The position numbers and the translations under genes were made by a program. A DNA stretch of 64,000 bases from the IMG/VR virus record IMGVR_UViG_3300018933_000001, positions 82,538 through 146,537 of that record; one strand, given 5' to 3'. This stretch comes from a virus. Position 1 is the stretch's first letter. Each line of letters begins with the position of its first letter. A model generated the notes under the pieces. That model saw only the letters and a list, made by a program, of their open reading frames with translations, was not told where the DNA came from and made no database searches. This document shows, one piece after another, positions 1 through 64,000 of this stretch.

Positions 1-1
1 T

Positions 2-718
2 TTTTTAAGAGGTAAAAGCGTTCACAATCCAACTACTCTAACATTATCTACTAAGATACCTAGGATTAAATCTGGTACTCGACATTACAGTAGAGGAGAT
101 GATGGAACTAGCGAGTTTATCAAAGGTATTCGATTACCTAAACATTCTCCTGCTCACTTAGTTTACTCAGCTTTAGAGTTTAGTAAATGGTGTTGTAGTA
201 AGATTTTACTGAATAATACTAAATTCCCGTTCCTAGAAGAATTTGAGGTTTATCAATTACAGTGGTTTATTGAGAATCTACATTCATTAGGAGCATTTTG
301 TTTTAACTGGGGAAGTGACGACTCTATTCACCACATCTTTCCTATTGAGGTGTTAGATACTATTGAAAAACGAATTGAATATCTGCAAACTACAGAAGTC
401 AATGGGAAAACTTTAGGAGATTGTCAAGATTTTCTTTCTTTTACAGATGGAAAGTTACTGAGTTTAGATTTAGCCAGACTAGCTTTTCGGATTCTAGAAA
501 CTACTTATACTCTTTGGCATTTCACTCTTTATGGGTTAAAGAAGATGGAAGGAGCAAGATTAGATACATCTGCTCTTATTAACAGAACTAGCACTTATCT
601 ATTTTGGGTTAGTAGATATTCTACCCTTAAGCTCAATTTAGATGAGAACATTTGGGAGTCTAAAGTAGGTAATTATAATCCGCCTGAGTTTAAACTTAAG
701 GAGAAAGATAATGAGTAA
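2..718 (+). CDS. PduO/YvqK-type ATP:cob(I)alamin adenosyltransferase-like protein (5' partial)
   Basis: Frame is open from position 2, upstream of the track ORF at 350. It reads YSRGDDGTSEFIKGIRLPKHS (cf. YTRTGDxGTT..GxRVxK), LDLARLAFRILET (cf. LHxARTVxRRAER) and LINRTSTYLFWVSRY (cf. YLNRLSDxLFxLAR). Confidence 0.75.
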   Translation, partial: FLRGKSVHNPTTLTLSTKIPRIKSGTRHYSRGDDGTSEFIKGIRLPKHSPAHLVYSALEFSKWCCSKILLNNTKFPFLEEFEVYQLQWFIENLHSLGAFCFNWGSDDSIHHIFPIEVLDTIEKRIEYLQTTEVNGKTLGDCQDFLSFTDGKLLSLDLARLAFRILETTYTLWHFTLYGLKKMEGARLDTSALINRTSTYLFWVSRYSTLKLNLDENIWESKVGNYNPPEFKLKEKDNE

Positions 719-923
719 AGCTACGGAATATAGATTGCAGTATCATCAAGTATTTCAAGTAATGAATGCTACACAAGATGACATTATAAATTCTTTAGGA
801 AATTTAATAGAAGATATGTTATCTGAAATGGAAAGTTTAGAAGAATATGCCTCAAAAGAGCATCAAGCAAAAAGACTAAGACAAGAAGCTTCTGCTAGAA
901 CAGGTATTAAACTTGAAAAATAA
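711..923 (+). CDS. Hypothetical protein, helical module A only
   Basis: Overlaps both neighbours; LIEDMLSEMESLE resembles the N-termini of ORFs 2238, 4172 and 12710. Confidence 0.7.
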   Translation: MSKATEYRLQYHQVFQVMNATQDDIINSLGNLIEDMLSEMESLEEYASKEHQAKRLRQEASARTGIKLEK

Positions 924-924
924 T

Positions 925-1389
925 ATGACACAACAAATACACAATATCGGCATCAAACTTCTTCATCCAAATGCTCAAGTACCTAAGAAAGCTAATCCTA
1001 CAGATTCTTGTTACGATGTTGTAGCTGTTAGAAGAGAAGAGTTATGGACAGATGATGTTTATTATGGGGGTAGAATTTACGGGTATGAGTACCATTTAGG
1101 TTTTGCTTTAGATTTACCTTCAAATACTGAATTACAAGTAAGAGCAAGAAGTTCTATATTCAAAACTGGTCTTATCTTAAGTAATGGGATAGGGACAGGG
1201 GATGAAGGTTATACAGGAGAATATAGTGTAGTGTTCTACCATGTTGTACCTGAATTACCTCCTTATGAAGTTGGAGATAGAGTAGCTCAGATTATGTGTA
1301 GCAATAGAGCAGATATAGATTTCAATTTAGTAGAAGAGTTGCCAGATAAAGATAGAGGCTCAAAAGGCTGGGGAAGCACAGGTAATTAG
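925..1389 (+). CDS. dut: Trimeric dUTPase
   Basis: Motifs CYDV, RSS, GTGDEGYTGE, GDRVAQ, RGSKGWGSTG. ATG at 925 preferred over TTG at 913. Confidence 0.95.
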   Translation: MTQQIHNIGIKLLHPNAQVPKKANPTDSCYDVVAVRREELWTDDVYYGGRIYGYEYHLGFALDLPSNTELQVRARSSIFKTGLILSNGIGTGDEGYTGEYSVVFYHVVPELPPYEVGDRVAQIMCSNRADIDFNLVEELPDKDRGSKGWGSTGN

Positions 1390-1411
1390 TAATCAAAACA
1401 GGAGAATAATT

Positions 1412-1609
1412 ATGGGAGTTAGACAAGCTATTGTTCGTGGATTTCTTAAACTAAACATTTTTGCTAGAACACCTCATGTAAAAGAAGAATCAGGGTTTAT
1501 CTCAGAAGAAGAAGCTCTAGAAGAAATAATTGAGAAAGCTAAAAATACTGAAGAATACAAGGAACATCAAAGAAAGAAAGATAAGAAGTATAATCCTTTT
1601 AACTTCTAA
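1412..1609 (+). CDS. Hypothetical protein
   Basis: AGGAG RBS upstream, 65 aa. Confidence 0.7.
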   Translation: MGVRQAIVRGFLKLNIFARTPHVKEESGFISEEEALEEIIEKAKNTEEYKEHQRKKDKKYNPFNF

Positions 1610-1630
1610 CTGAGTTACTAGCAAACCTAT

Positions 1631-1662
1631 AGGCTCTCTACTAATACTGGGGAGCTTTTCTT
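1631..1662 (+). terminator. Possible intrinsic terminator or attenuator hairpin
   Basis: AGGCTCTC...GGGAGCTT stem followed by TTCTT, immediately before the alkB-like start. Confidence 0.45.
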
Positions 1663-2238
1663 ATGAACTCCACAACCTACAATTTACCCAACGCAGACAT
1701 TATCTACTTCCCAGAATTCTTTGATAAAGATGACAGTTTCTATTTCTATACTAAACTCTTCAACAGCATTAAATGGGAAACTAAAATTCTTAACTTTTCA
1801 GGTAGAGAAGTACCAATTCCTCGACTAACAGCTTGGTACGGAGAGAAACCTTATACTTATTCTGGGATGAAACTAGAACCTAATCCTTGGACATCTACTT
1901 TACTCGCTCTCAAATCTGCTCTTGAAAAAGAAGCAAATCATTCATTTAACAGTGTTCTACTAAATCTCTATAGGGATGGTAAAGATTCTGTTGCTTGGCA
2001 TTCTGACGATGAAAAAGAATTAGGTATAAATCCAGTAATTGCGTCTATTAGTTTCGGTGGTACAAGGGACTTTAAGTTAAAACACAAATATGAAAATATC
2101 AAAGAAACAATAGAACTTACAAATGGTAGTCTTCTAATAATGAAAGGAGAAACACAACATTATTGGCAACATTCAATCCCTAAGACTACGAAGAAAGTAG
2201 AACCAAGAATTAATCTTACTTTTAGGACTATTTACTAA
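1663..2238 (+). CDS. alkB: AlkB-family 2OG-Fe(II) dioxygenase (ALKBH2/3-like)
   Basis: PRLTAWYG, NSVLLNLYRDGKDSVAWHSDDE (HxD), WQHSIPK, RINLTFR. Confidence 0.93.
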   Translation: MNSTTYNLPNADIIYFPEFFDKDDSFYFYTKLFNSIKWETKILNFSGREVPIPRLTAWYGEKPYTYSGMKLEPNPWTSTLLALKSALEKEANHSFNSVLLNLYRDGKDSVAWHSDDEKELGINPVIASISFGGTRDFKLKHKYENIKETIELTNGSLLIMKGETQHYWQHSIPKTTKKVEPRINLTFRTIY

Positions 2239-2726
2239 TGAAAACTTATAAACAGCACGAAAGTAGACTTGAATCAATAAGGTTATATATCAAAAGAGAA
2301 AGAGAAGATTATAGTCTTTATTCACCAGAAATGATAGATGAATACGACCAATTTGCTCAAGAGATGTTAGAAACTATTCAAGAATTAGAGAAACAAACTA
2401 AGAGAACTAATAAGTTAATCTACAAGAAAAGAAAAAAAGATAGGTCAGATATTCCAATTATCCAAGAAGATTTTGTTAATGTTGGCTATTTAGATATTGA
2501 TGAAGAGATAGTTTTTAATGAAGTTAGCTCCGAGTTTTTCTATTTAAATGATAGATTTAGCTTGACTTTTTATGTTAAGGAAAACAGAGAATTTGTTCCT
2601 TTCTATCCAAAGAGTTTAGTGTTAGAAGTGATTCAATCTCCTTCACAATTCAGTGATAAAGACTTCTGTGCAGTGGGATTTATTGCAGATAATAACTACA
2701 TTCCTTACGACCGAATTATTGAGTAG
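2238..2726 (+). CDS. Hypothetical protein, modules A+B
   Basis: EMLETIQELE helix plus VNVGYLDIDEEIVFNE...VGFIAD..YIPYDRII. Confidence 0.8.
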   Translation: MKTYKQHESRLESIRLYIKREREDYSLYSPEMIDEYDQFAQEMLETIQELEKQTKRTNKLIYKKRKKDRSDIPIIQEDFVNVGYLDIDEEIVFNEVSSEFFYLNDRFSLTFYVKENREFVPFYPKSLVLEVIQSPSQFSDKDFCAVGFIADNNYIPYDRIIE

Positions 2727-2734
2727 GAGGTTTT

Positions 2735-4150
2735 ATGCCAGATATATCCCAACAACTACTACAGTTAAGAAAAGAATTAGGATTTACACAAAAAGAATTA
2801 GCTAATTTAGTTGGTATTGACCAAACAATGATTTCTGATTACGAGCGAGGAAAGTTTATTCCTACTCAGAAGACTATTAATAAATTTGCTAAGCAAGGAA
2901 TAGTTATAGATTTAGACTCAAATCAAGTAGCACAAGTGAAAAATTATCAAACCAGAGAAAGTAATAAGGAGCAAGAAATGATAAACATCCCAAAACAAAT
3001 CATAAACCTAAGAGAAAACTTATGTCTTAATCAAAGTTCTTTTGCTCGAAAGATTGGAGTTAGCCCAACAACTTTATGCGAGATTGAGTCTGGTAAAAGA
3101 GATATATCTGCTACAACTTTGAAAAAGATAAAAGATAAGGTAGGGGTAGATTTAGAGGTAAACGTCCCAACTAACATCCAAATACAAACTGCTGCAAAAG
3201 AAATATCTGATAAGTTTGGGATTACTTGGTTTGACAATAAGGAAGAAGAAACAATGAGTCAAGAAATAGGTCACGTAAGATTTACTTTCAATATTGAGAA
3301 TGAAATCTTTGAACTAATCTACTCTTCTTATAAAGAGACAAGGGAAACTACTCACATTTATAATCTTATTCTCAATCAAGAATACTTTGACTTTACTAAG
3401 TTTCTATCTAAGAAATATCCAAATCAAATTAGAAATCTAGAAATACAAAACATCCAAAAGGTTTTGTTATTAGTCTCTAGTAATAAAACTAACTATTTCT
3501 ACACTCTAAAAATTGTAGGAGCTGGTATGACAGGAATTGTTACTTTTAAACCTTCTAAATTTGAAGACGTGATAGAGAAACCAGATATGAGAGAAGAACC
3601 TATTATAAGAGCAGTAGTAGAGAAGAAAAAAGAAGAATCAAATCCTGAACGAAACATCCTTATTCTCTGTCAAAAAATTATTCAAATCCGCGACGTATTC
3701 AACGAGTTGCTAGAACAAGCAGAAGCAGTAGTTCAGCCAATTGCAGATAAACAAATCGAAGATAAAGTTAAAAAAGAACAAGAGAAGAAAGAACCTAAAA
3801 TAGTAGAAGTAGTTCACAAAGCTTTTAAACAAGAAGTAGGGACTATTAATTATATCCAAGTAGGAACAGTTAATGATAAGAATCAAGTAATATTTAACAC
3901 TCCTCCATTATCAGAAGCTAAATGTAAAGAGAAACAAAAATATCAATGGAAAACTTATCACTTAGCTTTTATTTATCAAACTGTCTGGACTTATAATAGT
4001 GGGGAAACTAAAGCAGGACAATTTAAAGAGTTTGTCCCTACTAATAAGATTCAAGAAATTGAGTCTACGGATGGCAGAGGAGTTATTGGTTATGTAGAAT
4101 ACAAAGCCGGAATAGTAGAAGTTATCTATTACGATAGATTTGTTGATTAA
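2735..4150 (+). CDS. Tandem XRE-HTH regulator fused to an unknown domain and module B
   Basis: Two HTH_3 signatures (LRKELGFTQKELANLVGIDQTMISDYERG; LRENLCLNQSSFARKIGVSPTTLCEIESG) and C-terminal IQVGTVNDKNQVIFN...IGYVEY..IYYDRFVD. Confidence 0.85.
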   Translation: MPDISQQLLQLRKELGFTQKELANLVGIDQTMISDYERGKFIPTQKTINKFAKQGIVIDLDSNQVAQVKNYQTRESNKEQEMINIPKQIINLRENLCLNQSSFARKIGVSPTTLCEIESGKRDISATTLKKIKDKVGVDLEVNVPTNIQIQTAAKEISDKFGITWFDNKEEETMSQEIGHVRFTFNIENEIFELIYSSYKETRETTHIYNLILNQEYFDFTKFLSKKYPNQIRNLEIQNIQKVLLLVSSNKTNYFYTLKIVGAGMTGIVTFKPSKFEDVIEKPDMREEPIIRAVVEKKKEESNPERNILILCQKIIQIRDVFNELLEQAEAVVQPIADKQIEDKVKKEQEKKEPKIVEVVHKAFKQEVGTINYIQVGTVNDKNQVIFNTPPLSEAKCKEKQKYQWKTYHLAFIYQTVWTYNSGETKAGQFKEFVPTNKIQEIESTDGRGVIGYVEYKAGIVEVIYYDRFVD

Positions 4151-4171
4151 TTACTAGAAGGGGAGAAGTAA

Positions 4172-4753
4172 ATGACATATAAACACTTTGAGTATGAAAA
4201 GCAACAGATAGCGAATAGTTGGAGTGCTGATGCTAATAATCAAGAACTCTGGAAATTAGTTCAAGATATGTTGACTTATATCAAAGAAAAGGAATCTGGG
4301 ACTATTATAACTGAGAAAGAAGTACAGAAGAAAATGGAACAAGAAATCCTAATGAAAACAAGAGGGGTATACAAATATGTAACTTCTTGCTATTACAAAG
4401 ATAATACATCTACTAAGAATGCTTTGGTTCAAGTAGGTTACTTAGATTTAGATGACAACATTGTTTTCAATGAGCCAGATAAAGAATTTGTAGGTAAGCC
4501 AGACACATTAGTTAGATATCTCCCGGGTTTCATGGTTAGAGGATATCGTAGTTGTGAGGAATGCGTACCGATTACCAACTCTCATAACGGTAAAGATACT
4601 AGAGAAATTAATGAAGTGATTAGTAATAGTAGCGTTATTCATTACTCTCCTTCTACTTATGGTAGCTCTCCTAAAGTAACTTATGCCATTATTGGTTACT
4701 TGAACGAAGACGGGGAACTTGTCTACTACAACCAAATAGCTAACAAAGAGTAA
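4172..4753 (+). CDS. Hypothetical protein, modules A+B
   Basis: VQDMLTYIKEKE; VQVGYLDLDDNIVFNEP...IIGYLNEDGELVYYNQI. Confidence 0.8.
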   Translation: MTYKHFEYEKQQIANSWSADANNQELWKLVQDMLTYIKEKESGTIITEKEVQKKMEQEILMKTRGVYKYVTSCYYKDNTSTKNALVQVGYLDLDDNIVFNEPDKEFVGKPDTLVRYLPGFMVRGYRSCEECVPITNSHNGKDTREINEVISNSSVIHYSPSTYGSSPKVTYAIIGYLNEDGELVYYNQIANKE

Positions 4754-4856
4754 TTAGTAGTTTAAGAGAGGAGGTTACTAACTCTCTATTAGAAAAAGGA
4801 AGGAATAGTGACTAATCCAAACAATCCACTTAACTTAATAGAGTTCGATTTAGGGA

Positions 4857-5324
4857 GTGAAGAAGATGAATAATAAAGAAAGACTAAGAATCCACAAACT
4901 GCATTATGCTAGTTTAGCCGAAAAAATTAAAGATGATAAAGACTTAACTAATCTCATAGAATGGTTAATTTCTGACCTTGAATCTTATGTTAAAAGAGAA
5001 GAAGAGTTATTCGACATTGAGAATCACATTCTTCGGATTGATTATAGAGATTACAAGTTCAAGATTTATTTAGACGCTGAAAGAAATACTTTAGTTGGAG
5101 ATGTTCTACTAAATGATGAAATAGATGTAATTGGGTTGGAATCTGATTCTCTTACTAATTTACTAAACGAACTGGAAAGCGAAGTAGACGAACAAATTAA
5201 TTACAGATACCAAAGTCAACTAGCAAAAGAGATTATTCAATATCAAGACAGAATAAAAGAGTTAGAACAAGAGATAAAAAAGAAACAGTATTCTGAACCA
5301 ATGTGGATTTATTGTGGAGGTTAA
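4857..5324 (+). CDS. Module A plus HicB-like domain protein
   Basis: YRDYKFKIYLDAERNTLVGDV...DVIGLESDSLTNLLNELESEVDE matches the HicB N-terminal consensus. Start may be ATG 4866. Confidence 0.65.
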   Translation: MKKMNNKERLRIHKLHYASLAEKIKDDKDLTNLIEWLISDLESYVKREEELFDIENHILRIDYRDYKFKIYLDAERNTLVGDVLLNDEIDVIGLESDSLTNLLNELESEVDEQINYRYQSQLAKEIIQYQDRIKELEQEIKKKQYSEPMWIYCGG

Positions 5325-5327
5325 ATA

Positions 5328-5552
5328 ATGATTACTAAGATAATGAAATTCAAATGTGAATGTAACGGTTACGTCTTAGTTCTTGAAGAAATAGAGAAAA
5401 ACTGTTATAAAACTTTCTGCTATGAAATACCTTATTTCTGTGAAGAACTCTGGAAAGCAGATTTAAACACTATCATTGGTAGCTTTGTTCTAAAAGTATC
5501 AGGAATTAAAAGAAACGAAGAAAAAACAATCCGCATAGTTACTAGAGATTAG
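5328..5552 (+). CDS. Small protein with a divergent HicB-like domain
   Basis: GGAGG RBS; CNGYVLVLEE...YKTFCYEI...IIGSFVLKV. Confidence 0.5.
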   Translation: MITKIMKFKCECNGYVLVLEEIEKNCYKTFCYEIPYFCEELWKADLNTIIGSFVLKVSGIKRNEEKTIRIVTRD

Positions 5553-5580
5553 TCTTGTACCTTTCTTTTTAAGAAACACT

Positions 5581-5814
5581 ATGAGAAAACCTACTTTGCC
5601 TGAAGCTGCATTTTTAGCTGTTACTTCTACTACAGCGGTAGTATCTAGTGCAATTTTAGTACCAGAAATAGCTGAAGAAGTTGGACAAGCTATGCAACAA
5701 GCTGCTCAATCTTCAACTCCTGAAAATGATTTTAATAACGGGTATTTAGCTGGAGGTATTACAGTTGCTTCTGGTGTTGGAGCTGTAATGTATAAAAAAG
5801 CTAACGAACCTTAA
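5581..5814 (+). CDS. Small membrane protein
   Basis: Two hydrophobic Ala/Gly/Val-rich segments. Confidence 0.65.
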   Translation: MRKPTLPEAAFLAVTSTTAVVSSAILVPEIAEEVGQAMQQAAQSSTPENDFNNGYLAGGITVASGVGAVMYKKANEP

Positions 5815-5925
5815 GTAAATAGTCAAGGGTGCATATATTAATCAATTAACTTAAGAGGATAAATGGATTTCTGTAAAAAATAGTCGCTACAGAAGCTAGA
5901 AAAGGAATACTGAGGAGAAAACAGA

Positions 5926-6318
5926 ATGACTAAATATCAAGAGTTTCAAGAAAAAATGAAAAATGTCCCTACTGTCTGTGGTTATGATTCCAAAGATGTA
6001 GTAGCACTAAAATATAAACAGTTATTAGAAAAAGTCTTAGAAGAATTCAAACTATTAGAAGACAATTTAGAGTGGAGAAGAAAAGTTGAAGCTAAAGAAT
6101 GGGGAGATGATGATATTGATTACTTTGAGTCAGGTGAAGAAAGAAAAGTATGGGATGAACTGATGAAACAGAAAATAGAAGAAACTAAGACTAATCCACC
6201 TTGCCACAATCTAGTATCAAAAATACTCAAGAACAATCCTCAAGTAGTTGATGAGCTTTTTCAACTGTTATCTGATTTCAAATTCAAAGTAGAAGAAGGT
6301 ATTGGTGAGGAAGAATAG
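5926..6318 (+). CDS. Hypothetical protein, modules A+D
   Basis: GAGGAG RBS; C-terminal ILKNNPQVVDELFQLLSDFK. Confidence 0.75.
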   Translation: MTKYQEFQEKMKNVPTVCGYDSKDVVALKYKQLLEKVLEEFKLLEDNLEWRRKVEAKEWGDDDIDYFESGEERKVWDELMKQKIEETKTNPPCHNLVSKILKNNPQVVDELFQLLSDFKFKVEEGIGEEE

Positions 6319-6372
6319 AAAGAGTTATTAGGGTGCTTTTACTAAACTAACCAAAACAAGAGATAGAAAATT

Positions 6373-7002
6373 ATGAAACCTCAAGAGCGACTAGAAAAAC
6401 TTACAGAATCTATTGAAAAGACAAAAGAAATTATTAGACTAAATAAAAATATAGATGATTCTACACCAATAGATTACTGGGAACTATGGTTAGACCAACA
6501 AGAATATGCAAGAAAAGATTTAGTACAAGAGATAGCAAAAGAGAGTAAAGAAATGAAAGAAGGACTCAGAACCCTAAATACCTTAATTACTTACAAAGGC
6601 TACGAACTATTAGTAGAAGTAGTACATTTTATTCCTGAGAAATCTTATAACTTAGAGAAAAGACATATTCCTAGTGGTTATACTACTTATGGTGGAAAAT
6701 GCAAAGAGATTAATTTTGTTAAAGGTCTTTGTTTAGAACTTCATGAATTAGCAGATGAATTTAAGAAAGCTGTCAACGAGAAGCTGAAGCTAGACAAAGA
6801 AAAGATAGAAGAACCTAAAAATAAAACTGTTAACCATCTTAGAACACAATTAGATAGATTAGCTCAAAGAGATAAAGAAGTTAACTTTACACCGTTTGAG
6901 TTAAGAGGACAGTTAATAGAGATATATCATTTGTTTGGTAAGATTCTAGGTATAACTTTAGATGATATTTATAGATACTACTTTGAGAGAGCTGAGAAAT
7001 AA
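6373..7002 (+). CDS. Hypothetical protein with a central HicB-like domain
   Basis: ITYKGYELLVEV...YGGKCKEI...LHELADEFKKAVNE. Confidence 0.65.
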   Translation: MKPQERLEKLTESIEKTKEIIRLNKNIDDSTPIDYWELWLDQQEYARKDLVQEIAKESKEMKEGLRTLNTLITYKGYELLVEVVHFIPEKSYNLEKRHIPSGYTTYGGKCKEINFVKGLCLELHELADEFKKAVNEKLKLDKEKIEEPKNKTVNHLRTQLDRLAQRDKEVNFTPFELRGQLIEIYHLFGKILGITLDDIYRYYFERAEK

Positions 7003-7064
7003 ATAAGTAAAAGAGGGAGCTATTAAACTCCCTTAAACATCTTAAAAACTAAGAGGAATAAATA

Positions 7065-7358
7065 ATGGCTAAGAAAGTATTTAAATATAGTGATGATAAC
7101 GGCAAGTTTGTAGAAGTAGGAGTATTAACAGATAGCGAAGAAGTAATATTCCACGAACCAATTAGAGGAAGAATGACTTGTATTGCTCTGTATTATCCAG
7201 ATTTCTACATTCAAAAAGAAGACGGAGAATATGATGAAGTATTACCTACTAAAATTAGAAGAGAGATTATTACTAATATAGAGGGGCTGAATTATACCCT
7301 TGGTTATATTGACCATAACGATAAAGTTGTATTTTATGACCAATATCTAGCTAACTAA
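7065..7358 (+). CDS. Hypothetical protein, module B only
   Basis: GAGGA RBS; VEVGVLTDSEEVIFHEP...LGYIDHNDKVVFYDQY. Confidence 0.8.
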   Translation: MAKKVFKYSDDNGKFVEVGVLTDSEEVIFHEPIRGRMTCIALYYPDFYIQKEDGEYDEVLPTKIRREIITNIEGLNYTLGYIDHNDKVVFYDQYLAN

Positions 7359-7371
7359 TAGGACAAAACTT

Positions 7372-7761
7372 ATGACTCTGGAATCTCTCACTGCTAAGTT
7401 ACTTACAGACCCTGAAGTTAAGAGACATTACGAGGAGATGAAGATGGAATTTAACATTGCTAAAGAAATCATTAAACTTAGAACCAAGTTCGGATTAACC
7501 CAAAGACAATTAGCAGAGAAAGTAGGTATTAAACAACCTCAATTGGCTAGGATTGAAACAGGTAAACAGTTAGCTAGATTGGATACTTTGAAATTGATAG
7601 CTGAAAGTATGGGTTATTCAGTAGAAATCAGATTGGTTCCTCAAGAAACAGAACAAACAGCAGAAGAATTTGAAGAAGAGTATCATCGCAGAATAACTAG
7701 AGTAGAAAATGGAGAGGATGATGAGAATTGTTGGATTGAATATCCTACTAGAGAAGAATAA
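7372..7761 (+). CDS. XRE-family HTH protein (antitoxin-like)
   Basis: LLTDPEVKRHYEE...IAKEIIKLRTKFGLTQRQLAEKVGIKQPQLARIETG, typical of XRE partners of RelE/Gp49-like toxins. Confidence 0.85.
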   Translation: MTLESLTAKLLTDPEVKRHYEEMKMEFNIAKEIIKLRTKFGLTQRQLAEKVGIKQPQLARIETGKQLARLDTLKLIAESMGYSVEIRLVPQETEQTAEEFEEEYHRRITRVENGEDDENCWIEYPTREE

Positions 7762-7779
7762 CTTATTAGGAGAAAATAA

Positions 7780-8037
7780 ATGGTTGCTAGTTATATCAAC
7801 GGTCAGAATGAGAGATTTTTTGTTATAGAAGACTACACTATTAATGGATTTAATATCCAAATAGATAAGAAAGAAGCTACTGAAGAGTTCTATGGTAAAA
7901 TATATAACTCTTATGAGCCTTATGATTTAATCAAGACTATGAAAGATTTAGATTTAGAGAATCTAAAAAATAGTATTAAGGATTATACTTATAAGCTAAT
8001 TTTATTAGGGAACTCTTTAATAATGAGTAATTACTAA
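7780..8037 (+). CDS. Small protein with a divergent HicB-like domain
   Basis: AGGAG RBS; INGFNIQID...FYGKI...DLENLKNSIKDY. Confidence 0.55.
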   Translation: MVASYINGQNERFFVIEDYTINGFNIQIDKKEATEEFYGKIYNSYEPYDLIKTMKDLDLENLKNSIKDYTYKLILLGNSLIMSNY

Positions 8038-8130
8038 TTTTTAAATAACTAATAGGAAGAGGTAGATTATTATTCAAGATATTTTTAGATTCTTTTCTAA
8101 ATTTAACTGAAATAATAACTTACCATCCTC

Positions 8131-8193
8131 ACTGCTACTTTTTTATTAATCTCTGGGTATACCGACTTTAGAGATTCTAAAAAATTACCGCAA
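8131..8193 (-). repeat. 63-bp element, copy L (inverted relative to R1 and R2)
   Basis: ACTGCTACTTTTTTATTA...TACCGCAA; 42/63 ungapped identity to the reverse complement of 10053-10115 (hand count). Abuts the helicase stop codon. Confidence 0.85.
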
Positions 8194-9981
8194 TTATTCT
8201 TCTAAGATTTCCATAACTTTAACTGTCTTTCCATCTATCCGGATACTCTTAGTTCTAGTAGAGCAATACTGAGTAACATCGCTAGCCTTACCTTTCTTGC
8301 TTAGATGTAATCGAGTATAAACGTCATTAACTACAGTTTTGAGATGAGGTAGAGTATAAACCTCTCCTACTACTAACAATCTGTTTAACTCAGATTTGAT
8401 ACACTGTTGAATATCTACGTTTTTAAACTTGAGTTCGTTCTTAAGTCTATCAGGTAGATAGTTAACAGCTTTCATTCTCTCAGCACCTAGCTGCTCATAA
8501 CTTTCTTTGATGAGGGGGAATCTATCTCCTAAATAGACCCTCTCATTTTCATTTTCTATATAACTAATGCAATTAGACTTAAAAGACTTACTGCTCAATC
8601 TATGAATAAAGCTATTCTCATTCTGAACGTTAACAAAGTCTTGGTCGTTAGCTAGTTCAAATCCAGCTTCAACATAAGCTTCTCTAACACTCAGACCATC
8701 ATGATAAACGTTACTAGAGACTTCCCATCTTCTCTTATCATTGAGCATCATATACTTATTGAAGTAGAGTTCTCCATCTGTTCCTTTACTAATATAATTG
8801 TCATCAGAATAGCCGTATCTAGTATTGCTTTCCCAGTCTATTAAAAAAGCTTTCTGTTCAGACTCATTACCTTTATGATAGAGAGATAGTAGATTAGTAG
8901 TTTGCTCTACTTTGGTTTTAATTAATTCATCAAACTCTTCTTGAGATAGCAAGCTAGCATCAGTATTATAAAGATGATAAATTTCCTTTCTGAACGGATT
9001 AGTAAGAGTTCTGATTCTACCAGCTATCTGTCTAATATCTGTATCAATACTAATTAAAGTGTTCTTATTTTGAGTGTTACTAACGACGTAGATAACTCCA
9101 GTTTCAGAATAGAAGTCGCATCCTTTAAATGCAGTAGATGTAATAAAGTTGAATTTCTTCTCTGGGTCAAGTGCTTTCTCTATCTGAAATATATCCATCT
9201 TGCTTTGGTTGACTTTGTTGTTAGCACAAATAACTCTAACTTCACTAGGACGTAAATCAGCAGCTTCAATGATGTTTAGAATAGAGTTAACTGAATTAAC
9301 AAAGAAATAAGCAGATTTTGAATAATGACCGTTAGGCATTTTAATACCTTCATCACCAGCAGCTTTATAAGCTTCAATAATATTACAAGCTAACTGGTAA
9401 GGTTTATTAGTTTTCTTGCGTTCTACTTTGACTTTGGTGTATTCTCCCCAGTTAATCTGATACTCATCTAATCCTTTCAAACATTCAGGATAATACTCAG
9501 ACTTAATAGGAGTAGCAGAAATATAAGTAACATAATCAAATTCTTGAACTGAATTTAACAATCTATCTATTGCAGCATCTCTATATGAGTAAGCGTCTAG
9601 CAAATCAGAAAACTCATCTACTAAAACTCTGTATTTATCTTTGTTATTAGAAGATAACAGTCTCGAAACTCTATCAAAACTATCATAAGTAACCATTATC
9701 TTTGGGACTTTAGTAGTGTTGATATAGCTAACTAAATCTCTCTCTTTAATACCACCATAAAAACCAAATATCTTCTCAGCTCTCCTTTTATTTGGATACT
9801 GGTCTACTTTGTTTCTAATTATCTCAATAGTGGGAACTGCTAAGATATAGGGGTTTTGGTCTTCAAGAGCTAATACTGATGCTCCTACACCAGTTTCGTG
9901 TTTATCAATTATACCTTTTGGTAGTTCAGTCATAAACTCTGAACAGTAACGGGAATTAGGAGGTGCGTCGATGATTATCAT
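8194..9981 (-). CDS. SF2 helicase-fold protein with degenerate Walker A; putative origin-binding or replication protein
   Basis: Motifs TGVGAS (I, no Lys), AVPT (Ia), VTYDSF, VDEFS (II), SAT (III), TSTAFKGCDF (V), QIAGRIR (VI). Confidence 0.8.
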   Translation of the reverse strand: MIIIDAPPNSRYCSEFMTELPKGIIDKHETGVGASVLALEDQNPYILAVPTIEIIRNKVDQYPNKRRAEKIFGFYGGIKERDLVSYINTTKVPKIMVTYDSFDRVSRLLSSNNKDKYRVLVDEFSDLLDAYSYRDAAIDRLLNSVQEFDYVTYISATPIKSEYYPECLKGLDEYQINWGEYTKVKVERKKTNKPYQLACNIIEAYKAAGDEGIKMPNGHYSKSAYFFVNSVNSILNIIEAADLRPSEVRVICANNKVNQSKMDIFQIEKALDPEKKFNFITSTAFKGCDFYSETGVIYVVSNTQNKNTLISIDTDIRQIAGRIRTLTNPFRKEIYHLYNTDASLLSQEEFDELIKTKVEQTTNLLSLYHKGNESEQKAFLIDWESNTRYGYSDDNYISKGTDGELYFNKYMMLNDKRRWEVSSNVYHDGLSVREAYVEAGFELANDQDFVNVQNENSFIHRLSSKSFKSNCISYIENENERVYLGDRFPLIKESYEQLGAERMKAVNYLPDRLKNELKFKNVDIQQCIKSELNRLLVVGEVYTLPHLKTVVNDVYTRLHLSKKGKASDVTQYCSTRTKSIRIDGKTVKVMEILEE

Positions 9982-9985
9982 TGAG

Positions 9986-10040
9986 TTGCGGAAGTTTTGT
10001 TTACAACTCTATTGTATCAGAGATTATTTAAAAAGTAGCA
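9986..10040 (+). repeat. Element copy R1 (55 bp), overlapping the helicase promoter
   Basis: TTGCGGAAGTTTT...CAGAGATTATTTAAAAAGTAGCA; the last 23 nt are 21/23 identical to the reverse complement of 8133-8155. Confidence 0.8.
10011..10019 (-). promoter_or_regulatory. Extended -10 promoter for the helicase-like gene
   Basis: Minus strand reads TGATACAAT (TGnTAxAAT), about 30 nt upstream of the ATG at 9981. Confidence 0.6.
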
Positions 10041-10052
10041 TCTTAAGAGAAT

Positions 10053-10115
10053 TTGCGGAACTTTTTATTAATCTGTGGGTTTAGTGGATTTAGCCAGTAA
10101 TAAAAAAGTAACAGT
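10053..10115 (+). repeat. 63-bp element, copy R2
   Basis: TTGCGGAACTTTTTATTA...TAATAAAAAAGTAACAGT with an internal inverted repeat. Confidence 0.85.
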
Positions 10116-10145
10116 AAAAAGGAAACAGAATCTATTAATAATGAA

Positions 10146-10448
10146 ATGGAATACAGAGACTTTACCTTACAAATTACAGTAGACTCAGATGATGAGTGTG
10201 TAATTGGAGAAATAAAACAGTTAGTAGGTTTAAATGAAAGTAAGTATAAGTTCTCAGCTAAAACGATATCTGAATTAAAGAAAAAATTTTATCAGCTAAT
10301 AGATGAAAGAATTGAGGAATTAGGGCAAGATGTCTTTGGAGATATTTACAGTGGAGGAGACGATAAAGTTCCCCAGAAGTTATTAGATATTTTAAAGACT
10401 GACTACGACGAGTATATGATGATGAATCCTAAATTCTATTTATTTTAA
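10146..10448 (+). CDS. HicB-like domain protein
   Basis: MEYRDFTLQITVDSDDECVIGEI...FSAKTISELKKKFYQLIDE is the closest copy to the HicB consensus. No RHH or HTH tail. Confidence 0.7.
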   Translation: MEYRDFTLQITVDSDDECVIGEIKQLVGLNESKYKFSAKTISELKKKFYQLIDERIEELGQDVFGDIYSGGDDKVPQKLLDILKTDYDEYMMMNPKFYLF

Positions 10449-10454
10449 ACAATA

Positions 10455-10531
10455 GTGGAGTGTAGACTTTTTCTAAAATTTGTACTTACATATAGTCCGC
10501 AGATTTCAAGAAATGTCTACATTCTATTTTT
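10455..10531 (+). ncRNA. Long rod-like RNA hairpin (sRNA, RNase III site or terminator)
   Basis: Four stacked helices (10455-67/10515-27, 10470-74/10509-13, 10476-83/10499-506, 10484-86/10494-96) with five G-U pairs, followed by a T-run. Confidence 0.5.
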
Positions 10532-10719
10532 GACCCGAAAGTTAAAATAAATAGCTTATAAGTGAGGTACGAGCTAAATACAGAGTAGAGGATTAATAAA
10601 TTGTGTCAGTCCTTAGAAATTTATTCTAAAGTGGTAGAAATAAAATGAATTATTATAGCCAATAGTCAAGTAGAAAACAGTCTCGAAACGAGTTCTTACG
10701 AGTTAAAAAACTTCTACCA

Positions 10720-10728
10720 TGCTATAAT
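10720..10728 (+). promoter_or_regulatory. Extended -10 promoter for tRNA-Lys
   Basis: TGCTATAAT, 11 nt upstream of the tRNA. Confidence 0.75.
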
Positions 10729-10739
10729 TTAAATAACTA

Positions 10740-10811
10740 GGAACCTTGACATAGTGGTTGTGTAGCTGGCTTTTAACCAGTGTTAGGAAGGTTCGATTCC
10801 TTCAGGTTCCA
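10740..10811 (+). tRNA. tRNA-Lys(UUU)
   Basis: GGAACCT/AGGTTCC acceptor stem, GCTGG-CTTTTAA-CCAGT anticodon arm, GAAGG-TTCGATT-CCTTC T arm. No encoded CCA. Confidence 0.93.
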
Positions 10812-10839
10812 TTTTTTAATTGAATAAGAGGAAAAGTTC

Positions 10840-11247
10840 ATGCACAAAGGTAAACATAGATTTTCTTACCGAAATTCAGCTATCCAAATAGTAGAGTTTA
10901 TCGATTTTGATAGTGAAGAGATTAGATATGTTACAGATGTCCTTCCTCATAGCTACGATAGTTTAGACTCTTTAATTTCTGATTACAAGAGGTTGATAGA
11001 TAAGAGATTAGAACCTAAAAGAAGAAAGGAAGAAGATGATTTTGATGAAAGGTCAATCTACTATAAAGACCAAGAATTAGAACTAGAAAGAGATATTGTT
11101 ACAGGAAAGGTAGTAGGAGGTAAAACTTATGATTTGTATTCTGAGAGAATGTTTAGACCTTTAGTTAGATTTAAAGGTAAATTAAAAGATTTACGCAGAC
11201 AGTTTGAGAAATACGTAGATGATTATGAGAAGTATTTAATCAAGTAG
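10840..11247 (+). CDS. Protein with two divergent HicB-like domains
   Basis: YRNSAIQIVE...DYKRLIDKRL and YKDQELELER...RRQFEKYVDDY. Confidence 0.6.
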   Translation: MHKGKHRFSYRNSAIQIVEFIDFDSEEIRYVTDVLPHSYDSLDSLISDYKRLIDKRLEPKRRKEEDDFDERSIYYKDQELELERDIVTGKVVGGKTYDLYSERMFRPLVRFKGKLKDLRRQFEKYVDDYEKYLIK

Positions 11248-11286
11248 AGACAAACAAAAAAGTCACATCTATTGAGGGAGAGATAA

Positions 11287-11670
11287 ATGATTACAGAAAC
11301 TTTAGTTATCTTACACGAAAGTAAAGAATGTCCTTGGTCAGATGCTAGAGAATATAGTTGGTACACTAAACATCCAGTAATTAAACGAGTAGGATTTACT
11401 TATAAATCAGATTCTATATTTGGAGGTTCTTATGTTAGAAGTTACTCAAAAACTCATGGAAAAGAAAGTGGTTATATCCCTACTCCAGTATTAGAGAAAC
11501 TTAATTGTGTTTATGAGGAAGAAAAAGAAAAATCTGTTGAAGAACAAGTTAGATACGGACAAAAAATATTAGCTCAAGATTTATTTAACGCTATGCTTCG
11601 TTATTATCCAGAAGCTTTACCAGAAGTAATTAAGTTGTTAGCAAATTTGAAAGCCCGGCTTGAAAAATAG
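11287..11670 (+). CDS. Hypothetical protein with C-terminal module D
   Basis: GAGGGAG RBS; LFNAMLRYYPEALPEVIKLLANLK. Confidence 0.75.
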   Translation: MITETLVILHESKECPWSDAREYSWYTKHPVIKRVGFTYKSDSIFGGSYVRSYSKTHGKESGYIPTPVLEKLNCVYEEEKEKSVEEQVRYGQKILAQDLFNAMLRYYPEALPEVIKLLANLKARLEK

Positions 11671-11700
11671 ATTACACAATCAATACCGAGGAAGAATAAG

Positions 11701-12018
11701 ATGACTAACTTAGATATAACTTTACCACAGTTCCATTTACTACTAGATCATTACTTAATATCTAAAGACTTAAAGAATAGATTTACTGTTGAAGGGAAAA
11801 ATGTAATATTCAAAGCATTAGTAGAAAAACATTCACACATGATTTGGACAATAGAAGAGATATGTAATGAATATACTGAATTATCTTTAGTTGATTTTTC
11901 TAATAAGTATGCTATAGAAGCAGATGAAGAAGTTATTGACAATTATTTATGTCAAGAAAGTAGTTATGCTTTAGGTTTTACTAAAGATACAGTAGTATTT
12001 CAAGATGTTATTGAGTAA
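11701..12018 (+). CDS. Hypothetical protein
   Basis: GAGGA RBS, 105 aa. Confidence 0.75.
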   Translation: MTNLDITLPQFHLLLDHYLISKDLKNRFTVEGKNVIFKALVEKHSHMIWTIEEICNEYTELSLVDFSNKYAIEADEEVIDNYLCQESSYALGFTKDTVVFQDVIE

Positions 12019-12073
12019 AATAAATGATTGTCCGGGATTTTTAGAAGAAGTGAGTTAGGAGAGGAAAGTAGAG

Positions 12074-12700
12074 ATGCTAAAAAAATACTGTGATATTAAC
12101 TATCGCGGACATTTATTAGAGATTGAAGAAAATGAGTATGTACCAGGAAAATTTAATTATAAAGGTAGTTCCAGAGATAAAATTTTATTTCTAGTTTATC
12201 CATATACATTAGAACAAGTTATCAATAGGTTTAGAAGCGCAGTAGATGATATCTTAGGAGAAAGAATTAGAGAAGGAGATAGTCAATTAGTTCTTACTCT
12301 TATCTATAAAAAGTATGAATTGGAGATTTATCAAAGTAATGCACAAAGAACTTATTCAGCTTTTTTACAAAGTTTAGATTTTGCTACTTGGAGTAATTTA
12401 GGTTATGTTTCTATAATTAAAGCTTTTATACAAAGAGTTGAGGATAGATTAAATGGTTTAGATGATGCTCCTATTCAGACTATTTATAATTATAAACAGC
12501 ATCAATTAGTAATTAGAAAACAAGGACTACTATATACTGGTATCTCTTGTGTTCATGGAGAATCTTGGAGACATCAAAGTCATGATTGGGATTTTTTAAT
12601 CAGATGGTTTAAGTCAGATATTGGTGAATTCTCAGATGAGGAGGAAGAGCCACAATTAGTTGAAATGGCTGAGAATTTAGGACTTTACGAATATTTTTAG
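12074..12700 (+). CDS. Protein with three HicB-like repeats
   Basis: YRGHLLEI..FRSAVD, YKKYELEI..FIQRVE, YKQHQLVI..FKSDIG; C-terminal LVEMAENLGLYEYF. Confidence 0.65.
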   Translation: MLKKYCDINYRGHLLEIEENEYVPGKFNYKGSSRDKILFLVYPYTLEQVINRFRSAVDDILGERIREGDSQLVLTLIYKKYELEIYQSNAQRTYSAFLQSLDFATWSNLGYVSIIKAFIQRVEDRLNGLDDAPIQTIYNYKQHQLVIRKQGLLYTGISCVHGESWRHQSHDWDFLIRWFKSDIGEFSDEEEEPQLVEMAENLGLYEYF

Positions 12701-12709
12701 GAGAAGTTA

Positions 12710-13243
12710 ATGAGTAAGTATCAGCACTATAAAAAAGAATTAGAAGATGCCGTTGAATTTATAAATGATATAGGATGTTATGGCTGGTTAGGTGATGGAG
12801 CAAAAAGTTTAGAGAAAATAGCTAAAGAAATGCTATCTACTATTCGAGAGCTAGAACCAGTAGAGATTGACCCAGAGTTCTTTGATTGGCAAAGTAGAAA
12901 GTTTACTCTATATCCTTTAAGCACTAGCATTAGAGAAGTGTATAAAGAGAAATCTGACGGTACAAGAGTTCAAGTAGGGTTATTTTATAATAATGAAAAT
13001 TTAGCTCTTTACAAACCTAGTAAGTTAAGAAGTCCTACAGGTAATCCTAGTTACATTGAAGGATTAAATTGGTCTACTTATTGGTTTTATTTAGATGAGA
13101 CTAATAAGAAAGTAAAATTTACACCTTCTAATAGAATCCATGAGATATTTGAAGACCCTTGGAGTACCTATGAGTTTAATGCTTTAGGTTATAAGACTCC
13201 TAACGGTACTATTGTTCACTATGATTCTTATATTGAGGAATGA
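12710..13243 (+). CDS. Hypothetical protein, modules A+B
   Basis: KEMLSTIRELE; VQVGLFYNNENLALYKP...LGYKTPNGTIVHYDSYI. Confidence 0.8.
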   Translation: MSKYQHYKKELEDAVEFINDIGCYGWLGDGAKSLEKIAKEMLSTIRELEPVEIDPEFFDWQSRKFTLYPLSTSIREVYKEKSDGTRVQVGLFYNNENLALYKPSKLRSPTGNPSYIEGLNWSTYWFYLDETNKKVKFTPSNRIHEIFEDPWSTYEFNALGYKTPNGTIVHYDSYIEE

Positions 13244-13246
13244 GAA

Positions 13247-13579
13247 ATGAAAATAAGTGCTGAGTATGAAGGCTTCACTCTAAATATCGAGGAATATTCT
13301 GATAAAGAAGGTGGAATTTACTGGAAAGCTACTTGTAACGAATTAAATAGTTATACCTTTTGTTTTTATCCTAGGCTTTATAGGAGTTTAGATGGTGGCA
13401 TTTCTACATTCAAACGAGAAGTAGTTTTAGCTAAGAAACAGTTAGAGGAACAACACCAAATATTAGATGAGAGATTTGCTCTCGATGCTGCTGCGTTTTT
13501 TAGTAATGATGAAGATAGTGAGATGAAGGAAGAAGATATTCTCCAATTTCCCATTAAAGGTACTAATCCTAGATTTTAA
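13247..13579 (+). CDS. HicB-like domain protein (frame continues past the TAA)
   Basis: EYEGFTLNIEE...YWKATCNEL...STFKREV. Confidence 0.6.
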   Translation: MKISAEYEGFTLNIEEYSDKEGGIYWKATCNELNSYTFCFYPRLYRSLDGGISTFKREVVLAKKQLEEQHQILDERFALDAAAFFSNDEDSEMKEEDILQFPIKGTNPRF

Positions 13580-13801
13580 GGTAAGATTGTACATTATCTC
13601 ATTTGGTGGGAAAAAGGTGAAGATAGAGACTTTGTAGGTGAAAAGAAATTAGTTAACACATCAATTCCTAACAAAGAAATAGAAATTGAAACTTTTGAAT
13701 TTATTAAAGGTTGGAGTTTTAAAGAGGGGACAGATTACTATAAAATAATTATCAATAATAAAGAAGTTAAGTTTAGTCCAAAAGAAGTATTTTTCTCTTG
13801 A
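13580..13801 (+). pseudogene. In-frame continuation after premature TAA (73 codons)
   Basis: ...AGA TTT TAA GGT AAG ATT... then open (GKIVHYLIWWEKGEDRDF...EVFFS*) up to the next gene. Confidence 0.55.
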
Positions 13802-13803
13802 TT

Positions 13804-14127
13804 ATGGGATATTGGATAGATAGAAGAAAAGAAGAAGACGCAGAAATTGCGGGAGTATTGGTGAGTATATTTCCTAGAGGAGGAGAGTGTATGGGAAAAG
13901 TAGTACCAAAATCAGCTAACCCAAGTTCTGATGAAAATATTATACCTAACTCTTTCCCAACTCAAGGGAAAGAAGAACCTCCAGATGATGTTAAATACAA
14001 TGAAGAATGGTGGAAATGGTATTGTAAAGAAAATAACTTAGATGTGAGTTCAGGTAAAAGTTTAAGAGGTGGTAGTTCTAGAGATATTATTAGTTACGAA
14101 GATGTTCAAGATTATTTATCTTTCTAA
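13804..14127 (+). CDS. Hypothetical protein
   Basis: ORF track entry 13798; ATG at 13804. Confidence 0.65.
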   Translation: MGYWIDRRKEEDAEIAGVLVSIFPRGGECMGKVVPKSANPSSDENIIPNSFPTQGKEEPPDDVKYNEEWWKWYCKENNLDVSSGKSLRGGSSRDIISYEDVQDYLSF

Positions 14128-14130
14128 GTC

Positions 14131-14289
14131 ATGAATAGTAGTTTCTTCCATCAGGGTTATGAGTTACTAATAGTCAAAGATAATTGTATTTATTACGGTC
14201 TTTGCAGAGGGTTAGGTTATTCTAGTAACTCAGATAATGAGCAAGAGTTGAAGAATGATTTTGTTAAATATGTTGGTGGAGTAGTTTAA
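14131..14289 (+). CDS. 52-aa stand-alone HicB-like domain (not in ORF track)
   Basis: MNSSFFHQGYELLIVKDNCIYYGLCRGLGYSSNSDNEQELKNDFVKYVGGVV. Confidence 0.7.
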   Translation: MNSSFFHQGYELLIVKDNCIYYGLCRGLGYSSNSDNEQELKNDFVKYVGGVV

Positions 14290-14484
14290 TGAAAAATAGT
14301 ATGTATTGATAATTACAATCGAGAGTCTAGAGCAGATGTTCTAATTGCAGAAAATGTTCACAAGTATTTTGGTGAAATAATAGTTGAGTTACTGAATAAA
14401 AGAGAAGGAGATAGCACTGATGACTTCTTTGTTCTTAAAGAAGATGATTATAAGTTGTGGAAAGGAATGGAAGAGTTGATTTAG
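14289..14484 (+). pseudogene. Small phage protein frameshifted by one extra A after the start codon
   Basis: ATG AAAAA TAGT; removing one A gives the 64-aa MKIVCIDNYNRESRADVLIAENVHKYFGE...DDYKLWKGMEELI, coupled by TAATG to the upstream gene. Confidence 0.7.
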
Positions 14485-14508
14485 TTATTATTTAGTGGTA
14501 GAAAAACT

Positions 14509-14670
14509 ATGATATATAATCACAAAGGTTACGAATTAGTTATTACTTATAACTCAGAATCCGGATTGTGGGAAGGTAATTGTAAGTCTTTAGGTATTTA
14601 TGTAATAGCTAGAACTCAAGGATTGTTAGAAAGTAGTTTTCGTGAAAGAGTTGATGATATGGGAAAGTGA
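14509..14670 (+). CDS. 53-aa stand-alone HicB-like domain (not in ORF track)
   Basis: MIYNHKGYELVITYNSESGLWEGNCKSLGIYVIARTQGLLESSFRERVDDMGK. Confidence 0.75.
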   Translation: MIYNHKGYELVITYNSESGLWEGNCKSLGIYVIARTQGLLESSFRERVDDMGK

Positions 14671-15608
14671 ATAAAATGATATATAGATTTAGAACTAATT
14701 ACAAAGGACACGATTTAGATATCCAAAAGAAAAAAGATAGTGATAAATATATAGGAACCTCTACTTTCTTAAATAACAGATGGAACCATGAAGATTATAG
14801 TGTAGATTTCATTATAAAAAGACATCAGATTGAGATAGATAGAATAGTGGAGCAGCAGAAGAAAATGATAGGAAAGACTTATGAGGAAGTTTATCGTGAG
14901 TGGAGAGGTAATACAAAGGTAATTACTTATAAAAATTGTAAGATGCTTATTACTGCCAGAAAAAGAGCTAAGGATAATCGAATAGTGTATTTAGGAGAGT
15001 TTAGTAAGGACAGATATAAAACTTGGATTAGAACTAGCATTGAAAGCATTCATTACGATAAAGTAATTGCTAAGTTTGAGAGATTTGTGGATGAGTATTG
15101 TACTGATTGGGGAGTTAAGGCTGTATTACAGTATAAAGGTTATGAGATAAAGATTTGCAGAGAAGTGGGTTGTAAGGAGTTCTATTTTGGAAGTGTTCAG
15201 TTTCATAAGAATTCTACTTTTAAACATATTGCAGATACTAGAGAAGAAGTAGAAAGATGTTGTAAAAATAGAATAGATAAAGTGATTTATGAGAAGGAAA
15301 AAGTAAAAATAATTAGTCCTAGGAACGAAAAGATTAAAGAATTAGAAGAGTTGCTAACTAGAATATCTACTCAACTAGAAGAACTGAAAAAAGAGAAAGA
15401 TACTTTAACTTATAAGGGAGTAGTTTTAGAGATAGATACTATACCTGATAGATACGGAAGGGTTAAAGGTCTTCTTAGAAATATTTCTAATCCCGCACCT
15501 TTTGTAGAAGATAATTTAGAGAACTTAAAGAAGTCATTCGAGAGTTATGTAGATAAGCTAGAGAACCAGTACCTTTTATTTTGTAAGTTAACTGGTAGAG
15601 ACTCTTAA
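14667..15608 (+). CDS. Protein with four HicB-like repeats
   Basis: YKGHDLDI, YKNCKMLI..FERFVDEY, YKGYEIKI..CKNRIDK, YKGVVLEI..LKKSFESYVDKL. Confidence 0.7.
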   Translation: MNKMIYRFRTNYKGHDLDIQKKKDSDKYIGTSTFLNNRWNHEDYSVDFIIKRHQIEIDRIVEQQKKMIGKTYEEVYREWRGNTKVITYKNCKMLITARKRAKDNRIVYLGEFSKDRYKTWIRTSIESIHYDKVIAKFERFVDEYCTDWGVKAVLQYKGYEIKICREVGCKEFYFGSVQFHKNSTFKHIADTREEVERCCKNRIDKVIYEKEKVKIISPRNEKIKELEELLTRISTQLEELKKEKDTLTYKGVVLEIDTIPDRYGRVKGLLRNISNPAPFVEDNLENLKKSFESYVDKLENQYLLFCKLTGRDS

Positions 15609-15629
15609 AATCTAGTTAAATAGTTAAGT

Positions 15630-15664
15630 AAGAGAGTTAGGAAGTCTTAGCTCTCTTTTATTTT
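15630..15664 (+). terminator. Intrinsic terminator
   Basis: AAGAGAGTTAGG-AAGT-CTTAGCTCTCTT followed by TTATTTT. Confidence 0.8.
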
Positions 15665-15675
15665 GAGGAGTAGAA

Positions 15676-16006
15676 ATGGGCAATATTATTTATTACTTTC
15701 AGAGGTTATAACTTAGAGTATTATCCTCAACCTAACAATACTTATTGGGGTATTTGCAGAAAGTTAGGTACTAGAGTAAGAGAAGATACTTTAAAGTTAC
15801 TAGAATGGAAATTTCATCAGAGAGTAGATTCTATTAACTATCTTGTTTACTTATTGTGGAGTTGTGACCAAGAAGAATATTACTGTACTAATAGTGACCA
15901 ATACGGAATTGAAGATTTAGTAGAACATTTACCGAAATTAGAAGAAAGGATAAAAGAAATTGAGCGTAGAAATACTATTTTAAATATTGAAATTAAGAAG
16001 CTATGA
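15676..16006 (+). pseudogene. HicB-like gene frameshifted by one extra G after the ATG
   Basis: GAGGAG RBS then ATGGGCA; removing one G gives MAILFITFRGYNLEYYPQPNNTYWGICRKLG...KFHQRVDS...KKL*, which ends ATGA-coupled to the next gene. Confidence 0.7.
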
Positions 16007-16305
16007 CTATTAATACAAGTGCAACATTAATTATTGAGATAAAAGAAGATAGATTTTCTATTCCCTTAACTAATGTAGGTGGCTTTGGGCCGAATAATAA
16101 CTACTACTTAGTTAGAAATAGTGATGAAGTAAAGAGGTTTACTAAGTTTCTAGGATATCTAGATTCAGAAGAGAATGATTGTCCAAAAGTAATGGAAGTT
16201 TATGATGAATCTACTAGAGAGTATAAACATAAATTTAATATATCCAACAAGCTACATAAATTAGAAATTGAGTTTAGATTTAATGAACTTTATGTGGATT
16301 GGTAG
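16003..16305 (+). CDS. Hypothetical protein
   Basis: 100-aa ORF in a tight operon. Confidence 0.7.
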   Translation: MTINTSATLIIEIKEDRFSIPLTNVGGFGPNNNYYLVRNSDEVKRFTKFLGYLDSEENDCPKVMEVYDESTREYKHKFNISNKLHKLEIEFRFNELYVDW

Positions 16306-16307
16306 AA

Positions 16308-16700
16308 ATGAAAATAACTATTTGGGGCAATCAATATCCATTACGTCTAGATACTAGAAATTTATATTTAAGTTTTCCTGGTATTGAGACAATGGAAAGA
16401 AATAAAGAAAAAGAAACAGATTTAGATTACATAACTTTTTATGTTGAGGGACGTTTCTTCAGTATTAGGTTTGATTATACTGAGTTTGGTCTTAAGATAT
16501 TTCCTGAAGTTTATGATTCAGAGCTACAGTTTCTATTTGATAATTTTGATAAAGCTGAGAAGTTTGGTTTGTTTTTTAGAAATGGAGAAATAGTAGAAGC
16601 TGATTCTTACTGGAAAGATGGAGAAATGGTGATTTATAAAAGTAAGTTAGATAAATTGATTGAACTAACAGAAGAAGCTGGTCTTTACGATTATTACTAG
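16308..16700 (+). CDS. Hypothetical protein with LxELxEExGLY tail
   Basis: ATG 16308; C-terminus LDKLIELTEEAGLYDYY resembles the tail of ORF 12074. Confidence 0.7.
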   Translation: MKITIWGNQYPLRLDTRNLYLSFPGIETMERNKEKETDLDYITFYVEGRFFSIRFDYTEFGLKIFPEVYDSELQFLFDNFDKAEKFGLFFRNGEIVEADSYWKDGEMVIYKSKLDKLIELTEEAGLYDYY

Positions 16701-16708
16701 GAAGATTT

Positions 16709-17125
16709 ATGGAAGTTAGACTTATAATTGCTGGTTCTAGAGATTTTAATAATTACGAACTTCTAAAGAAAGAAGTGGATGAGTATTTCTTAAGTATTGT
16801 TAATGACCTTTTTAGTGATTTACCCGTAGGTACTACAAAAGCTATTTATACAAAAATCGTATCTGGTGGAGCTAGAGGTGCGGATAGATTAGGTGAGAGA
16901 TATGCTAGGGAAAGAAGTTTAGCAATTAAACAGTTTATTCCTAACTGGGGGAGTGAAGGTAAGAAAGCTGGTCGCTTAAGAAATGAAGAAATGGCAGAGT
17001 ATTCTAACTACTGCATTTGTTTCTGGAATGGTAGCCCCGGAACTGCCAGCCTGATTAGATTAGCTAAGAAGTATAAATTAGGTTTAAAAGTAGTTAATGT
17101 AGATTCTACTAATGAAAAAGAATAA
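16709..17125 (+). CDS. DUF2493/YspA-like SLOG family protein
   Basis: IIAGSRDFNNY, IVSGGARGADRLGERYA, PNW..GKKAG..RNEEM, SPGT. Confidence 0.88.
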   Translation: MEVRLIIAGSRDFNNYELLKKEVDEYFLSIVNDLFSDLPVGTTKAIYTKIVSGGARGADRLGERYARERSLAIKQFIPNWGSEGKKAGRLRNEEMAEYSNYCICFWNGSPGTASLIRLAKKYKLGLKVVNVDSTNEKE

Positions 17126-17681
17126 TTCTCTCAAAACTCTAACTTCTCATAAATCAGATGAACACAATACTCCAAGTTACATAATAGAAGCTGCTAGAGA
17201 AGTCCTAGGTACTATTGATTTAGATTCAATGTCTAATACTTTGGCTAATGAAACAGTTAAAGCCACGACATTTTACACGAAAGAAGATAATGGGTTGGAT
17301 AAAGATTGGTATGGAAGAGTCTGGTTAAATCCTCCATTCTCTTTAGCAAAGTTAGCTATTCCTAAACTAATAGAATCTTATGAGTCGGGACAAGTAGAAG
17401 AAGCTATATTACTAATCAAATCTGATGTCTCTACTCAAAAATACAAATTGCTTTATCCTTATCCATTTTGTGAATTGAATAAAAGAGTTAAGTTTGAGAA
17501 TGTAGATAATAAAGATTCAGCTCCTTTCCCAGTAGTATTATTCTATTTAGGAAGAAATTATTATAGATGGAATAAAGTAATGAGTAAGCTAGGTAATGTT
17601 CATCCAGGTAATAGATTATTTAATAAATTAGCTATGAATTGTAATATTGATGATTTACGTTATTTAGGAGTAATAGAATGA
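17112..17681 (+). CDS. Phage DNA N6-adenine methyltransferase
   Basis: DEHNTP, IDLD, DNGL..DW.GRVWLNPPFS. Confidence 0.88.
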   Translation: MKKNNSLKTLTSHKSDEHNTPSYIIEAAREVLGTIDLDSMSNTLANETVKATTFYTKEDNGLDKDWYGRVWLNPPFSLAKLAIPKLIESYESGQVEEAILLIKSDVSTQKYKLLYPYPFCELNKRVKFENVDNKDSAPFPVVLFYLGRNYYRWNKVMSKLGNVHPGNRLFNKLAMNCNIDDLRYLGVIE

Positions 17682-17902
17682 GTCTTGATAGAGAAGAGTT
17701 AAAGAGATTAGGTATAAGGTTCCCTTTAATAAAAGAGAGGAAATTACCTAAAGACAACGGGTTTTCGAGTAGAGATTACGTGGAGGATAATCTTGGGGCT
17801 GCTGAATGGTTATTAGATAACTCAGAAATGTTATTAGAAGTGTTAATTAAATATCGTAGAATTACTGGAATTACTTTTAAAGAAGAAAAACCAAGTGAAT
17901 AG
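17678..17902 (+). CDS. Hypothetical protein
   Basis: Translationally coupled 74-aa ORF. Confidence 0.7.
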   Translation: MSLDREELKRLGIRFPLIKERKLPKDNGFSSRDYVEDNLGAAEWLLDNSEMLLEVLIKYRRITGITFKEEKPSE

Positions 17903-18275
17903 TCTAAATGTAAAAAGAATATCTATTAAAGGAAGTCCTAGTCAACCAGACGCAATTTATATAGGTAGAGAGAATAGAACTTATTGTTTGAGGCAAAGTC
18001 CTTTAGCTAATCATTATAAGATAGGTAAAGACGGGACTAGAGATGAAGTAGTAAAGAAATACCGCCAATGGTTGTGGGAAGAAGTGCAGAGAGGAAGAGC
18101 GGTAGAGAATGAGGTTTGGAAAGAGCTAAAGAGTATCTTAAAGGACATTAAGCAGTTAGACTCTGAAGACGATTATATTAGACTAATGTGTTGGTGTAAA
18201 GAAGATGAGAAATGTCATGGGGATATAATTATTAACTGTCTTAATTGGATGAATAAGAGTAACTTAGGAGATTGA
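17895..18275 (+). CDS. DUF4326 domain protein
   Basis: IYIGR, SPLANHY, GTRDEVVKKYRQWL, LMCWCK...CHGDII. Confidence 0.88.
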   Translation: MNSLNVKRISIKGSPSQPDAIYIGRENRTYCLRQSPLANHYKIGKDGTRDEVVKKYRQWLWEEVQRGRAVENEVWKELKSILKDIKQLDSEDDYIRLMCWCKEDEKCHGDIIINCLNWMNKSNLGD

Positions 18276-18276
18276 T

Positions 18277-18573
18277 ATGAAAGTAGCTTTTTTAAGTCCA
18301 GATTCTACTGAGATATGTCTTACTAGATATGATTATTATGATGCAGAAGAGTATGAGCCAAATATAGGACTACGAGATGCTCTGCTAGATTTTTCTAAAA
18401 TGCAAAAGATTAATAGATCTATTTCAGAAGTTCTTGAGAAATTTGGAAATTGGAAAGTATTAGTATCTTGCGAAGAAGTTATAGGTACTAATTGGTATTA
18501 CTCTAATAAGTTTAAAGAACCTAAAACTATTAAAGAGTTGTGCTTAACTAATATCTGGATGTTAGGAGATTAA
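18277..18573 (+). CDS. Hypothetical protein (paralog of 20836)
   Basis: MKVAFL..D...GLRDALLDF versus MKVIFI..D...GFYQALLDF. Confidence 0.7.
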   Translation: MKVAFLSPDSTEICLTRYDYYDAEEYEPNIGLRDALLDFSKMQKINRSISEVLEKFGNWKVLVSCEEVIGTNWYYSNKFKEPKTIKELCLTNIWMLGD

Positions 18574-18575
18574 TC

Positions 18576-18881
18576 ATGATAAAAGAGAAGAAAGCTATTC
18601 AATATAGAGGATTTTATTTAACAGCTTGTTACACAGAAAAAGATAACCCTGGGTATATTGGTACTATCTACTCTAAGGAATTAGACAAGTATAGATGGAA
18701 AACTAATCATTACGGCTACCCAAAAATTATCTATCAGTATCAAATAGATGAAACAATAGACAAAATGAAAGAGGAAGTTGATAAATTTTTAGAAAAATAT
18801 AAAAAGTATCTTGAGTGGAGAATAGAAGAAACAAAACTAGAACTTGATAGGCTGTTATTTCACTTAAATTTTTTATTTTAA
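18576..18881 (+). CDS. HicB-like domain protein
   Basis: IQYRGFYLTACY...YIGTI...KMKEEVDKFL. Confidence 0.6.
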   Translation: MIKEKKAIQYRGFYLTACYTEKDNPGYIGTIYSKELDKYRWKTNHYGYPKIIYQYQIDETIDKMKEEVDKFLEKYKKYLEWRIEETKLELDRLLFHLNFLF

Positions 18882-18893
18882 AAAAAGTAAATT

Positions 18894-19763
18894 ATGTTAG
18901 TACAAAGAGCTGAGGAATTTGCACGTTTAGTTCACAAAAATCAATTCTATGGAGAATTGCCTTACACTGACCACTTAAAAGAAGTTTATTTAACTCTATT
19001 AGATTTTGCAGTTAAAGATGAGATAATTTTAGCTGCTAGTTGGTTGCATCACTCAATAGAAGATACCTATACTACTTATGAGACATTAGAGATTCAGTTT
19101 GGTAAAGAAGTAGCAGATTTGGTTCAATTAGTTACTAATGAAAAAGGAACTAATCGGAAAGAAATACTAGAGAAGACAGCTCCTAAAATCAAAAGTAACG
19201 AGAAAGCTTTAATCTTGAAGTTAGCTGACAGAATAGTAAATACTGAGTGTAGTCTTTTTTATAATGAAAAGCTTTATAAAATGTATGAGAAAGAGTTTCC
19301 TAGATTTAAGACTCTTTTATTTAGAGAAGATGAGAAGAACGATGCTATTTTAAAGCTGTGGAATTATTTAAGTAATCTGTGTGAAAAAAAGAGTTTGAAT
19401 ATTATGATTCAACTAAATACTGAAAAATGGTGGGATGAAGAGAAAGATAAAGAGTTGATAGATAGCTACTCTCTACTATCTTTACTAATTACACCTACCT
19501 CTCATTTAAACGAGCAAGGATACCTAAAGCTAGAAGAACTACTTAAAAACTCTTCTAAAGGTACTAAATTCAAAATAACGATTGAGAGAAATGAACCAGA
19601 AGATGATCCTTGGGTGAGGTTAGCTGGTAAGTATGAAAACGACCCGCAATACGATGAGGTATTGGCACACATAGAAGAATATCGAAAAGAATTAGACGAA
19701 AGAGAAGCTGAGTATTACGATGATTGTTACGAAATAATAGAGGAGAAAGTGTATGACCTGTAA
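18894..19763 (+). CDS. Mesh1/SpoT-like HD hydrolase domain (HD motif reads HH) with C-terminal extension
   Basis: AEEFA...HKNQ, PYTDHLKEV, WLHHSIEDT, FGKEVADLV..VT, LKLADRIVN; tail DPWVRLAGKYENDPQYDEVLAHIEEYRKELD. Confidence 0.85.
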   Translation: MLVQRAEEFARLVHKNQFYGELPYTDHLKEVYLTLLDFAVKDEIILAASWLHHSIEDTYTTYETLEIQFGKEVADLVQLVTNEKGTNRKEILEKTAPKIKSNEKALILKLADRIVNTECSLFYNEKLYKMYEKEFPRFKTLLFREDEKNDAILKLWNYLSNLCEKKSLNIMIQLNTEKWWDEEKDKELIDSYSLLSLLITPTSHLNEQGYLKLEELLKNSSKGTKFKITIERNEPEDDPWVRLAGKYENDPQYDEVLAHIEEYRKELDEREAEYYDDCYEIIEEKVYDL

Positions 19764-20487
19764 AGTTAAGCTTGTGTCTATTACCCAATCTTTAATAGAT
19801 GTTGAACCTGAAGTAGCTGAAAAGATGGGGATTGATGTTAGGAAATTAACTCCAGAAGAACACTTAATTTTTACAGCCAGAGTTTCGTCACCTAAGAATC
19901 AGAAGAATATTGATACTACTGAAAGACTACTAAACTACTGCTTTACTAGAGGTCACGTATCTGTATTTGAACAAGTTGATTTTGCTGTGGAAATTACCAC
20001 CAGTCAAGCTATATCTGCTCAACTTTTAAGACATAGAAGTGGGGTTTTTCAACAATTTTCAGGAAGATACGCTGAAGTTACTTCTATTGAACCGATTGAG
20101 TTTAGGTTACAAGATACTAAAAACAGACAAAATAGTTTAGACACTATAGCTTTGATAGATGTTGAAAATAGAGAAAATTTTAAAGTTCTAGTAGAAGACG
20201 AGTCTGTAGAAAATCTAATGATACTTGTTGAACGTCATCTCTTAGAAGCTAAAGAACTATATAAAACTCTGCTAGCAAAAGGAGTAGCTCTCGAATGTGC
20301 AAGATTTATATTACCTACTTCTCATACTACTACTCTTTATATGAAGAACAATCTTCGTAATTGGATTCATTACATATTGGCTAGAACTAAAGATGGAGTA
20401 CAGAAAGAACATAAAGAAGTAGCTCTCCAAATTAGAAAGATAGTTCAAGAACATTTTCCAATTACAGCTAAAGCTTTGGTATTTTAA
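19753..20487 (+). CDS. thyX: Flavin-dependent thymidylate synthase
   Basis: HVSVFE, QLLRHRSGVFQQFSGRY (RHRx7S), ECARFILP, NLRNWIH, QKEH. Confidence 0.96.
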   Translation: MTCKVKLVSITQSLIDVEPEVAEKMGIDVRKLTPEEHLIFTARVSSPKNQKNIDTTERLLNYCFTRGHVSVFEQVDFAVEITTSQAISAQLLRHRSGVFQQFSGRYAEVTSIEPIEFRLQDTKNRQNSLDTIALIDVENRENFKVLVEDESVENLMILVERHLLEAKELYKTLLAKGVALECARFILPTSHTTTLYMKNNLRNWIHYILARTKDGVQKEHKEVALQIRKIVQEHFPITAKALVF

Positions 20488-20500
20488 AAAGGAATAAATT

Positions 20501-20839
20501 ATGTATCTTAAAATTAATCTACTAGAAGACGAAGAGTTAAGAAAAACTATTAAACAGTTAGTAGAATCTCAACTTAAGTCATTAGTTCGAGAAGAAGTTA
20601 CTAAGACTATTAACTCTGAAGTTGACAGAATACTCAAAGCTGAGAACGGTTTTATGTCTAATCTACTAGATACTAAAATTAGAGATTATTTGTCACAACA
20701 TTACTCTAATCCTAAATATAGTAGGTACTGTTCAAGACTAGAGCATTTAGTAAGAGACATCTTAGGTGAAAAGATTAAGTTAGCCATGGAAGATAGATTA
20801 ATGAAAAGTTTCTTAGATTTGTGCAAGGAAGAAGAATGA
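20501..20839 (+). CDS. Hypothetical helical protein
   Basis: AAGGA RBS, 112 aa. Confidence 0.75.
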   Translation: MYLKINLLEDEELRKTIKQLVESQLKSLVREEVTKTINSEVDRILKAENGFMSNLLDTKIRDYLSQHYSNPKYSRYCSRLEHLVRDILGEKIKLAMEDRLMKSFLDLCKEEE

Positions 20840-21093
20840 AAGTAATATTTATTAACTCAGATTTCTTTTGGTGTAATAGAAAACCTAGAGACTATGTAGG
20901 TACTAAAGGATTTTATCAAGCTTTACTAGATTTTAAAGAAGATAGATGTTCAAATTGTACAGATGAGTTTTTTCTAAAACATCATGACAATTACTTAGTA
21001 TATTCCACTGCGAAAGAATTACCTAGTGATTTAAAATATGAAGGCTTAGTAAAAGACCTATATCCTAGAGCTTTAGATTGGTTTGATAAGTAA
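20836..21093 (+). CDS. Hypothetical protein (paralog of 18277)
   Basis: ATGA coupling at 20836; ALLDF motif. Confidence 0.7.
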   Translation: MKVIFINSDFFWCNRKPRDYVGTKGFYQALLDFKEDRCSNCTDEFFLKHHDNYLVYSTAKELPSDLKYEGLVKDLYPRALDWFDK

Positions 21094-21095
21094 GG

Positions 21096-22415
21096 TTACA
21101 TGGAGGGAGAGATTTGGCTTTGTTGCTCTATCTGCTTCAAAGCCTTTGCTTCTTCTATTTCTTGTTCAGTTTGAAGAGGTAACCCTAATAAACCTCTAAT
21201 CCTATTATTAATTACAGGGTCATCTCCACTAAGAATCCCCATTGAAACAGCAGTAAAGATATTTTGTAATTGCTGCATTTCTACTCCAGGGTCTGAAGAA
21301 GAATCAATGGTAAATTTACCGTAATCTTTCTGTTTGCCAAAGTTGTTAATAATTATTGGTTTACAGACTTTCTCAATAATTTGGTCTTGAATCTGATTTA
21401 CTACTACTTCTATATTTGCGTCTAAAAGAGTAGACTGCTTTACGGATAGTGTTGCTACCCCGATTGAACCACTACCTTCTTCAAATATTAATACTGGAAC
21501 CCCAAATGCTCTGTGGATGTTCTTATTCAGTTCTGTTAATGCAAAGTTCCAAGAAGGGCTTCCGTCAGATACATTAAGAGCAGTGACATTATTAGCTTTA
21601 TCTGTGACGATGATTGCGTTGTTTTCTACATTAGCTAGTTTTTCATACATTACTTGAGCTGCATTTTTCCTCAAAGGTTGATTGTCTCTTCCCATTAAAG
21701 GCTTACCATAAGCATCAGTAACAGTAGCATTGATAGTAGCAGCACTATCTACTTGAGCAAATAGAATACCAGTAGATAAGTTCTTAATAGATACAATCAT
21801 GTCAGCTAGAACTGCTATTTTAGCTTTCCAGAATGGATATGCAATTGCAGCTTCGGCTTTTCCAAACGGGTCATTGAATATAGTAGCAGCAGAATTAGTT
21901 ACATGGATGATTTTTTTATATGGAATAGGAATGTTAGATTTAGCTCTATCGTTGTAAATTACATATTCAATATATCCTTTTGAACCTTTAAACTTTACTC
22001 TTTCTAAGCTTAGTGGATAAATGCTTTCTAGTTTTAGATAACCTTGTTTATCTAATCTGAAGTTAATTTCTGCTACTGAAAATCCTAATGCTGGGGCAAT
22101 AGCTAATTCTGATACTGCTTTCTTTAGAGTATCCCGCATATTACCAAACATTTCTTGAAGAAAATCAGTTATTTCCGGCTTAGTATGTTGGTATACACCA
22201 AATATATTAGCAGCTCTCAAACACTTAATATCTACGCAAGCTTTTGCTATTGGGTCTTTATGGAGAAAATGTAGAAGTTCAGTAATAGAATGTGTTCCAT
22301 CCCAACTAATCTCTTGAATAGTAGAATCAGATAATTTAGATATTTTAGAAGAATGATTCGTAGTATAAAGCTGTTCTTCAAATTGTCTTGTAGGTTGAGG
22401 ATTACGTGATTTCAT
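21096..22415 (-). CDS. Portal protein, DUF935/Mu gp29-like
   Basis: DPIAKAC, LGFSVAEI, DPFGKAE...YPFWKAK, LNKNIHRAFG; 439 aa. Confidence 0.8.
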   Translation of the reverse strand: MKSRNPQPTRQFEEQLYTTNHSSKISKLSDSTIQEISWDGTHSITELLHFLHKDPIAKACVDIKCLRAANIFGVYQHTKPEITDFLQEMFGNMRDTLKKAVSELAIAPALGFSVAEINFRLDKQGYLKLESIYPLSLERVKFKGSKGYIEYVIYNDRAKSNIPIPYKKIIHVTNSAATIFNDPFGKAEAAIAYPFWKAKIAVLADMIVSIKNLSTGILFAQVDSAATINATVTDAYGKPLMGRDNQPLRKNAAQVMYEKLANVENNAIIVTDKANNVTALNVSDGSPSWNFALTELNKNIHRAFGVPVLIFEEGSGSIGVATLSVKQSTLLDANIEVVVNQIQDQIIEKVCKPIIINNFGKQKDYGKFTIDSSSDPGVEMQQLQNIFTAVSMGILSGDDPVINNRIRGLLGLPLQTEQEIEEAKALKQIEQQSQISPSM

Positions 22416-22473
22416 TTGTCATTTTATTTTATTTCCTTTGTAAACTTTAACATGAAATGAGTAGAGGTAAATT

Positions 22474-22857
22474 ATGGGATGTTACGTTCGGTTTTCATTA
22501 GATATTAAGTTAAAACTAGATACTCCTAGAGAAGTTGTAGACGTTTTAAAATACGCTCTACCAAGAAAAGCTAGTAGGTCTAAAAAGATAGAATTACCTG
22601 ACCACAGATTTTTTAAAAATCCTGATTGGTATTTTACTTTAGGATGTAGCAATGATTTAGAAATACCAAGATTGAGAAAACTTAGAGGAAAAGACAAAGG
22701 TTATAGTTTGAATATCTATTCAGAATTTAAAGAGAATTGGGGAAGTGAATATAGATTTATTAATTGGATAGAACCTTATTTAGACCATTTACCGGGAGAG
22801 GTTTTAGGTTGGAGAGAAGATGATTATAATGAACGGACTGTTATTAAAAAGAAATAA
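22474..22857 (+). CDS. Hypothetical phage protein
   Basis: GAGG RBS; LPDHRFF..W and FINWIEPY. Confidence 0.75.
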   Translation: MGCYVRFSLDIKLKLDTPREVVDVLKYALPRKASRSKKIELPDHRFFKNPDWYFTLGCSNDLEIPRLRKLRGKDKGYSLNIYSEFKENWGSEYRFINWIEPYLDHLPGEVLGWREDDYNERTVIKKK

Positions 22858-22869
22858 GGTGATTAAATT

Positions 22870-23262
22870 ATGACTTTTAACCAAGAAGAATATATCAAAT
22901 TACTTTCTGAAATTGTTATCAAACCTATTGAATCTGATGAAGAATTAGATAGATACGTGAAATTAGTAGAGCCTTACTTCTTTGATAAGGAGAAAAGTCC
23001 TGAAGAAGTATCTATTTATAATCTACTAACTATCTTGATTGTTGAATACGAAGAAAAACATTATCCCGTACCTGAACTAGAACCATTAGAATTCTTAAAA
23101 GGTTGTATGGAACTTCATGACTTAAAACAAGAAGATTTAGTTGGTGTTATTGGTAGCCAAGGAGTAGTATCTGAAGTTATTAATGGTAAAAGAGAAATAT
23201 CAAAAGCACAAGCAAGAGCATTAGGTGAATTCTTTAAAGTAGATTACAAAAGTTTTTTATAA
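22870..23262 (+). CDS. higA: HigA-family HTH antitoxin (orphan)
   Basis: LLTILIVEYEEKHYPVP..EPLEFL...LKQEDLVGVIGSQGVVSEVINGKREISKAQARALGEFFKV. No adjacent HigB. Confidence 0.9.
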   Translation: MTFNQEEYIKLLSEIVIKPIESDEELDRYVKLVEPYFFDKEKSPEEVSIYNLLTILIVEYEEKHYPVPELEPLEFLKGCMELHDLKQEDLVGVIGSQGVVSEVINGKREISKAQARALGEFFKVDYKSFL

Positions 23263-23273
23263 GGAGTATATGC

Positions 23274-23564
23274 ATGGACTTTTATAGAATAGAGACAAAA
23301 GCTGATGTTACTTGGAATAGAGAAGTTTTAGGTATTTACGCAGACGGATTTGTAAATAAGCAACTACTAATAGATACTTATAACGAGCAAGCTTTAAAAA
23401 CTGTACTTGGAGGTGTTTCTTCTAATGAGTTTATAAAGTTGACTGTTGAAGATGTTAAATATCAGTGGTGTAAATTAGAAGAAGATAGCAATGGGGAAGT
23501 TTACTCAATACTTAGTGATAAAGGAGAAGTAGATAGTTTTGGTGTTACAGCTATTTATTGGTAA
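23274..23564 (+). CDS. Hypothetical protein
   Basis: AAGGAG RBS. Confidence 0.75.
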   Translation: MDFYRIETKADVTWNREVLGIYADGFVNKQLLIDTYNEQALKTVLGGVSSNEFIKLTVEDVKYQWCKLEEDSNGEVYSILSDKGEVDSFGVTAIYW

Positions 23565-23649
23565 CTAAGATGATTGAAATTAAATTAATGTATGAAGTAG
23601 ATAGTTTTCCCATTATAGGTTACTACTCAGAAGACCACGTTATAAGTTA

Positions 23650-23829
23650 ATGTTTGTTAAAGAGACTCTGTTATCGGAAATAGAAGAATTAGAAGAATGA
23701 CTAGCATTACTTAAGAACAGAGTTACTAATTCAGAAGATATAGGTGTGGGAGATGGAGTAGTTATAGGAACAGGTAAGATAATCAGATTGGTAGGTCAAT
23801 ATCAGGTACTAATGGAAGAGTATGACTAA
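23650..23829 (+). pseudogene. Small gene interrupted by an in-frame TGA at 23698
   Basis: MFVKETLLSEIEELEE*LALLKNRVTNSEDIGVGDGVVIGTGKIIRL...; the coiled-coil pattern continues across the stop. Confidence 0.5.
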
Positions 23830-25591
23830 TAAAAAGCTTATATTTATAGTTGGGTGTTCTAGAACCGGAAGTACCTTACTACTTTCTTACTTATGTGGAT
23901 TAAAGAATACTAAGATACTTTATGAGACTAGATGCCTTACTAATTCACTTAATCTATCATCTAGTGATTTTATAGATTACTTAGCTACTATGTTTAATTC
24001 TATTACAGAAGATATAGTAATAGAGAAGACTCCAGAACATTGTTTCTATTTAAATATAATAGAACAACTGAGGAAGGTATGTAAGAGAGATATTCATGTT
24101 ATCTATGTTACTAGACCACCAGTTCCTACTATCTTATCTATATTGAGAGCTAAAGAAGTATGGACAGATATAGACGTATTAGGAGCTTGTGAGAAGTATG
24201 AAGAGTCAATGATTAGTATCTATCATAATCTTATTACTAAGGTACATCATCCTAACAACACAGAAGGAAGAAAGAGTTTATACGTATATAATTGGCAAGA
24301 TAAGTTAATAGAAGGTGTTAGTTACAGAAGTCATGTTATTAGTGCTTATAGTTTTTCTATTAGTTATAAAAGTCTATTAGAAGATGTTTACTTTACCTTA
24401 TATAATCTCTTAGTTACAAAACTACATCTTGGCCTTAGTGACTCAGATATAAGAAGCATAGTAGTTAATAGAGTAAGTAACTTAAGAAAAGTATTACCTC
24501 AAGTGGAAAAACAATTACATCATAATAACTTGTTTAAAGAAGTAGATGTAGTTAATAAAGAGAGACTTAGTAATGTAAGTAAACTAGCTGATGAAGATAA
24601 GAGAAATATTAAGTACATTAATAACTACTTTACTGATAAAGGTAATAAGTTTAATATATATGACTTAGTAACTAAGAAAGAAGTAATAAGTATAGATAAT
24701 GTTCCATTGGTTACTATAGTAGTTCCTCTATATAACAAAGAAAAGTATATAGTAGACACTTTAAACTCTTTATTAAACCAGACTTATGACAATATAAGAG
24801 TAGTAGTAGTAGATGATGCTTCTACTGATAAAAGTTTAGAGGTAGTAGAAGATTATTATAGAAATTTACCTTATACCTTCTTACAACAAAAGATGTGTAT
24901 AGTGAAAAAAAAGAGTAATCAAGGGGTTTCTTCTACTCGTAATATAGGTATTAGCAACCTTAGTAGTGAAAGTGATATATGCTCGTTCTGTGATGCTGAT
25001 GATATATGGGACTCAACCTTAGTAGAAAAGTCAGTAGATACATTCAAGAGATATCCTTATGTAGATTGTGTTTACTCTAGAGTTCTATTACTCAAAGATG
25101 GAGAACTAATAAAGACTCACAGTAAGATTTGCAACGGAGATGTTTATGAAGATAGTTTAGAATATAACTTCCTTAACTGTGGTAGTAATATCTTTGTTAA
25201 AGCTTCAGTATTAGAACAACATAATATTAGATTTAATGTAGAGTATGACGGATGTGAGGATTGGGATTTTCTTATCCAACTAGCTAAAGTAGCAACGTTT
25301 AAATGTACCAAAGAGTATCTAGTAAAATACCGTCAACTATCTAACTCTTTATCTACTAACAAAGAACTTCAAGTAGTTAAGGGGAAGAAGATACTGGAGA
25401 AGTATTTAGGTGTAGGAGCAAGTCAAACTTATAGAGGGGAGAAGTATAGTAGAATATTTACTCGTCTATTTCTTTATTACTTTACTATTAAAAACCTTAA
25501 GTGGTCTTACATAAAAGATTTAGACATTAGTTATATACTTAGAGTTGTAATGTCTAAGTCAAAAGCTTGTGTTAAGTCACATATATTATAA
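23822..25591 (+). CDS. Sulfotransferase-glycosyltransferase family 2 fusion
   Basis: N-terminal IFIVGCSRTGSTLL, EKTPEH, YVTRPP...S; C-terminal VTIVVPLYN, VVDDASTD, NQGVSSTRNIGI, FCDADD, EDWDF. Confidence 0.88.
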   Translation: MTNKKLIFIVGCSRTGSTLLLSYLCGLKNTKILYETRCLTNSLNLSSSDFIDYLATMFNSITEDIVIEKTPEHCFYLNIIEQLRKVCKRDIHVIYVTRPPVPTILSILRAKEVWTDIDVLGACEKYEESMISIYHNLITKVHHPNNTEGRKSLYVYNWQDKLIEGVSYRSHVISAYSFSISYKSLLEDVYFTLYNLLVTKLHLGLSDSDIRSIVVNRVSNLRKVLPQVEKQLHHNNLFKEVDVVNKERLSNVSKLADEDKRNIKYINNYFTDKGNKFNIYDLVTKKEVISIDNVPLVTIVVPLYNKEKYIVDTLNSLLNQTYDNIRVVVVDDASTDKSLEVVEDYYRNLPYTFLQQKMCIVKKKSNQGVSSTRNIGISNLSSESDICSFCDADDIWDSTLVEKSVDTFKRYPYVDCVYSRVLLLKDGELIKTHSKICNGDVYEDSLEYNFLNCGSNIFVKASVLEQHNIRFNVEYDGCEDWDFLIQLAKVATFKCTKEYLVKYRQLSNSLSTNKELQVVKGKKILEKYLGVGASQTYRGEKYSRIFTRLFLYYFTIKNLKWSYIKDLDISYILRVVMSKSKACVKSHIL

Positions 25592-26072
25592 GTTAGCTAT
25601 CTATGAATACTCCTTATCTAACTTCTATAGAAAGGTAAGTAAACGAGGTGATGAGTATTCTTCTTACTTCTACCAGTTATCAGTAGATGAGAAGAAGCAT
25701 AGCAAGATGTTATTTAGTTTGTTAAGTAAGAGAGGTTATGATGTACCTAATAAGTATTTAGTAGAGGAAGTAATAATACAAGGTCAGAAAGTAGAGACTA
25801 ATATAGAGATAAGTAAGAGAAATGTACTATTTTACTTAATCTTTAAAGGTAAGTCTGCGTCTAGTTACTCTACTAATGAGTTACTTAGTTATGTAATTAA
25901 AGGGGAAAGAATAGCTTATGTGTATTACTCAGTTTTATTATGGATAGTTAAGTGTCTGAGATACATTACTCAAAACAAGTTATACGACTTAGACATAAAT
26001 ATTCTGTCAACTATTAGAAGTGAAGAAAAGGAGCATAGTAGTAATGAAAGAAATTATAATCAACACAAGTAA
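25569..26072 (+). CDS. Ferritin-like di-iron four-helix-bundle protein
   Basis: E...FY, DEKKH, GERIAY..Y, EEKEH: two ExxH motifs with rubrerythrin-like spacing. Confidence 0.75.
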   Translation: MLSHIYYKLAIYEYSLSNFYRKVSKRGDEYSSYFYQLSVDEKKHSKMLFSLLSKRGYDVPNKYLVEEVIIQGQKVETNIEISKRNVLFYLIFKGKSASSYSTNELLSYVIKGERIAYVYYSVLLWIVKCLRYITQNKLYDLDINILSTIRSEEKEHSSNERNYNQHK

Positions 26073-26265
26073 TGTATATATTATTGGCTTAGTAGAAGGT
26101 ATTAGGATACTACTTAAGTATGACCCTGATTCATATATCTCTGCTTCTCATGACGTTATTTATTTCTGCGGATGTGAAGAAGTCTCTGAAGAAGATGGAA
26201 AATTACTAGATAAACTAGGTTGGCGGTTTGATAGCGGTGTAGATAGTTGGAGATGTAGTGTATGA
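26044..26265 (+). CDS. Hypothetical phage protein
   Basis: AAGGAG upstream of ATG 26044; SASHDVIY...VSEED..LDKLGW. Confidence 0.75.
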   Translation: MKEIIINTSNVYIIGLVEGIRILLKYDPDSYISASHDVIYFCGCEEVSEEDGKLLDKLGWRFDSGVDSWRCSV

Positions 26266-27062
26266 AAGACTTAGAAGTTAGGTGGATTATTGAGAGAGAT
26301 GTTCTGAGCTACACTGATAATCTAGTTAAGTACCTACAAGAGAAAGACATTTACTATAAAGAGACTACGTATCAGGAAGTAGTGTCTCATAAATATAGTA
26401 ATAAGTATGGTTATTTATCAGATGATGAGATAGTAACTATCTTTGTTGGTAGTCTTAGGTTAGCTAAAGAGATTAACAAGTACCCAATATATCCAGGTGT
26501 TATTTGTACATTAAAGAACTTTGAGTGTATTAACTACTATCCTAGCTGGGGTGACTATTTACTAAATAAAGATTGGACTATTACTGTACCACCTCTCTTA
26601 AAGAGACATTGCAGAGAAGGAGATACTACTAAGAAGTTCTTTTTCCGACCTAATGAGGGTGATAAAACCTTTACTGGTGGGTTATTTACTAAATCTGAGC
26701 TAGTGAAGTTGGGATTAGAAGACAATAAAGTAATAATTCAAGCTTGTAAGAAAGATATAAAAGATGAATATAGATTTCTAGTAGTAGATAAAGAAATAGT
26801 TGATTATACTAGATACTTAGATACTCCTAAAAGTGGAATGTATCGAGGAGCTAAATTTCTACTAGAGAATGCTTTACGTAATCCTAGAACTTTTCTACCT
26901 GATAGAGCTTTTACTGTAGATATTGGTGAAAGTAATAACAGAATAGGAGTAGTAGAACTTAACTCTTTTTCTTGTGCCAATCTTTACTCTATGAATATGG
27001 ACAAAGTAGTTCCTGCTATTAACGAGTTAGCTAAGAAGATGTATCTTGAAGAAAATGATTGA
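26262..27062 (+). CDS. ATP-grasp domain protein (DUF4343-like)
   Basis: YLLN, FFRPNEGDKTFTG, EYRFLVV, FTVDIG, VVELNSFSCANLY. Confidence 0.85.
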   Translation: MKDLEVRWIIERDVLSYTDNLVKYLQEKDIYYKETTYQEVVSHKYSNKYGYLSDDEIVTIFVGSLRLAKEINKYPIYPGVICTLKNFECINYYPSWGDYLLNKDWTITVPPLLKRHCREGDTTKKFFFRPNEGDKTFTGGLFTKSELVKLGLEDNKVIIQACKKDIKDEYRFLVVDKEIVDYTRYLDTPKSGMYRGAKFLLENALRNPRTFLPDRAFTVDIGESNNRIGVVELNSFSCANLYSMNMDKVVPAINELAKKMYLEEND

Positions 27063-27087
27063 CAAATTAAAATGGATAAGTTAAACT
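27059..27087 (+). promoter_or_regulatory. Sigma70-type promoter for the tRNA pair
   Basis: TTGACA-N17-TAAACT, 10 nt upstream of the tRNA. Confidence 0.8.
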
Positions 27088-27097
27088 TAATTTATTC

Positions 27098-27169
27098 GTC
27101 GGAGGAGTGACACGGTTTCACACAGGTCTCATAAGCCTGAAATAGTAGGTTCGATTCCTACCTCCGACT
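27098..27169 (+). tRNA. tRNA-Met(CAU) (or Ile2)
   Basis: GTCGGAG/CTCCGAC acceptor stem, CAGGT-CTCATAA-GCCTG anticodon arm, GTAGG-TTCGATT-CCTAC T arm. Atypical G8/C14 and U73. Confidence 0.88.
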
Positions 27170-27172
27170 TTA

Positions 27173-27246
27173 CGGAATGTGGTGTAATTTGGTAGCACTC
27201 TTGATTTGGGGTCAAGAAGCTGTAGGTTCAAATCCTACCATTCCGA
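27173..27246 (+). tRNA. tRNA-Pro(UGG)
   Basis: CGGAATG/CATTCCG acceptor stem, CTTGA-TTTGGGG-TCAAG anticodon arm, GTAGG-TTCAAAT-CCTAC T arm. Confidence 0.95.
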
Positions 27247-27253
27247 TTTAATA

Positions 27254-30193
27254 CTATATCTCTTTCGTCTTCTTCGTCACTTTAACAAAAGGATAAGCAT
27301 AAACTAGGAAACTATAATTCGGGTCTAAGTCTACATTAGTAGGTTTAGTTATTTTTACTTGTTTAGATATTTCTAATTTACCAGGAGACAAGACAGTTTC
27401 TATTAAAATATCTTCTTCAGGTTGTTCAGAGAAGTTATATTCAGAGTTGTTGTTGGTGTAACTGTTTGTGTATTTAATATAAGTGCTAGGGTCAGCAGGA
27501 AGAGTGAATTCTACTTCTTTATACGATTCTATATCTACATTTATAAAACCATCGTAGATAAATTGACTCCACAATACGTTTGTCCATCTGCGAGTGTTTA
27601 ATCTTTTATTTCCATAAGAGTAGGAAAGGCTATTAATACTTAAATCAAATCGTAAGGATTTTAATTCATTACTAATGTTAGTTTCTGTAAGATAGTAATT
27701 ACTTGGAGTGTTTAAGAAAGGTAAGATTGTACCTTTAGAACTCCACCCAGTAGACCAATCTGAAAAATAAAAATTTAAACCATGTGAATTTAAAATAGCT
27801 TCTCTACTAGATAAATCATAGTTACTAGAACTACTTATTTTATCTCTAATAGCTTTTATTGTAGAGGGGTTGTACTGTATTGGTCTATTAGGTAAATATT
27901 CAAAATAAGATTCTTTAACAATTGCATTAGTATATGGATAAACACTATTCTCTGAATATATTAACCCTTCACTCAATTTACTACTTCTAAGTATTTGATA
28001 TTCATTAAGATCAAAGCCTACAATAGAACTTAGTCTTTTTTCTTTTTTATCATAGTGAGTTTTATCCCACATCTCCCACCAACTTACTGTAGATAGAGCA
28101 GTATATCTAAAACTTTCCGCAGGGTTACTAGCTTTAAAAGTTCTAGTGTTAGAAGCGTATAAAAGAGTGGGATATACATTATATTGACTAAGTAATTTTT
28201 TCTTTGAGTAATTATATTGTTCAAAGTGATTACCTGTTACGATTTCAGAAAAATCTACATTACTGTTATTTCTAGAAAGTAGCTGAGCAAAGCTATCTCT
28301 TTCTAACGTACTTTTAAACGTACCAAAAGAGGTTAAAAATTTTCTTTCAATATTTTCTTTATTCCACACAATAGAAGAATCTAAATCAGAAGTATTTAAA
28401 TCGTCATTAGTAGAAGTAACTTTCCAATCTTTAATTTTTATAGTTACGTATTTTTGATATTCCCAGCTTTGACTGCTAAATTTATCAGAATCTCCTTTAC
28501 AGTCAGTATTAGAAAGAGTATTAGCTGGTTTTAAATTTAGTTTTAAATGTACGACTTGAGTTTTATTATCTATTACAGATAAATTAAGAGTTCTGTGATA
28601 CAGGTTATCTACTAATAATTGTAAGCTAAAATTTTGTGGGTTTTTAGTGTCATGAAAGTTTCCTTGAAAGACTGCTTTTGGATAGTTATTCAGTACATAT
28701 ATCCAAACTCTAGGGTCAATATTTAAATCTATGATGTTTTTATTCCAGTTTTCGTAGAATTTATCATGTTGTAGTTGTTCTTCTGTTGTGTTAGTAAAGC
28801 CCCTTTGTAGTCTATTTTCTATATCTACTTGAGTTTCATTAGCTTTAATAATAAAAGCGTTGTACATTCCAGAGAATAAATCACTTGCTCCTAACTCATA
28901 AAGTTTAATAGCTTCTTCTTTCTTACTACTTCCAAGCCAAATTTCGGCTTTATGAGTAGAAAGCTTCATATCTCTTTTTTTTATTTTAGGAGGGCTACCT
29001 GACAATCTACCTTCTCCTGTACCGTTATAGGGGCCACCACTACCTCCTCCTCCAGGACAACCAGGTTCCCAAGGTGAAAAACCAGGTGGAAGTCTACCAG
29101 GTACTTTATCTTCACTTACCTCTAGTATATAGAAACCTCCTGGAGCAGTTTGACCGTTTAAATATAATTGGTGAAAATGTCGCATATACATAAAGTCGTA
29201 AGGTAAATCAACCCAACCGTAAGTATGTCCCCAATCATTTTGTACATTACCTACACTTGGTTTATCTGGTTCTTCTTCTCCTAATAAAGGACATTTACTA
29301 TTAATAAAGCCTCTACTATCACAGTAACCTGCTGCTTGTTGTTCTGGACTACAATCTAATGTATATCCCGGGAGATAACTAAAGTCACATCTAAAAAAGG
29401 ATCTTTCTACCTTTGTTACTGGGTCTACTATCCTAATAACTTCCCACCCTTGTAAATTCATTTCTCCGCCACAACTTAATATAGTGGCATACCCAAACAA
29501 TTTCTTATAATTAGTATCATATTCTGAATCATGTGAGGTTAAAGCAGCTAACATTGCTTCTTCTCCATCACTACTTACTTGAGAAGAATAAAATCTCCAA
29601 CCTCCACCTCCACCTCCAGCATTTTTACCACTTCCATGAGGAGAATTTGCGTCTCTACTTAAATCATCTTTAAGACAATCATTAAGATTAGAATAAGGTT
29701 TATAAGGTAGTCCAGTATAAGAAACACCGTTAATAGTATCTTTAGCTGCATAATTACATCTTTCATAAGCACCTACAAATTGAGTACAAGAGTTTCCTTT
29801 TCTAATCCAAGTAGAAGTTAAATTAGTGGGAACTGGACTACCCGTATCTACTAACTTTACAAATAAATAAAAGACTTCAATATCTGCTTCTGTATATTCA
29901 ATAATCTTCTTATCATCTATCGGTTTAGTTTTTCTTATCTGTATAATTCTTTCAGTTACTTGTTCTGCTGATTTAAAGGTGACTGCTTTATATTTACCGT
30001 CATCCGAATCTTTAACTACTAGAACTTCTCCACTAGAATCGACATTGATACTAAGAGCTTGAATAGTTTTTCCAGTTTCAGTATTTCTTACATTTATCTT
30101 TGTCCCAATTCCACCATTGAGAGCATAACCAATAAAAGCAGTATTATTTTCTAGTAACTTTAAAATCTTAGAAACTACTTGGTCATCATTCAT
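27254..30193 (-). CDS. Large putative virion (tail or adsorption) protein
   Basis: 979 aa at the distal end of the tail module; Gly/Pro/Cys-rich insert. Confidence 0.55.
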   Translation of the reverse strand: MNDDQVVSKILKLLENNTAFIGYALNGGIGTKINVRNTETGKTIQALSINVDSSGEVLVVKDSDDGKYKAVTFKSAEQVTERIIQIRKTKPIDDKKIIEYTEADIEVFYLFVKLVDTGSPVPTNLTSTWIRKGNSCTQFVGAYERCNYAAKDTINGVSYTGLPYKPYSNLNDCLKDDLSRDANSPHGSGKNAGGGGGGWRFYSSQVSSDGEEAMLAALTSHDSEYDTNYKKLFGYATILSCGGEMNLQGWEVIRIVDPVTKVERSFFRCDFSYLPGYTLDCSPEQQAAGYCDSRGFINSKCPLLGEEEPDKPSVGNVQNDWGHTYGWVDLPYDFMYMRHFHQLYLNGQTAPGGFYILEVSEDKVPGRLPPGFSPWEPGCPGGGGSGGPYNGTGEGRLSGSPPKIKKRDMKLSTHKAEIWLGSSKKEEAIKLYELGASDLFSGMYNAFIIKANETQVDIENRLQRGFTNTTEEQLQHDKFYENWNKNIIDLNIDPRVWIYVLNNYPKAVFQGNFHDTKNPQNFSLQLLVDNLYHRTLNLSVIDNKTQVVHLKLNLKPANTLSNTDCKGDSDKFSSQSWEYQKYVTIKIKDWKVTSTNDDLNTSDLDSSIVWNKENIERKFLTSFGTFKSTLERDSFAQLLSRNNSNVDFSEIVTGNHFEQYNYSKKKLLSQYNVYPTLLYASNTRTFKASNPAESFRYTALSTVSWWEMWDKTHYDKKEKRLSSIVGFDLNEYQILRSSKLSEGLIYSENSVYPYTNAIVKESYFEYLPNRPIQYNPSTIKAIRDKISSSSNYDLSSREAILNSHGLNFYFSDWSTGWSSKGTILPFLNTPSNYYLTETNISNELKSLRFDLSINSLSYSYGNKRLNTRRWTNVLWSQFIYDGFINVDIESYKEVEFTLPADPSTYIKYTNSYTNNNSEYNFSEQPEEDILIETVLSPGKLEISKQVKITKPTNVDLDPNYSFLVYAYPFVKVTKKTKEI

Positions 30194-30207
30194 AGGAAAT
30201 ATTTAGT

Positions 30208-30474
30208 ATGTATTTAAGTTTTGTATTTGACGTAATGCAGAGAAAAGTAAAACCTCTACATCCTGGTTCTATTGTAGTAGATATCCTAGAAGATAGAGGA
30301 GTTAGTCAAGAAGAATTTTGTAACAGTGATTTTAAACTATTAGAAATTTTACTAGGAGAAAAAGTTATTAGTTTTCATTATGCCTGGTATATTGAGCAAA
30401 AACTAAGTATTTCTCATAAACTTTTATTAAATCTACAAAGAAAAGCAGATATTTGGGATAGTTTATTAGAATGA
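30208..30474 (+). CDS. HigA/VapI-type addiction-module antitoxin (orphan, shortened HTH)
   Basis: PLHPGSIVVDILEDRGVSQEEF...ILLGEKVIS...LLNLQRKADIW. Start may be ATG 30235. Confidence 0.8.
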   Translation: MYLSFVFDVMQRKVKPLHPGSIVVDILEDRGVSQEEFCNSDFKLLEILLGEKVISFHYAWYIEQKLSISHKLLLNLQRKADIWDSLLE

Positions 30475-30975
30475 ACGAAAAGTAATTAATCGTTTCTCAT
30501 GACTATACTCAAAGCATAAAGCGTCATGAACATTTCCAAGAGCAGGATTAGGTTGTTTGAAGAATATCCATCCTCCAGTAGATTGAACGGTAAAGCTATA
30601 GATTTGAAAAGAAGTTCCTCTCATTAAACTAGGAGATAGCGCCGGGAAAGTTTCTTGTGCGTTATTAGCCGTTGACCAAGCTTTATTAGGAGGGTTGCTA
30701 TAAGAGAAAGTGGTAGAAGTTAAAGTATTAAATTCAGTAGCCATATTATATTTAATAGGGGACGTACTTTCAGCACTTCTATCAAAAAAGTTATATTGAA
30801 AGTTGAGAGTAATAGACCCTGTAGTTCCATCCCAGTTAACTATACTACCAGGAACCCATAGCATTTTCCCAGTATTGTTAGGGCAACTTCCACATTCTCC
30901 TGTTTTACATTGAAGTAATGTTGGAGTAAGAATTTCTGTTATAGGGTTAGTTTTTACTAAGCTAGTTGGCTTCAT
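30466..30975 (-). CDS. Putative virion protein
   Basis: Beta-rich S/T/N composition, located in the tail operon. Confidence 0.55.
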   Translation of the reverse strand: MKPTSLVKTNPITEILTPTLLQCKTGECGSCPNNTGKMLWVPGSIVNWDGTTGSITLNFQYNFFDRSAESTSPIKYNMATEFNTLTSTTFSYSNPPNKAWSTANNAQETFPALSPSLMRGTSFQIYSFTVQSTGGWIFFKQPNPALGNVHDALCFEYSHEKRLITFRSF

Positions 30976-30991
30976 AACGGATAATTTTTAA

Positions 30992-31564
30992 TTATAGTAA
31001 AATTTCTAAATTAATCCGAATCCCTTGTCCAGTAACAGCAGGTAAACTATGAGCATTTCTAGCTAGTAGAAGTCCGTAAATGTGAGGAGAACCAGCAGGG
31101 TCAGTAGTAAAAGCCATTGATACCCCATTAACCGAATAAAGTGTATTAAGAGAGCTAGCTAAGGGGAAAGAAAACTCTATGTCTCCAATAAAATTTTGAG
31201 CTTCTGCATCAGTAAGAGCAAAAGACCCATAGGCTAGTCTATCAGTAAAAACAGTGGTTATTGGTCTATCAAATAATCTTAGAAGATATTGACCGGTGGA
31301 TACGACCTCACAATATAAAGAAGCGTTTTGAATTACACCTCCCATTCCGGCTTTTAATGCAACGTTAGGAAAAGTAAATTGAGATGTTCCCATTAACTGG
31401 TTAGCTGCATAAGCTGTAGTTCCAATTCCTCCAGTATTAGTACCAGCTACAGAAACAGTTTGATTAGTAATAATAGGGATATGAGTAGTTTGTCCTGTTA
31501 CTGGGTCTACAAAAGTAAAGCTAGCAATCCACAGACCTGAACCTTGAGTAACTTGATAAGGCAT
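30992..31564 (-). CDS. Putative virion protein
   Basis: G/T/A-rich beta protein in the tail operon. Confidence 0.55.
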   Translation of the reverse strand: MPYQVTQGSGLWIASFTFVDPVTGQTTHIPIITNQTVSVAGTNTGGIGTTAYAANQLMGTSQFTFPNVALKAGMGGVIQNASLYCEVVSTGQYLLRLFDRPITTVFTDRLAYGSFALTDAEAQNFIGDIEFSFPLASSLNTLYSVNGVSMAFTTDPAGSPHIYGLLLARNAHSLPAVTGQGIRINLEILL

Positions 31565-31576
31565 AATTTTTATTTA

Positions 31577-31960
31577 TTAGTTTGTTTGTTTAACATAAGT
31601 CATAATTATTGTAGCTGCATTTGGTTCTACGTTTGTATACCAAGGGAAACCTCCTACTAAGCCAAAAGCACTACCTCCAGCGAAACTATTCGGAATAACT
31701 GTAATTTCTAATTTATCAGTTCCTTCTAGTTTTAGCTTAGAAATAGAATTAAGTTCTAAAGGTTCTTGGTTAAAAATTGGTAGGTTGAGGTCTTTAATTA
31801 TTTCTAAATTGTTGAGTTTAACAGTAACTTTAGCTACCTCATTTTTCTCATTTTTTAGTAAAACTTTAGCAATAATAAAGCTAATAGCAGTTGTTGCTTG
31901 AAATATAGTGGTTGGTGCTACATTGAGTGTTTGGTATTCAGTTTTTAGAGTAGTTGGCAT
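31577..31960 (-). CDS. Putative virion protein
   Basis: Small beta-sandwich-like ORF in the tail operon. Confidence 0.55.
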   Translation of the reverse strand: MPTTLKTEYQTLNVAPTTIFQATTAISFIIAKVLLKNEKNEVAKVTVKLNNLEIIKDLNLPIFNQEPLELNSISKLKLEGTDKLEITVIPNSFAGGSAFGLVGGFPWYTNVEPNAATIIMTYVKQTN

Positions 31961-31962
31961 AT

Positions 31963-32289
31963 TTATTCTTTAGACCCTTCTTGTTGTAGAGGTAAGTCAG
32001 GAATTGGAGAATCTGTTATTTGTAAGTATCTACCCATCCCTACAGCTTCTTGTATAGTTACCATAGCTTCTGTAAGTTTAGGATTTCCTTTACAGTTAAT
32101 AATTAAAGCTTGATTGTCCCAATACGGATAGCCTACTACTCTTCCGTTAGGTAACTTGGTAGTAATAGTAAAATAAACCTCAATAAACATTTTTTCTACG
32201 TCTTCTTGAGCTTCTGATAAATTAATCTGTAATCGTTCTGCGGTATGAACTTCTGAAATGTTATCTGAATCTGTAATTATAATTGGCAT
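31963..32289 (-). CDS. Hypothetical protein, possible fibre assembly chaperone
   Basis: Directly downstream of the tail fibre gene; position only. Confidence 0.45.
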   Translation of the reverse strand: MPIIITDSDNISEVHTAERLQINLSEAQEDVEKMFIEVYFTITTKLPNGRVVGYPYWDNQALIINCKGNPKLTEAMVTIQEAVGMGRYLQITDSPIPDLPLQQEGSKE

Positions 32290-32301
32290 ATATTTTTTCT
32301 T

Positions 32302-33459
32302 TTATACAATATTAACGATATTTCCGTTTCTCCACAAAGACCCGGATGCTAGACCTGATGAAGAAGTTGGCAAAGTAGAGAAATTTATTACACTTCCACC
32401 AGCATAGAAGTTACCTACACAACTTAAACCTCCTCCAAATCTTCCAGAACCAGTATTAGTAGAAGTAGCAGCAGTATTATTAGTAACAATCATAGCTCCT
32501 GAAAGAGTGAAGTTGTAGTTAGTAGCATTAATTCTAAAACCTAATCCACCGCCAGCATAGCCAGAAGAGATATAAAAATCTCTATTTAAACTACTTGGCC
32601 CAACTCCAATATCCCAATATGAAGTAGAAGTGTTAATACTAGCAGTAAACCTAAAAGTGTTATAAGCATCATTGTTACCTAAAAGGTTCATGATACCTAC
32701 ATCACCTCTAATAGTTAAAGCGCTAGTAAGAGTTTTAGCACCAGCAATTGTTTGATTATTGGATAAATCTACAAAATTTTGAGTAGAACTTCCTGTACCA
32801 CCATTAGCAATAGGTAAGGAGTTAGTAACATCTGCAAGTAAATTTATTTGGGATAAGGTAAGATTGGTTCCGTCACTTCTTAGAACTCTATTAGCAGTTT
32901 GTACACCTACTAAGTTATTTAAAGCAATTTGTCTATTAGCTAGATTGCTTAAGTTTCCCGCGCTACTAAGTAGTATCCTAATATTATTGCTACTATCTCT
33001 GTATTGTAAATCATCTGTACTTCTCCAAATAGTTCCTACAATACTTCCAGAACTGTTAGGTATGACTAAACTACCTAAAAACGTTTTAACCCCATTAACA
33101 GTTTGATTAGTAGTTAAGTCTACTCTACTAGCTAGAGAATTAGTAACAGTAGTAGAGAAATTAGCATCATTACCTAAAGCAGCAGCTAACTCATTTAAAG
33201 TATCTAATGCAGCCGGAGAAGAAGCTACTAAGTTAGATATAGCAGTATTAACAAATATACAGTTAGCAATTTGAGTAGTGTTAGTACCAGCAATAGGAGT
33301 AGGAGTTGTAGGAGTTCCACTTAGATTAGGGGATATTGAGTTAGCTTTAAGTGCTAAAGCAGCAGTAATACCTAAAGAAGTGTTAACATCTGCTATATCA
33401 GTAGAACTTCTAGGAAAAGTAATAACTCCATTTTTAAGTATCAGAGGTTGTGTTGACAT
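32302..33459 (-). CDS. Tail fibre protein
   Basis: KANSISPNLSGTPTTPTP..GTNTTQIA..FV and LVASSPAALDTLNELAAALGNDANFSTTVTNSLA (P2 gpH-type repeat); repeated DLxxNQTxxGxKT; LPIANGGTG. Confidence 0.92.
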   Translation of the reverse strand: MSTQPLILKNGVITFPRSSTDIADVNTSLGITAALALKANSISPNLSGTPTTPTPIAGTNTTQIANCIFVNTAISNLVASSPAALDTLNELAAALGNDANFSTTVTNSLASRVDLTTNQTVNGVKTFLGSLVIPNSSGSIVGTIWRSTDDLQYRDSSNNIRILLSSAGNLSNLANRQIALNNLVGVQTANRVLRSDGTNLTLSQINLLADVTNSLPIANGGTGSSTQNFVDLSNNQTIAGAKTLTSALTIRGDVGIMNLLGNNDAYNTFRFTASINTSTSYWDIGVGPSSLNRDFYISSGYAGGGLGFRINATNYNFTLSGAMIVTNNTAATSTNTGSGRFGGGLSCVGNFYAGGSVINFSTLPTSSSGLASGSLWRNGNIVNIV

Positions 33460-33649
33460 TTACTATCTTTTGTTCTGGTTCTATTAGTTCAGCTTCATTT
33501 TCTCTTAGTTGAAGTTCCAACTCTTTTATTTGCTTATCTTTTATCTCTATTTGTACTTGTAAGTTTAATATCTCTTGAAAAAACTGCAAACATTGTAATT
33601 GATACTTTTCGGATAATTTCTGTGCATATTCTTGTGAATTAATGTCCAT
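33434..33649 (-). CDS. Small coiled-coil protein
   Basis: Q/E/L heptads; overlaps the fibre start. Confidence 0.65.
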   Translation of the reverse strand: MDINSQEYAQKLSEKYQLQCLQFFQEILNLQVQIEIKDKQIKELELQLRENEAELIEPEQKIVNVNTTSDT

Positions 33650-33663
33650 TTTTTATTTCATCT

Positions 33664-36159
33664 CTACATCAAACTAAATATCATTATATCTACAACTGTA
33701 CCACGGTCAATAGCTTTTATGTCAGCTCTACCTTCTAAGAACACGCTCGTATAGTTCTCAGATAACCTATACTGATTGCCAAAGCTATAAACTCCTGTAT
33801 TATTAGTTTGTATATTAAAACTCTCACCATCTAGGATGTTTATTGGATTATTTATATTACTAATTGTTCCAGTAGTATTAAAGACATAGTTATTTGCTAC
33901 TGTTAAATCGGGAGTAAGGGAACTACCACTAACTACTAAAGGAGATTGTTTACTACTTACTGCATTTGTAGATGTTCCACTACTACTGCTTTCACCTCCA
34001 CCTCCTAAAGCTAGTATTAAAGGAATCATACTATCATCTACTGACCTAATTAAATCATTTAAGGTACTGAGGTTAGGGTAAATAGATGAGTAGACATACT
34101 GGCTTACTTGTTCTAAATTTAATCCTGACTCTTTTTCTTTCCAAATACCAGGAGAAGTAGAGGGTAAAGTTCCTGGTTTAAAGCTAGTTACATTATTAGC
34201 TACTCCTGTCTGGTACTTGTAAAATACTAAATCTAAATAACTACTATCTGTTCCTTTTAACGACCTTCTCTGTCCATCAGGTATATAGGTAGTGTCTAAA
34301 GATATTAGTTGTTCCTTAAATAAAGGTTCTCCTAAATACTTCATGTTATTAAGTGCCTGAGATAAAGACATATCTAGCTCTAAGATACATCCTTTAGCAG
34401 TATCATGGTTAATAGATGTTACTTGGTTTCCATCATACAGATAAGCAATACTAAATCTATAACTACCTATACTAAATCCACTACCTAACCCGTTACTAAT
34501 AACAAAGTAAGGTAAGTCGTATAGATTAAAGTCACTATTTATGTTAGTTGCAGAGGGTACGTTACTTACTACTATTCCACTATTCCAATCAAGTAAGTTA
34601 ATAGAGAAAGTGTTATTAGTTATATTACTGTTGTAACTAATTTCAAATCTACGTATTTCAGAGTTAGATTGTCTCTGCACATATACTATATATCTACCAA
34701 TAACAAAATTAGTAGATGAACTAGCTATCACATCTGGATAAGTGCTTCTGATAGAGGTAGGTAAAGTCAGTTGTAAGGTGAAGTTACTATTTTGAGTAAC
34801 AGATACATAACTACTCCAGCTAGTAACCGATGTCTGACCAGGAGTAGTAGATACAATAGCTCTAATAGCAGATGAGTTAGGTAAGTCAGTAGGAGCTAAG
34901 AAGCAGTTACCTAGATTATTAATAAAAACTCTTTGATTAACTGTATTAGGTATCAATCCTAAGATAGTAGTCTTTGGTAGTAAAGGAAAAGTATAGTTTT
35001 TAATTAGTCCACTGCCTGATGAAACTTCAAGACCTGTATTAGTAGTAGAAGGCAATACTCTACGTCTACCTCCTTCAGTAAATATACAGTCCCCTATTAT
35101 CTCCCCTCCTGCTACATAGCTACCTACATTAGAAACAAAAGAAGGATAGATAGAAATAATAGAGCCTTCTGGAATAAAGTCATTGAGTTCTGCTCCTAAA
35201 AAATTTAAATAGAAGCTAAAAGATAAAGCTTCCCCAATTAATAAGTCTTCTTCTAAGGCAAAGTTTGGGTTATTAGCGTTAAAAACTAAAGGAATTCCTA
35301 GCTTCTCAAAAGGTGTAGCTCCATCTCTAAAAGTAGTTCTGAGAACACAAGTATTTAAATCTACTATTCCTTCAAACACATAACGAATCTTTCTATCAAA
35401 TAAATTAGTCTTTATATTTTCATTTAGTTTAACTGTAAGAGTAATTCTAGTTCCAACTGCTACTGAACCACTAGAGTTATCTACCCACAATCTAGTAGAG
35501 GCTGAATCACTTCCGTTGTTGCTATAGCTTACTAAAAGAGGACTAATATCATTTTCTTCTCTTAAATCGAGTCTACAACCATCTACATCATAAACTGAGG
35601 ATATATAAGTTGAGAAACCTCCTCTAGCCTTAAATCGCTTACCAGTGCTAGCTAATAGTGTTTCTTGATTGTTAACTTCTGAAGTAGAATCAAAAGCATC
35701 ATACTCGTAAACTAATCCAGTTCCGTTATACCCAATCCTTATCCCGTGAAGTAAATCAGCAGAAGAAATATTAGTAATATTATCTGACGTTATATAACCA
35801 GTTCTTAAGAATATATCTCTACTGATAACTAAAACTAATGGGAAACTGGGAGATGGGGTTACTGGTATTTTAGCTATCTGACTAAAAGTATTTGGTACTG
35901 AAGAAGTAGAAACTCCTATAACATAATTAAATATCTCTTCAGTTGGTAGTTTAGCTTGTGAGTTAATAGTTATTGTGACCTTACCAGAAGAGGGGATAAC
36001 TACTAAAGACGAGATAAGTAATAGATTCCTACCTATTCTGTTCTCTGTCTGAAGTGAAAAGTATAAGTTAGCAGAAGAAAGTGAACCATCAGTAGAAGAA
36101 GTTACTGTCCAACAGCTATTAGGAAGAACTATTCTACTATTTGCATAAGTTACTGCCAT
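33664..36159 (-). CDS. Putative tail or baseplate protein
   Basis: 831 aa, S/T/N-rich, AGGAG RBS, upstream of the fibre. Confidence 0.6.
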   Translation of the reverse strand: MAVTYANSRIVLPNSCWTVTSSTDGSLSSANLYFSLQTENRIGRNLLLISSLVVIPSSGKVTITINSQAKLPTEEIFNYVIGVSTSSVPNTFSQIAKIPVTPSPSFPLVLVISRDIFLRTGYITSDNITNISSADLLHGIRIGYNGTGLVYEYDAFDSTSEVNNQETLLASTGKRFKARGGFSTYISSVYDVDGCRLDLREENDISPLLVSYSNNGSDSASTRLWVDNSSGSVAVGTRITLTVKLNENIKTNLFDRKIRYVFEGIVDLNTCVLRTTFRDGATPFEKLGIPLVFNANNPNFALEEDLLIGEALSFSFYLNFLGAELNDFIPEGSIISIYPSFVSNVGSYVAGGEIIGDCIFTEGGRRRVLPSTTNTGLEVSSGSGLIKNYTFPLLPKTTILGLIPNTVNQRVFINNLGNCFLAPTDLPNSSAIRAIVSTTPGQTSVTSWSSYVSVTQNSNFTLQLTLPTSIRSTYPDVIASSSTNFVIGRYIVYVQRQSNSEIRRFEISYNSNITNNTFSINLLDWNSGIVVSNVPSATNINSDFNLYDLPYFVISNGLGSGFSIGSYRFSIAYLYDGNQVTSINHDTAKGCILELDMSLSQALNNMKYLGEPLFKEQLISLDTTYIPDGQRRSLKGTDSSYLDLVFYKYQTGVANNVTSFKPGTLPSTSPGIWKEKESGLNLEQVSQYVYSSIYPNLSTLNDLIRSVDDSMIPLILALGGGGESSSSGTSTNAVSSKQSPLVVSGSSLTPDLTVANNYVFNTTGTISNINNPINILDGESFNIQTNNTGVYSFGNQYRLSENYTSVFLEGRADIKAIDRGTVVDIMIFSLM

Positions 36160-36167
36160 GTCATCTC

Positions 36168-36320
36168 CTATCTTATTTGAGTAATTCTAGTAGTAACCTT
36201 CTGACCACCTTTACTAGATAGCTTTATCTGTTTACCCGCTATAGTTAAGACATTACCTTTAATAGTTATCTTGTCTTTCTGCAATATCTGAAGTAATTTA
36301 GTTATTAACTGCTCTTCCAT
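36168..36320 (-). CDS. 50-aa protein (not in ORF track)
   Basis: MEEQLITKLLQILQKDKITIKGNVLTIAGKQIKLSSKGGQKVTTRITQIR fills the gap; its N-terminus resembles that of ORF 27254-30193. Confidence 0.6.
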   Translation of the reverse strand: MEEQLITKLLQILQKDKITIKGNVLTIAGKQIKLSSKGGQKVTTRITQIR

Positions 36321-36364
36321 TTTTTGTTATATTTATAAGGTATCTATACAATAATAGCCTAAGT

Positions 36365-37111
36365 ATGTTTGGAAAAGACAAAGTTAAAGGTCATAATAGG
36401 GTAGCTAAAGGAAAGAGTGGATTTAAAGTTATAAGAGTAGATGACTTCTTCAGAAAGAAAGATGAGAATAGAGGTAAGAAGATTGCTTTAGGAGCAGGTC
36501 TAGTAATAGGTGCGGGGATTGGCTCAGCACTTCTGCTTAAGGGTAAGGGAGCCAAATCACTCTTAACTAAAAAAGTAAGTGTTCCTAGTAAGACTACTCA
36601 ACAAATAACTAACGTAACTAAAGAGAAAGTTCCGATAGTTACATCTACTACTTCTAAATCTAATGTTGTAAGAGAATCGACTAAAAAAGATTTTGGTAAA
36701 ATAGAAGACCCTTGGGAAACTCCTATACTAACTAAGATACAAAAAGAAAGTCAATTAGTTACTAAGAACTCAGAAGGAAGTAGATTACTAAGTCCTGCTA
36801 AGCCTAAACAAAGAGATTTACTACAAAAACCACAAAGAAAGACTAAAAATGTAGAGGATAAAGTGATTCAAGTAAGTAACGCACAAAAAGATTATCAATC
36901 TCTTCCAGTAGAAATGCAGACGATATTACAGGTAGAAAAAGCTCTATTATCTCCCACTAAAGCAAGTAAGTTAGGTAGACCCCCAGAGAGAACATCTATT
37001 GTCAAATTAGTAGATAGCTCCGAAGGTAAACTAGATAAAGTAACTAGGAAAGTCAAAGATAGACTCCAAAGAGAGAAATCTATTTCTGATGAAGTTGTAA
37101 AAAAAAACTAG
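36365..37111 (+). CDS. Basic protein with Gly-zipper TM segment; ends just after an A9 slippery run
   Basis: VKGHNR, IALGAGLVIGAGIGSALLL; GTA AAA AAA AAC TAG. Confidence 0.75.
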   Translation: MFGKDKVKGHNRVAKGKSGFKVIRVDDFFRKKDENRGKKIALGAGLVIGAGIGSALLLKGKGAKSLLTKKVSVPSKTTQQITNVTKEKVPIVTSTTSKSNVVRESTKKDFGKIEDPWETPILTKIQKESQLVTKNSEGSRLLSPAKPKQRDLLQKPQRKTKNVEDKVIQVSNAQKDYQSLPVEMQTILQVEKALLSPTKASKLGRPPERTSIVKLVDSSEGKLDKVTRKVKDRLQREKSISDEVVKKN

Positions 37112-37794
37112 ATGACATTGTTCCCAACGCATCTAGAAGAAATCTCTTATTAGTAGATAAAACTAAAGCTGCTATTAAAGACAGAGATAAGATTAAAGAA
37201 ATAGCTATTTCTTCTGTTACTGAACGTAAAAGTATGATGGGTAGAGCTATTGTACAAATAAATAAAGTAGCTAAAGACCCTGAAGCTGAGAAGTTAGGAA
37301 TTCAAGTAAAAGCTGAAGAATGGGAAAAAGCACTTCAATCTATTTCTGGTAGAAGAGGTGCTATTAAAGCTACTGGTAGAGCAACACTTAAAGGAACAGA
37401 GTCACTTGTATACGCAAGAGTAGTTAAACCTAAAATCATATCTACTCTCATGAAAGAAGTTAAATCCGGTAATCTTAAATCTACTAACCCTAAAGGTTAT
37501 GCAGAGAGACTGAAAAGAATTCATGACAACTTTGATGAGTTGATGGTAAAAGAGGGGACTAATTATAGAGAGCTTAGTAGAAGAGAATTAGGTAGAAGAG
37601 TAGGTAAAGTAATGGAACCTGAAATTAAAGACGCTACTCTCAAGGTTAAAGATTTTGCAACTGATGGTAAAAATCTAACAGATGTCTTCCTTGAGAATTC
37701 TCAAATGCAAGAAGCTTTTCAACAAGCAGGTATTAAAGATAGAAAGGCCCAGTTACTACTGAAAATGTTGATGAAAGTAGGAGGACTAGGATAG
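37108..37794 (+). CDS. -1-frame continuation of the 36365 gene
   Basis: Frame is open from the A9 run (LDDIVPNASRRNLLL...) into the track ORF 37234-37794. Confidence 0.7.
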   Translation, partial: LDDIVPNASRRNLLLVDKTKAAIKDRDKIKEIAISSVTERKSMMGRAIVQINKVAKDPEAEKLGIQVKAEEWEKALQSISGRRGAIKATGRATLKGTESLVYARVVKPKIISTLMKEVKSGNLKSTNPKGYAERLKRIHDNFDELMVKEGTNYRELSRRELGRRVGKVMEPEIKDATLKVKDFATDGKNLTDVFLENSQMQEAFQQAGIKDRKAQLLLKMLMKVGGLG

Positions 37795-37798
37795 TTAG

Positions 37799-38335
37799 AT
37801 GTTAAGACCTGGAAACCAACATAAATGTAACTTAGTATCTGTATTAGATGGAGATACTTTAGAACTAAACTTTGAAGGAGAAACTTTTAAAGCTAGATTG
37901 CAATGGATAGATAGTCCCGAAACTAAAAAGAAATCTCAAAATAGTACAGAACCTAGAATTATAGAACATTGGAGTTATGGAGATTTAGCTAAAACTGCTC
38001 TTATCAATCTACTATCTACGAAACCTATAATAATTATTCCTGTACTTCTAGATATTTATAGTAGATGGATTTGTGATTGTTATGTGGAGAAAGTATCTCT
38101 AAAAACTAATGTCCAAGTAGAGTTGTGTAAATTAGGAATGGCTGTTAGCTACTATTTACCTACTGAGAGATATGGTTATAGCGACAGAGAACTAGACATT
38201 CTACTAAACGTTATTAAACAAACTGCTTTAGCTAATCGTAAAAAACTGGGATTTTGGAAGAGTAAAGAGATTATATTTCCTCATAATTTTAGACAGTTAA
38301 TTAAGAAAACAGATAAAACATTAGAGGTTAAATGA
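37799..38335 (+). CDS. Thermonuclease (SNase) family protein
   Basis: SVLDGDTL, RLQWIDSPET, DIYSRW, LCKLGMA, A.RKKLGFW. No signal peptide. Confidence 0.88.
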   Translation: MLRPGNQHKCNLVSVLDGDTLELNFEGETFKARLQWIDSPETKKKSQNSTEPRIIEHWSYGDLAKTALINLLSTKPIIIIPVLLDIYSRWICDCYVEKVSLKTNVQVELCKLGMAVSYYLPTERYGYSDRELDILLNVIKQTALANRKKLGFWKSKEIIFPHNFRQLIKKTDKTLEVK

Positions 38336-38814
38336 AACTTAAAACAGAAGAAGTAAAACTATTTAGTTCTGTTCAGTTACAAATTAGTTTACTAAATCAG
38401 TATTTAAACAGCAGTAAAGCTGAAATAGTTTGTATGCCTAAAGACTTTCACGAAGTAATTACTAGGAGATGCCCTGACTTTAGATTAGAAAACGAAGAAA
38501 AGATAAGACCTTACTGGGAAAAATACAAAGTAGACACTCATTACACATATTTAGATATTAATTACATAGAAGAGGATTTAGTTAAGAGACTAGAACATGA
38601 CCTTGAAATTACTATAAAAAATATATCTAACTATTTTTCAGAAAAGCTCCAAAGTAGTCCCACTTATTTCCTCACTATCATTCTTCCCGATGAAGGATTA
38701 TTTAGCAGTTACATAGATGAAGTAGATACTTTCCATATAGTAGGGAGTATCAGTTACTGTATGACTTACCGACATTTTATAACTCAACCAGAATATCTAC
38801 TCCCAAAACCATAA
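38332..38814 (+). CDS. Hypothetical protein
   Basis: GAGG RBS, ATGA coupling. Confidence 0.7.
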   Translation: MKLKTEEVKLFSSVQLQISLLNQYLNSSKAEIVCMPKDFHEVITRRCPDFRLENEEKIRPYWEKYKVDTHYTYLDINYIEEDLVKRLEHDLEITIKNISNYFSEKLQSSPTYFLTIILPDEGLFSSYIDEVDTFHIVGSISYCMTYRHFITQPEYLLPKP

Positions 38815-41471
38815 GCTATCTCCCCTAACTCTCTTCCTTTGGTGTACATATTAAAGATACTTGCTTCAGCAGGATTAGTAGAATTAGTAGAAGGTTCAAT
38901 GTTTTCTTGTGGTAGTTTGACTTTTTCTAATCTAGTTAGGCTACCCAAGCTACTATCTATTCCTAAACTAAGTGAAGTAGAACCAGTAACCTCAGTAAGT
39001 AATCTACCATCTTCTAGTTTTTGATAACCTACTATATTTACACTACTGCTATTGTTTATTACCCTACACTTCCAAGCATCCCAAGAATAGTTAAACGTAA
39101 CTTTACTTCCTTCTATCATCTCAGGTCTAAATAAGGTAGTTAAAGAAATAGAACAGTTGCTATTCATATCATCTATTTCTAAATCAGTTATTGCCCCTAA
39201 AAAAGCTTGAGATTGATGTTTAGTATTGTAAGAAACAGAACCTTGTATCGGGTCATCTAAGCTATATCCTTGCGTAATTAGTAGATATTTGTACTTATCT
39301 TTTGGTTTTTGTATTGCATCTTTTCTTTTAGTCTCAGTCATCTTATAGTAGACATCTGCATTTTCTTTTACACTTTCTTCAGTTTTAGGTACAAAAGGTA
39401 GTTGTTTTCTAGTTGCTTCAGGAGGTCTACCACTTCCATCTTCTACTCTAATACTGGTAAATGCGTTTCTAAAATTACTGTCTTGAGCTGAACGTTCTGT
39501 AATGTGTGTCTCGTATTTTTCTTCTAAACCTTCTTTGTCATCACCTATAAAATTATCCCTAGCTATAGTTCCAGTAGAAGTAAAGCCTAATCCTTCCTCT
39601 TTAATAGTTGATTTACTTCTATGAATAAACGTTTTCTTATGTATTTCTGTCTCTCTACCAGTAGTTAGAGGTGGATTGTAGATTGGATTATCAGTAGGTG
39701 TTTCAGGAGGTGAATCTCTAAATTCTCTTCTAAGAGCTAGATTTGCAGGGTCTTCAATTCTAGAATAACAAGAGTAGAAAGTGTATTCTTCTCCTATGTG
39801 CATTGGTTCAACCCAAGTAGGGTCTTTCTTATATTTAGTAATTAACTTACCATTTGAGCTACATACTTGATAAGGAACATTTGGAGTATTGCCGTTCGCA
39901 TCTCGGTAGTAATCTCTATTTTGTCTCAATATAAACTGAGTTCCACCTGTAATAGGAACGGCTCTAAATCTATAGCAATCTATTATCTCGTTTAGTTCAA
40001 ATAGTTTTTCCCCTCTAACATTTGCATCTGCCTCATAAATTTTACTTGCAGGGTCAGCTATTGCACTTTTTTCTTGTTCTAACTTAGCTGTTTCAGTAGA
40101 AGATTCTTGTTTAAACCTACACATTTTCCATCCAGTAATCTTATTTCCTAAGTAGTAACCAGTGGAAGGGTCAAATATATGAGTAGTTTCTTGTGACTCT
40201 GTTAATCCCCAATAGTTGCTAGGAGAAGCTTCTAAGATACTTTCTCCATCTCTCTCTTTAACAATATCTTTGGATAAATACATGAATCCCCAAGTTTCTA
40301 CTTTTTCCCATAAGATAGTCGTCCCTTCTCTTTTAGTAAATGTTTTAGTTTTTATTTTACCTGAAGCATCGTAGTTTAAATCCATTGACCTCAACATTCC
40401 TGAATCGCTAGGGGGAGAAGTTGCATTGTCCGGGTCAGAAACGGATTCTTTTACACTAATTTTTAGTTGTAACCATTGAGGTTTAGTATTTTGAAAAGTA
40501 TCTTCTCCTTGATTGTTTAGAGGTTCTTCTTCAGATTGGTTCCATGAGAGTTCAGTAGGTTTGTAGCCTAACTCACTCATATTATCTGAGTAACTAATAG
40601 GGGAAATTATTCTGTCTTCTCTTACCTTATACTTTTGAGGAGTTGCCCACTTAATAGTTTTGACACCTTCATCAGATGAGTACAAGACATAAAGACCTTT
40701 AGTTCTTTTTCTACTATCTAACTCACTAGCAAAAGTAGTAGTTAAGTTAGGAGCAACTGGTCTTTGATAGTTACATAAGAAGTCGTAACCTAAGTAACTA
40801 AAACCTAACCTATTAGCATAAGAACTAAGTGGTACTACTAATTCCTCTGGCTTATTAAGAGAATTAGCTAAGTTAGAAGATGTACTACTTCTACCTACCT
40901 TACATTGAGGAGCTTCAAAAGGTTTACTACTTCTGTTACTCTCACCTCTATCTTTAACAAATATAGGTTGACTTATTAGTTTCTCATACCAACCTGTAAA
41001 AGATAAATCTATGTCGTAATGTCCTTCTGGATAAATAACTCTTTCTCCAATAACTTCAGAGTAATTAGTTAGTCTAAAGGGAATTCCGTAAAATATGTAC
41101 TTCTCATCAAATCTATCTCTGAACTTATTTCTTATTTCGTCTATCTCATCTCTACTACACATTAGTTTAAAAGATATAGATGGGTGACTCTCAAAACTTC
41201 TACTAATGGTAAAGCCACCAACTAACTTATGTTCTACTATGAAGTCAGGTAGCTCGATTTGATTACTAATAAATATCTCTTTATTTTTAAGTATTTTAAG
41301 AGGTAAGGGGTCTTGAGTAATCTTAGTATTTACCTTACAACATAGAAGAACTTTCTGAGTGACAGGATTAAAGAGAAATGTACCTGGACTTGCAGCTAGT
41401 TTAGTTACTTGTTCATTAGGTAATTGATTAGTAGAAGTAATTATATTATTTAAAGGTGACTTAGGGGACAT
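38784..41471 (-). CDS. Putative tail tip or hub protein
   Basis: 895 aa, third minus-strand gene after the tape measure; position only. Confidence 0.5.
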   Translation of the reverse strand: MSPKSPLNNIITSTNQLPNEQVTKLAASPGTFLFNPVTQKVLLCCKVNTKITQDPLPLKILKNKEIFISNQIELPDFIVEHKLVGGFTISRSFESHPSISFKLMCSRDEIDEIRNKFRDRFDEKYIFYGIPFRLTNYSEVIGERVIYPEGHYDIDLSFTGWYEKLISQPIFVKDRGESNRSSKPFEAPQCKVGRSSTSSNLANSLNKPEELVVPLSSYANRLGFSYLGYDFLCNYQRPVAPNLTTTFASELDSRKRTKGLYVLYSSDEGVKTIKWATPQKYKVREDRIISPISYSDNMSELGYKPTELSWNQSEEEPLNNQGEDTFQNTKPQWLQLKISVKESVSDPDNATSPPSDSGMLRSMDLNYDASGKIKTKTFTKREGTTILWEKVETWGFMYLSKDIVKERDGESILEASPSNYWGLTESQETTHIFDPSTGYYLGNKITGWKMCRFKQESSTETAKLEQEKSAIADPASKIYEADANVRGEKLFELNEIIDCYRFRAVPITGGTQFILRQNRDYYRDANGNTPNVPYQVCSSNGKLITKYKKDPTWVEPMHIGEEYTFYSCYSRIEDPANLALRREFRDSPPETPTDNPIYNPPLTTGRETEIHKKTFIHRSKSTIKEEGLGFTSTGTIARDNFIGDDKEGLEEKYETHITERSAQDSNFRNAFTSIRVEDGSGRPPEATRKQLPFVPKTEESVKENADVYYKMTETKRKDAIQKPKDKYKYLLITQGYSLDDPIQGSVSYNTKHQSQAFLGAITDLEIDDMNSNCSISLTTLFRPEMIEGSKVTFNYSWDAWKCRVINNSSSVNIVGYQKLEDGRLLTEVTGSTSLSLGIDSSLGSLTRLEKVKLPQENIEPSTNSTNPAEASIFNMYTKGRELGEIAYGFGSRYSG

Positions 41472-41477
41472 AATAAT

Positions 41478-41849
41478 ATGAATGACAAATTAACGATGAC
41501 TGGGCTATATAACAAGTTAGAGAGATTAGGTTTTTCAAAAAAGTTTATAAGAGCTATAGGTTTACCAAGTTGGTGGGTAGATGAATTAGACCAATCTACT
41601 GACTTAGGAGTAGCTTATGAAGCAGCTAGTCACATATCTCAGAGACTATTTACAGACCTAAAGAGTTTGATAGATACTACTCAAGAAGCTAAGTTTGTGA
41701 ATAGTATGATTTATGAAGAAGTAATTACTGCACTTAAGAAAAGAAAAGAATGTCTACTGCAACTTAGAAAGTTAGGTACTGATATATTAGCTAATGACGT
41801 TACTGACTACTTTGAACAGTTACTAGAGTACAAATTAGAAGAACTCTAG
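41478..41849 (+). CDS. Hypothetical protein resembling the N-terminal part of cyanobacterial ImmA/IrrE-family proteins, without the peptidase domain
   Basis: LYNKLERLGFSKKFIR..GLPSWW.DE...EAASHISQRL..DLKSL recalled from such proteins; no HExxH. Confidence 0.45.
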   Translation: MNDKLTMTGLYNKLERLGFSKKFIRAIGLPSWWVDELDQSTDLGVAYEAASHISQRLFTDLKSLIDTTQEAKFVNSMIYEEVITALKKRKECLLQLRKLGTDILANDVTDYFEQLLEYKLEEL

Positions 41850-42229
41850 GTACTCTCCCTTTCTTCCATAGGTAAGGAGTCTACTACAGGTACTAACGAA
41901 TCATTTACATTAGTAATGAAACTAAACTCATCTAGTGACAATAAGTTCTGATACTTACCACCATTAAAGTACAAGTTATCCAAGTCTTCTATTAGATTAG
42001 GAGATAAGATATCTAGTTCTACTATTTGATATTGAGAAGGTACTGTACTAATAGAAAATACAAAGTCATCTACTGTTTCTGCTACTTCATTTATATGTTC
42101 TAGTTGAAACATAGGAGAAAAGTTAGTTAAAGTAGGTAAGCTATTGGTTAATTGGAAACAAGGTACTGAGATAGTAGAAGGTGTTATGGTAGTAGTTGGT
42201 ATAGTAGTATTGCGAGTTATTTTGAACAT
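41846..42229 (-). CDS. Hypothetical protein
   Basis: 127-aa ORF between two plus-strand islands. Confidence 0.6.
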   Translation of the reverse strand: MFKITRNTTIPTTTITPSTISVPCFQLTNSLPTLTNFSPMFQLEHINEVAETVDDFVFSISTVPSQYQIVELDILSPNLIEDLDNLYFNGGKYQNLLSLDEFSFITNVNDSLVPVVDSLPMEEREST

Positions 42230-42285
42230 AATTAGGGAAGTAGAAGGTCTTATATGAGATTAACATAATATTACGGAGAAGAAAG

Positions 42286-42516
42286 ATGACTGAGGAAAGT
42301 AAGATTGAATGGTTGATACATGATTACCTAACTGAATTCTACAAAGGTTCTACTTATACTCAGTTAATAGCAAATAGTATGAGTAACGGAACTCATAACC
42401 CTAAAGAGCTAATAGAAAGAATAAAGATGATGCAAAAACACGTAGGTGCATTGTATGGGATTACTAATGCTATTTACTTTAGTGTATTAGAACAGATAGA
42501 GGGAACTAATGAGTGA
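42286..42516 (+). CDS. Hypothetical protein
   Basis: GGAG RBS; first gene of a coupled six-gene island. Confidence 0.7.
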   Translation: MTEESKIEWLIHDYLTEFYKGSTYTQLIANSMSNGTHNPKELIERIKMMQKHVGALYGITNAIYFSVLEQIEGTNE

Positions 42517-42661
42517 TAAAGAAACCTGTCTAGAACTACTAAAGGTTATCGAGCAAAATTATTATGACTCCCTACCTTATTTCTATAAAAACCTGTATCA
42601 AATATTGTTAGATTTTATATACCAGTTTGAAAATAGTATTCTACAAGAAGATGAATTATGA
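42509..42661 (+). CDS. 50-aa protein (not in ORF track)
   Basis: GAGG RBS; MSDKETCLELLKVIEQNYYDSLPYFYKNL...; overlaps both neighbours. Confidence 0.65.
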   Translation: MSDKETCLELLKVIEQNYYDSLPYFYKNLYQILLDFIYQFENSILQEDEL

Positions 42662-42879
42662 CCTCTAATGAACAACAACTAGAAGAACTAAACAAAGACT
42701 GTCTTAGGTATCAGCAAGATTTAGATGACCTACATTTATCAATAGAAGCAAATAAAGCTACTAACACAACAATAGATAAAAAATTAACCAAGATACAAAG
42801 AAAACTAGATGATTCATATAACAAGATACTGAATCTACAAGAAAAAATTGCATTAGAACTCAAAGCTAGGAGGTTATGA
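42658..42879 (+). CDS. Small coiled-coil protein
   Basis: ATGA coupling at both ends. Confidence 0.7.
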   Translation: MTSNEQQLEELNKDCLRYQQDLDDLHLSIEANKATNTTIDKKLTKIQRKLDDSYNKILNLQEKIALELKARRL

Positions 42880-43064
42880 AGAAGCTAGACTTTCTATATT
42901 CAAAACTATATAAACAGATAACTCCTCAACAAGCAGAGAAGATAAATGACGTTCATACCTTATTATGGGAATTACTCAACTTCCATCCAGAAGCAAGAAA
43001 TGAAGTAGTTACTTGTATAATATCTTTAAAAGCTAAGTACAACCAGTTAAAGAAATATGACTAG
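42876..43064 (+). CDS. Small protein, module D
   Basis: AGGAGG RBS; LLWELLNFHPEARNEVVTCIISLKAK. Confidence 0.75.
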   Translation: MKKLDFLYSKLYKQITPQQAEKINDVHTLLWELLNFHPEARNEVVTCIISLKAKYNQLKKYD

Positions 43065-43215
43065 AGAAGAACTAGAAGACTTAAAAGATAAATGTGACAC
43101 ACTATTTAACGAGATTATGTTTGATTACGCAGATATAGCACTACCTAAACTCTATGAGATGCTGACTAAGTTGTTAAAAGCTTGTGAAAGTAAACGATTA
43201 AAGGAAGGTAAGTAA
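43057..43215 (+). CDS. 52-aa protein, module D (not in ORF track)
   Basis: MTREELEDLKDKCDTLFNEIMFDYADIALPKLYEMLTKL...; TAATG coupling. Confidence 0.7.
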   Translation: MTREELEDLKDKCDTLFNEIMFDYADIALPKLYEMLTKLLKACESKRLKEGK

Positions 43216-43526
43216 TGGAAAATAGACTGATAGTAAAGAAAGTTTTAGACATTGTACTAGACTATGATATTTGCTGTAATTTGTGTAATGAGATAATGGA
43301 TAACTATATAGAAGAGTGTCCTATCTGCAATCAAAAAAATATTGAACTGAAAGAATACGGTAGTTTGGAGACATACTTTACTGGAAAAAGAGATTATTGT
43401 ACTTGTTCTAACTGCAAAAGTAGATTTAAATTAGTAAGCGATGAGTGGTACTACCCTAGTTTCCCTGAACCAGTTGGAGATGAGACTGAAGTAGTTCTTA
43501 TCCCATTCGATAAGAATTCTCAGTAA
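43215..43526 (+). CDS. Zinc-ribbon protein
   Basis: Three CxxC pairs (CNLC, CPIC, CSNC). Confidence 0.7.
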   Translation: MENRLIVKKVLDIVLDYDICCNLCNEIMDNYIEECPICNQKNIELKEYGSLETYFTGKRDYCTCSNCKSRFKLVSDEWYYPSFPEPVGDETEVVLIPFDKNSQ

Positions 43527-44091
43527 AAGTTAAAGTAAATCCTTCAGGGGTGAGAATAGGTCTAGTAGTAGGTTTAGTTACTTTATCTATTGTTTTCTCT
43601 CCACTCATTTGTCCCGTATATTGTAGAGGTAAGTAGATAAGTCCTTTTCGGATTGTGTAACCTATATTGTAGTTCTCAGTTTCAGGTCTTACATAGTCTA
43701 TTACTTCTACAAACTTCTTTTCTTTAATTGCATCTTTGGCTATCTTGTCTAAAGAAACCATAATGTCAGTTAATGTATAGTCAAATTGAGCTGTAAAGCC
43801 CTTTCTTATTAGTGAGTATTTAACATAAGAACCTGAACCAGTAGGAGCCATTCTAGTAGCTTCCCCTTCAATAGTTACTTGATACGCATTAGGCTCAAGA
43901 AATAAACAGATATAAGATTTACCTCTAATAGTGTAGAGAACTTCTTTACCTATATCTGTCCCAGCTAATAGATTCTTTTCATTTAAGAAACATAACTTAC
44001 GAGTAAAAGGAAAACATTTAGTTAGGTCGTCTTCTCTACCGTGTTGTCCTAATATAACAGGGTCATCTATATCAATGAATTTGTTTACCAC
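43498..44091 (-). CDS. Putative distal tail protein
   Basis: Coupled directly after the tape measure gene; position only. Confidence 0.5.
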   Translation of the reverse strand: MVNKFIDIDDPVILGQHGREDDLTKCFPFTRKLCFLNEKNLLAGTDIGKEVLYTIRGKSYICLFLEPNAYQVTIEGEATRMAPTGSGSYVKYSLIRKGFTAQFDYTLTDIMVSLDKIAKDAIKEKKFVEVIDYVRPETENYNIGYTIRKGLIYLPLQYTGQMSGEKTIDKVTKPTTRPILTPEGFTLTFTENSYRMG

Positions 44092-47000
44092 TACTTCTGT
44101 CTCCTTCTTATTTTTTCAGTTAAGTCATACAAATGCTTGTTAATATCTACTCCTACATTCTTATCCCCTCCACCAGTCACGTTAATAGGAGAAGTAATAT
44201 TTACATTACCACCTTTCTCGATATGTTCCTCAATCTTATCTATCAACTGCTCAATAGACTTTTGTAACTTATCATTATCTTTCTGTTCTTCTTTGTATCT
44301 AATATCAGCTTCTTTCTTTTTAGCTATATTGCTCTTATCTACTGATAACTTAAAGTTAGTAATAGCTTCCCTAATAGTTCTCAGTGAGTCAGGTACTATT
44401 TCTCCTTTCTTAGGCTTAGGAGGCTCAACTACTTTCTTACCTTTGAGAGTTATACCAGTAATAGAATTAGTAGCAGTAGTAACGTTTTTACCTATGTTCT
44501 TTACACTTACCTCTATTAGTTTATTAAGTGTCTTACTATTAGTATTGAAAGTCTTAATAAGTGACTGAGTATCTAATCCTAATTTCTTAGTAATAGACTT
44601 CTCTGCTTTATCAATAGATTTACTTAGGTTATATATAGAACTAGCGGTACTATCTTTCTTAGTAGTATCATTATCTCTATTAGTACCTGAACTTGTAGTA
44701 ACACCTCTACCTAACCCACCAATCCCAGGGATGTTAGTAGGTGAGATATTATTTTTGGGTTGAGTATCTGTACTTAAAGCTTTAGTTAAGTTAGTAGTAG
44801 GTATCTCCTCAATAGGTGGACGTGACCTCATTGAGTCAGTGAACTCTTTAAGTATCTTCTCTACTTGTGATTGATTAGTAGAGGTTAGGTTGTTACTTCC
44901 TATACTTCTCTCATCTAACTCTCGGAATCTTTGAGCTTTACCTCTTACTTGACTATCATCAGCAGTATTAGTAGTAGTTTGTGCAACTGCCATCTCGGCT
45001 TGTAGTCTTTGGTTTCTTTGGTTACGAGCATTGATTAATTCTTTATTCTTTTCTGATTGTTCCTCTATTTTAGATACTTCAATAGCTAACTCTTTATTTG
45101 CTTTAGCTGCTAAGATACCTTGTTCTGCTGATTCCACTGCTAATCTAGCTGCTAACTTCTCTTCATCTGTAGCGTCTTTTCTAGCGTTAGTTCTAGCTTC
45201 TTCTGCTTTAGACATTGCAAGAGCTTGCTTAGCATTAATTTCTGCAATAGTTAACTCTACTTTCTGTCTTTCTCTTACAATCTTATTCTTAGCTTTTTCT
45301 AGATTAAAACTCTCATTCTCCATTTTCTGTTGGAGTTCTAAATAAGTTAGTTTGTCTTGAGCTTGTTCTCTAGCTAACTTATCTTTAGTCAAATCAGATT
45401 TAGCCATTGACTGTTCGATTCCGTAAAGAGTATCAATAGAACTCAAAGTAGAATCCATCAATTCCTTTCTACTATTTAATAGAGAAATCTGAGTATCGTA
45501 AGCTTTAGTTAACAAATCACCAATAACTTTCTCTTTATTTGCATTAGCTTCTATTAGAGTTCCTTTCATCTTGAGTTGAGAGAGTTGTTTCTCGTAACCT
45601 GCAATGATTAGACCTTGCTTAGCTTGTTCTACATCTAAAGCACTATTCTTTTGAGCTAAATCTTGCTGTTGTCTAACTACTTTAAGTTGGTTGCTACTAA
45701 TCTCAGCTTGGTTAGATATCTGAGTATTAATAAGGTCTTCACTTTTACCTAAAACACCATATTGGTCATTAATAGAATCAAGTTGTAACTGTAAAGCTTC
45801 TATTGCTGCTGAGTCTAACTTGTTTAGTTTAGCTTTTCTCAGTTCTGCTTCTGTTTGCAATCTACTTCTATCAAGTTCTAACTTATTAAGATTAATTTGA
45901 ATCTTTTCTCTTTCTAAAGCAGCTTCATTAATTAAGGCGTTATTTTTGATAGAGTTAATTTCTAGTTCTTGACTTTCTAACAGAGCTTTCTGTTTCATCT
46001 CTGCTATTTGAACGTCAATTTTAGCTCTTTTCTCAACATCTCCAGTTGACCTTTTAGTTAGTTCCAACAAACCAACTTGATAGTCTGAAGTAGCTTTAAT
46101 AACAGAGCTTCTAGAATCTTCAAGTTTAATTTGTTCTTGAAGTTCTTTACTAAGAGCATCGCTAGAATTTAACTGCCTAGTAACAGATTGTTTCTGAGCT
46201 TCTATTGAGTTGTTTTGAGTTTTAGTAATCCTATCAATATCTCGAATAGCTTTGTCAACTACTGTCTTCTGATAATCTACTTGAAGCTGAGATAGATTCT
46301 TCAGTATCTCTAAATATTCCTTACTTCCTTTTTGGTAAAACTTAAGTTGTTTAGTAAAAGATTCTTGCTGCAACAGATTAACTTTCTGTGATGACACAGT
46401 TAATTTGTCTTCAAAAGCTTCTCTACGAAGGTTTCCGCTGAGCAGTTTCTTTTCTAACTCAATATTTGTAATATCAATCTTAACTTTCTTGAAATCTAGA
46501 GAGTTTTGAATTAAGTTCTTCTCCTTATCTAAAGTCTGTTTTCTAAGATTATTTAGTTCTCTTTGTAAGTTAGCTTCAAGAACAAGTCTCTCTTTACTAC
46601 CTTCTTTATAAAGAGACATTTGCTTTTTAATAGATTCTATAGTAAGTTGAGTTTGCTTTATTTTACTTTCTTCTACTATTTTGAGTTCTTGTTCAGTAGC
46701 ACCATTAATTAAGCTAGCTTCTTTAAGAGCTACTTGTTTATCTAATTTATTTCTTGCATCTTCAAGTTGAGATTCTAGCTTTTCTTTTTTATTACCAAAC
46801 TCAATCTTTTGCAATTTAGTTATTTCTTGAGTTAGTTGAGCTTCTAAAGCTAATCTTTCTTTGCTTCCTAACTTGTAAGTGGCTAATTGTTTTTGGATAG
46901 ATTGAATTACGATTTGAGTTTCTTTTACTTTGATTTCACGAATCTTTTCTAAGTCTTTCTCAAAGGTTCCTCCAATAGTAGAACGTTCCAGTAAAGATGA

Positions 47001-50000
47001 GATTTTACTAATCTTAGTTTTCTCTAAAGAGATTTCTTCATCTATTAGGTCTCTCTTGTTAGCTACTCTTTGTTTATCTAACTTAAGTAGTTCTTCTCTC
47101 AACGCTCTTTCTAAATCTTTACGTTCTTTACTTCCTGCTTTAGTAAGATTAATTTGTTGTTTGATTCCCTCAATAGTTATTTGTATTTCTTCTTCTTTAG
47201 ATGCACGAACTTTCTTAGAATCTTCAGTGGAAGTTCCAAGTACCATTAATTTTTCTAGTTGAAGCTGACTGTCTTTAAAAGCTTTCTTTTTGTCGTCTAG
47301 CTGACTTTGAAGTCTTGACTTCTGATTTTCGTATACTTGTTTGTCTAACTGCAAAGTTGCTCTGGCTATTTCTTGTTCTAAAGCAATTCTTTCTTTACTA
47401 CCTGCTTGATATAACTTACTTCTTTCTGTAAGACTTTCAATAGTAGAACTAATTTCTTCTTCTTTTAACTTTCTGCTAGCCTCAATATCTTCATCAGTAG
47501 AACCTCTAATAGAATTCTTCTCTAACTCAGTTTGTTTAGATTCTAAGAGTTTCTTTCTATCTTCTAAAGATTGTTCTAGTCTATCTCTATCTTGTTTATT
47601 TTCAGTTTCGCTTAAAGATATTTGTGCTTCAGATAGCTGTTTCTGAATTTCTAAGAACTTTTCACTTCCTTCTTTTTCCAAGCCAAGTCTAGCTTCTAAC
47701 GATTTAATGTTAAGAGCAATCTTATCTTTCTCTAATTTTCTAGTTGCTTCTATCTCATCTTTGCTAGAACCATCAATAGCATTTTTACGAGCTTCTAATT
47801 CTCTTTTACCTAAATCGTTAGTTTGTAGCTTAAATTGTTCTTCTATTCTCTTTCTATTAATTTCTAAGATATTTAAGTTAAAGTCTTTCTCATCAGACTC
47901 CATAGATTTACGAATAGCTTTGATAGCTTTAGCATTTTTAACCTCGTCTTTTAATAGTTCAGTCAACATTTTCTGTTTTTCTGCTAGTTGAATATCGTAA
48001 AGTGTTCTAGAATCTTTTAGTTCTTCTTCTATATATTGACGACGAGTAATATTTCCTAACTCTAAATCTTTCTTTAGATTGTCAAACCTTTCTTTACTTT
48101 GAGCTTTAGCAATTTCAACAGGATTAGTAGACTTTTGACTTGAGAGATTAAGTTCGAGAGATTCTAATTCAGCTTTAGCTTTAACTACTTGAGGAGCAGA
48201 TTCTTTATAAAGTGTCAACAATCTAGCTAACTCAATCTTTTTATTCTTAATATTTTCTTCAGAAGTCTGAATATTGAGTTTGTTGATTTGCTCAATATAA
48301 TCAGTTTCTAGTAAAAATCCATATTTCTTCTGTTGTTCAAGAGCAGAAGTTTCCATCCCAATATAGCTAATTCGTTGTTCAGAAGCAGCTTTTTCATAAC
48401 CAATAAGAGTTTCAGTAAGGTCTTTATAAGCAGCCGGAGTGACTTTCCCCTTCATCTGGTTGTAGACATTCTCAAACTTCTTGGCAACTTCTTCGCTTGT
48501 AGCTTCTCCACTTTCTGCTACTGCATTGAGAGATTCTACAAATCCACCTAGATTAGCCTCAAATTTATTAAAATCTATTGAGTCTGCTGTAAGAGCTTTT
48601 TCAGTTTCTACTCCTATTTCTTTAAGAGCTGTTAGAATCTGGTCTTTATTCTTACCCGTAATAGCAGTTTTTAATTTCTCTAGTTGTTCAGATTTAATCT
48701 CGCTTTCTACTTGACCCAACTCTTTTAATCCCTCAGTAAGGTCTAATGTTCCATTTAAAGCCTCTTTAGTGAACTTTTCAGTAGAAGACGTAACATAAGT
48801 ATTAAGACCCTTAGAAGATGATTCTAAAGCGTTTAGGAAAGACTGTAAATCTGTTTCTGCTAACCTAAGAGATTTCTTAAGAGAAGTAGAGAACTGAGTA
48901 GCCCCAACATCGTCTTTCGTAGTAGATAGAAACTGTCTCTTCTTCTCTTGATACTTGTCTGATAAAACGCTAAAGTCAGCTAAATCTTTTTCTAAGTCTT
49001 TTAAGTTTATTAATTTGATTTGACCTTCAGATTCTTCATAGCTCTTACGCATTTTATTAGCAAGAACAGATAAGTCTTTAGGTATCTCTACTCCTGCCTC
49101 AGTTAACGCATCTCTAGTTTCTTTAAGACCTAAAACTTGTTCTAAAGAGTATTTCTTACCATCTATTTCTTTACCTTGAAGAACTGTTTCGATAGATTTA
49201 AGAACTGTATCTGGTAGTTTAGAAAGAACTTTACCATCTTGGTCTACTTTATAGATTTCTCCACCAAGACCTTTCAAAGTAGCTTTTACACTTAAACTAC
49301 CATCTTTAAGGTCAGATAAGAACTGTTTGGATTTAGTAGCAGAATCTTTAATAGAAGAAGAGTAAATGTCTAACCCTTCTGAAATATTAGTGTTAAGAGC
49401 AGTTTGAGAAGAGTTAACTTGTCCTTGAAGAGTTTTGATTTCTTCTAATGATACTTGTGCGTTGCTAAACTTATTTTCTCTGTCTAGTAGAAGATTACGA
49501 GCTTCATAATATTTAAGTTGGTCTTCAAATTGTTTCTTACTTACTTCTATTATTTTTTCTCTTCTTGAGATTTCAGATTCTAGTAAAGCAATTTGTTGTT
49601 TATCTCTATCGGTTAATTTATCACCTTTACCTTTTAGTTCTTCTAACGCTTTCTTTTGAATATCTGTCATTGACTGGAACGATTCAATTCTAGTGGTATT
49701 AGCAGCTTTCTCTCGCTCTAAATCCTCACCAGTCAAAATCATTCTGGCTTTAATCTTTTGGTTAGAAGTTTCAGTTAATAGATTGCCATTAGCTAATTCT
49801 TTATTTTGTCCTCTAAGAGCTAACTCATAAGTCTGAATAAAGTCAGATACTTGAGACATTTTAGCGGTTCTCTTAATGAACTCTCCATCTGAAAAACTGT
49901 TCCAGATTGTAGGTAAAAGTTTTGTAAGTGTTCCTCCAATATCTACAAAATTTAAAAGAGCTTTACCTGCATCTTTAATACTATTTCCAATAGAATCCCA

Positions 50001-53000
50001 TAATGTAGGTTCAAGACTAGCTTGTAGTTTAGAAGCTGCTTCTAGTCTATCACTAAATTTATTAAGTCCTTGGACGCTATTATCGAAAGAAATATTAGCT
50101 CTGTCGAATTTAGTAGCTGACTCTTCTAAAGTAATATTAAACTCTCTATAAGTTTCATCTAACTTTCTAGATTCAGATTCTACTTGGATTAATTTAGCTA
50201 GCAACATTCCTGCACCAGCAATTAGCAATCCAATACCTGTAGATATAAATGCAGCTTTAATAGATTCTGCTGATAATCCCGCAGCGTTAGCGATAGATGC
50301 AAATTTAGTTTTAGCACTATCAGCCATACTAGAAAAACTTCTAGCAGCTACAGTTCCTACTTGACCTAAATTACTTCTTAAATCTATAGCAGTATTTCTT
50401 AAATTGACTTGTGCATCGTTAAAAGCTTTTGTAGGGTTTTTAAGAGCATTTAACCCTCTACCAATACCTTCATAACTAGATATTAAACCTCTATTAAAAG
50501 CTGTATTTTTAAAAGCAACTGTTCCTGACCTAGTTCTTAACTCAATAAGAGAGCCTTCTGCTAGTCCTTGCTCTCTAGTTAAATCTCTAAGTTTAGTATT
50601 AGCTTCTTTCTCTGCTTTGTTAGCGTCTTTCCTAGCTTGTTGGTTTGTTACTTTAGCTTTTTGAACAGCTATTTGTTGACTAGCTTCTTCTTCTTGGAGA
50701 GCTATTACTTTTTTTAACTGTTCTTGATATTCTGCACTATCCTTATTACGGATTTTATCTAAATTAGCTTGTTCTTTTCTTAAATTGTTTTGTACTTGAT
50801 AAAGACGTTCTTGTTGACCTTTAAATGCAATATCTACTCTGTCCGCTGTAGCTTTCTTAGTATTTAAATCCTGTTGAAGAATAGCTAAATCTGTAGTAGC
50901 CTTAGTTACTCTATTGAGTCTCTCAGTTTGGTTAGTTTTAGCTGCTTCTAACTTTTCTGCTTCTTTTATTACTGCGTTATTAGCTTCTTGAAGTTTTTGT
51001 TTCTGTGTTAGTAGAACTAATTCTTCTTGGTCAATTTTAGAAGTTAAGTTTTTACTAGCATCTTTCAGAGAAGATTTTTCTCTATCTATTAGAGGATTTC
51101 TATTTTTCTGCTTCTCTTTTTCTTTTTCTAAAGTTTCTAGTTCTTTTAAACGTAAGGCAGCTAAATCTTCAAAGTCTTTCTCAGTTTTTTGACTTTTACT
51201 TTTAATAGCTTCTTTCTGTTTTTCTAAATCTTCTAGTTGTTTAAGTGTAGTTTTAGAGTACGTATCTTGTAACCTAATTTTTTCTTGATTAATTTGTTCT
51301 AATTGACGCTTTTCTTTTTCTCCAATATCCTTCTGTCTTATTAGAGCTTCTTGTGCATTTAGTTCTTGTAGTTTTTGATATCTAACAATATTCTCCTTAT
51401 CATCTTCTAAGCGAGTATCTATATCAGATTTAAGATTTTTAGTATTAAATATTTTACCTTCAGTCTCTGTAACTTGAGTTTGAATATCACTACTTTTAGA
51501 TTTCTTCTTATTCAGAGATTCTTCTACGTTACTAACTCTTTCTTGACCTTTAATAATAGATGTGTCACGAGCAACAATTGCGTCTATCTCTTTTTGAACA
51601 GCAGATATTGATGTAGCTCTTTCTGTGCTAGTCTTACCAATTGAGTTTACTAGCTCTTTTTCTAAAGTAGTAGAATTAGCAATTGCTTTATTAATCCTGT
51701 CTTGGCTGAGTAATCTTTGTTGGTCTATCCCTAATACTTGTTTTCCAATAGCTACTAAACCTTGATTGGAAGTATAAAGGTCTTTAATTACTCCTGCTTC
51801 TTTTCTTAAGTCTTTAAACCCGTTAGTAAGTCCTCCGAGAACTAAGCCAAAAGCTCTGAAGCTGAGTAAAGTACCTACAATACTGAGAAAGGTTTTGCTA
51901 ATAGCCCCAAGAACACCAGTAATTTTATTTAACGTATCAAAGAATGCTACTGACTTTTCTGCTATCTGGATAAGAGGTTCTTTAAAAGTAACTAATAATT
52001 CCTTATAAGTCTCTACTGAAGATATTCCTTCTTCACTTCTTTTTTGGAAAGCTTTCCCAAACGCAATCATTATCTCATCGTAAGAGTTAGTGATTTGTTC
52101 CATTTTGGCTTGAGAGGATTTAGTAGCACCGTCAAAAGCTTCTGTTAAATTTTCAGATGTTACTTGACTAATATCTTCAATAGATTTCTTAGCAAGCTTA
52201 CCGTTTTGAGCTAATACTTTCATTGCAAAGTTAAAAGCATTAGTTTCGTTATACACTTCTTTAATCTTTTCGGTGTTATAACCGACTGCTTCTGCAAAAT
52301 CTACTATTCCTTGAACTACTCCTTTTCTGCCAAAGTATTCTTGATTAAGGGTAATTGCTTTACCTTGTGCATCTACTAAACCTTCCAAAGCTTTCATTGC
52401 TTCAGGAGTTTTACCAATAGTATTTCTAGCAAAAGCTTGCATCTCAGTAGAAATATCAGTAACTTTTCCACCTAACTTAGTAAACGCAACTACTAAACCT
52501 TGAGTCTCGTTAACTAGGTCTTTAGTACCAATACCTGCATTTTTAAGAGAAGAGTACATATCACTGATATACTCAGTCATATCCCCTACAGTAGTAAGAC
52601 CGAGTTGTTCAGTAGCCAACCATTTAGCAGTTACTTCTTCTAATTCTGCAATATCCTTAGTTTCGAGAATACCTGCACCTTTACCAATAGCTCCACCGAT
52701 TTGGAATAAGTCACTTCCCGGAGCAGCTTTATTAGCTTTAATTGCAAGGTTAACTACATCTTGGTTTTGTTGAAATTCTGTAAAGCCAGCACTAGCAGCT
52801 TGATAGGCAGCATTCAAAGCAGTGAGAGAACTAACACTATTTTTTAGATTCTTCTCTAAACCATTTTGTAGTGCATCCCCATATTCAGATAATCTTTCTT
52901 GAGATAATCCAAATACAATATTGACTTCATTTAGTTTTTGTTCAAAGGTATTATAAGCAAGGGTAGACTTAGTAGTAAATTGCTCTATTGCTTCTGTATT

Positions 53001-53456
53001 ACCAGTTATTACTGCTCCTATTTCGTTAAAACTGTTGACCAAAGGACTAGCATCGTAACCACTAGCAGCCATGAGATTAAGACCGCGATTGGTAGTTTCT
53101 AACGCATTTTTAACTTCAAAAATTCCTCCTAGAACAGTATCAAAATATACTTTAGCTTGAGTAATATTTGTATAAGCAGTAAAAGCAGCAAAACTTAACC
53201 CAACAGTTTTTGTTAGTCCTTGGGTAGCTTTATTTAATGTAAGAGTAGTTTTAGTTAGATTTTCATATTCTACTAAAAGTTTTCCTACTACCTTTTGATT
53301 AGCGGTTATCTCAGTAGACGAACCTTTAAAACCTTGATTAAAGAGTTTGATAGTTTTTTCACCCATCTCCTTCATAGACTTTTGAGTCTTTTCTAGAAAC
53401 TGAGTAAATTTATCGTCACCTTCTACATTAAACTTAATATTGCTTGCAGTATCCAT
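44091..53456 (-). CDS. Tail tape measure protein
   Basis: 3121 aa, helical and coiled-coil, TP901-like core (FEQKLNEV..AYQAASAGF..TEQLGLTT), hydrophobic segments, downstream of the frameshifted chaperone. Confidence 0.95.
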   Translation of the reverse strand: MDTASNIKFNVEGDDKFTQFLEKTQKSMKEMGEKTIKLFNQGFKGSSTEITANQKVVGKLLVEYENLTKTTLTLNKATQGLTKTVGLSFAAFTAYTNITQAKVYFDTVLGGIFEVKNALETTNRGLNLMAASGYDASPLVNSFNEIGAVITGNTEAIEQFTTKSTLAYNTFEQKLNEVNIVFGLSQERLSEYGDALQNGLEKNLKNSVSSLTALNAAYQAASAGFTEFQQNQDVVNLAIKANKAAPGSDLFQIGGAIGKGAGILETKDIAELEEVTAKWLATEQLGLTTVGDMTEYISDMYSSLKNAGIGTKDLVNETQGLVVAFTKLGGKVTDISTEMQAFARNTIGKTPEAMKALEGLVDAQGKAITLNQEYFGRKGVVQGIVDFAEAVGYNTEKIKEVYNETNAFNFAMKVLAQNGKLAKKSIEDISQVTSENLTEAFDGATKSSQAKMEQITNSYDEIMIAFGKAFQKRSEEGISSVETYKELLVTFKEPLIQIAEKSVAFFDTLNKITGVLGAISKTFLSIVGTLLSFRAFGLVLGGLTNGFKDLRKEAGVIKDLYTSNQGLVAIGKQVLGIDQQRLLSQDRINKAIANSTTLEKELVNSIGKTSTERATSISAVQKEIDAIVARDTSIIKGQERVSNVEESLNKKKSKSSDIQTQVTETEGKIFNTKNLKSDIDTRLEDDKENIVRYQKLQELNAQEALIRQKDIGEKEKRQLEQINQEKIRLQDTYSKTTLKQLEDLEKQKEAIKSKSQKTEKDFEDLAALRLKELETLEKEKEKQKNRNPLIDREKSSLKDASKNLTSKIDQEELVLLTQKQKLQEANNAVIKEAEKLEAAKTNQTERLNRVTKATTDLAILQQDLNTKKATADRVDIAFKGQQERLYQVQNNLRKEQANLDKIRNKDSAEYQEQLKKVIALQEEEASQQIAVQKAKVTNQQARKDANKAEKEANTKLRDLTREQGLAEGSLIELRTRSGTVAFKNTAFNRGLISSYEGIGRGLNALKNPTKAFNDAQVNLRNTAIDLRSNLGQVGTVAARSFSSMADSAKTKFASIANAAGLSAESIKAAFISTGIGLLIAGAGMLLAKLIQVESESRKLDETYREFNITLEESATKFDRANISFDNSVQGLNKFSDRLEAASKLQASLEPTLWDSIGNSIKDAGKALLNFVDIGGTLTKLLPTIWNSFSDGEFIKRTAKMSQVSDFIQTYELALRGQNKELANGNLLTETSNQKIKARMILTGEDLEREKAANTTRIESFQSMTDIQKKALEELKGKGDKLTDRDKQQIALLESEISRREKIIEVSKKQFEDQLKYYEARNLLLDRENKFSNAQVSLEEIKTLQGQVNSSQTALNTNISEGLDIYSSSIKDSATKSKQFLSDLKDGSLSVKATLKGLGGEIYKVDQDGKVLSKLPDTVLKSIETVLQGKEIDGKKYSLEQVLGLKETRDALTEAGVEIPKDLSVLANKMRKSYEESEGQIKLINLKDLEKDLADFSVLSDKYQEKKRQFLSTTKDDVGATQFSTSLKKSLRLAETDLQSFLNALESSSKGLNTYVTSSTEKFTKEALNGTLDLTEGLKELGQVESEIKSEQLEKLKTAITGKNKDQILTALKEIGVETEKALTADSIDFNKFEANLGGFVESLNAVAESGEATSEEVAKKFENVYNQMKGKVTPAAYKDLTETLIGYEKAASEQRISYIGMETSALEQQKKYGFLLETDYIEQINKLNIQTSEENIKNKKIELARLLTLYKESAPQVVKAKAELESLELNLSSQKSTNPVEIAKAQSKERFDNLKKDLELGNITRRQYIEEELKDSRTLYDIQLAEKQKMLTELLKDEVKNAKAIKAIRKSMESDEKDFNLNILEINRKRIEEQFKLQTNDLGKRELEARKNAIDGSSKDEIEATRKLEKDKIALNIKSLEARLGLEKEGSEKFLEIQKQLSEAQISLSETENKQDRDRLEQSLEDRKKLLESKQTELEKNSIRGSTDEDIEASRKLKEEEISSTIESLTERSKLYQAGSKERIALEQEIARATLQLDKQVYENQKSRLQSQLDDKKKAFKDSQLQLEKLMVLGTSTEDSKKVRASKEEEIQITIEGIKQQINLTKAGSKERKDLERALREELLKLDKQRVANKRDLIDEEISLEKTKISKISSLLERSTIGGTFEKDLEKIREIKVKETQIVIQSIQKQLATYKLGSKERLALEAQLTQEITKLQKIEFGNKKEKLESQLEDARNKLDKQVALKEASLINGATEQELKIVEESKIKQTQLTIESIKKQMSLYKEGSKERLVLEANLQRELNNLRKQTLDKEKNLIQNSLDFKKVKIDITNIELEKKLLSGNLRREAFEDKLTVSSQKVNLLQQESFTKQLKFYQKGSKEYLEILKNLSQLQVDYQKTVVDKAIRDIDRITKTQNNSIEAQKQSVTRQLNSSDALSKELQEQIKLEDSRSSVIKATSDYQVGLLELTKRSTGDVEKRAKIDVQIAEMKQKALLESQELEINSIKNNALINEAALEREKIQINLNKLELDRSRLQTEAELRKAKLNKLDSAAIEALQLQLDSINDQYGVLGKSEDLINTQISNQAEISSNQLKVVRQQQDLAQKNSALDVEQAKQGLIIAGYEKQLSQLKMKGTLIEANANKEKVIGDLLTKAYDTQISLLNSRKELMDSTLSSIDTLYGIEQSMAKSDLTKDKLAREQAQDKLTYLELQQKMENESFNLEKAKNKIVRERQKVELTIAEINAKQALAMSKAEEARTNARKDATDEEKLAARLAVESAEQGILAAKANKELAIEVSKIEEQSEKNKELINARNQRNQRLQAEMAVAQTTTNTADDSQVRGKAQRFRELDERSIGSNNLTSTNQSQVEKILKEFTDSMRSRPPIEEIPTTNLTKALSTDTQPKNNISPTNIPGIGGLGRGVTTSSGTNRDNDTTKKDSTASSIYNLSKSIDKAEKSITKKLGLDTQSLIKTFNTNSKTLNKLIEVSVKNIGKNVTTATNSITGITLKGKKVVEPPKPKKGEIVPDSLRTIREAITNFKLSVDKSNIAKKKEADIRYKEEQKDNDKLQKSIEQLIDKIEEHIEKGGNVNITSPINVTGGGDKNVGVDINKHLYDLTEKIRRRQK
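46300..47900 (-). repeat. Six degenerate ~89-aa (267-bp) repeats in the tape measure gene
   Basis: GS(K/E) motifs with their Gly region at about 47668, 47401, 47134, 46867, 46600 and 46327 (spacing 267, 267, 267, 267, 273). Confidence 0.85.
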
Positions 53457-53467
53457 TATTTCTTATA

Positions 53468-53821
53468 CTATTCCGGAGTAATTTCAAAGTTAAGAAGATT
53501 GTTAGCTGAGACTACTTGCCCACCAATAGCAATACCTCCTTGAAGTCCTTTTTCTTCTTTAAGTTCATTATATTTTTGAACTGCTAATTCTTTATCTCTC
53601 TCTTCTTGAGGGCGTAGGTGTTCAAGAGTCTGACCAATAAGTAAGTTAATAGATTCTTTATCCAGTTTCTCCCAAATATCTTGTATTGGATTAATTGGGT
53701 ACTCTCTATAAACTTCTAGTAGTAGAGCTAACTCATCTATAGAAGTATCACCACTACTAGGAATTGGTGCGTTTAGTCTTTCTTCTCTACTTCCTTTATC
53801 TGTTTCTCGGCTATCTTTCCC
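53468..53821 (-). CDS. Tail assembly chaperone -1 frameshift extension (gpT-like)
   Basis: Entered from the upstream ORF at G GGA AAG; fusion of about 261 aa. Confidence 0.85.
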   Translation of the reverse strand, partial: GKDSRETDKGSREERLNAPIPSSGDTSIDELALLLEVYREYPINPIQDIWEKLDKESINLLIGQTLEHLRPQEERDKELAVQKYNELKEEKGLQGGIAIGGQVVSANNLLNFEITPE

Positions 53822-54252
53822 AAGGTTTCTTTCCAATAACCCCCAAAATTTAATTGATGAAGCTCAGAAATAAGAGAAGGTTTCCATTCTACACTTGTAC
53901 CATCTTCGTTTTCTTCAAATGTCCCATCATCTTTCATACTTTGAGTCATAAAGATTCTACAAATCTGCTCTAAATCATCTACAATTTCCTCTAAGTCAAA
54001 ACCTTTTTCTTTTTTACCTAAGACATTGAGATTATTAGCAAGAGTCTTTAGATTCTCCCAGTTATTACTATTACGAATGATTTCTCCTACGTTACCATTA
54101 GATTCAATAAAATTTAGCAATACTTCTTTTTGTAGTTCTACTAATATGTCCAAATCACTTCGAGTAGAACGTTGTACAATATAAGTCTTATCTACTTTGT
54201 ATTCATCTGTGTTTTGGTCGTAACTTTTAATTTGAATTTTAAAGTTCTTCAT
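53773..54252 (-). CDS. Tail assembly chaperone (gpG-like)
   Basis: Between the tail tube and tape measure genes; contains an in-frame slippery heptamer. Confidence 0.85.
   Translation of the reverse strand: MKNFKIQIKSYDQNTDEYKVDKTYIVQRSTRSDLDILVELQKEVLLNFIESNGNVGEIIRNSNNWENLKTLANNLNVLGKKEKGFDLEEIVDDLEQICRIFMTQSMKDDGTFEENEDGTSVEWKPSLISELHQLNFGGYWKETLGKIAEKQIKEVEKKD
53815..53821 (-). promoter_or_regulatory. Programmed -1 ribosomal frameshift site GGGAAAG
   Basis: TTG GGA AAG, the same heptamer and phase as lambda G-T. Confidence 0.88.
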
Positions 54253-54264
54253 CGAGGTCTAAGT

Positions 54265-54681
54265 ATGTTGTTGATTGATTCTTCGTCTACTAATATAGCA
54301 TTATTATTTCTCTATGCTATAAGTTTGAGGTTTATGTTGTTTGATTATAAGATTACTGCGGTATTTTGGCAGACTTCAGTAGAAGCTTTAAATAAGAAAG
54401 TAGTTAGTTCTACTAAAAAAACTATTAAGAAAGGAGATTTACTACTATATTCTCCTGAATCTAATCCTAATATTTATTGGAAAGGGTTATATGAAATAGT
54501 AGATAAACTTATTAGATGTCCATTTTGTAAAGGATGTTGGGCAGGATATTTTATCTACTTATTTCTAATTATTGATTTTAATAATCTAACTCTAAATATT
54601 CAACAAGTAGTAGAGTTTGCTTTGTTTTCTTGGAGCTGTGGAGTTTTATCTTTAGTATCTACATCTAAGCTAGGAGTATAG
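54265..54681 (+). CDS. Membrane protein with CPxC..W motif (DUF1360-like)
   Basis: GAGG RBS before ATG 54265; LIRCPFCKGCWAGY; three hydrophobic segments. Confidence 0.65.
   Translation: MLLIDSSSTNIALLFLYAISLRFMLFDYKITAVFWQTSVEALNKKVVSSTKKTIKKGDLLLYSPESNPNIYWKGLYEIVDKLIRCPFCKGCWAGYFIYLFLIIDFNNLTLNIQQVVEFALFSWSCGVLSLVSTSKLGV
54292..54300 (-). promoter_or_regulatory. Possible extended -10 promoter for the chaperone/tape measure block, inside the plus-strand gene
   Basis: Minus strand reads TGCTATATT, 40 nt upstream of ATG 54252. Confidence 0.4.
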
Positions 54682-54693
54682 GAGATTAATCAG

Positions 54694-54876
54694 GTGCATC
54701 CACAAGAAGACCCAGATGGCTTATTAAATCCACAAGATATTAGAGATATAGAAAAAGTAAAAGAAAATATAGAAGCAGATAAAAAGAATGGTACTAATAA
54801 AGTTGAGGAAAATATAGCTTCTGATTGTGAGCAATTACAAAATAAGTTAGATAAGAAAAGAAAAGAATTGACATAA
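54694..54876 (+). CDS. Hypothetical protein
   Basis: AGGAG RBS, GTG start. Confidence 0.6.
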   Translation: MHPQEDPDGLLNPQDIRDIEKVKENIEADKKNGTNKVEENIASDCEQLQNKLDKKRKELT

Positions 54877-54913
54877 AAATAGAGGTCTACTTATTATCTA
54901 GGTATGACCTCTA
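54875..54913 (-). terminator. Hairpin between convergent genes, likely terminator of the tail tube gene
   Basis: TAGAGGTC/GACCTCTA stem, with an A-run on its left that gives a U-tract on the minus strand. Confidence 0.7.
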
Positions 54914-54934
54914 ACACTAACTACTTAGAAAGAC

Positions 54935-55696
54935 TTAACAAGAAACCCTATCTCCAGTTTTTATTAGAGTATATGATTGACATCCTCCACTAGGATAAAT
55001 TTCAAGAGTTAAATCAAATCCTTCAGCAGAAAAGTCAATAGTTCCACCAGCAGTAGAAGGTTTAGAGTTAGGTGCATAGAAAATCCAGACATATCCTTCT
55101 GTATCTACTGCACTTGCCACAATTCTATGTTGACCAATCAGTTGCGCTCCAATACCCACTCCTGTTACAGAATACGGAATTAGCATAGAAACTGTTTCTT
55201 TAGCGTTTACTAAAGCAGCACTAAAAGTAATCGCACCTCCTGCACCAATAGTAAAATCTACTTCCTCTTGTAAAGCTTGAGACATCCCGTTAGCTTTCTT
55301 AATAGAAGCAATAGCGTCTGCTCCAGCAATGATAGCGTGACCTAAATTAGGAGCTTGAGAAGCAGGGAAAGTACCTCCTTCAGATAGATTAAAACTTATT
55401 GGGATATATAACTCTTTTGTTTGATTTTCAAAATAGTTTCCGATTCTAAATTGAAGTAATTCTGGTTGAACGTGTTGATAAGAAAGGGTAACAGTTGGAC
55501 TCTCTCCTCTAACATAGGAAGATGTCTTTACTGTTTTACCCAATCTATCTTTACCCATAATGACTCTTTCTTCCTTACCCAAGTCTACTACCATATTGGC
55601 AGGAGTAGGTAAGTGATAAATAAGTCCATCAGATACTCGTTGCAATTTAACTTCAGTAATAGCAACAATAGTAGATTCTTTCTTTGCTTGTGTCAT
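54935..55696 (-). CDS. Putative major tail tube protein
   Basis: 253 aa, beta-rich, last minus-strand gene before the chaperone, followed by a terminator. Confidence 0.65.
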   Translation of the reverse strand: MTQAKKESTIVAITEVKLQRVSDGLIYHLPTPANMVVDLGKEERVIMGKDRLGKTVKTSSYVRGESPTVTLSYQHVQPELLQFRIGNYFENQTKELYIPISFNLSEGGTFPASQAPNLGHAIIAGADAIASIKKANGMSQALQEEVDFTIGAGGAITFSAALVNAKETVSMLIPYSVTGVGIGAQLIGQHRIVASAVDTEGYVWIFYAPNSKPSTAGGTIDFSAEGFDLTLEIYPSGGCQSYTLIKTGDRVSC

Positions 55697-55723
55697 ATCT
55701 TTTTATTTAATGTTTGTTATTTA

Positions 55724-56083
55724 TTAGGTATTCTTTCTTGCATCACCAACAGCAGTTAGAAAAGTATCTAAATCCATAACTACTCCTCGAACTACTTCTC
55801 CTGTGACACTAGCTTGAGCATCAGTAGGAGCATCTGGAGCAGTACCAGCAAATGTTAGTTCTTGCAAATCTAATCGAACTGTTGTACCTGCAATTACCGG
55901 AATAATTTTGACTCGCTTCAATACTTTAGTAGCTGTACTTGCATCATCTTTGGTAACTGTATATTTAAGGTCAACTACATAGTTTTTATTAGTAGTGTCT
56001 TCTACTAGAGTCGCTGTAACCGGGACAGTTTCATCTAGTGTAGTTACTAGCTTGGGACGTGGAAAAGTTAAATTTATTGCCAT
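55724..56083 (-). CDS. Putative virion protein
   Basis: T/V/A-rich, between the neck and tube genes. Confidence 0.55.
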   Translation of the reverse strand: MAINLTFPRPKLVTTLDETVPVTATLVEDTTNKNYVVDLKYTVTKDDASTATKVLKRVKIIPVIAGTTVRLDLQELTFAGTAPDAPTDAQASVTGEVVRGVVMDLDTFLTAVGDARKNT

Positions 56084-56087
56084 AATA

Positions 56088-56630
56088 TTAGTCTGTGATT
56101 GTGATATCTGCTCTTAAAAACGAGTAGATGTTTTGTCCTACTTCATTAATCATTGTTCTATATTGAACTCTTATGCCTGGTTCTACTTTTACTTGACAGC
56201 TAGAAGTTAATAGCAATTTATTAATCTGATAACTAACCCAATTAAGTAAAGGCATTATTTTATCTTGTTTGGGAACTACTAAAGAATAAGAGATAGATAC
56301 GTTAGAAGTTCTATTTAATTTACCGGGTTTCCAATTATCATTTACTCTATAAACCTTTAGTAATGGAAATGCGGTAGTAGAAGAGTGATAAGCATCATAA
56401 GTCTCGTAAGTTCTTACTGCAATATCTCCTAATGAACTCCTTAAACCAGGATTAGCTTCTATAAAAGTTCTGAATTCTTTATTAATGTACTCAAATAAAT
56501 ATTCTGCTAAGTAACTGATGGCTTCATCTTTATCAGGAGTAAGCTCTAAGTTAGCTGAAAACTTTTGAGTAGAACCTAAGTTAGTCTTGTTCTGTAAGTT
56601 CTCTAACGCTCGTGGGTTTAGTTGGTACAC
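56088..56630 (-). CDS. Putative tail terminator or completion protein
   Basis: Position after the virion morphogenesis gene; FPLLKVYR strand. Confidence 0.5.
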   Translation of the reverse strand: MYQLNPRALENLQNKTNLGSTQKFSANLELTPDKDEAISYLAEYLFEYINKEFRTFIEANPGLRSSLGDIAVRTYETYDAYHSSTTAFPLLKVYRVNDNWKPGKLNRTSNVSISYSLVVPKQDKIMPLLNWVSYQINKLLLTSSCQVKVEPGIRVQYRTMINEVGQNIYSFLRADITITD

Positions 56631-57214
56631 TATTCTTTTAACTCCTTAATATCTGATTTAGTTCTTATCCTAGTTTCTCCAGTTAATACAAACTCATTAA
56701 TTACATCAACTATTTCTTTTTCTAATGCCTCATGAATAAATAAGAAAGGTCTAGGAGCAAGTTTACCTTTACTTCTAAACATCTCACTCACTCTTTCGTC
56801 TTGAAGCAAACTAAATGGAATAGTAGTTCCTATCTCAGGAGGTTGATGGTCTTTGGCATAACTAACTTTAGTTCCAAACGTGAAGCTTTCCCGAGTAATA
56901 GAGAAGACAGAATTATCATTACCCATCATCAATGAATTAAGTAACTTACCAGTATCTTTTAGTAGAGGTTTACCCATTCTTTCGGGATGAGTAGCTAACC
57001 AGTTAGGAGTCATAGCAGACCAGTAGATATTACCGTGAGCTAATCCACCTCTATTAGTTAGAGGGGCAGTAGCAAACCTCAACTTAACATCTTCTACTAA
57101 TACTTCTTTGATACCTGCTTCTAGTTGAGTAATATCCTTCTTCCTCTTCAAAGCATTCTCAAACTTCCTACTCAACCCTTCTAACCCACTAAAATCTGCT
57201 GATAAAGTTACCAT
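56630..57214 (-). CDS. Phage virion morphogenesis protein (Mu gpG / P2 gpS-like)
   Basis: W..MTP, LKDTGKLLNSL, FGTKVSYAKDHQ, PRPFL; GAGG before ATG 57214. Confidence 0.85.
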   Translation of the reverse strand: MVTLSADFSGLEGLSRKFENALKRKKDITQLEAGIKEVLVEDVKLRFATAPLTNRGGLAHGNIYWSAMTPNWLATHPERMGKPLLKDTGKLLNSLMMGNDNSVFSITRESFTFGTKVSYAKDHQPPEIGTTIPFSLLQDERVSEMFRSKGKLAPRPFLFIHEALEKEIVDVINEFVLTGETRIRTKSDIKELKE

Positions 57215-57221
57215 ACTAACC

Positions 57222-58121
57222 TCATTTACTATCAACTAAAGTAGTCATTAGATTAAAACTTCCAGCTTCAACAGGAGGATATCTACCATCTAAGCTATCT
57301 ATTACCCTCACTTCATAATAGAGTTTAGTAGGTCTTTGATTAGTAATTAAGTAGAAGTCAGATTCTTTTAGTTGAATTTGAGCTTTATATTCCCTAATAG
57401 CTGAATCAGGAAGTGTCTTAACCTGAATAAACTTAATACCTCCTTTATTAGTAGAAGAGTATATAACTGCTGTATCATCTGGGTCAGAAATGTTTCTCTT
57501 TACTATGAACTCTATGTCTGTACCTTCTTTAGTTAACCTATCTCCATAAATTAAAATGTTAATAGCATGAACTGAGTTACGAGTAAGAGCATAACCATTA
57601 AGAGATACATCTACTCCTTTGATAATGACGTATGTTTGACCAGTAGGAGCCTCAGTTAATATATCTCGTTCTACTTTACTAATAGTAAAAGAAGATTTAT
57701 CTGTTTCTAGAGTTGCTGTTAACGCTCTTGTAATTTTAGGAGATATAGTAATAGAACTAGAATCTGAGGATAAAACTCCTTTAGTAGCTCTCCAAGCTGT
57801 CAAAAAAATATTAGTTCTAGCTGGTTGAACGTTAATAGTAGCAGAAGTTGCAACTCCTCTTTTACCATTAATAGTTGCTTTACTCTTATCAGTAAAGATA
57901 TTAGTTATATTACTAACCCATCTTGTCATTCCAGCAATTGCTTTACTCTTATCAGTAAAGATATTAGCAGTTAACCCTCTAATGTAACTGACTTTATCAA
58001 TAGTCATATTGCTCTTATCAGTTTCTATAGTTGCTTCTAATGACCTAACATAAGAAACCTTCTCTATAGTTGCTGAAGAATTATCTGTACTGATAGTGGC
58101 TTGAAGTGCGTATTTAGTCAT
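57222..58121 (-). CDS. Virion protein with ~21-22-aa beta repeats and a C-terminal Ig/BppU-like domain
   Basis: Repeated LxATIxTDKSxxTIxK; GGAG before ATG 58121. Confidence 0.65.
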   Translation of the reverse strand: MTKYALQATISTDNSSATIEKVSYVRSLEATIETDKSNMTIDKVSYIRGLTANIFTDKSKAIAGMTRWVSNITNIFTDKSKATINGKRGVATSATINVQPARTNIFLTAWRATKGVLSSDSSSITISPKITRALTATLETDKSSFTISKVERDILTEAPTGQTYVIIKGVDVSLNGYALTRNSVHAINILIYGDRLTKEGTDIEFIVKRNISDPDDTAVIYSSTNKGGIKFIQVKTLPDSAIREYKAQIQLKESDFYLITNQRPTKLYYEVRVIDSLDGRYPPVEAGSFNLMTTLVDSK

Positions 58122-58125
58122 AAAC

Positions 58126-58956
58126 TTACTCCCAAACAGAGATAGCTCCAACTGGAATTCTCAAAATATCCAAAGAGTTAATTACTTTAGTTTCGTTATC
58201 TCCAAAAACACCACAATATAAGAGAGTAGTGTTACCAGTAGCAGTTCGGTGTAAAGCAAAAGATTTGATACTTTCCCAATCTGCATTTAGAGCAGCAGGA
58301 AATACCAATTGCATTAAGTTCTTTACATTACGACCTGTTACTTGCCAGTTAGCAGAATTACAAGGAATAGGAATTCGAGTATAACCAGGGGATTTAGAAG
58401 CTACAAGTTCGCCAATATCTCCTGTCATTGTAGGAGCCATAGTACCTAGAGCTAAGTAGATTTCACTAGGAGTCTCAAAAGTTTCATTTCTTAAGAGTTT
58501 CAGTTGAGCGTTAGCTAGATAATCACTCTTAGTAAAAGTAGGTTTAGTTTCTTGGATAATGATTTTTCCGGGAGGGAAATAGTGACCATCTCCTAAATTA
58601 AGACTCTTACCTAAATCAATATGACCAAAGTAGATAGGTACGGTATCTGAAGTTTCATCAAAGATACCTATAGCAACTACTGTAGGAAATTGAGCAATAG
58701 AATCAGGGAAAAATACAGGTTGTTGATTAGTACAAACTCTATTAACTGGTTCAGTCCAATAGCTAACACCAGTAGGATAAGGAACTTTTGTATAACCAGT
58801 AGAACTAGCAGGTTCAGTAAAGTTACCTCCATCAATAGTTGGAAGGGTAGTAGATAGACCAATAAATAGATTGTTGTTGAGAGGAGCTTTTACTAACTCA
58901 CCTTTGAAGAAGTTTAGTAGATTAGCTGCTTGTAACGGACTTTTGTTGTCTGCCAT
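58126..58956 (-). CDS. Minor tail protein with two tandem copies of one domain
   Basis: FIGLSTT.P...EP..TGYTKV..W..N...FP repeated as YLALGT.AP...EL..PGYTRI..W..N...FP. Confidence 0.8.
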   Translation of the reverse strand: MADNKSPLQAANLLNFFKGELVKAPLNNNLFIGLSTTLPTIDGGNFTEPASSTGYTKVPYPTGVSYWTEPVNRVCTNQQPVFFPDSIAQFPTVVAIGIFDETSDTVPIYFGHIDLGKSLNLGDGHYFPPGKIIIQETKPTFTKSDYLANAQLKLLRNETFETPSEIYLALGTMAPTMTGDIGELVASKSPGYTRIPIPCNSANWQVTGRNVKNLMQLVFPAALNADWESIKSFALHRTATGNTTLLYCGVFGDNETKVINSLDILRIPVGAISVWE

Positions 58957-59034
58957 AATGTTTGATTTTTTGACTTTACTTTTATACTAATTGAGTTGTG
59001 TTACTAATATGAAAATTATTCAGTTTGGGAATGA

Positions 59035-59544
59035 CTAACTATTTACTCTCCATCTGTTATATAACTTTTCCCAACCTGCTGACATTAACTGTTTAAAGTA
59101 AATAGGTTCTCCAGTAAGAATAAAGTTTAATTCATCTTGCCAAATAGGGTAATAAGTGAAGCTGTTATTATCAATATAGTTATTGTCTATATCTACTAAT
59201 GAAATTGAGTATTGGAAATGGAATAATCCTTCATGATGTTCTTCATATCTATTAATCCAGATAGTATGTGGAACAAGTAGAGTATGTTCCTTAATAACCT
59301 TAGAAGCTAAACTATATATCTCAGTTGTAATTGACCCAGCTACATGATCATCAAAATCGCTGCATATAACCACTTCATATTCTTGAGGATTAAGATACCT
59401 ACGTTTAACCTTAATAGCTTTACTTGTTTCATCAAAGTCATACAGTGGTGAATAAATTTGTAATCTACAGTTATTATTCTGAGTACCTGTACTTGTATCT
59501 GATTGCCAGTTAAGTATCTTATCTACTTTAAGTGCATTTCTCAT
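59035..59544 (-). CDS. Hypothetical protein
   Basis: 169-aa ORF overlapping the HNH gene. Confidence 0.7.
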   Translation of the reverse strand: MRNALKVDKILNWQSDTSTGTQNNNCRLQIYSPLYDFDETSKAIKVKRRYLNPQEYEVVICSDFDDHVAGSITTEIYSLASKVIKEHTLLVPHTIWINRYEEHHEGLFHFQYSISLVDIDNNYIDNNSFTYYPIWQDELNFILTGEPIYFKQLMSAGWEKLYNRWRVNS

Positions 59545-59881
59545 GACTATCTTCTTTAGTTATGTTATTAGTTATCTTAGTCCATAATGTTAACAATTTA
59601 TCTTCTAAACAAGGTTGATAGATATGAGTACCTTGTCTTAAGTTGCATGATTTGCACGAGTAAAGGAGGTTAAGTTCATTAGTTACTAAAGTAATAGAAT
59701 TATATAGCTTAAGTAGTTTAATAGGAATAATGTGGAATAGATGTCCTTCTCCTAATGATATAGGTAGCCTACATATTGGACATAAATACAATGACTTCCT
59801 AATAAGACTTCTACTAATCTCCCAAGCTTCTCTACTTCTTTTCCAAGTATTAAATTTAGAACGAAATTGACACTTAGACAT
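59528..59881 (-). CDS. HNH endonuclease
   Basis: CPIC, HLFHIIP, NELNLLYSCKSCNLRQG. Confidence 0.85.
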   Translation of the reverse strand: MSKCQFRSKFNTWKRSREAWEISRSLIRKSLYLCPICRLPISLGEGHLFHIIPIKLLKLYNSITLVTNELNLLYSCKSCNLRQGTHIYQPCLEDKLLTLWTKITNNITKEDSHEKCT

Positions 59882-60243
59882 TACTTACGCTTTTTACCTT
59901 TATCTGACCTACCATCTTTATCTTTCTTACCAATAGGACTTAGAGGATTAGCTTTATGAGTTAGATAAGCAGTAGTCCCAAGTAATCCACCTGCTATAAC
60001 TGCACCTGCTAACTTACGTTTATAACCTCCAGCTCCTAAAGCTCTATTCATATTATTTTCTCTAATACCTTTGAACATACTAGATGACTTACCTAACTGG
60101 TACCCTCCAAAACCACCAATAGCTGCTGTAGTTCCAATATGAGCTTTAGCTGCGTTAGGACTCCACATAGCTGTTTTTTCTTTCTTCTCTTTTGCAAAAC
60201 TAGCTTGAATATTAGAAGAACCCATAAATGTAATTTTTTTCAT
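59881..60243 (-). CDS. Basic Gly-zipper protein with ITFMG leader; putative internal virion protein
   Basis: MKKITFMG..NIQASF; two Gly-rich hydrophobic segments; GRSDKGKKRK tail. Confidence 0.6.
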   Translation of the reverse strand: MKKITFMGSSNIQASFAKEKKEKTAMWSPNAAKAHIGTTAAIGGFGGYQLGKSSSMFKGIRENNMNRALGAGGYKRKLAGAVIAGGLLGTTAYLTHKANPLSPIGKKDKDGRSDKGKKRK

Positions 60244-60269
60244 AGTCTTATAATCTTATTGTTTGTTGT

Positions 60270-60881
60270 TTATCCGTACCATAGAGGAATCTCACCATCT
60301 TGAGCAACAGAACGATTCCAATGTCTTCCATCTCCAAAATTAACATCAATATTGTTCTTATTATTCTTATAACTACCTAAGACAGTAAAGTTTTGAGTAG
60401 CAGAAGTCCTTTTATATCCTAGCTCAGGGGTATTTGGAAGTATTAGTCTAGAAGCATTTTGCATTGCATTATCTTCAGGAGCAGATACACCTGGAATATA
60501 GATATTAGTACCTATAAAGTAGCTCTTAAGTAGCTCTTTAGCTTTTTGGTAGATAGTAGAACCTAATCCCCCATCACCTCCTAAACTAGCTATCATTCCT
60601 TGGTCATATAAGGACATCATCAAATCATTAATAACAAATCCTACTACTATCGGTTCTATTAAGGGAATGTCTAAAGGATGTATTGGTAAAATGTATAACA
60701 TCCTAAAGTAAGTATCTATTAATGTCTCATTAGCTAAGATTAGTTCGTGTACTAATTCAACATCTAAATTAGAAGATATAACCGATACATTATCAGAAGG
60801 TATAAGAGACTCAGTAAATATATTAGCTCGTCTACCTAACCTTCTTTGAATTTTCTCTACTGTGCAATATTTATACATCAT
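60270..60881 (-). CDS. Head-tail adaptor, Mu gp36/DUF1320-like
   Basis: YCTVEKIQRRLG...IDTYFRMLYILPI...YQKAKELL. Confidence 0.7.
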   Translation of the reverse strand: MMYKYCTVEKIQRRLGRRANIFTESLIPSDNVSVISSNLDVELVHELILANETLIDTYFRMLYILPIHPLDIPLIEPIVVGFVINDLMMSLYDQGMIASLGGDGGLGSTIYQKAKELLKSYFIGTNIYIPGVSAPEDNAMQNASRLILPNTPELGYKRTSATQNFTVLGSYKNNKNNIDVNFGDGRHWNRSVAQDGEIPLWYG

Positions 60882-61093
60882 CTAAACATTCTACCTATAC
60901 TATGAGCTGTACTAATCCACCGTCTAGTCTCCTGAGCTACTTGAACTCCAGTCTTTACTCTCTCTCTATCTTCTTTATGAGCTAATATACCTGCTTTCTT
61001 AGGTTTCAGTTTACGTTTGTATCTCTTTCTACCCTCTGCATTGGTCTTGCTAAACTCAATATTATTTATATGACCCATAAAAGTAATTCTCAT
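60878..61093 (-). CDS. Small basic protein with ITFMG leader
   Basis: MRITFMGHINNIEFSK; K/R-rich. Confidence 0.65.
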   Translation of the reverse strand: MRITFMGHINNIEFSKTNAEGRKRYKRKLKPKKAGILAHKEDRERVKTGVQVAQETRRWISTAHSIGRMFR

Positions 61094-61094
61094 A

Positions 61095-62654
61095 TTAATC
61101 TTTCTTTCCTTCTATCTGTTTAAGCTCTTTATTGTATTGAATAAGATAGGGTTTAGCTAGATTATGGTAAAGAGCAGGAAACAATATCCCAAATATTACG
61201 TAACTAACTACAAGCACTGCTGTTAGGTTCTTAAAGTTAATATTCTTACCTAAACTTAAAACATTGATATTTAGTAAGTCACTTAACTCAGAAGATAGTT
61301 TAGATTGAGTTTCTTTTATCCTACTAACATCTTCTCTTAAATCTTTAACATCATATTTTAGGTTAGCTACTTCACTAAGAAGGTTATTTCCGTTATTGTG
61401 GAAGATAGTATCATTAAGTCTTTTAAGTTCTTCTTCTATCTTTCTAATAATTATCTCAGCTTTAATTAATCCTTCAGAGCTAGAAGTAAGAGGAGTATCT
61501 ACAAGTTTTCTAAACACATCATTATTAAAATTAGTATTAGTAGAGTAGAGAGTTTTTAGCAGTAAATCAGACCTCTCCTCCATTTCTACTAATTTAGTAG
61601 CTAATGACGCTTCCTCACTTCTATCAATAATTGAAGATAAAACTCTTAAATCTCCATCTCTAATAGCAAGTTTGTTAGACCATTTAGTATCTAAGTGATT
61701 ACCGTCTCTTTTACAGATTTTATAGTTGCTAACTACTAGCTCTACTTCATGGTTAAGTAGCCTCTTAAGCTGTCCTTGCATTGCAATAGTATCTTCAGAA
61801 TTAAGGAGACTGATATCTCTAATATTTTTACCAATAATAGAGCTATCCCAACCTAGTAATTCCTTAGCCTGTTGATTCCAACGAGAAATGTTAAAGTTTC
61901 TATCCCATTCAATTTTTATAAGTAAGCTGCTATTAAAATTCTCTTCATCTAATAAAGCCAATTCAGCCAACCTATTAGACATTAACTCATCTTTAGTAAT
62001 ATCTCTTAAGTAGCTAATAGTTACAACAACATTCTCTCTTAGAATCCTACAAGTATGGTCAAGAACTGTTATATCTTTACCTGATTTAGTAACTAACCTG
62101 TATTTCTGGTAGAAAGATGCTGTACCTCTATCCAAATAAGTCAGTAGCTCAGATTTAAAAGACAGAATATCTTCTGGGTGGACAAAAGAAATATAAGGTT
62201 GAGCTAGTATTTCTTGTTTTGTATATTCAAGAAGCCCAGCTAAATTATCAGATATATCTTCTGCAAGACCCTCTTTTGAGTTAACCCATTGAATAAGAAA
62301 TAGATAGTTTTCTTTAAATAAGGTACTTTCTAATAAACTATCTGACTTTTGACTACCAACTAAGATAATGAAATTGAGATATTTATAACCAAACAAAGTT
62401 AGTGATATCTCTTTCTCACTTCTTGGGTCAGTAACTGTAAAATCTCCAATATTCTCGCCAACCTCAAAAGCTTTATTTAGAAAGTCATAAACAGATTCAG
62501 CATAAATCGGCCCTTGAGCGTTAATAAAGCTACTAATAGGTTTATCTAATCTATCAGTACGGTAGCTAGGGAGATAGTACGTAATACTATCACTTATATA
62601 TCGGTAATAATACTCATCCTCAATTTTTTCAAATAATACACTAAATACAATCAT
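61095..62654 (-). CDS. PAS-PAS-coiled-coil protein with a C-terminal TM helix and no enzymatic output domain
   Basis: PAS1 YISFVHPED...QKYRLVTKSGKDITVLDHT; PAS2 IEWDRNFNISRWNQQAKELLGW..IIGKN...KRDGNHLDTKW; heptads; LTAVLVVSYVIFGILFPALY. Confidence 0.9.
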   Translation of the reverse strand: MIVFSVLFEKIEDEYYYRYISDSITYYLPSYRTDRLDKPISSFINAQGPIYAESVYDFLNKAFEVGENIGDFTVTDPRSEKEISLTLFGYKYLNFIILVGSQKSDSLLESTLFKENYLFLIQWVNSKEGLAEDISDNLAGLLEYTKQEILAQPYISFVHPEDILSFKSELLTYLDRGTASFYQKYRLVTKSGKDITVLDHTCRILRENVVVTISYLRDITKDELMSNRLAELALLDEENFNSSLLIKIEWDRNFNISRWNQQAKELLGWDSSIIGKNIRDISLLNSEDTIAMQGQLKRLLNHEVELVVSNYKICKRDGNHLDTKWSNKLAIRDGDLRVLSSIIDRSEEASLATKLVEMEERSDLLLKTLYSTNTNFNNDVFRKLVDTPLTSSSEGLIKAEIIIRKIEEELKRLNDTIFHNNGNNLLSEVANLKYDVKDLREDVSRIKETQSKLSSELSDLLNINVLSLGKNINFKNLTAVLVVSYVIFGILFPALYHNLAKPYLIQYNKELKQIEGKKD

Positions 62655-62660
62655 TTCATT

Positions 62661-62936
62661 TTATACTTTATGTTTAGGAGTTACTCTAGGAGTTAATAGT
62701 CCTACTGCAATACCTGTCTCCGCACTTTTCTTAATATCCTCATTTACTCTTAGTCTTCCATTAGAAATACCAAATAAACCGACAGTTGAAAGAATTAGAC
62801 TTGTAAAATCTTCTTTAGTTAGTTTCCCATCATAAATCCAGTTAACTACTGGAACATAAGCAACGGACAACCAAAGAGCTAAAGAGAATAGAAAAGTTTT
62901 ACTTAGATATAGAGAGCGTTTCATAGTTTCTTTCAT
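62661..62936 (-). CDS. Putative holin (2 TM)
   Basis: 91 aa next to the endolysin; YLSKTFLFSLALWL, LILSTVGLFGISNGR; charged C-tail. Confidence 0.7.
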   Translation of the reverse strand: MKETMKRSLYLSKTFLFSLALWLSVAYVPVVNWIYDGKLTKEDFTSLILSTVGLFGISNGRLRVNEDIKKSAETGIAVGLLTPRVTPKHKV

Positions 62937-62943
62937 AAATTAA

Positions 62944-63705
62944 TTAAGCTGGAAGATGTAACCAATAATTTCCATCTCCTTCAGGTGCGCCAACTTGAGC
63001 AATTAGAGAGTAAGAGTATAAAGTCTCTTTTCCAGTTGTAGGAGTATGAATATAACCGTTATGAGTAAACTCGCCATAAGGGTCATTGACTATAAATGCA
63101 CCTCTACCGTCATAAGCAGAATCATCATATCCAACTACTAGCACAATGTGGCTAGCCTCAGTTAAGTAAGTACCTAAAATTACAGGAGCTTTACTAACAG
63201 CTTCCTTTAACTCTTGAGCAGTTCCAGAAGTAGTAGAATAATGTTTAACTCCGTAGCTTTTAAGTATCGCAGTAATATCTTGCCAAGAAAATCTGTTATA
63301 ACCTAAATCTAAGCACTTGTTGTAGAGTTGGTCAGGAGTTACATTAATCTTATAAAAAGACAGTAACATCGCAACACAGGTCAAGAAGCAAGAAGTATAA
63401 GGATGGTAGTGATTATATATTTGGTAGTAGTAATCAGTTTTCAATACATTCTTAGTAGATTTCTTTTTCTTATCCTCTACTACTTCAACGTGTTCTTTAT
63501 AGATAAACCAACTTCTAATTCCTACTGGACTATCCGGAAAATTAGTAGATAGTTTAATTTCATAATGAGCATCTTTCTCTCTCAAAATCTCAACTTCTAT
63601 TTCTTTACCAGTATCTAACCAGTAAAGATATCTTGGCTGCAACTCGATGAAAGGAATGGCACGACTTTTTAACGGAGTTCGATTAATAATTTTTAGTTTA
63701 GTCAT
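62944..63705 (-). CDS. Putative endolysin, peptidase C39-like
   Basis: YYQ...SCFLTCVAM, SHIVLVVGYD, FIVNDPYG; N-terminal LKI...T.LK...H..I.L...WFIY.EHV domain typical of cyanobacterial wall hydrolases. Confidence 0.85.
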   Translation of the reverse strand: MTKLKIINRTPLKSRAIPFIELQPRYLYWLDTGKEIEVEILREKDAHYEIKLSTNFPDSPVGIRSWFIYKEHVEVVEDKKKKSTKNVLKTDYYYQIYNHYHPYTSCFLTCVAMLLSFYKINVTPDQLYNKCLDLGYNRFSWQDITAILKSYGVKHYSTTSGTAQELKEAVSKAPVILGTYLTEASHIVLVVGYDDSAYDGRGAFIVNDPYGEFTHNGYIHTPTTGKETLYSYSLIAQVGAPEGDGNYWLHLPA

Positions 63706-63719
63706 AATTATTTCTTTTT

Positions 63720-64000
63720 TTAAATTAATGTAACTTTACTTGTGAGATAGCCTTCATCTAACGTAACTTCTGCTGTATCTGGGAAAGTTCCTTTAACAAC
63801 ATAGTAAATAGATGAGTCGAGTTTAGGGTCTAGCTTTGACTGAATAGTTTCCTTCTCTACTAGACCTTTAAAGATTATTCTATTAGGTTCAGTAACTATA
63901 GGAGATAGACCACTATAAGTACCATAATTTCCAACACTAAAATTAGTAGTAGAAGTATTGGTAAAAACAGTAAAGTTAACAGATACTCCAACTCCTAATA
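63720..64000 (-). CDS. Hypothetical protein (5' partial)
   Basis: Open frame from the window edge, ...LGVGVSVNFTVF...YLTSKVTLI*. Confidence 0.65.
   Translation of the reverse strand, partial: LGVGVSVNFTVFTNTSTTNFSVGNYGTYSGLSPIVTEPNRIIFKGLVEKETIQSKLDPKLDSSIYYVVKGTFPDTAEVTLDEGYLTSKVTLI

Follow-up and report, generated by a model that had tools for sequence, protein, structure and literature searches.

The window analysed here is a 64,000-nucleotide stretch of the 146.5-kb genome of an uncultured phage. Between its positions 4857 and 18881 lie 19 HicB-N-like units spread across 13 genes, every one of them on the plus strand, while the genome as a whole carries 22-23 units in 16-17 genes. The units were found as single-domain proteins, in rows of two to four and fused to short tails, among them heptad-like helices. 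Together these genes take up about 5 kb of coding sequence and supply roughly twenty toxin-less copies of the domain. A second expanded gene family is present in the same phage.

A profile built from 77 foreign units, each less than 40% identical to any window unit, was used to search 1,106 six-frame ORFs from the whole genome. Its top 22 matches comprised the 19 window units and three copies beyond the window, at genome positions 19566, 43117 and 53408, with no minus-strand match among them. While 16 of the 19 window units scored at iE <= 0.003 (best 4e-15), the best noise match reached only 0.38. The preliminary description of this DNA, made by eye, had placed 19 units in these 13 genes, and all of them outranked noise with the foreign-only profile; the copies it had marked as weakest, in genes 5328, 7780 and 10840, were indeed so (iE 0.02-0.09 against <= 0.003 for the other 16). 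It had described the family at 4857-18881, where the units do lie; the family extends further, to the three outside positions and marginally to genome position 76045, whose score of 0.35 is level with the first noise match. A leave-one-out analysis with a profile made from window units only recovered nine of the 19 at iE <= 0.0024. Pairwise identity among units is only 10-35%, and with three seed units as query the remaining units were found at E > 0.05. The motif proposed earlier agrees with residue frequencies over 149 units (Y 91%, K/R 87%, L 72%, I/V 84%, G 91%, F 85%, V/I 96%, D 83%).

Along the plus strand, the 155-aa gene at 4857-5324 has one unit (aa 58-116, nt 5028-5204; iE 2.1e-8) and then a helical heptad-like tail; it matches phrog_9151 at E 0.0049 over profile positions 5-57 and has a sister-phage orthologue of 66% identity. 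The 74-aa gene at 5328-5552, for which an orthologue was not found in the sister phage, holds a tentative Cys-rich unit (nt 5343-5507) whose iE of 0.02 is above all noise. The 209-aa gene at 6373-7002 encodes an N-terminal helix and one unit with an insert of ~20 aa (nt 6577-6783; iE 1.9e-6), and its C-terminal tail, 'FTPFELRGQLIEI..LTLDDIY..YFER', recurs in L003:205-1002, P0014, P0055, P0056 and P0074. The tentative unit of the 85-aa gene at 7780-8037 (nt 7828-8004; iE 0.086) is supported by a homologue on metagenome contig L012, in which the YKGF unit is clean (E 3.5e-5). The N-terminal unit of the 100-aa gene at 10146-10448 (nt 10146-10322; iE 6.8e-14; phrog_9151 E 0.0027) ranked first in the leave-one-out analysis. 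Two units are found in the 135-aa gene at 10840-11247, a tentative one at nt 10855-11013 (iE 0.034) and another at nt 11050-11238 (2.5e-4), and three in tandem in the 208-aa gene at 12074-12700 (nt 12089-12265, 12290-12454 and 12473-12637; iE 5.7e-9, 4.4e-6 and 0.0018). The 110-aa gene at 13247-13579 has one unit (nt 13253-13450; iE 3.9e-5) and an acidic tail.

Two further genes each consist entirely of a single unit, namely the 52-aa gene at 14131-14289 (GxCxxL type; iE 2.5e-10), a clear paralogue of the genes at 14509 and 15698, and the 53-aa gene at 14509-14670 (iE 4.2e-15), whose product was chosen for modelling. The 313-aa gene at 14667-15608 contains four units (nt 14688-14855, 14913-15101, 15117-15287 and 15396-15572; iE 9.9e-6, 7.3e-5, 4e-5 and 3.9e-10), the last preceded by a heptad-like helix at aa ~215-243; aa 245-312 match phrog_9151 at E 0.0016, and the unit order is conserved in at least 13 database clusters. 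The next gene had been placed at 15676. The unit was found there (nt 15698-15847; iE 2.7e-9), in an ORF at 15674-16006 with a helical tail, but the start could not be kept, the ATG at 15676 being one base out of frame with that ORF; the sister-phage orthologue is intact, with the N-terminus MTDNIYTFRGYELE. Finally, the 101-aa gene at 18576-18881 has a single unit that carries a long insert (nt 18591-18803; iE 0.003), a helical tail and a sister-phage orthologue of 51% identity.

Alignment of 17 window units with 30 named HicB antitoxins by hhalign gave a match of 96.2% probability (E 2.7e-9) spanning 54 columns and covering HicB positions 10-63, which is the HicB N-domain. When the window-unit profile was run against 1.84 billion proteins only 75 were matched, of which 27 match phrog_9151 'HicB-like antitoxin' (best 5e-36), three match PF21748 (UPF0150) and two match PF05534. 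For both PF05534 HicBs retrieved, P0070 and the two-unit P0049, the gene follows immediately after hicA. The phage's own copy L001:860-1318 matches phrog_9151 at 2.7e-17 and resembles, by tblastn, the HicB annotated next to HicA in Burkholderia phage ST79; only three window proteins match the same model, weakly (E 0.002-0.005), and 10 of the 13 gave no match to it at E <= 0.1. The curated Pfam HicB models (PF15919, PF21748 and PF05534) matched none of the 13 window proteins at E <= 1 and nothing genome-wide at E <= 10, and NCBIfam gave no match for L001:860-1318 or for any of the five unit proteins searched from the window. PF05534 appears to model the RHH half of HicB, since the canonical-like L001 copy was also missed. 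The earlier assignment of the units to the HicB N-domain is thus upheld by the hhalign match and by the retrieval of PF05534 HicBs beside hicA, and we consider it highly probable that the units are homologues of the HicA-neutralising N-terminal domain of HicB.

The 146.5-kb genome gave no match to the HicA toxin model PF07927 at E <= 1, while control genomes were positive, and a custom HicA profile reached a best E of 1.2 across the whole genome. Likewise, no HTH or RHH domain was found in any of the 13 unit proteins, whose tails are heptad-like helices or other short domains; stand-alone XRE genes at 2735 and 7372 are not fused to units. Both absences had been noted from the sequence by eye and hold under these searches. 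The family therefore has neither the cognate hicA nor the DNA-binding half of a type II HicAB module, and corresponds to a phage orphan antitoxin, an antitoxin homologue without its toxin. Absence of the tail is not unusual in itself, because Class 1/2 HicBs also have no DNA-binding domain, one such module being found in a cyanobacterial phage (Gerdes 2024, PMC10865869). An orphan colicin-immunity-like gene (PF09204, 9e-15) adjoins the canonical-like L001 copy.

Structure modelling covered one unit, the 14509 protein, and its alignment took in canonical HicBs. The AlphaFold2 model (pLDDT 95.1) has the topology β-β-β-β-α, with elements β8-15, β20-25, β30-34 and α37-52 plus an extra N-terminal strand, and so has the three-stranded sheet against one helix (partial RNase H-like) of HicB N-domains. 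Superposition on HicB N-domains gave 1.3-1.5 A, as the preliminary description would predict. Matches to HicB/UPF0150 structures had Z 4.6-6.1 and rmsd 1.3-2.3 A, including 2yzt (Z 6.1, 1.3 A), 1wv8 (Z 5.5) and the HicBs 6g1c (Z 5.4, 1.4 A over 47 residues) and 6g1n (Z 5.1; 1.4-1.5 A for the two), with 6u0i and 3k6q also matched; structural matches here, at Z 5-6.6, lie at a level that small common folds can reach by arrangement alone, and Z < 8 is weak support if taken alone. The top structural match was MmoD, and dsRBDs and assorted inhibitor proteins were also listed (Z 4.3-5.2). The best viral-model match was a 'HicB family' protein (TM 0.75), and many viral models of small, uncharacterised phage proteins share the fold at TM 0.7-0.8. 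The units are thus predicted to consist of three or four β strands and one helix in ~50-70 residues. Identity as a dsRBD was rejected, as the model is without the N-terminal helix of the α-β-β-β-α topology and most units are acidic or neutral (pI range 4.1-9.7), with no common basic patch.

The unit family is conserved in related phages, and a sister phage (G001) carries ~17 units, some of them new. Median identity between the two phages was 56% for unit genes versus 68% for 153 other orthologues (Mann-Whitney p 0.007), a modest excess of divergence, and six of the 13 unit genes had no reciprocal best hit in the sister phage. Array fusion also differs on contig L007, where a 12074-type array is fused to a 14667-type array to give the six-unit protein P0001. 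Between related phages the units thus turn over more quickly than the remaining genome, both in the copies present and in sequence, and such high turnover fits conflict genes better than housekeeping genes.

The GKIEGINDLVTFEG stretch, almost invariant in canonical YKGY-type HicBs, has been lost from most units, and a GxCxE[LI]x[YF] motif peculiar to this family takes its place in many of them. In many units, therefore, the canonical GKIEGINDL surface is replaced by the family's own GxCxEL motif, and their targets need not be HicA. The residues common to units are those of the conserved core only, so that a common ligand is not implied, and the units are fused to several unrelated tails. The units nearest to canonical HicB (4857, 10146, the last unit of 14667 and genome 43117) may still bind host HicA-type RNases, whereas other targets are probable for the derived units of GxCxEL type. 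Reuse of the HicB scaffold as a general binder, the second option of the preliminary description, fits at least as well as its first, a panel of HicA decoys.

We conclude that the family is a lineage-specific multigene set built on the toxin-binding N-terminal fold of HicB. Its units are probably fast-changing small binder proteins directed against host toxins or defences, and we would put the predicted binder or neutraliser function at a probability of about 0.5. The unit proteins would be produced from the crowded block of small non-structural genes on the plus strand, probably early in infection, the timing being assumed from gene layout only; a promoter scan found fewer sites than in shuffled sequence. 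Each unit would be a small protein-binding module that masks a host protein's active surface in the way that HicB masks HicA; valency, which true HicBs gain through a dimerising DNA-binding domain, would come from rows of units and coiled-coil tails. The target range would broaden through duplication, shuffling and divergence of the unit surface. In its furthest form, which we regard as speculative and rather unlikely, this would be a germline 'binder library', in which the HicB scaffold was multiplied, shuffled into rows and surface-diversified into some twenty inhibitors of many unrelated host toxins and defence effectors, the repertoire turning over with host defences.

The repeat might be put down to chance or to the composition of small AT-rich ORFs, given the low pairwise identity and the poor scores obtained with three seed units. 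However, with the foreign profile 22 units, all of them on the plus strand, outranked every noise match, and this ranking, the hhalign match, the confident model and the retention of the family in related phages rule such an explanation out for practical purposes. A strict panel of HicA decoys, in which every unit mimics the antitoxin, binds one of the host's HicA RNase paralogues and so blocks HicAB abortive infection, draws on the homology to the HicA-neutralising domain (cf. PMC11594946), on a phage without hicA, on proposals that HicA is an anti-phage toxin (PMC10865869, PMC13448076) and on the small HicBs lacking a DNA-binding domain in true hicAB modules, one of them in a cyanophage (PMC10865869). 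We nevertheless find it doubtful in this form, given that most units have other motifs in place of the GKIEGINDLVTFEG stretch and that more than 20 units with a wide pI range and unrelated tail fusions exceed the needs of one toxin family.

The units might also serve not in counter-defence but in phage-internal or takeover roles, as adaptors, enzyme regulators or RNA-binding modules like rows of dsRBDs. The commonness of the fold among small phage proteins, the dsRBDs and inhibitors among its structural matches, the resemblance of the tandem rows to multi-dsRBD proteins and the second expanded family would all suit such roles, while the missing N-terminal helix and basic patch speak against RNA binding, and the turnover between sister phages together with the antitoxins that are the closest sequence relatives of known context makes the wider proposal improbable. 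Equally, antitoxins for unrecognised phage-encoded toxins could be considered, each unit forming a hybrid TA, addiction or exclusion module with a neighbouring small gene. Unit genes are indeed closely packed or overlapping with small genes (13798/14131, 18277/18576, and 15698 with 16003/16299), a HicB-like antitoxin may have a partner other than HicA in a hybrid module, and phage Adephagia has a functional HicAB pair (PMC11594946). However, no neighbour matches a toxin family, pairs are not conserved (13798, 18277, 16003, 11701 and 5581 have no sister-phage counterpart, while several adjoining unit genes have one) and rows of 3-6 units are atypical of antitoxins, and we therefore hold this to be very unlikely.

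Single HicB-like phage genes are routinely annotated and then ignored, and the roughly twenty toxin-less copies offer a direct route to asking what HicB-N domains bind. Should the units neutralise host toxins, they would be an example of captured antitoxins expanding into a varied multigene repertoire for counter-defence, and would supply a natural set of binder modules that are small (~50 residues) and fold well; should they bind other targets, the HicB-N fold would rank as a scaffold for phage inhibitors in general. A limited literature search found no paper describing such an expansion of HicB domains.

Phages are known to deploy orphan antitoxin homologues against TA defences, as with T4 Dmd against RnlA/LsoA and the DarG-like AdfA and AdfM against DarTG (PMC11825919, PMC13716836; reviewed in PMC11594946), while participation of HicAB in phage defence has so far only been proposed (PMC10865869, PMC13448076). 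As with Dmd and AdfA/AdfM, which serve to disarm host defence, the antidote half is kept here without a toxin; those proteins, however, have unrelated folds and are single genes with proven targets, whereas the present units form a large paralogous family whose host targets are putative. With YKGY-type HicBs of type II HicAB (N-domain plus PF05534 RHH half), which carry the name 'type II toxin-antitoxin system HicB family antitoxin' and include P0070 and P0049, the units share the Y-K-G...G...F..VD signature and the core β-β-β-α (hhalign 96%; 14509 model), and tandem duplication of the domain is also seen in the true HicB P0049. Unlike these HicBs, they have no hicA partner and no RHH/HTH half, have mostly lost GKIEGINDLVTFEG, number at least 20 per genome, bear coiled-coil-like or other tails, and are phage-borne in a small-gene block. 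The compact Class 1/2 hicAB modules likewise have a small toxin-binding-only HicB and can be phage-borne, but are bicistronic with hicA, which this genome does not have. The same fold is found in phrog_9151 and small UPF0150/HicB-fold phage proteins (PF21748, PF15919; 2yzt, 1wv8, 2dsy, 3kwr, 6g1c), L001:860-1318 being a clear phrog_9151 member and three window proteins matching weakly over the same profile region. While known phrog_9151-type members occur as one gene per phage, the family described here is expanded, arrayed and far more diverged.

The repeated unit was aligned with MAFFT across its 19 occurrences in 13 plus-strand genes (4857-18881), giving the consensus Y-x-G-x-x-L-x-I ... 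Y-x-G ... L-x-x-L-x-x-x-F-x-x-x-V-D at pairwise identities of only 10-35%. The units of 14131, 14509 and 15698 (named by their start in the window) were plainly alike; an iterated profile seeded by these three alone retrieved no further units at E < 0.05, and a hand-delimited set was required. In a leave-one-out analysis of the genome translated in six frames (1,106 ORFs), nine of the 19 units were found at iE <= 0.0024, six of them at rank one. The 17 best window units were used to search 1.84 billion representative proteins, 130 units were excised from the foreign matches, and a profile of 77 of these, each less than 40% identical to any window unit, was run against the genome. Its top 22 matches, all on the plus strand, were the 19 window units and three copies outside the window, in plus-strand genes of 50 aa (genome 19566), 152 aa (genome 43117) and 265 aa (genome 53408), while the first noise match had an E of 0.38, with a marginal copy at genome 76045 just ahead of it (E 0.35). 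By these two stricter tests the repeat was confirmed as a real family, and every one of the 19 HicB-like copies placed here by the preliminary description was recovered above noise, 16 of them at E <= 0.003. Those it had regarded as tentative were indeed the weakest, namely 5328 (E 0.02), the first unit of 10840 (0.034) and 7780 (0.086), yet they too lay above noise; a homologue of 7780 on a metagenome contig carries a canonical unit, YYYKGFEISI... (E 3.5e-5). Across 149 units the signature was Y 91%, K/R 87%, L 72%, I/V 84%, G 91%, F 85%, V/I 96% and D 83%.

Pfam gave no HicB, HicB_lk_antitox or UPF0150 match in the 13 unit proteins or the whole genome, NCBIfam none for the six proteins scanned, and a PDB sequence search with two of our alignment profiles (A1 and A4) and the canonical-like copy at genome 43117 (L001:860-1318) returned no HicB structure. 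Weak matches to phrog_9151, 'HicB-like antitoxin' (E 0.0016-0.0049), came from three window proteins and all fell on profile positions 3-65; the canonical-like copy matched it at E 2.7e-17 and, by tblastn, also matched the protein annotated as HicB beside HicA in Burkholderia phage ST79. The window-unit profile gave 75 database matches, of which 27 matched phrog_9151 (best 5e-36), three PF21748 (UPF0150-like) and two PF05534. The last two are ordinary bacterial antitoxins with one unit (P0070) or two tandem units (P0049) followed by an RHH domain, and the gene of each comes immediately after a PF07927 hicA; the two-unit HicB follows hicA on four contigs (L028-L031), and therefore tandem duplication of the domain occurs in genuine HicAB modules too. 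An alignment of 30 P0070 homologues, in which the rows named by their source are 'type II toxin-antitoxin system HicB family antitoxin' or 'HicB family RNase H-like nuclease', was compared by hhalign with the 17 window units, giving 96.2% probability (E 2.7e-9) over 54 columns that map to HicB positions 10-63, the N-terminal domain. This domain is the HicA-neutralising part of HicB, the DNA-binding half being variable (PMC11594946), and the residues of the HicB-HicA interface have been described (PMC6159526).

The 53-aa protein 14509, modelled by AlphaFold2 with a 39-row alignment, was predicted as four strands and one helix with a pLDDT of 95.1; the 313-aa four-unit protein 14667, modelled from its single sequence, reached a pLDDT of 36.6. 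In a structural scan of 48,161 PDB chains, residues 6-53 of the 14509 model superposed on 2yzt (Z 6.1, 1.3 A over 47 residues), TTHA1013 1wv8 (Z 5.5) and the Burkholderia HicB N-domain 6g1c/6g1n (Z 5.4/5.1, 1.4-1.5 A), as well as on 3kwr, 2dsy, E. coli HicB3 6u0i and antitoxin 3k6q; the top match was MmoD. The best viral model was a 'HicB family' protein at TM 0.75. Foldseek against the PDB, a comparison of the kind suggested earlier, returned no match at E <= 0.001; SH3 domains led its ranks, and 2yzt (TM 0.71) and 6g1c (TM 0.59) were also listed. Such Z values alone would be weak for so small a fold; taken with the sequence evidence, the two agree. Four independent lines (PHROGs, database relatives, profile-profile comparison and structure) relate the unit to the HicA-neutralising domain at the N-terminus of HicB, as the preliminary description had proposed from the motif.

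No HicA was found in the genome by Pfam, nor by a custom profile built from 32 HicA sequences (best E 1.2), and none of the 13 unit proteins carries an HTH or RHH domain, the XRE-type genes at 2735 and 7372 being separate from the units. The earlier statements that toxin and DNA-binding tail are missing therefore stand, and the phage genes lack the features that define a HicAB module, while the toxin-binding domain is kept.

The unit makes up the whole protein in 14131 and 14509 and stands in rows of two to four in 10840, 12074 and 14667, relatives reaching six. Heptad-like helical tails may be read from the sequences of 4857, 14667, 15698 and 18576. A different C-terminal tail of ~50 aa, 'FTPFELRGQLIEI..LF..IL.LTLDDIY..YFER', follows HicB-like units in 6373 (6820-7002), in an out-of-window copy (L003:205-1002) and in the relatives P0014, P0055, P0056 and P0074; this tail has no Pfam match, and its copy in 6373 gave no usable ESM Atlas match. 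In relatives only, units are joined to an 'LYAIHPDYW' tail or to a second paralogous family of the phage. This second family (marker '...VG.L....(I/V)IF..P ... GY.....VVFYDQY'), to which no function was assigned, has about ten genome copies: in the window at 2226-2720, 2735-4150 (C-terminus), 4172-4753, 7065-7358 and 12710-13243, and at genome 21973, 23484, 23830, 25096 and 28084. It stands behind two XRE HTH domains in 2735 and is fused behind three HicB-like units in the relative P0018. The ATG at 15676 reads MGNIIYYFQRL up to a stop and is offset by a single base from the unit ORF that follows (frame of 15698-16006). Intact orthologues (MTDNIYTFRGYELE...) are present in a sister phage and on contig L007, and the offset points to a single-base change within ATTATTTATTAC, whether a misassembly, a pseudogene of recent origin, a frameshift or an unusual start.

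The source record is an IMG/VR virus of 146,537 bp with direct terminal repeats, bases 82,538-146,537 of which form the window (G+C ~32%); other window genes encode a Mu-type portal, ThyX, an HD-domain protein, a Dam-type methylase, a SLOG protein, a glycosyltransferase and a 3,121-aa giant protein. The units lie in a block of dense small plus-strand genes (2,735-20,487) whose sole interruption is a minus-strand gene of 595 aa (8194-9981) without a family match. It is 95% identical to its sister-phage counterpart, against 46-68% for its neighbours there, which suggests a recent exchange or a mobile cassette; with the repeat settings used, no 63-bp inverted repeats flanking it were recovered. 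Within the block, 16709-18275 holds a SLOG/YspA-like protein (PF10686, 5e-12), a Dam-type N6-adenine methylase (PF05869, 2e-14) and a DUF4326 protein (1e-18). Promoter-like sites were rarer than in shuffled sequence. A terminator-like hairpin with a 12-bp stem and a following T run (15630-15657), one of only two such plus-strand sites in 18 kb, lies between the four-unit gene 14667 and the 15676 gene. The canonical-like unit gene, which lies outside the window, is immediately followed (genome 43314-44368, L001:1315-2369) by a colicin-immunity-like orphan gene (PF09204, E 9e-15), another toxin-less 'antidote' gene of the phage, and by a gene for a protein with leucine-rich repeats (LRR_4, 1e-22).

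The unit family is rare, with 75 clusters among the 1.84 billion proteins. Cultured phages gave no match by DNA and none to the four-unit protein, which was also absent from 185,579 species genomes; a search of IMG/VR for loci related to this protein found only the sister phage (IMGVR_UViG_3300022891_000002, 150 kb). That phage carries ~17 units, several without a counterpart in the present genome, and a third phage contig (151 kb) carries a five-unit gene and one more unit gene. Between the two sister genomes, nine unit genes with an orthologue have a median identity of 56%, against 68% for 153 other orthologue pairs (Mann-Whitney p 0.007), a moderate excess of divergence. Among the 13 unit genes of the window, six lack a reciprocal best hit there. 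The 12074-type and 14667-type arrays are joined on contig L007 into one six-unit protein, P0001 (L007:404-1756), flanked by 14509-like and 15676-like genes, which directly shows that arrays have fused or split while the order of genes was preserved. Duplication, shuffling and turnover of the units are thus clear.

A putative role as binder or neutraliser is favoured by the ancestry of the domain, the lack of toxin and operator-binding parts and the turnover between sister phages, and further by the PF09204 immunity-like orphan beside the canonical-like copy and by the proven precedents of phage orphan antitoxins. Against a restriction of the targets to HicA, the near-invariant GKIEGINDLVTFEG stretch of YKGY-type HicBs is approached by only a few units (4857, 10146, the fourth of 14667 and the L001 copy); a second motif, G-x-C-x-E-[LI]-x-[YF], is common to many of the others, and unit pI spans 4.1 to 9.7. 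A complex predicted between the 53-aa unit (A4 alignment) and a family of HicA proteins (A5, drawn from a bacterial hicA beside a two-unit HicB), run without controls, scored 0.01, a value that weighs neither for nor against binding. dsRBDs were also among the structural matches of 14509; RNA binding in their manner is nonetheless unlikely, because the model has no N-terminal helix and the units share no common basic patch. Pairing of the units with unrecognised phage toxins is likewise improbable, since the small genes next to the units are not retained together with them. The points for a neutralising role, those against HicA as sole target and the weaker standing of these rivals together favour the units as a candidate diversified set of small protein-binding inhibitors, for which HicA would be the likely ancestral target and perhaps still a present one of the canonical-like units.

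HicB-like genes are common in phages as single copies. The literature searched held no account of HicB-domain expansions in phages, so that a 20-copy, arrayed and shuffled HicB-domain family is new to it, while orphan antitoxin homologues are already established as phage counter-defence, with proven precedents (PMC11825919, PMC13716836). Compact Class 1/2 HicBs likewise have no DNA-binding domain but still adjoin hicA (PMC10865869), whereas the phage units stand without it; and canonical YKGY-type HicBs keep GKIEGINDLVTFEG, whereas most phage units differ there.

Follow-up and report, generated by a model that had tools for sequence, protein, structure and literature searches.

The burst size and fitness of a phage depend on the timing of lysis, and the controls described for this step comprise the holin clock, antiholins made from a second start of the holin gene and antiholins that sense superinfection (RI and RIII of T4). 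Holins are reportedly regulated by antiholins in T4 (RI/RIII with holin T), in P1 (LydB with LydA) and in lambda (S107): in each of these the timing of the holin responds to a signal by way of a separate or alternative protein. For T4 this signal is superinfection, which is sensed in the periplasm, while RIII acts from the cytoplasmic side; the T4 holin is also said to use a GAF-fold domain for lysis inhibition. None of the T4, P1 or lambda antiholins is known to carry a PAS domain or a canonical small-molecule sensor. XhlA of the PBSX-type lysis cassettes of Bacillus, encoded beside holin and endolysin, joins a cytoplasmic coiled coil to a transmembrane (TM) helix at its C-terminus within about 90 aa, and is likewise not known to contain a sensor domain. 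To our knowledge, dedicated sensor-domain gating of lysis by host physiology has been described for no studied phage.

Phage Mu offers a membrane-tethered cytoplasmic protein that controls lysis, the releasin gp25 (DUF2730; PMC9239132). It is small, has an N-terminal TM helix, and acts on a SAR endolysin, so that it controls endolysin action rather than the lethal hole. On the enzyme side, a C39-like domain serves as the lysin catalytic domain N5 of mycobacteriophage LysA (PMC3314691), and Peptidase_C39_2 is already known as a lysin domain (PMC8223927). These are papain-like Cys-His peptidases of the muralytic type, found in phages of Gram-positive and mycobacterial hosts.

Here we describe a gene trio in which a PAS-domain protein is encoded next to candidate lysis genes; it comes from an uncultured phage of 146 kb whose host is probably a cyanobacterium. 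The analysed window is a stretch of 64,000 nt (IMGVR_UViG_3300018933_000001, positions 82,538 to 146,537). The initial annotation had proposed three co-oriented genes with gaps of 7 and 6 bp: a C39 endolysin, a holin with two TM segments and a 519-aa PAS protein. This arrangement is borne out by the open reading frames and by reading of the junctions: all three genes lie on the minus strand, with 7 bp between the C39 gene and the gene of the 91-aa protein (p91), 6 bp between p91 and the PAS gene, and 1 bp between the PAS gene and a further gene of 71 aa. The features, in the order of transcription, are:

62944 to 63705, minus strand: 253-aa putative endolysin with an SH3-like and a C39_2 domain (Pfam, PHROG, fold model)
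62661 to 62936, minus strand: p91, 91-aa holin-like protein with two hydrophobic segments (hydropathy, alignment)
61095 to 62654, minus strand: whole gene of the 519-aa triple-PAS, coiled-coil, tail-anchored membrane protein
62349 to 62654, minus strand: N-terminal PAS-like alpha/beta domain, residues 1-102 (fold only)
62001 to 62303, minus strand: PAS-A, residues 118-218, PAS_3/S-box type (HMM matches, alignment)
61623 to 61919, minus strand: PAS-B, residues 246-344, containing GKNIRDI (TIGR00229, PAS_9, model)
61272 to 61622, minus strand: helical stalk and coiled coil, residues 345-461 (alignment, model, heptads)
61164 to 61229, minus strand: single C-terminal TM helix, residues about 476-497 (hydropathy, model)
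61098 to 61163, minus strand: 22-aa lysine-rich C-terminal tail (alignment, hydropathy)
60878 to 61093, minus strand: strongly cationic protein of 71 aa with 19 K/R, separated from the PAS gene by 1 bp (ORF list and relatives)

The trio had been called a lysis cassette. The grouping of the three genes stands, but they do not form a separate lysis module: a capsid-to-tail morphogenesis operon surrounds them, and within this late head-to-tail operon the trio is flanked by the major capsid gene on one side and by a conserved 203-aa gene on the other. At the cassette genes, promoter and terminator signals did not rise above background, and PADLOC gave no match. A Mu gpI-like protease/scaffold gene is present upstream of the trio. 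The slot of the 71-aa gene is variable, with relatives holding one of two unrelated cationic small proteins, and this gene is a possible member of the cassette. An N-terminal leader is common to two nearby small cationic proteins. Overall, the cassette region is a hotspot of gene exchange: p91 alleles have been swapped, the following slot is taken by alternative cationic genes, and an HNH gene is present.

The first gene most likely encodes the endolysin, a cytoplasmic SH3b-like plus C39_2 cysteine endopeptidase as predicted from its sequence. The 253-aa protein matches Pfam Peptidase_C39_2 (PF13529; 1.6e-17) and phrog_10051 'endolysin' (1e-15), and the C39 residues Q95, C106, H186 and D208 are invariant among 19 homologs. 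In the structural model (only moderate, with a pLDDT of 62) an SH3-like beta domain (residues 1-77) is followed by a flexible linker and the papain-like C39_2 cysteine peptidase; Foldseek returned C39 peptidases (matches include 6mpz and 3k8u), SH3 domains and SH3b+NlpC/P60 endopeptidases. The protein thus appears to combine intact catalytic residues with a wall-binding-type domain, as would be expected of an endolysin. It shares with LysA N5 and the C39_2 lysins a papain-like Cys-His peptidase of the muralytic type joined to a wall-binding-type domain; unlike for these, its role in cyanophages is known by annotation only. Among phages, tblastn matches were confined to cyanophages, where homologs carry an endolysin or lysozyme label (again by annotation only). 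Hydropathy revealed no hydrophobic N-terminus (SAR or TM segment), and Phage_lysozyme, Amidase_2, SLT, M23, NlpC/P60 and Amidase_3 had no match anywhere in the genome. A C39_2 gene directly followed by a small TM gene is also found in two unrelated phages, Microcoleus phage My-WqHQDG and the temperate-phage contig L028; such pairs either adjoin an integrase or occur on their own, and neither phage has a PAS gene. We also considered the C39 protein as a prohead protease, an idea that was dropped given the gpI-like gene upstream and the absence of the C39 gene from Pseudanabaena phage PA-SR01, the nearest cultured relative.

The second gene, p91, most likely encodes a class-II-type holin partnering the C39 endolysin. 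It is small, with two predicted hydrophobic segments and a hydrophilic C-terminus, and its gene adjoins the peptidase gene, a layout that corresponds to class II holins. The segments lie at about residues 14-34 and 44-60: two are indeed present, as had been claimed, but according to hydropathy the second is short and weaker. The C-terminal tail contains K/R/E residues and is conserved (GR.RVN.DI..SAE.G), and a double-Met N-terminus (M-x3-M-K-R) is kept in 10 of 11 homologs. p91 has no Pfam or PHROG match and its family is confined to this phage lineage. Comparison to the Microcoleus phage TM protein by BLASTP was not significant (E = 12), and the two are alike in topology only. Together, the SH3-like and papain-like folds, the C39_2 and small-TM pairs in two unrelated phages and the lack of any other recognisable peptidoglycan hydrolase lend reasonable support to the endolysin-holin reading.

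In the third protein, two PAS domains had been recognised. Both are confirmed by HMM matches, but the count is not, since AlphaFold adds a third PAS-like domain at residues 1-102. PAS_3 covers residues 125-221 with 46.9 bits (cut-off 25.6), and PAS_9 (33.9 bits, cut-off 27) and PAS (31.2, cut-off 22.6) also match in Pfam; TIGR00229 sensory_box scores 53.3 bits (cut-off 22.9) over two stretches, with the best at 240-346. In a six-frame search of the genome PAS_9 matches both PAS-A and PAS-B (E 3.9e-4 for PAS-B). PAS-A contains the invariant motifs SFYQ.Y.L, DH.C and YLRDI. In the AlphaFold model three PAS-fold domains are seen, each a five-stranded antiparallel sheet with flanking helices, at a pLDDT of 70-90 (65-81 for the N-terminal domain, which is PAS-like by fold). 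The best Foldseek match is the triple-PAS protein PpsR (383 columns aligned), and PpsR, FixL, DosP and ARNT were matched at E 1e-10 to 1e-13. As in PpsR, FixL, DosP and PER/ARNT, tandem PAS folds are connected by helical linkers and carry a PAS_3/S-box signature. Those proteins end in a kinase, phosphodiesterase or DNA-binding domain, whereas the phage protein ends in a coiled coil and an anchor.

No cofactor signature was found in the PAS protein. The LOV adduct cysteine (GxNCRFLQ) is absent, as stated earlier: the corresponding motif reads GKNIRDI at residues 276-282 (family consensus GKNIREI). Similarity to the heme-PAS domains of FixL and DosP is at the level of the fold only, and H159 sits in the common PAS_3 motif HPED. 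The remaining architecture is also as first described, with a coiled coil supported by heptads (100% and 91% hydrophobic a/d positions in helices 393-419 and 425-461), one C-terminal TM helix (about 476-497, Kyte-Doolittle maximum 2.39, modelled as a helix) and a tail of 22 aa, which presumably lies outside the cytoplasm. Searches for HisKA, HATPase, GGDEF, EAL and HTH domains (Pfam at E <= 0.1; NCBIfam) were clean, in agreement with the proposed lack of an output domain. Given the strong single C-terminal TM helix and the missing output domain, the membrane is the only evident site of action. Within the protein, conservation peaks in stalk helix 393-419, where 16 of 27 columns are invariant, as expected for a signalling or partner-binding element. 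Conservation is lowest in the TM helix and tail; P502 and E510 in the tail are invariant.

The order C39, p91, PAS is identical in all 12 related loci (12/12), at 50-92% identity of the PAS protein. In IMG/VR the C39 and PAS genes always co-occur, and every PAS gene is accompanied by C39 and p91. The endolysin-holin-PAS order is conserved; nonetheless, all loci belong to a single lineage with synteny across the whole operon, so that the conserved order is not independent evidence for a link to lysis. PA-SR01 matches this phage in the order of its gpI-like, 277-aa, capsid, 203-aa and tape-measure genes, and none of the three cassette genes separates its capsid gene from its 203-aa homolog. By this comparison the trio looks like an accessory cassette rather than virion core, and it does not belong to core morphogenesis.

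Outside the lineage the PAS protein appears to be isolated. The whole protein had no tblastn match among 50,697 phage records, the PAS pair alone gave noise only, and no homolog was found in the scanned prokaryote genome contigs. When the C-terminal 182 residues were compared with 1.8 billion representatives by phmmer, only the family itself and one spurious repetitive coiled coil came up, and an Atlas feature search with residues 345-519 returned nothing. BFVD matches included Cellulophaga phages; the one such record examined, that of phage phi46:3, showed no PAS_9 match. Most of the other viral PAS proteins in BFVD have a signalling function, histidine kinases being one example. Literature searches yielded neither a paper that places PAS domains in phage lysis cassettes nor a published equivalent, in line with the initial annotation, which knew of none.

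Based on these results we tentatively favour a reading in which the trio is an accessory cassette with a C39 endolysin, a p91 holin and the PAS protein as accessory lysis regulator, a view that we hold as possible rather than established. The late head-to-tail operon into which the cassette would have been inserted belongs to a lineage of phages of about 130-150 kb, probably siphoviruses of cyanobacteria. The PAS protein would be a tail-anchored inner-membrane protein, made late alongside holin and endolysin, with its three PAS folds and a probably dimeric coiled-coil stalk facing the cytoplasm. Its position and membrane anchoring suggest that it may be a lysis regulator, most likely an antiholin or a pro-holin cofactor, whose PAS domains could read a cytoplasmic signal (ligand, redox state or energy state) and thereby alter the triggering of the holin. 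The more specific version, in which the membrane-anchored, output-less sensor reads a cue of the photosynthetic host (redox state, energy state or a metabolite, for example) and delays or triggers the holin through the conserved stalk, seems doubtful to us. Of what was originally proposed, the architecture holds up and the endolysin-holin reading gains support; the link of the PAS protein to lysis comes down to adjacency and finds no backing in co-variation. In fact, p91 occurs as two alleles (53-57% identical) across phages with PAS proteins that are about 92% identical, and p91 distances do not follow those of the PAS TM helix and tail (Spearman 0.17). This allele exchange and lack of co-variation argue against tightly co-adapted TM contacts between both proteins. 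Lambda S and phage 21 S are examples of holins in which a double-Met start lets the holin gene itself make an antiholin; given that p91 has such a start of its own, a separate antiholin is not required. The neighbours on the other side of the trio are structural genes, an observation that speaks against a lysis link, as do the missing PAS gene at both other C39_2 and small-TM pairs and the failure of the C-terminal module to match known lysis proteins in the phmmer and XhlA searches.

Of the described systems, Mu gp25 resembles the PAS protein in being membrane-tethered, mostly cytoplasmic and encoded with lysis genes, and both phages carry a gpI-like head gene. Unlike gp25, which has no sensor domain, the PAS protein has a C-terminal anchor, three PAS folds and a partner peptidase without SAR or TM segment; it has no DUF2730 match in Pfam. 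To the T4, P1 and lambda antiholins it has no relation in sequence or fold. With XhlA it shares the layout of a coiled coil ahead of a TM helix at the C-terminus, and its gene lies in one operon with the peptidase; it might be argued that the hole is formed by the PAS protein itself, as a 'sensor-holin', or that this protein is an XhlA-type co-holin. We regard this as very unlikely: the XhlA HMM (PF10779) matches nothing in the genome even at E <= 1, a small candidate holin with two TM segments is already there, the TM helix and tail are less conserved than the rest of the PAS protein, and 519 aa is far above the size of any holin known to us. As a candidate i-spanin (Rz type) the PAS protein was rejected on account of its C-terminal TM helix and the lack of a signal sequence; the PAS gene contains no embedded same-strand ORF of at least 40 aa.

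Somewhat unlikely is a role of the PAS protein outside lysis, as a late membrane-tethered decoy or sequestering partner for host PAS kinases or regulators, a modulator of host membrane or thylakoid physiology, or a superinfection exclusion factor; its gene would then be a moron that landed next to the lysis genes by chance insertion. PAS domains commonly heterodimerise, which the matches of the PER/ARNT/HIF type would fit; the location in an exchange hotspot, the missing co-variation with p91 and the prevalence of signalling proteins among viral PAS proteins point in the same direction. Still, the PAS gene has no independent mobility, no homolog in the scanned prokaryote genomes is available as the source of a decoy, and placement in a late operon fits a late function better than host takeover. 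A virion or assembly role is improbable. The PAS protein would then be an ejection or pilot protein inserting its TM helix into the host membrane, or a head-tail junction factor, and the C39 protein a virion-associated wall-degrading or processing enzyme. The flanking major capsid and conserved head/tail genes, the shared leader of the neighbouring cationic proteins and the stronger conservation of C39 (84% between clades, compared with 57% for the capsid protein) would suit this. It is at odds with the absence of the trio from the syntenic PA-SR01 module, the gpI-like gene already upstream and the lack of a structural PHROG match, and neither S-box PAS domains nor a tail anchor is seen in known virion proteins. 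Finally, C39 and p91 might not be lysis genes at all, their lysis activity being predicted from sequence. The classical C39 family cleaves double-glycine leaders (as in the Foldseek matches mentioned above), and the leader common to two nearby cationic proteins might be processed by such a protease. We give this little credence in view of the SH3-like wall-binding-type domain, the C39_2 and TM pairs that adjoin an integrase or stand alone in other phages, the lack of another endolysin candidate in the genome and the (annotation-based) endolysin and lysozyme labels of the cyanophage homologs.

If the lysis-regulator reading is correct, a ligand or redox sensor would be wired to lysis, coupling bursting to the metabolic state of the host. 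The outcome of cyanobacterial infection varies with light and energy supply, so such sensor-gated lysis would be ecologically relevant, and the protein would represent a compact natural sensor-to-membrane switch. Even if unrelated to lysis, it would still be an unusual output-less, tail-anchored triple-PAS protein of one phage lineage.

The window constitutes the final 64 kb of a single viral contig of 146,537 bp with a GC content of ~32%. Because the contig ends repeat over 127 bp (an overlap length typical of circular assembly at k=127), the assembly is circular. CheckV-type completeness of the whole genome is 48% despite these terminal repeats, and one homolog of the PAS protein (P0002) lies on a 325-kb contig, which could be a concatemer; otherwise, certain relatives must have much larger genomes. 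A tyrosine integrase was not detected. An ORF check bore out the co-oriented trio of the initial annotation, including coordinates and spacing; the trio and the gene for the small cationic protein p71 are as follows:

62944-63705, minus strand: C39 gene (putative endolysin), 253 aa
62661-62936, minus strand: p91 gene (holin-like), 91 aa, 7-bp gap after C39
61095-62654, minus strand: PAS gene, 519 aa, 6-bp gap after p91
60878-61093: p71 gene, 71 aa, start 1 bp beyond the PAS gene

Followed on the minus strand through the contig junction, the gene order starts with the terminase and several genes (including those for a Mu gpI-like protein of 413 aa and a 277-aa protein) and reaches the major capsid gene (phrog_29). 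It continues with an HhH protein, a 153-aa gene, a junction-spanning gene, C39, p91, PAS and p71; beyond these lie a 203-aa, a 120-aa, an HNH and a 169-aa gene, the gene for a head fibre of Gp80 type and others, as far as one encoding a 3121-aa protein, probably the tape measure. A simple scan of 56000-64000 gave no promoter- or terminator-like signals above shuffled background, so these genes appear to be read within one long late transcript. Given the order of the surrounding capsid-to-tail genes, the trio is therefore embedded in a morphogenesis operon: of the proposed lysis cassette the adjacency holds, and its location is among the structural genes. Phage P2 is another case with lysis genes between head and tail genes.

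Several neighbouring features were observed as well. The 3121-aa ORF (44091-53456) shows weak similarity to the tape measure of the Pseudanabaena phage PA-SR01 (24% over 364 aa) and, if it is a tape measure, implies a very long tail. Across the contig junction, 63720-63998 joined to positions 3-248 of locus L002 yields one beta-rich ORF of ~130 aa directly upstream of C39. The HNH-type endonuclease gene (59528-59881, 117 aa; weak Pfam match, 1.3e-3) lies within the structural operon, and its placement among the neighbours differs from one relative to the next, suggestive of a mobile element. The slot after the PAS gene (60878-61093, and up to the p203 homolog in the related loci L003-L013) always holds one small, very cationic protein of either of two unrelated types, which alternate even in close relatives (L006 vs L008): 68-71 aa with 20-21 K/R, or 116-140 aa with 22-31 K/R, starting MWRPFD and carrying a Gly-zipper-like hydrophobic stretch. 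Candidate identities are packaged proteins for DNA binding or ejection, or disruptin-like cationic disruptors of the outer membrane. The 71-aa protein and the 120-aa cationic protein (59881-60243, with Gly-zipper segments) have a common N-terminal leader, ITFMG..NI..; the 120-aa type is a tandem duplicate in L001/L008.

C39 matches Peptidase_C39_2 (Pfam, 1.6e-17) as well as a PHROG that carries an endolysin annotation, and Q95, C106, H186 and D208 are invariant across 19 homologs. Its AlphaFold model, of moderate confidence (pLDDT 62), has a beta domain at the N-terminus, joined by a disordered linker to a papain-like domain; Foldseek matched it to C39 peptidase domains, to isolated SH3 domains and, at low TM-scores, to two-domain SH3b + NlpC/P60 peptidoglycan endopeptidases of Anabaena and Nostoc. 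In the phage collection the catalytic domain matched cyanophages only (Microcoleus, Acaryochloris, Leptolyngbya, Arthronema, Synechococcus and Prochlorococcus phages), several matches being labelled endolysin or lysozyme on annotation alone. A C39-like domain is an accepted endolysin catalytic domain in other hosts (PMC3314691; PMC8223927). Phage_lysozyme, Amidase_2, SLT, M23, NlpC/P60 and Amidase_3 had no match anywhere in the genome. A role of C39 as prohead protease is disfavoured, since the genome already holds a gpI-type candidate. Between clades (62944-63705 against L002 1201-2373), C39 retains 84% identity, against only 57% for the major capsid and 55% for the PAS protein.

Hydropathy revealed no hydrophobic N-terminus in C39, which would thus depend on a holin for access to the wall. 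Of the two hydrophobic segments of p91, the first is strong and the second shorter and rich in Gly/Ser; the C-terminal tail is conserved. In 10 of 11 homologs the protein starts with a double Met, the second 4 or 5 codons past the first; this resembles the two-start motifs that are a feature of lambda and phage 21 holins, and a two-start holin/antiholin device is possible. The family has no Pfam or PHROG match, and its 57 homolog clusters all fall within this phage lineage. A peptidase-holin pair is independently supported by two unrelated phages, each with a C39_2 gene paired with a small TM gene. In Microcoleus phage My-WqHQDG the C39_2 gene is directly followed by a 106-aa two-TM ORF, and in a distant temperate phage (IMGVR_UViG_3300040801_006105, 6746-8684) a 280-aa SH3-like + C39_2 protein overlaps a 55-aa TM ORF, followed by a tyrosine integrase, with no PAS gene. 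Homology between p91 and these two TM proteins was not detectable. Overall, C39 and p91 are reasonably supported as endolysin and holin, and we consider this assignment likely.

The PAS protein matches PAS_3 (46.9 bits, residues 125-221) and TIGR00229 (53 bits over two stretches, the best at 240-346), and PAS_9 matches both domains. The two PAS domains of the initial annotation are thus recovered by sequence models, and the AlphaFold model (27 homologs, pLDDT mostly 70-90) adds a third, with PAS-like alpha/beta domains at 1-102, 118-218 and 246-344. Foldseek returned multi-PAS proteins, the triple-PAS PpsR best, then DosP, FixL and ARNT/HIF. Helices 345-461 are of low confidence in the monomer and precede a long helix at 474-516. 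The coiled coil is corroborated by clean heptads in helices 393-419 and 425-461, the former being the best-conserved element of the entire protein (16 of 27 columns invariant). A single strong TM segment (~476-497) and a Lys-rich tail of 22 residues, in which P502 and E510 are invariant, likewise agree with the original description, as do the absence of the LOV cysteine and the lack of any kinase, cyclase, phosphodiesterase or DNA-binding domain in Pfam and NCBIfam searches. No cofactor signature was established. As the protein is without a signal sequence, a tail-anchored topology is expected, which would place PAS domains and stalk in the cytoplasm.

Full-length PAS homologs form 33 clusters (51-91% identity, 513-520 aa). 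All 12 contigs inspected show the order capsid, HhH, p153, a further gene, C39, p91, PAS, cationic gene, p203, and C39 and PAS are never separate in IMG/VR. No relatives of the protein were found in 50,697 phage records or in a set of one genome per prokaryote species, and a search of 1.8 billion representative proteins gave none for its C-terminal module. Judged by the capsid protein, the closest cultured phages are the Pseudanabaena phages PA-SR01 and Pam2 (28% identity). PA-SR01 has homologs of the gpI-like, 277-aa, capsid, 203-aa and tape-measure genes in unchanged order, with two small genes only between capsid and 203-aa homolog and no C39, p91 or PAS. Given its absence from this syntenic module, the trio is an accessory insertion rather than conserved virion core. 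Conservation of the endolysin-holin-PAS order, a check proposed in the initial annotation, is complete, but within one fully syntenic lineage, and makes weak evidence of functional coupling. We infer a cyanobacterial host, the only basis being the cyanophage-restricted C39 matches and the capsid and synteny match to a Pseudanabaena phage.

For the coupling test, we compared p91 distances with PAS TM-tail distances over all pairs, and they did not track (Spearman 0.17). In the clade nearest the window (window locus, L003, L004, L005) C39 is 85-93% and PAS 80-97% identical, while p91 occurs as two allele types with a mutual identity of only 53-57%; PAS TM and tail are 84-91% identical across both. 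A closely co-adapted TM-TM interface is thereby argued against, though the p91 tail and the PAS stalk may still touch through their invariant residues. Phages with ~92% identity in the flanking C39 and PAS genes carry different p91 alleles, a pattern that points to recombination having replaced only the middle gene; holin genes are freely exchanged among phages.

That the PAS protein is itself a co-holin or a sensor-holin, the latter a reading offered in the initial annotation, we regard as very unlikely. A virion or ejection protein would suit the surrounding morphogenesis genes, but the accessory nature of the trio leaves this improbable. That the cassette is unrelated to lysis altogether is disfavoured by the C39_2 and small-TM gene pairs of other phages; we give it very little credence. 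A late membrane-tethered PAS protein that serves something other than lysis (as a decoy, in membrane physiology or in exclusion) is compatible with the coupling test and set against the constant linkage to C39; it is doubtful, yet the most serious of these alternatives.

The most economical mechanism, which we put forward tentatively, is that the PAS protein would act at the membrane upon the lysis machinery, as antiholin or pro-holin cofactor, with its state set by a cytoplasmic cue. Mu releasin gp25 is a membrane-tethered cytoplasmic protein able to control lysis (PMC9239132), and so offers a precedent for the role proposed here. T4 RIII and P1 LydB are also comparable in function, and none of the three is known to have a sensor domain; in a literature search, no paper describing PAS domains in lysis cassettes of phages was found. 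What the evidence shows is a triple-PAS protein that is anchored in the membrane, lacks an output domain and is probably dimeric, is made with the late genes and is inseparable from the peptidase-holin pair.
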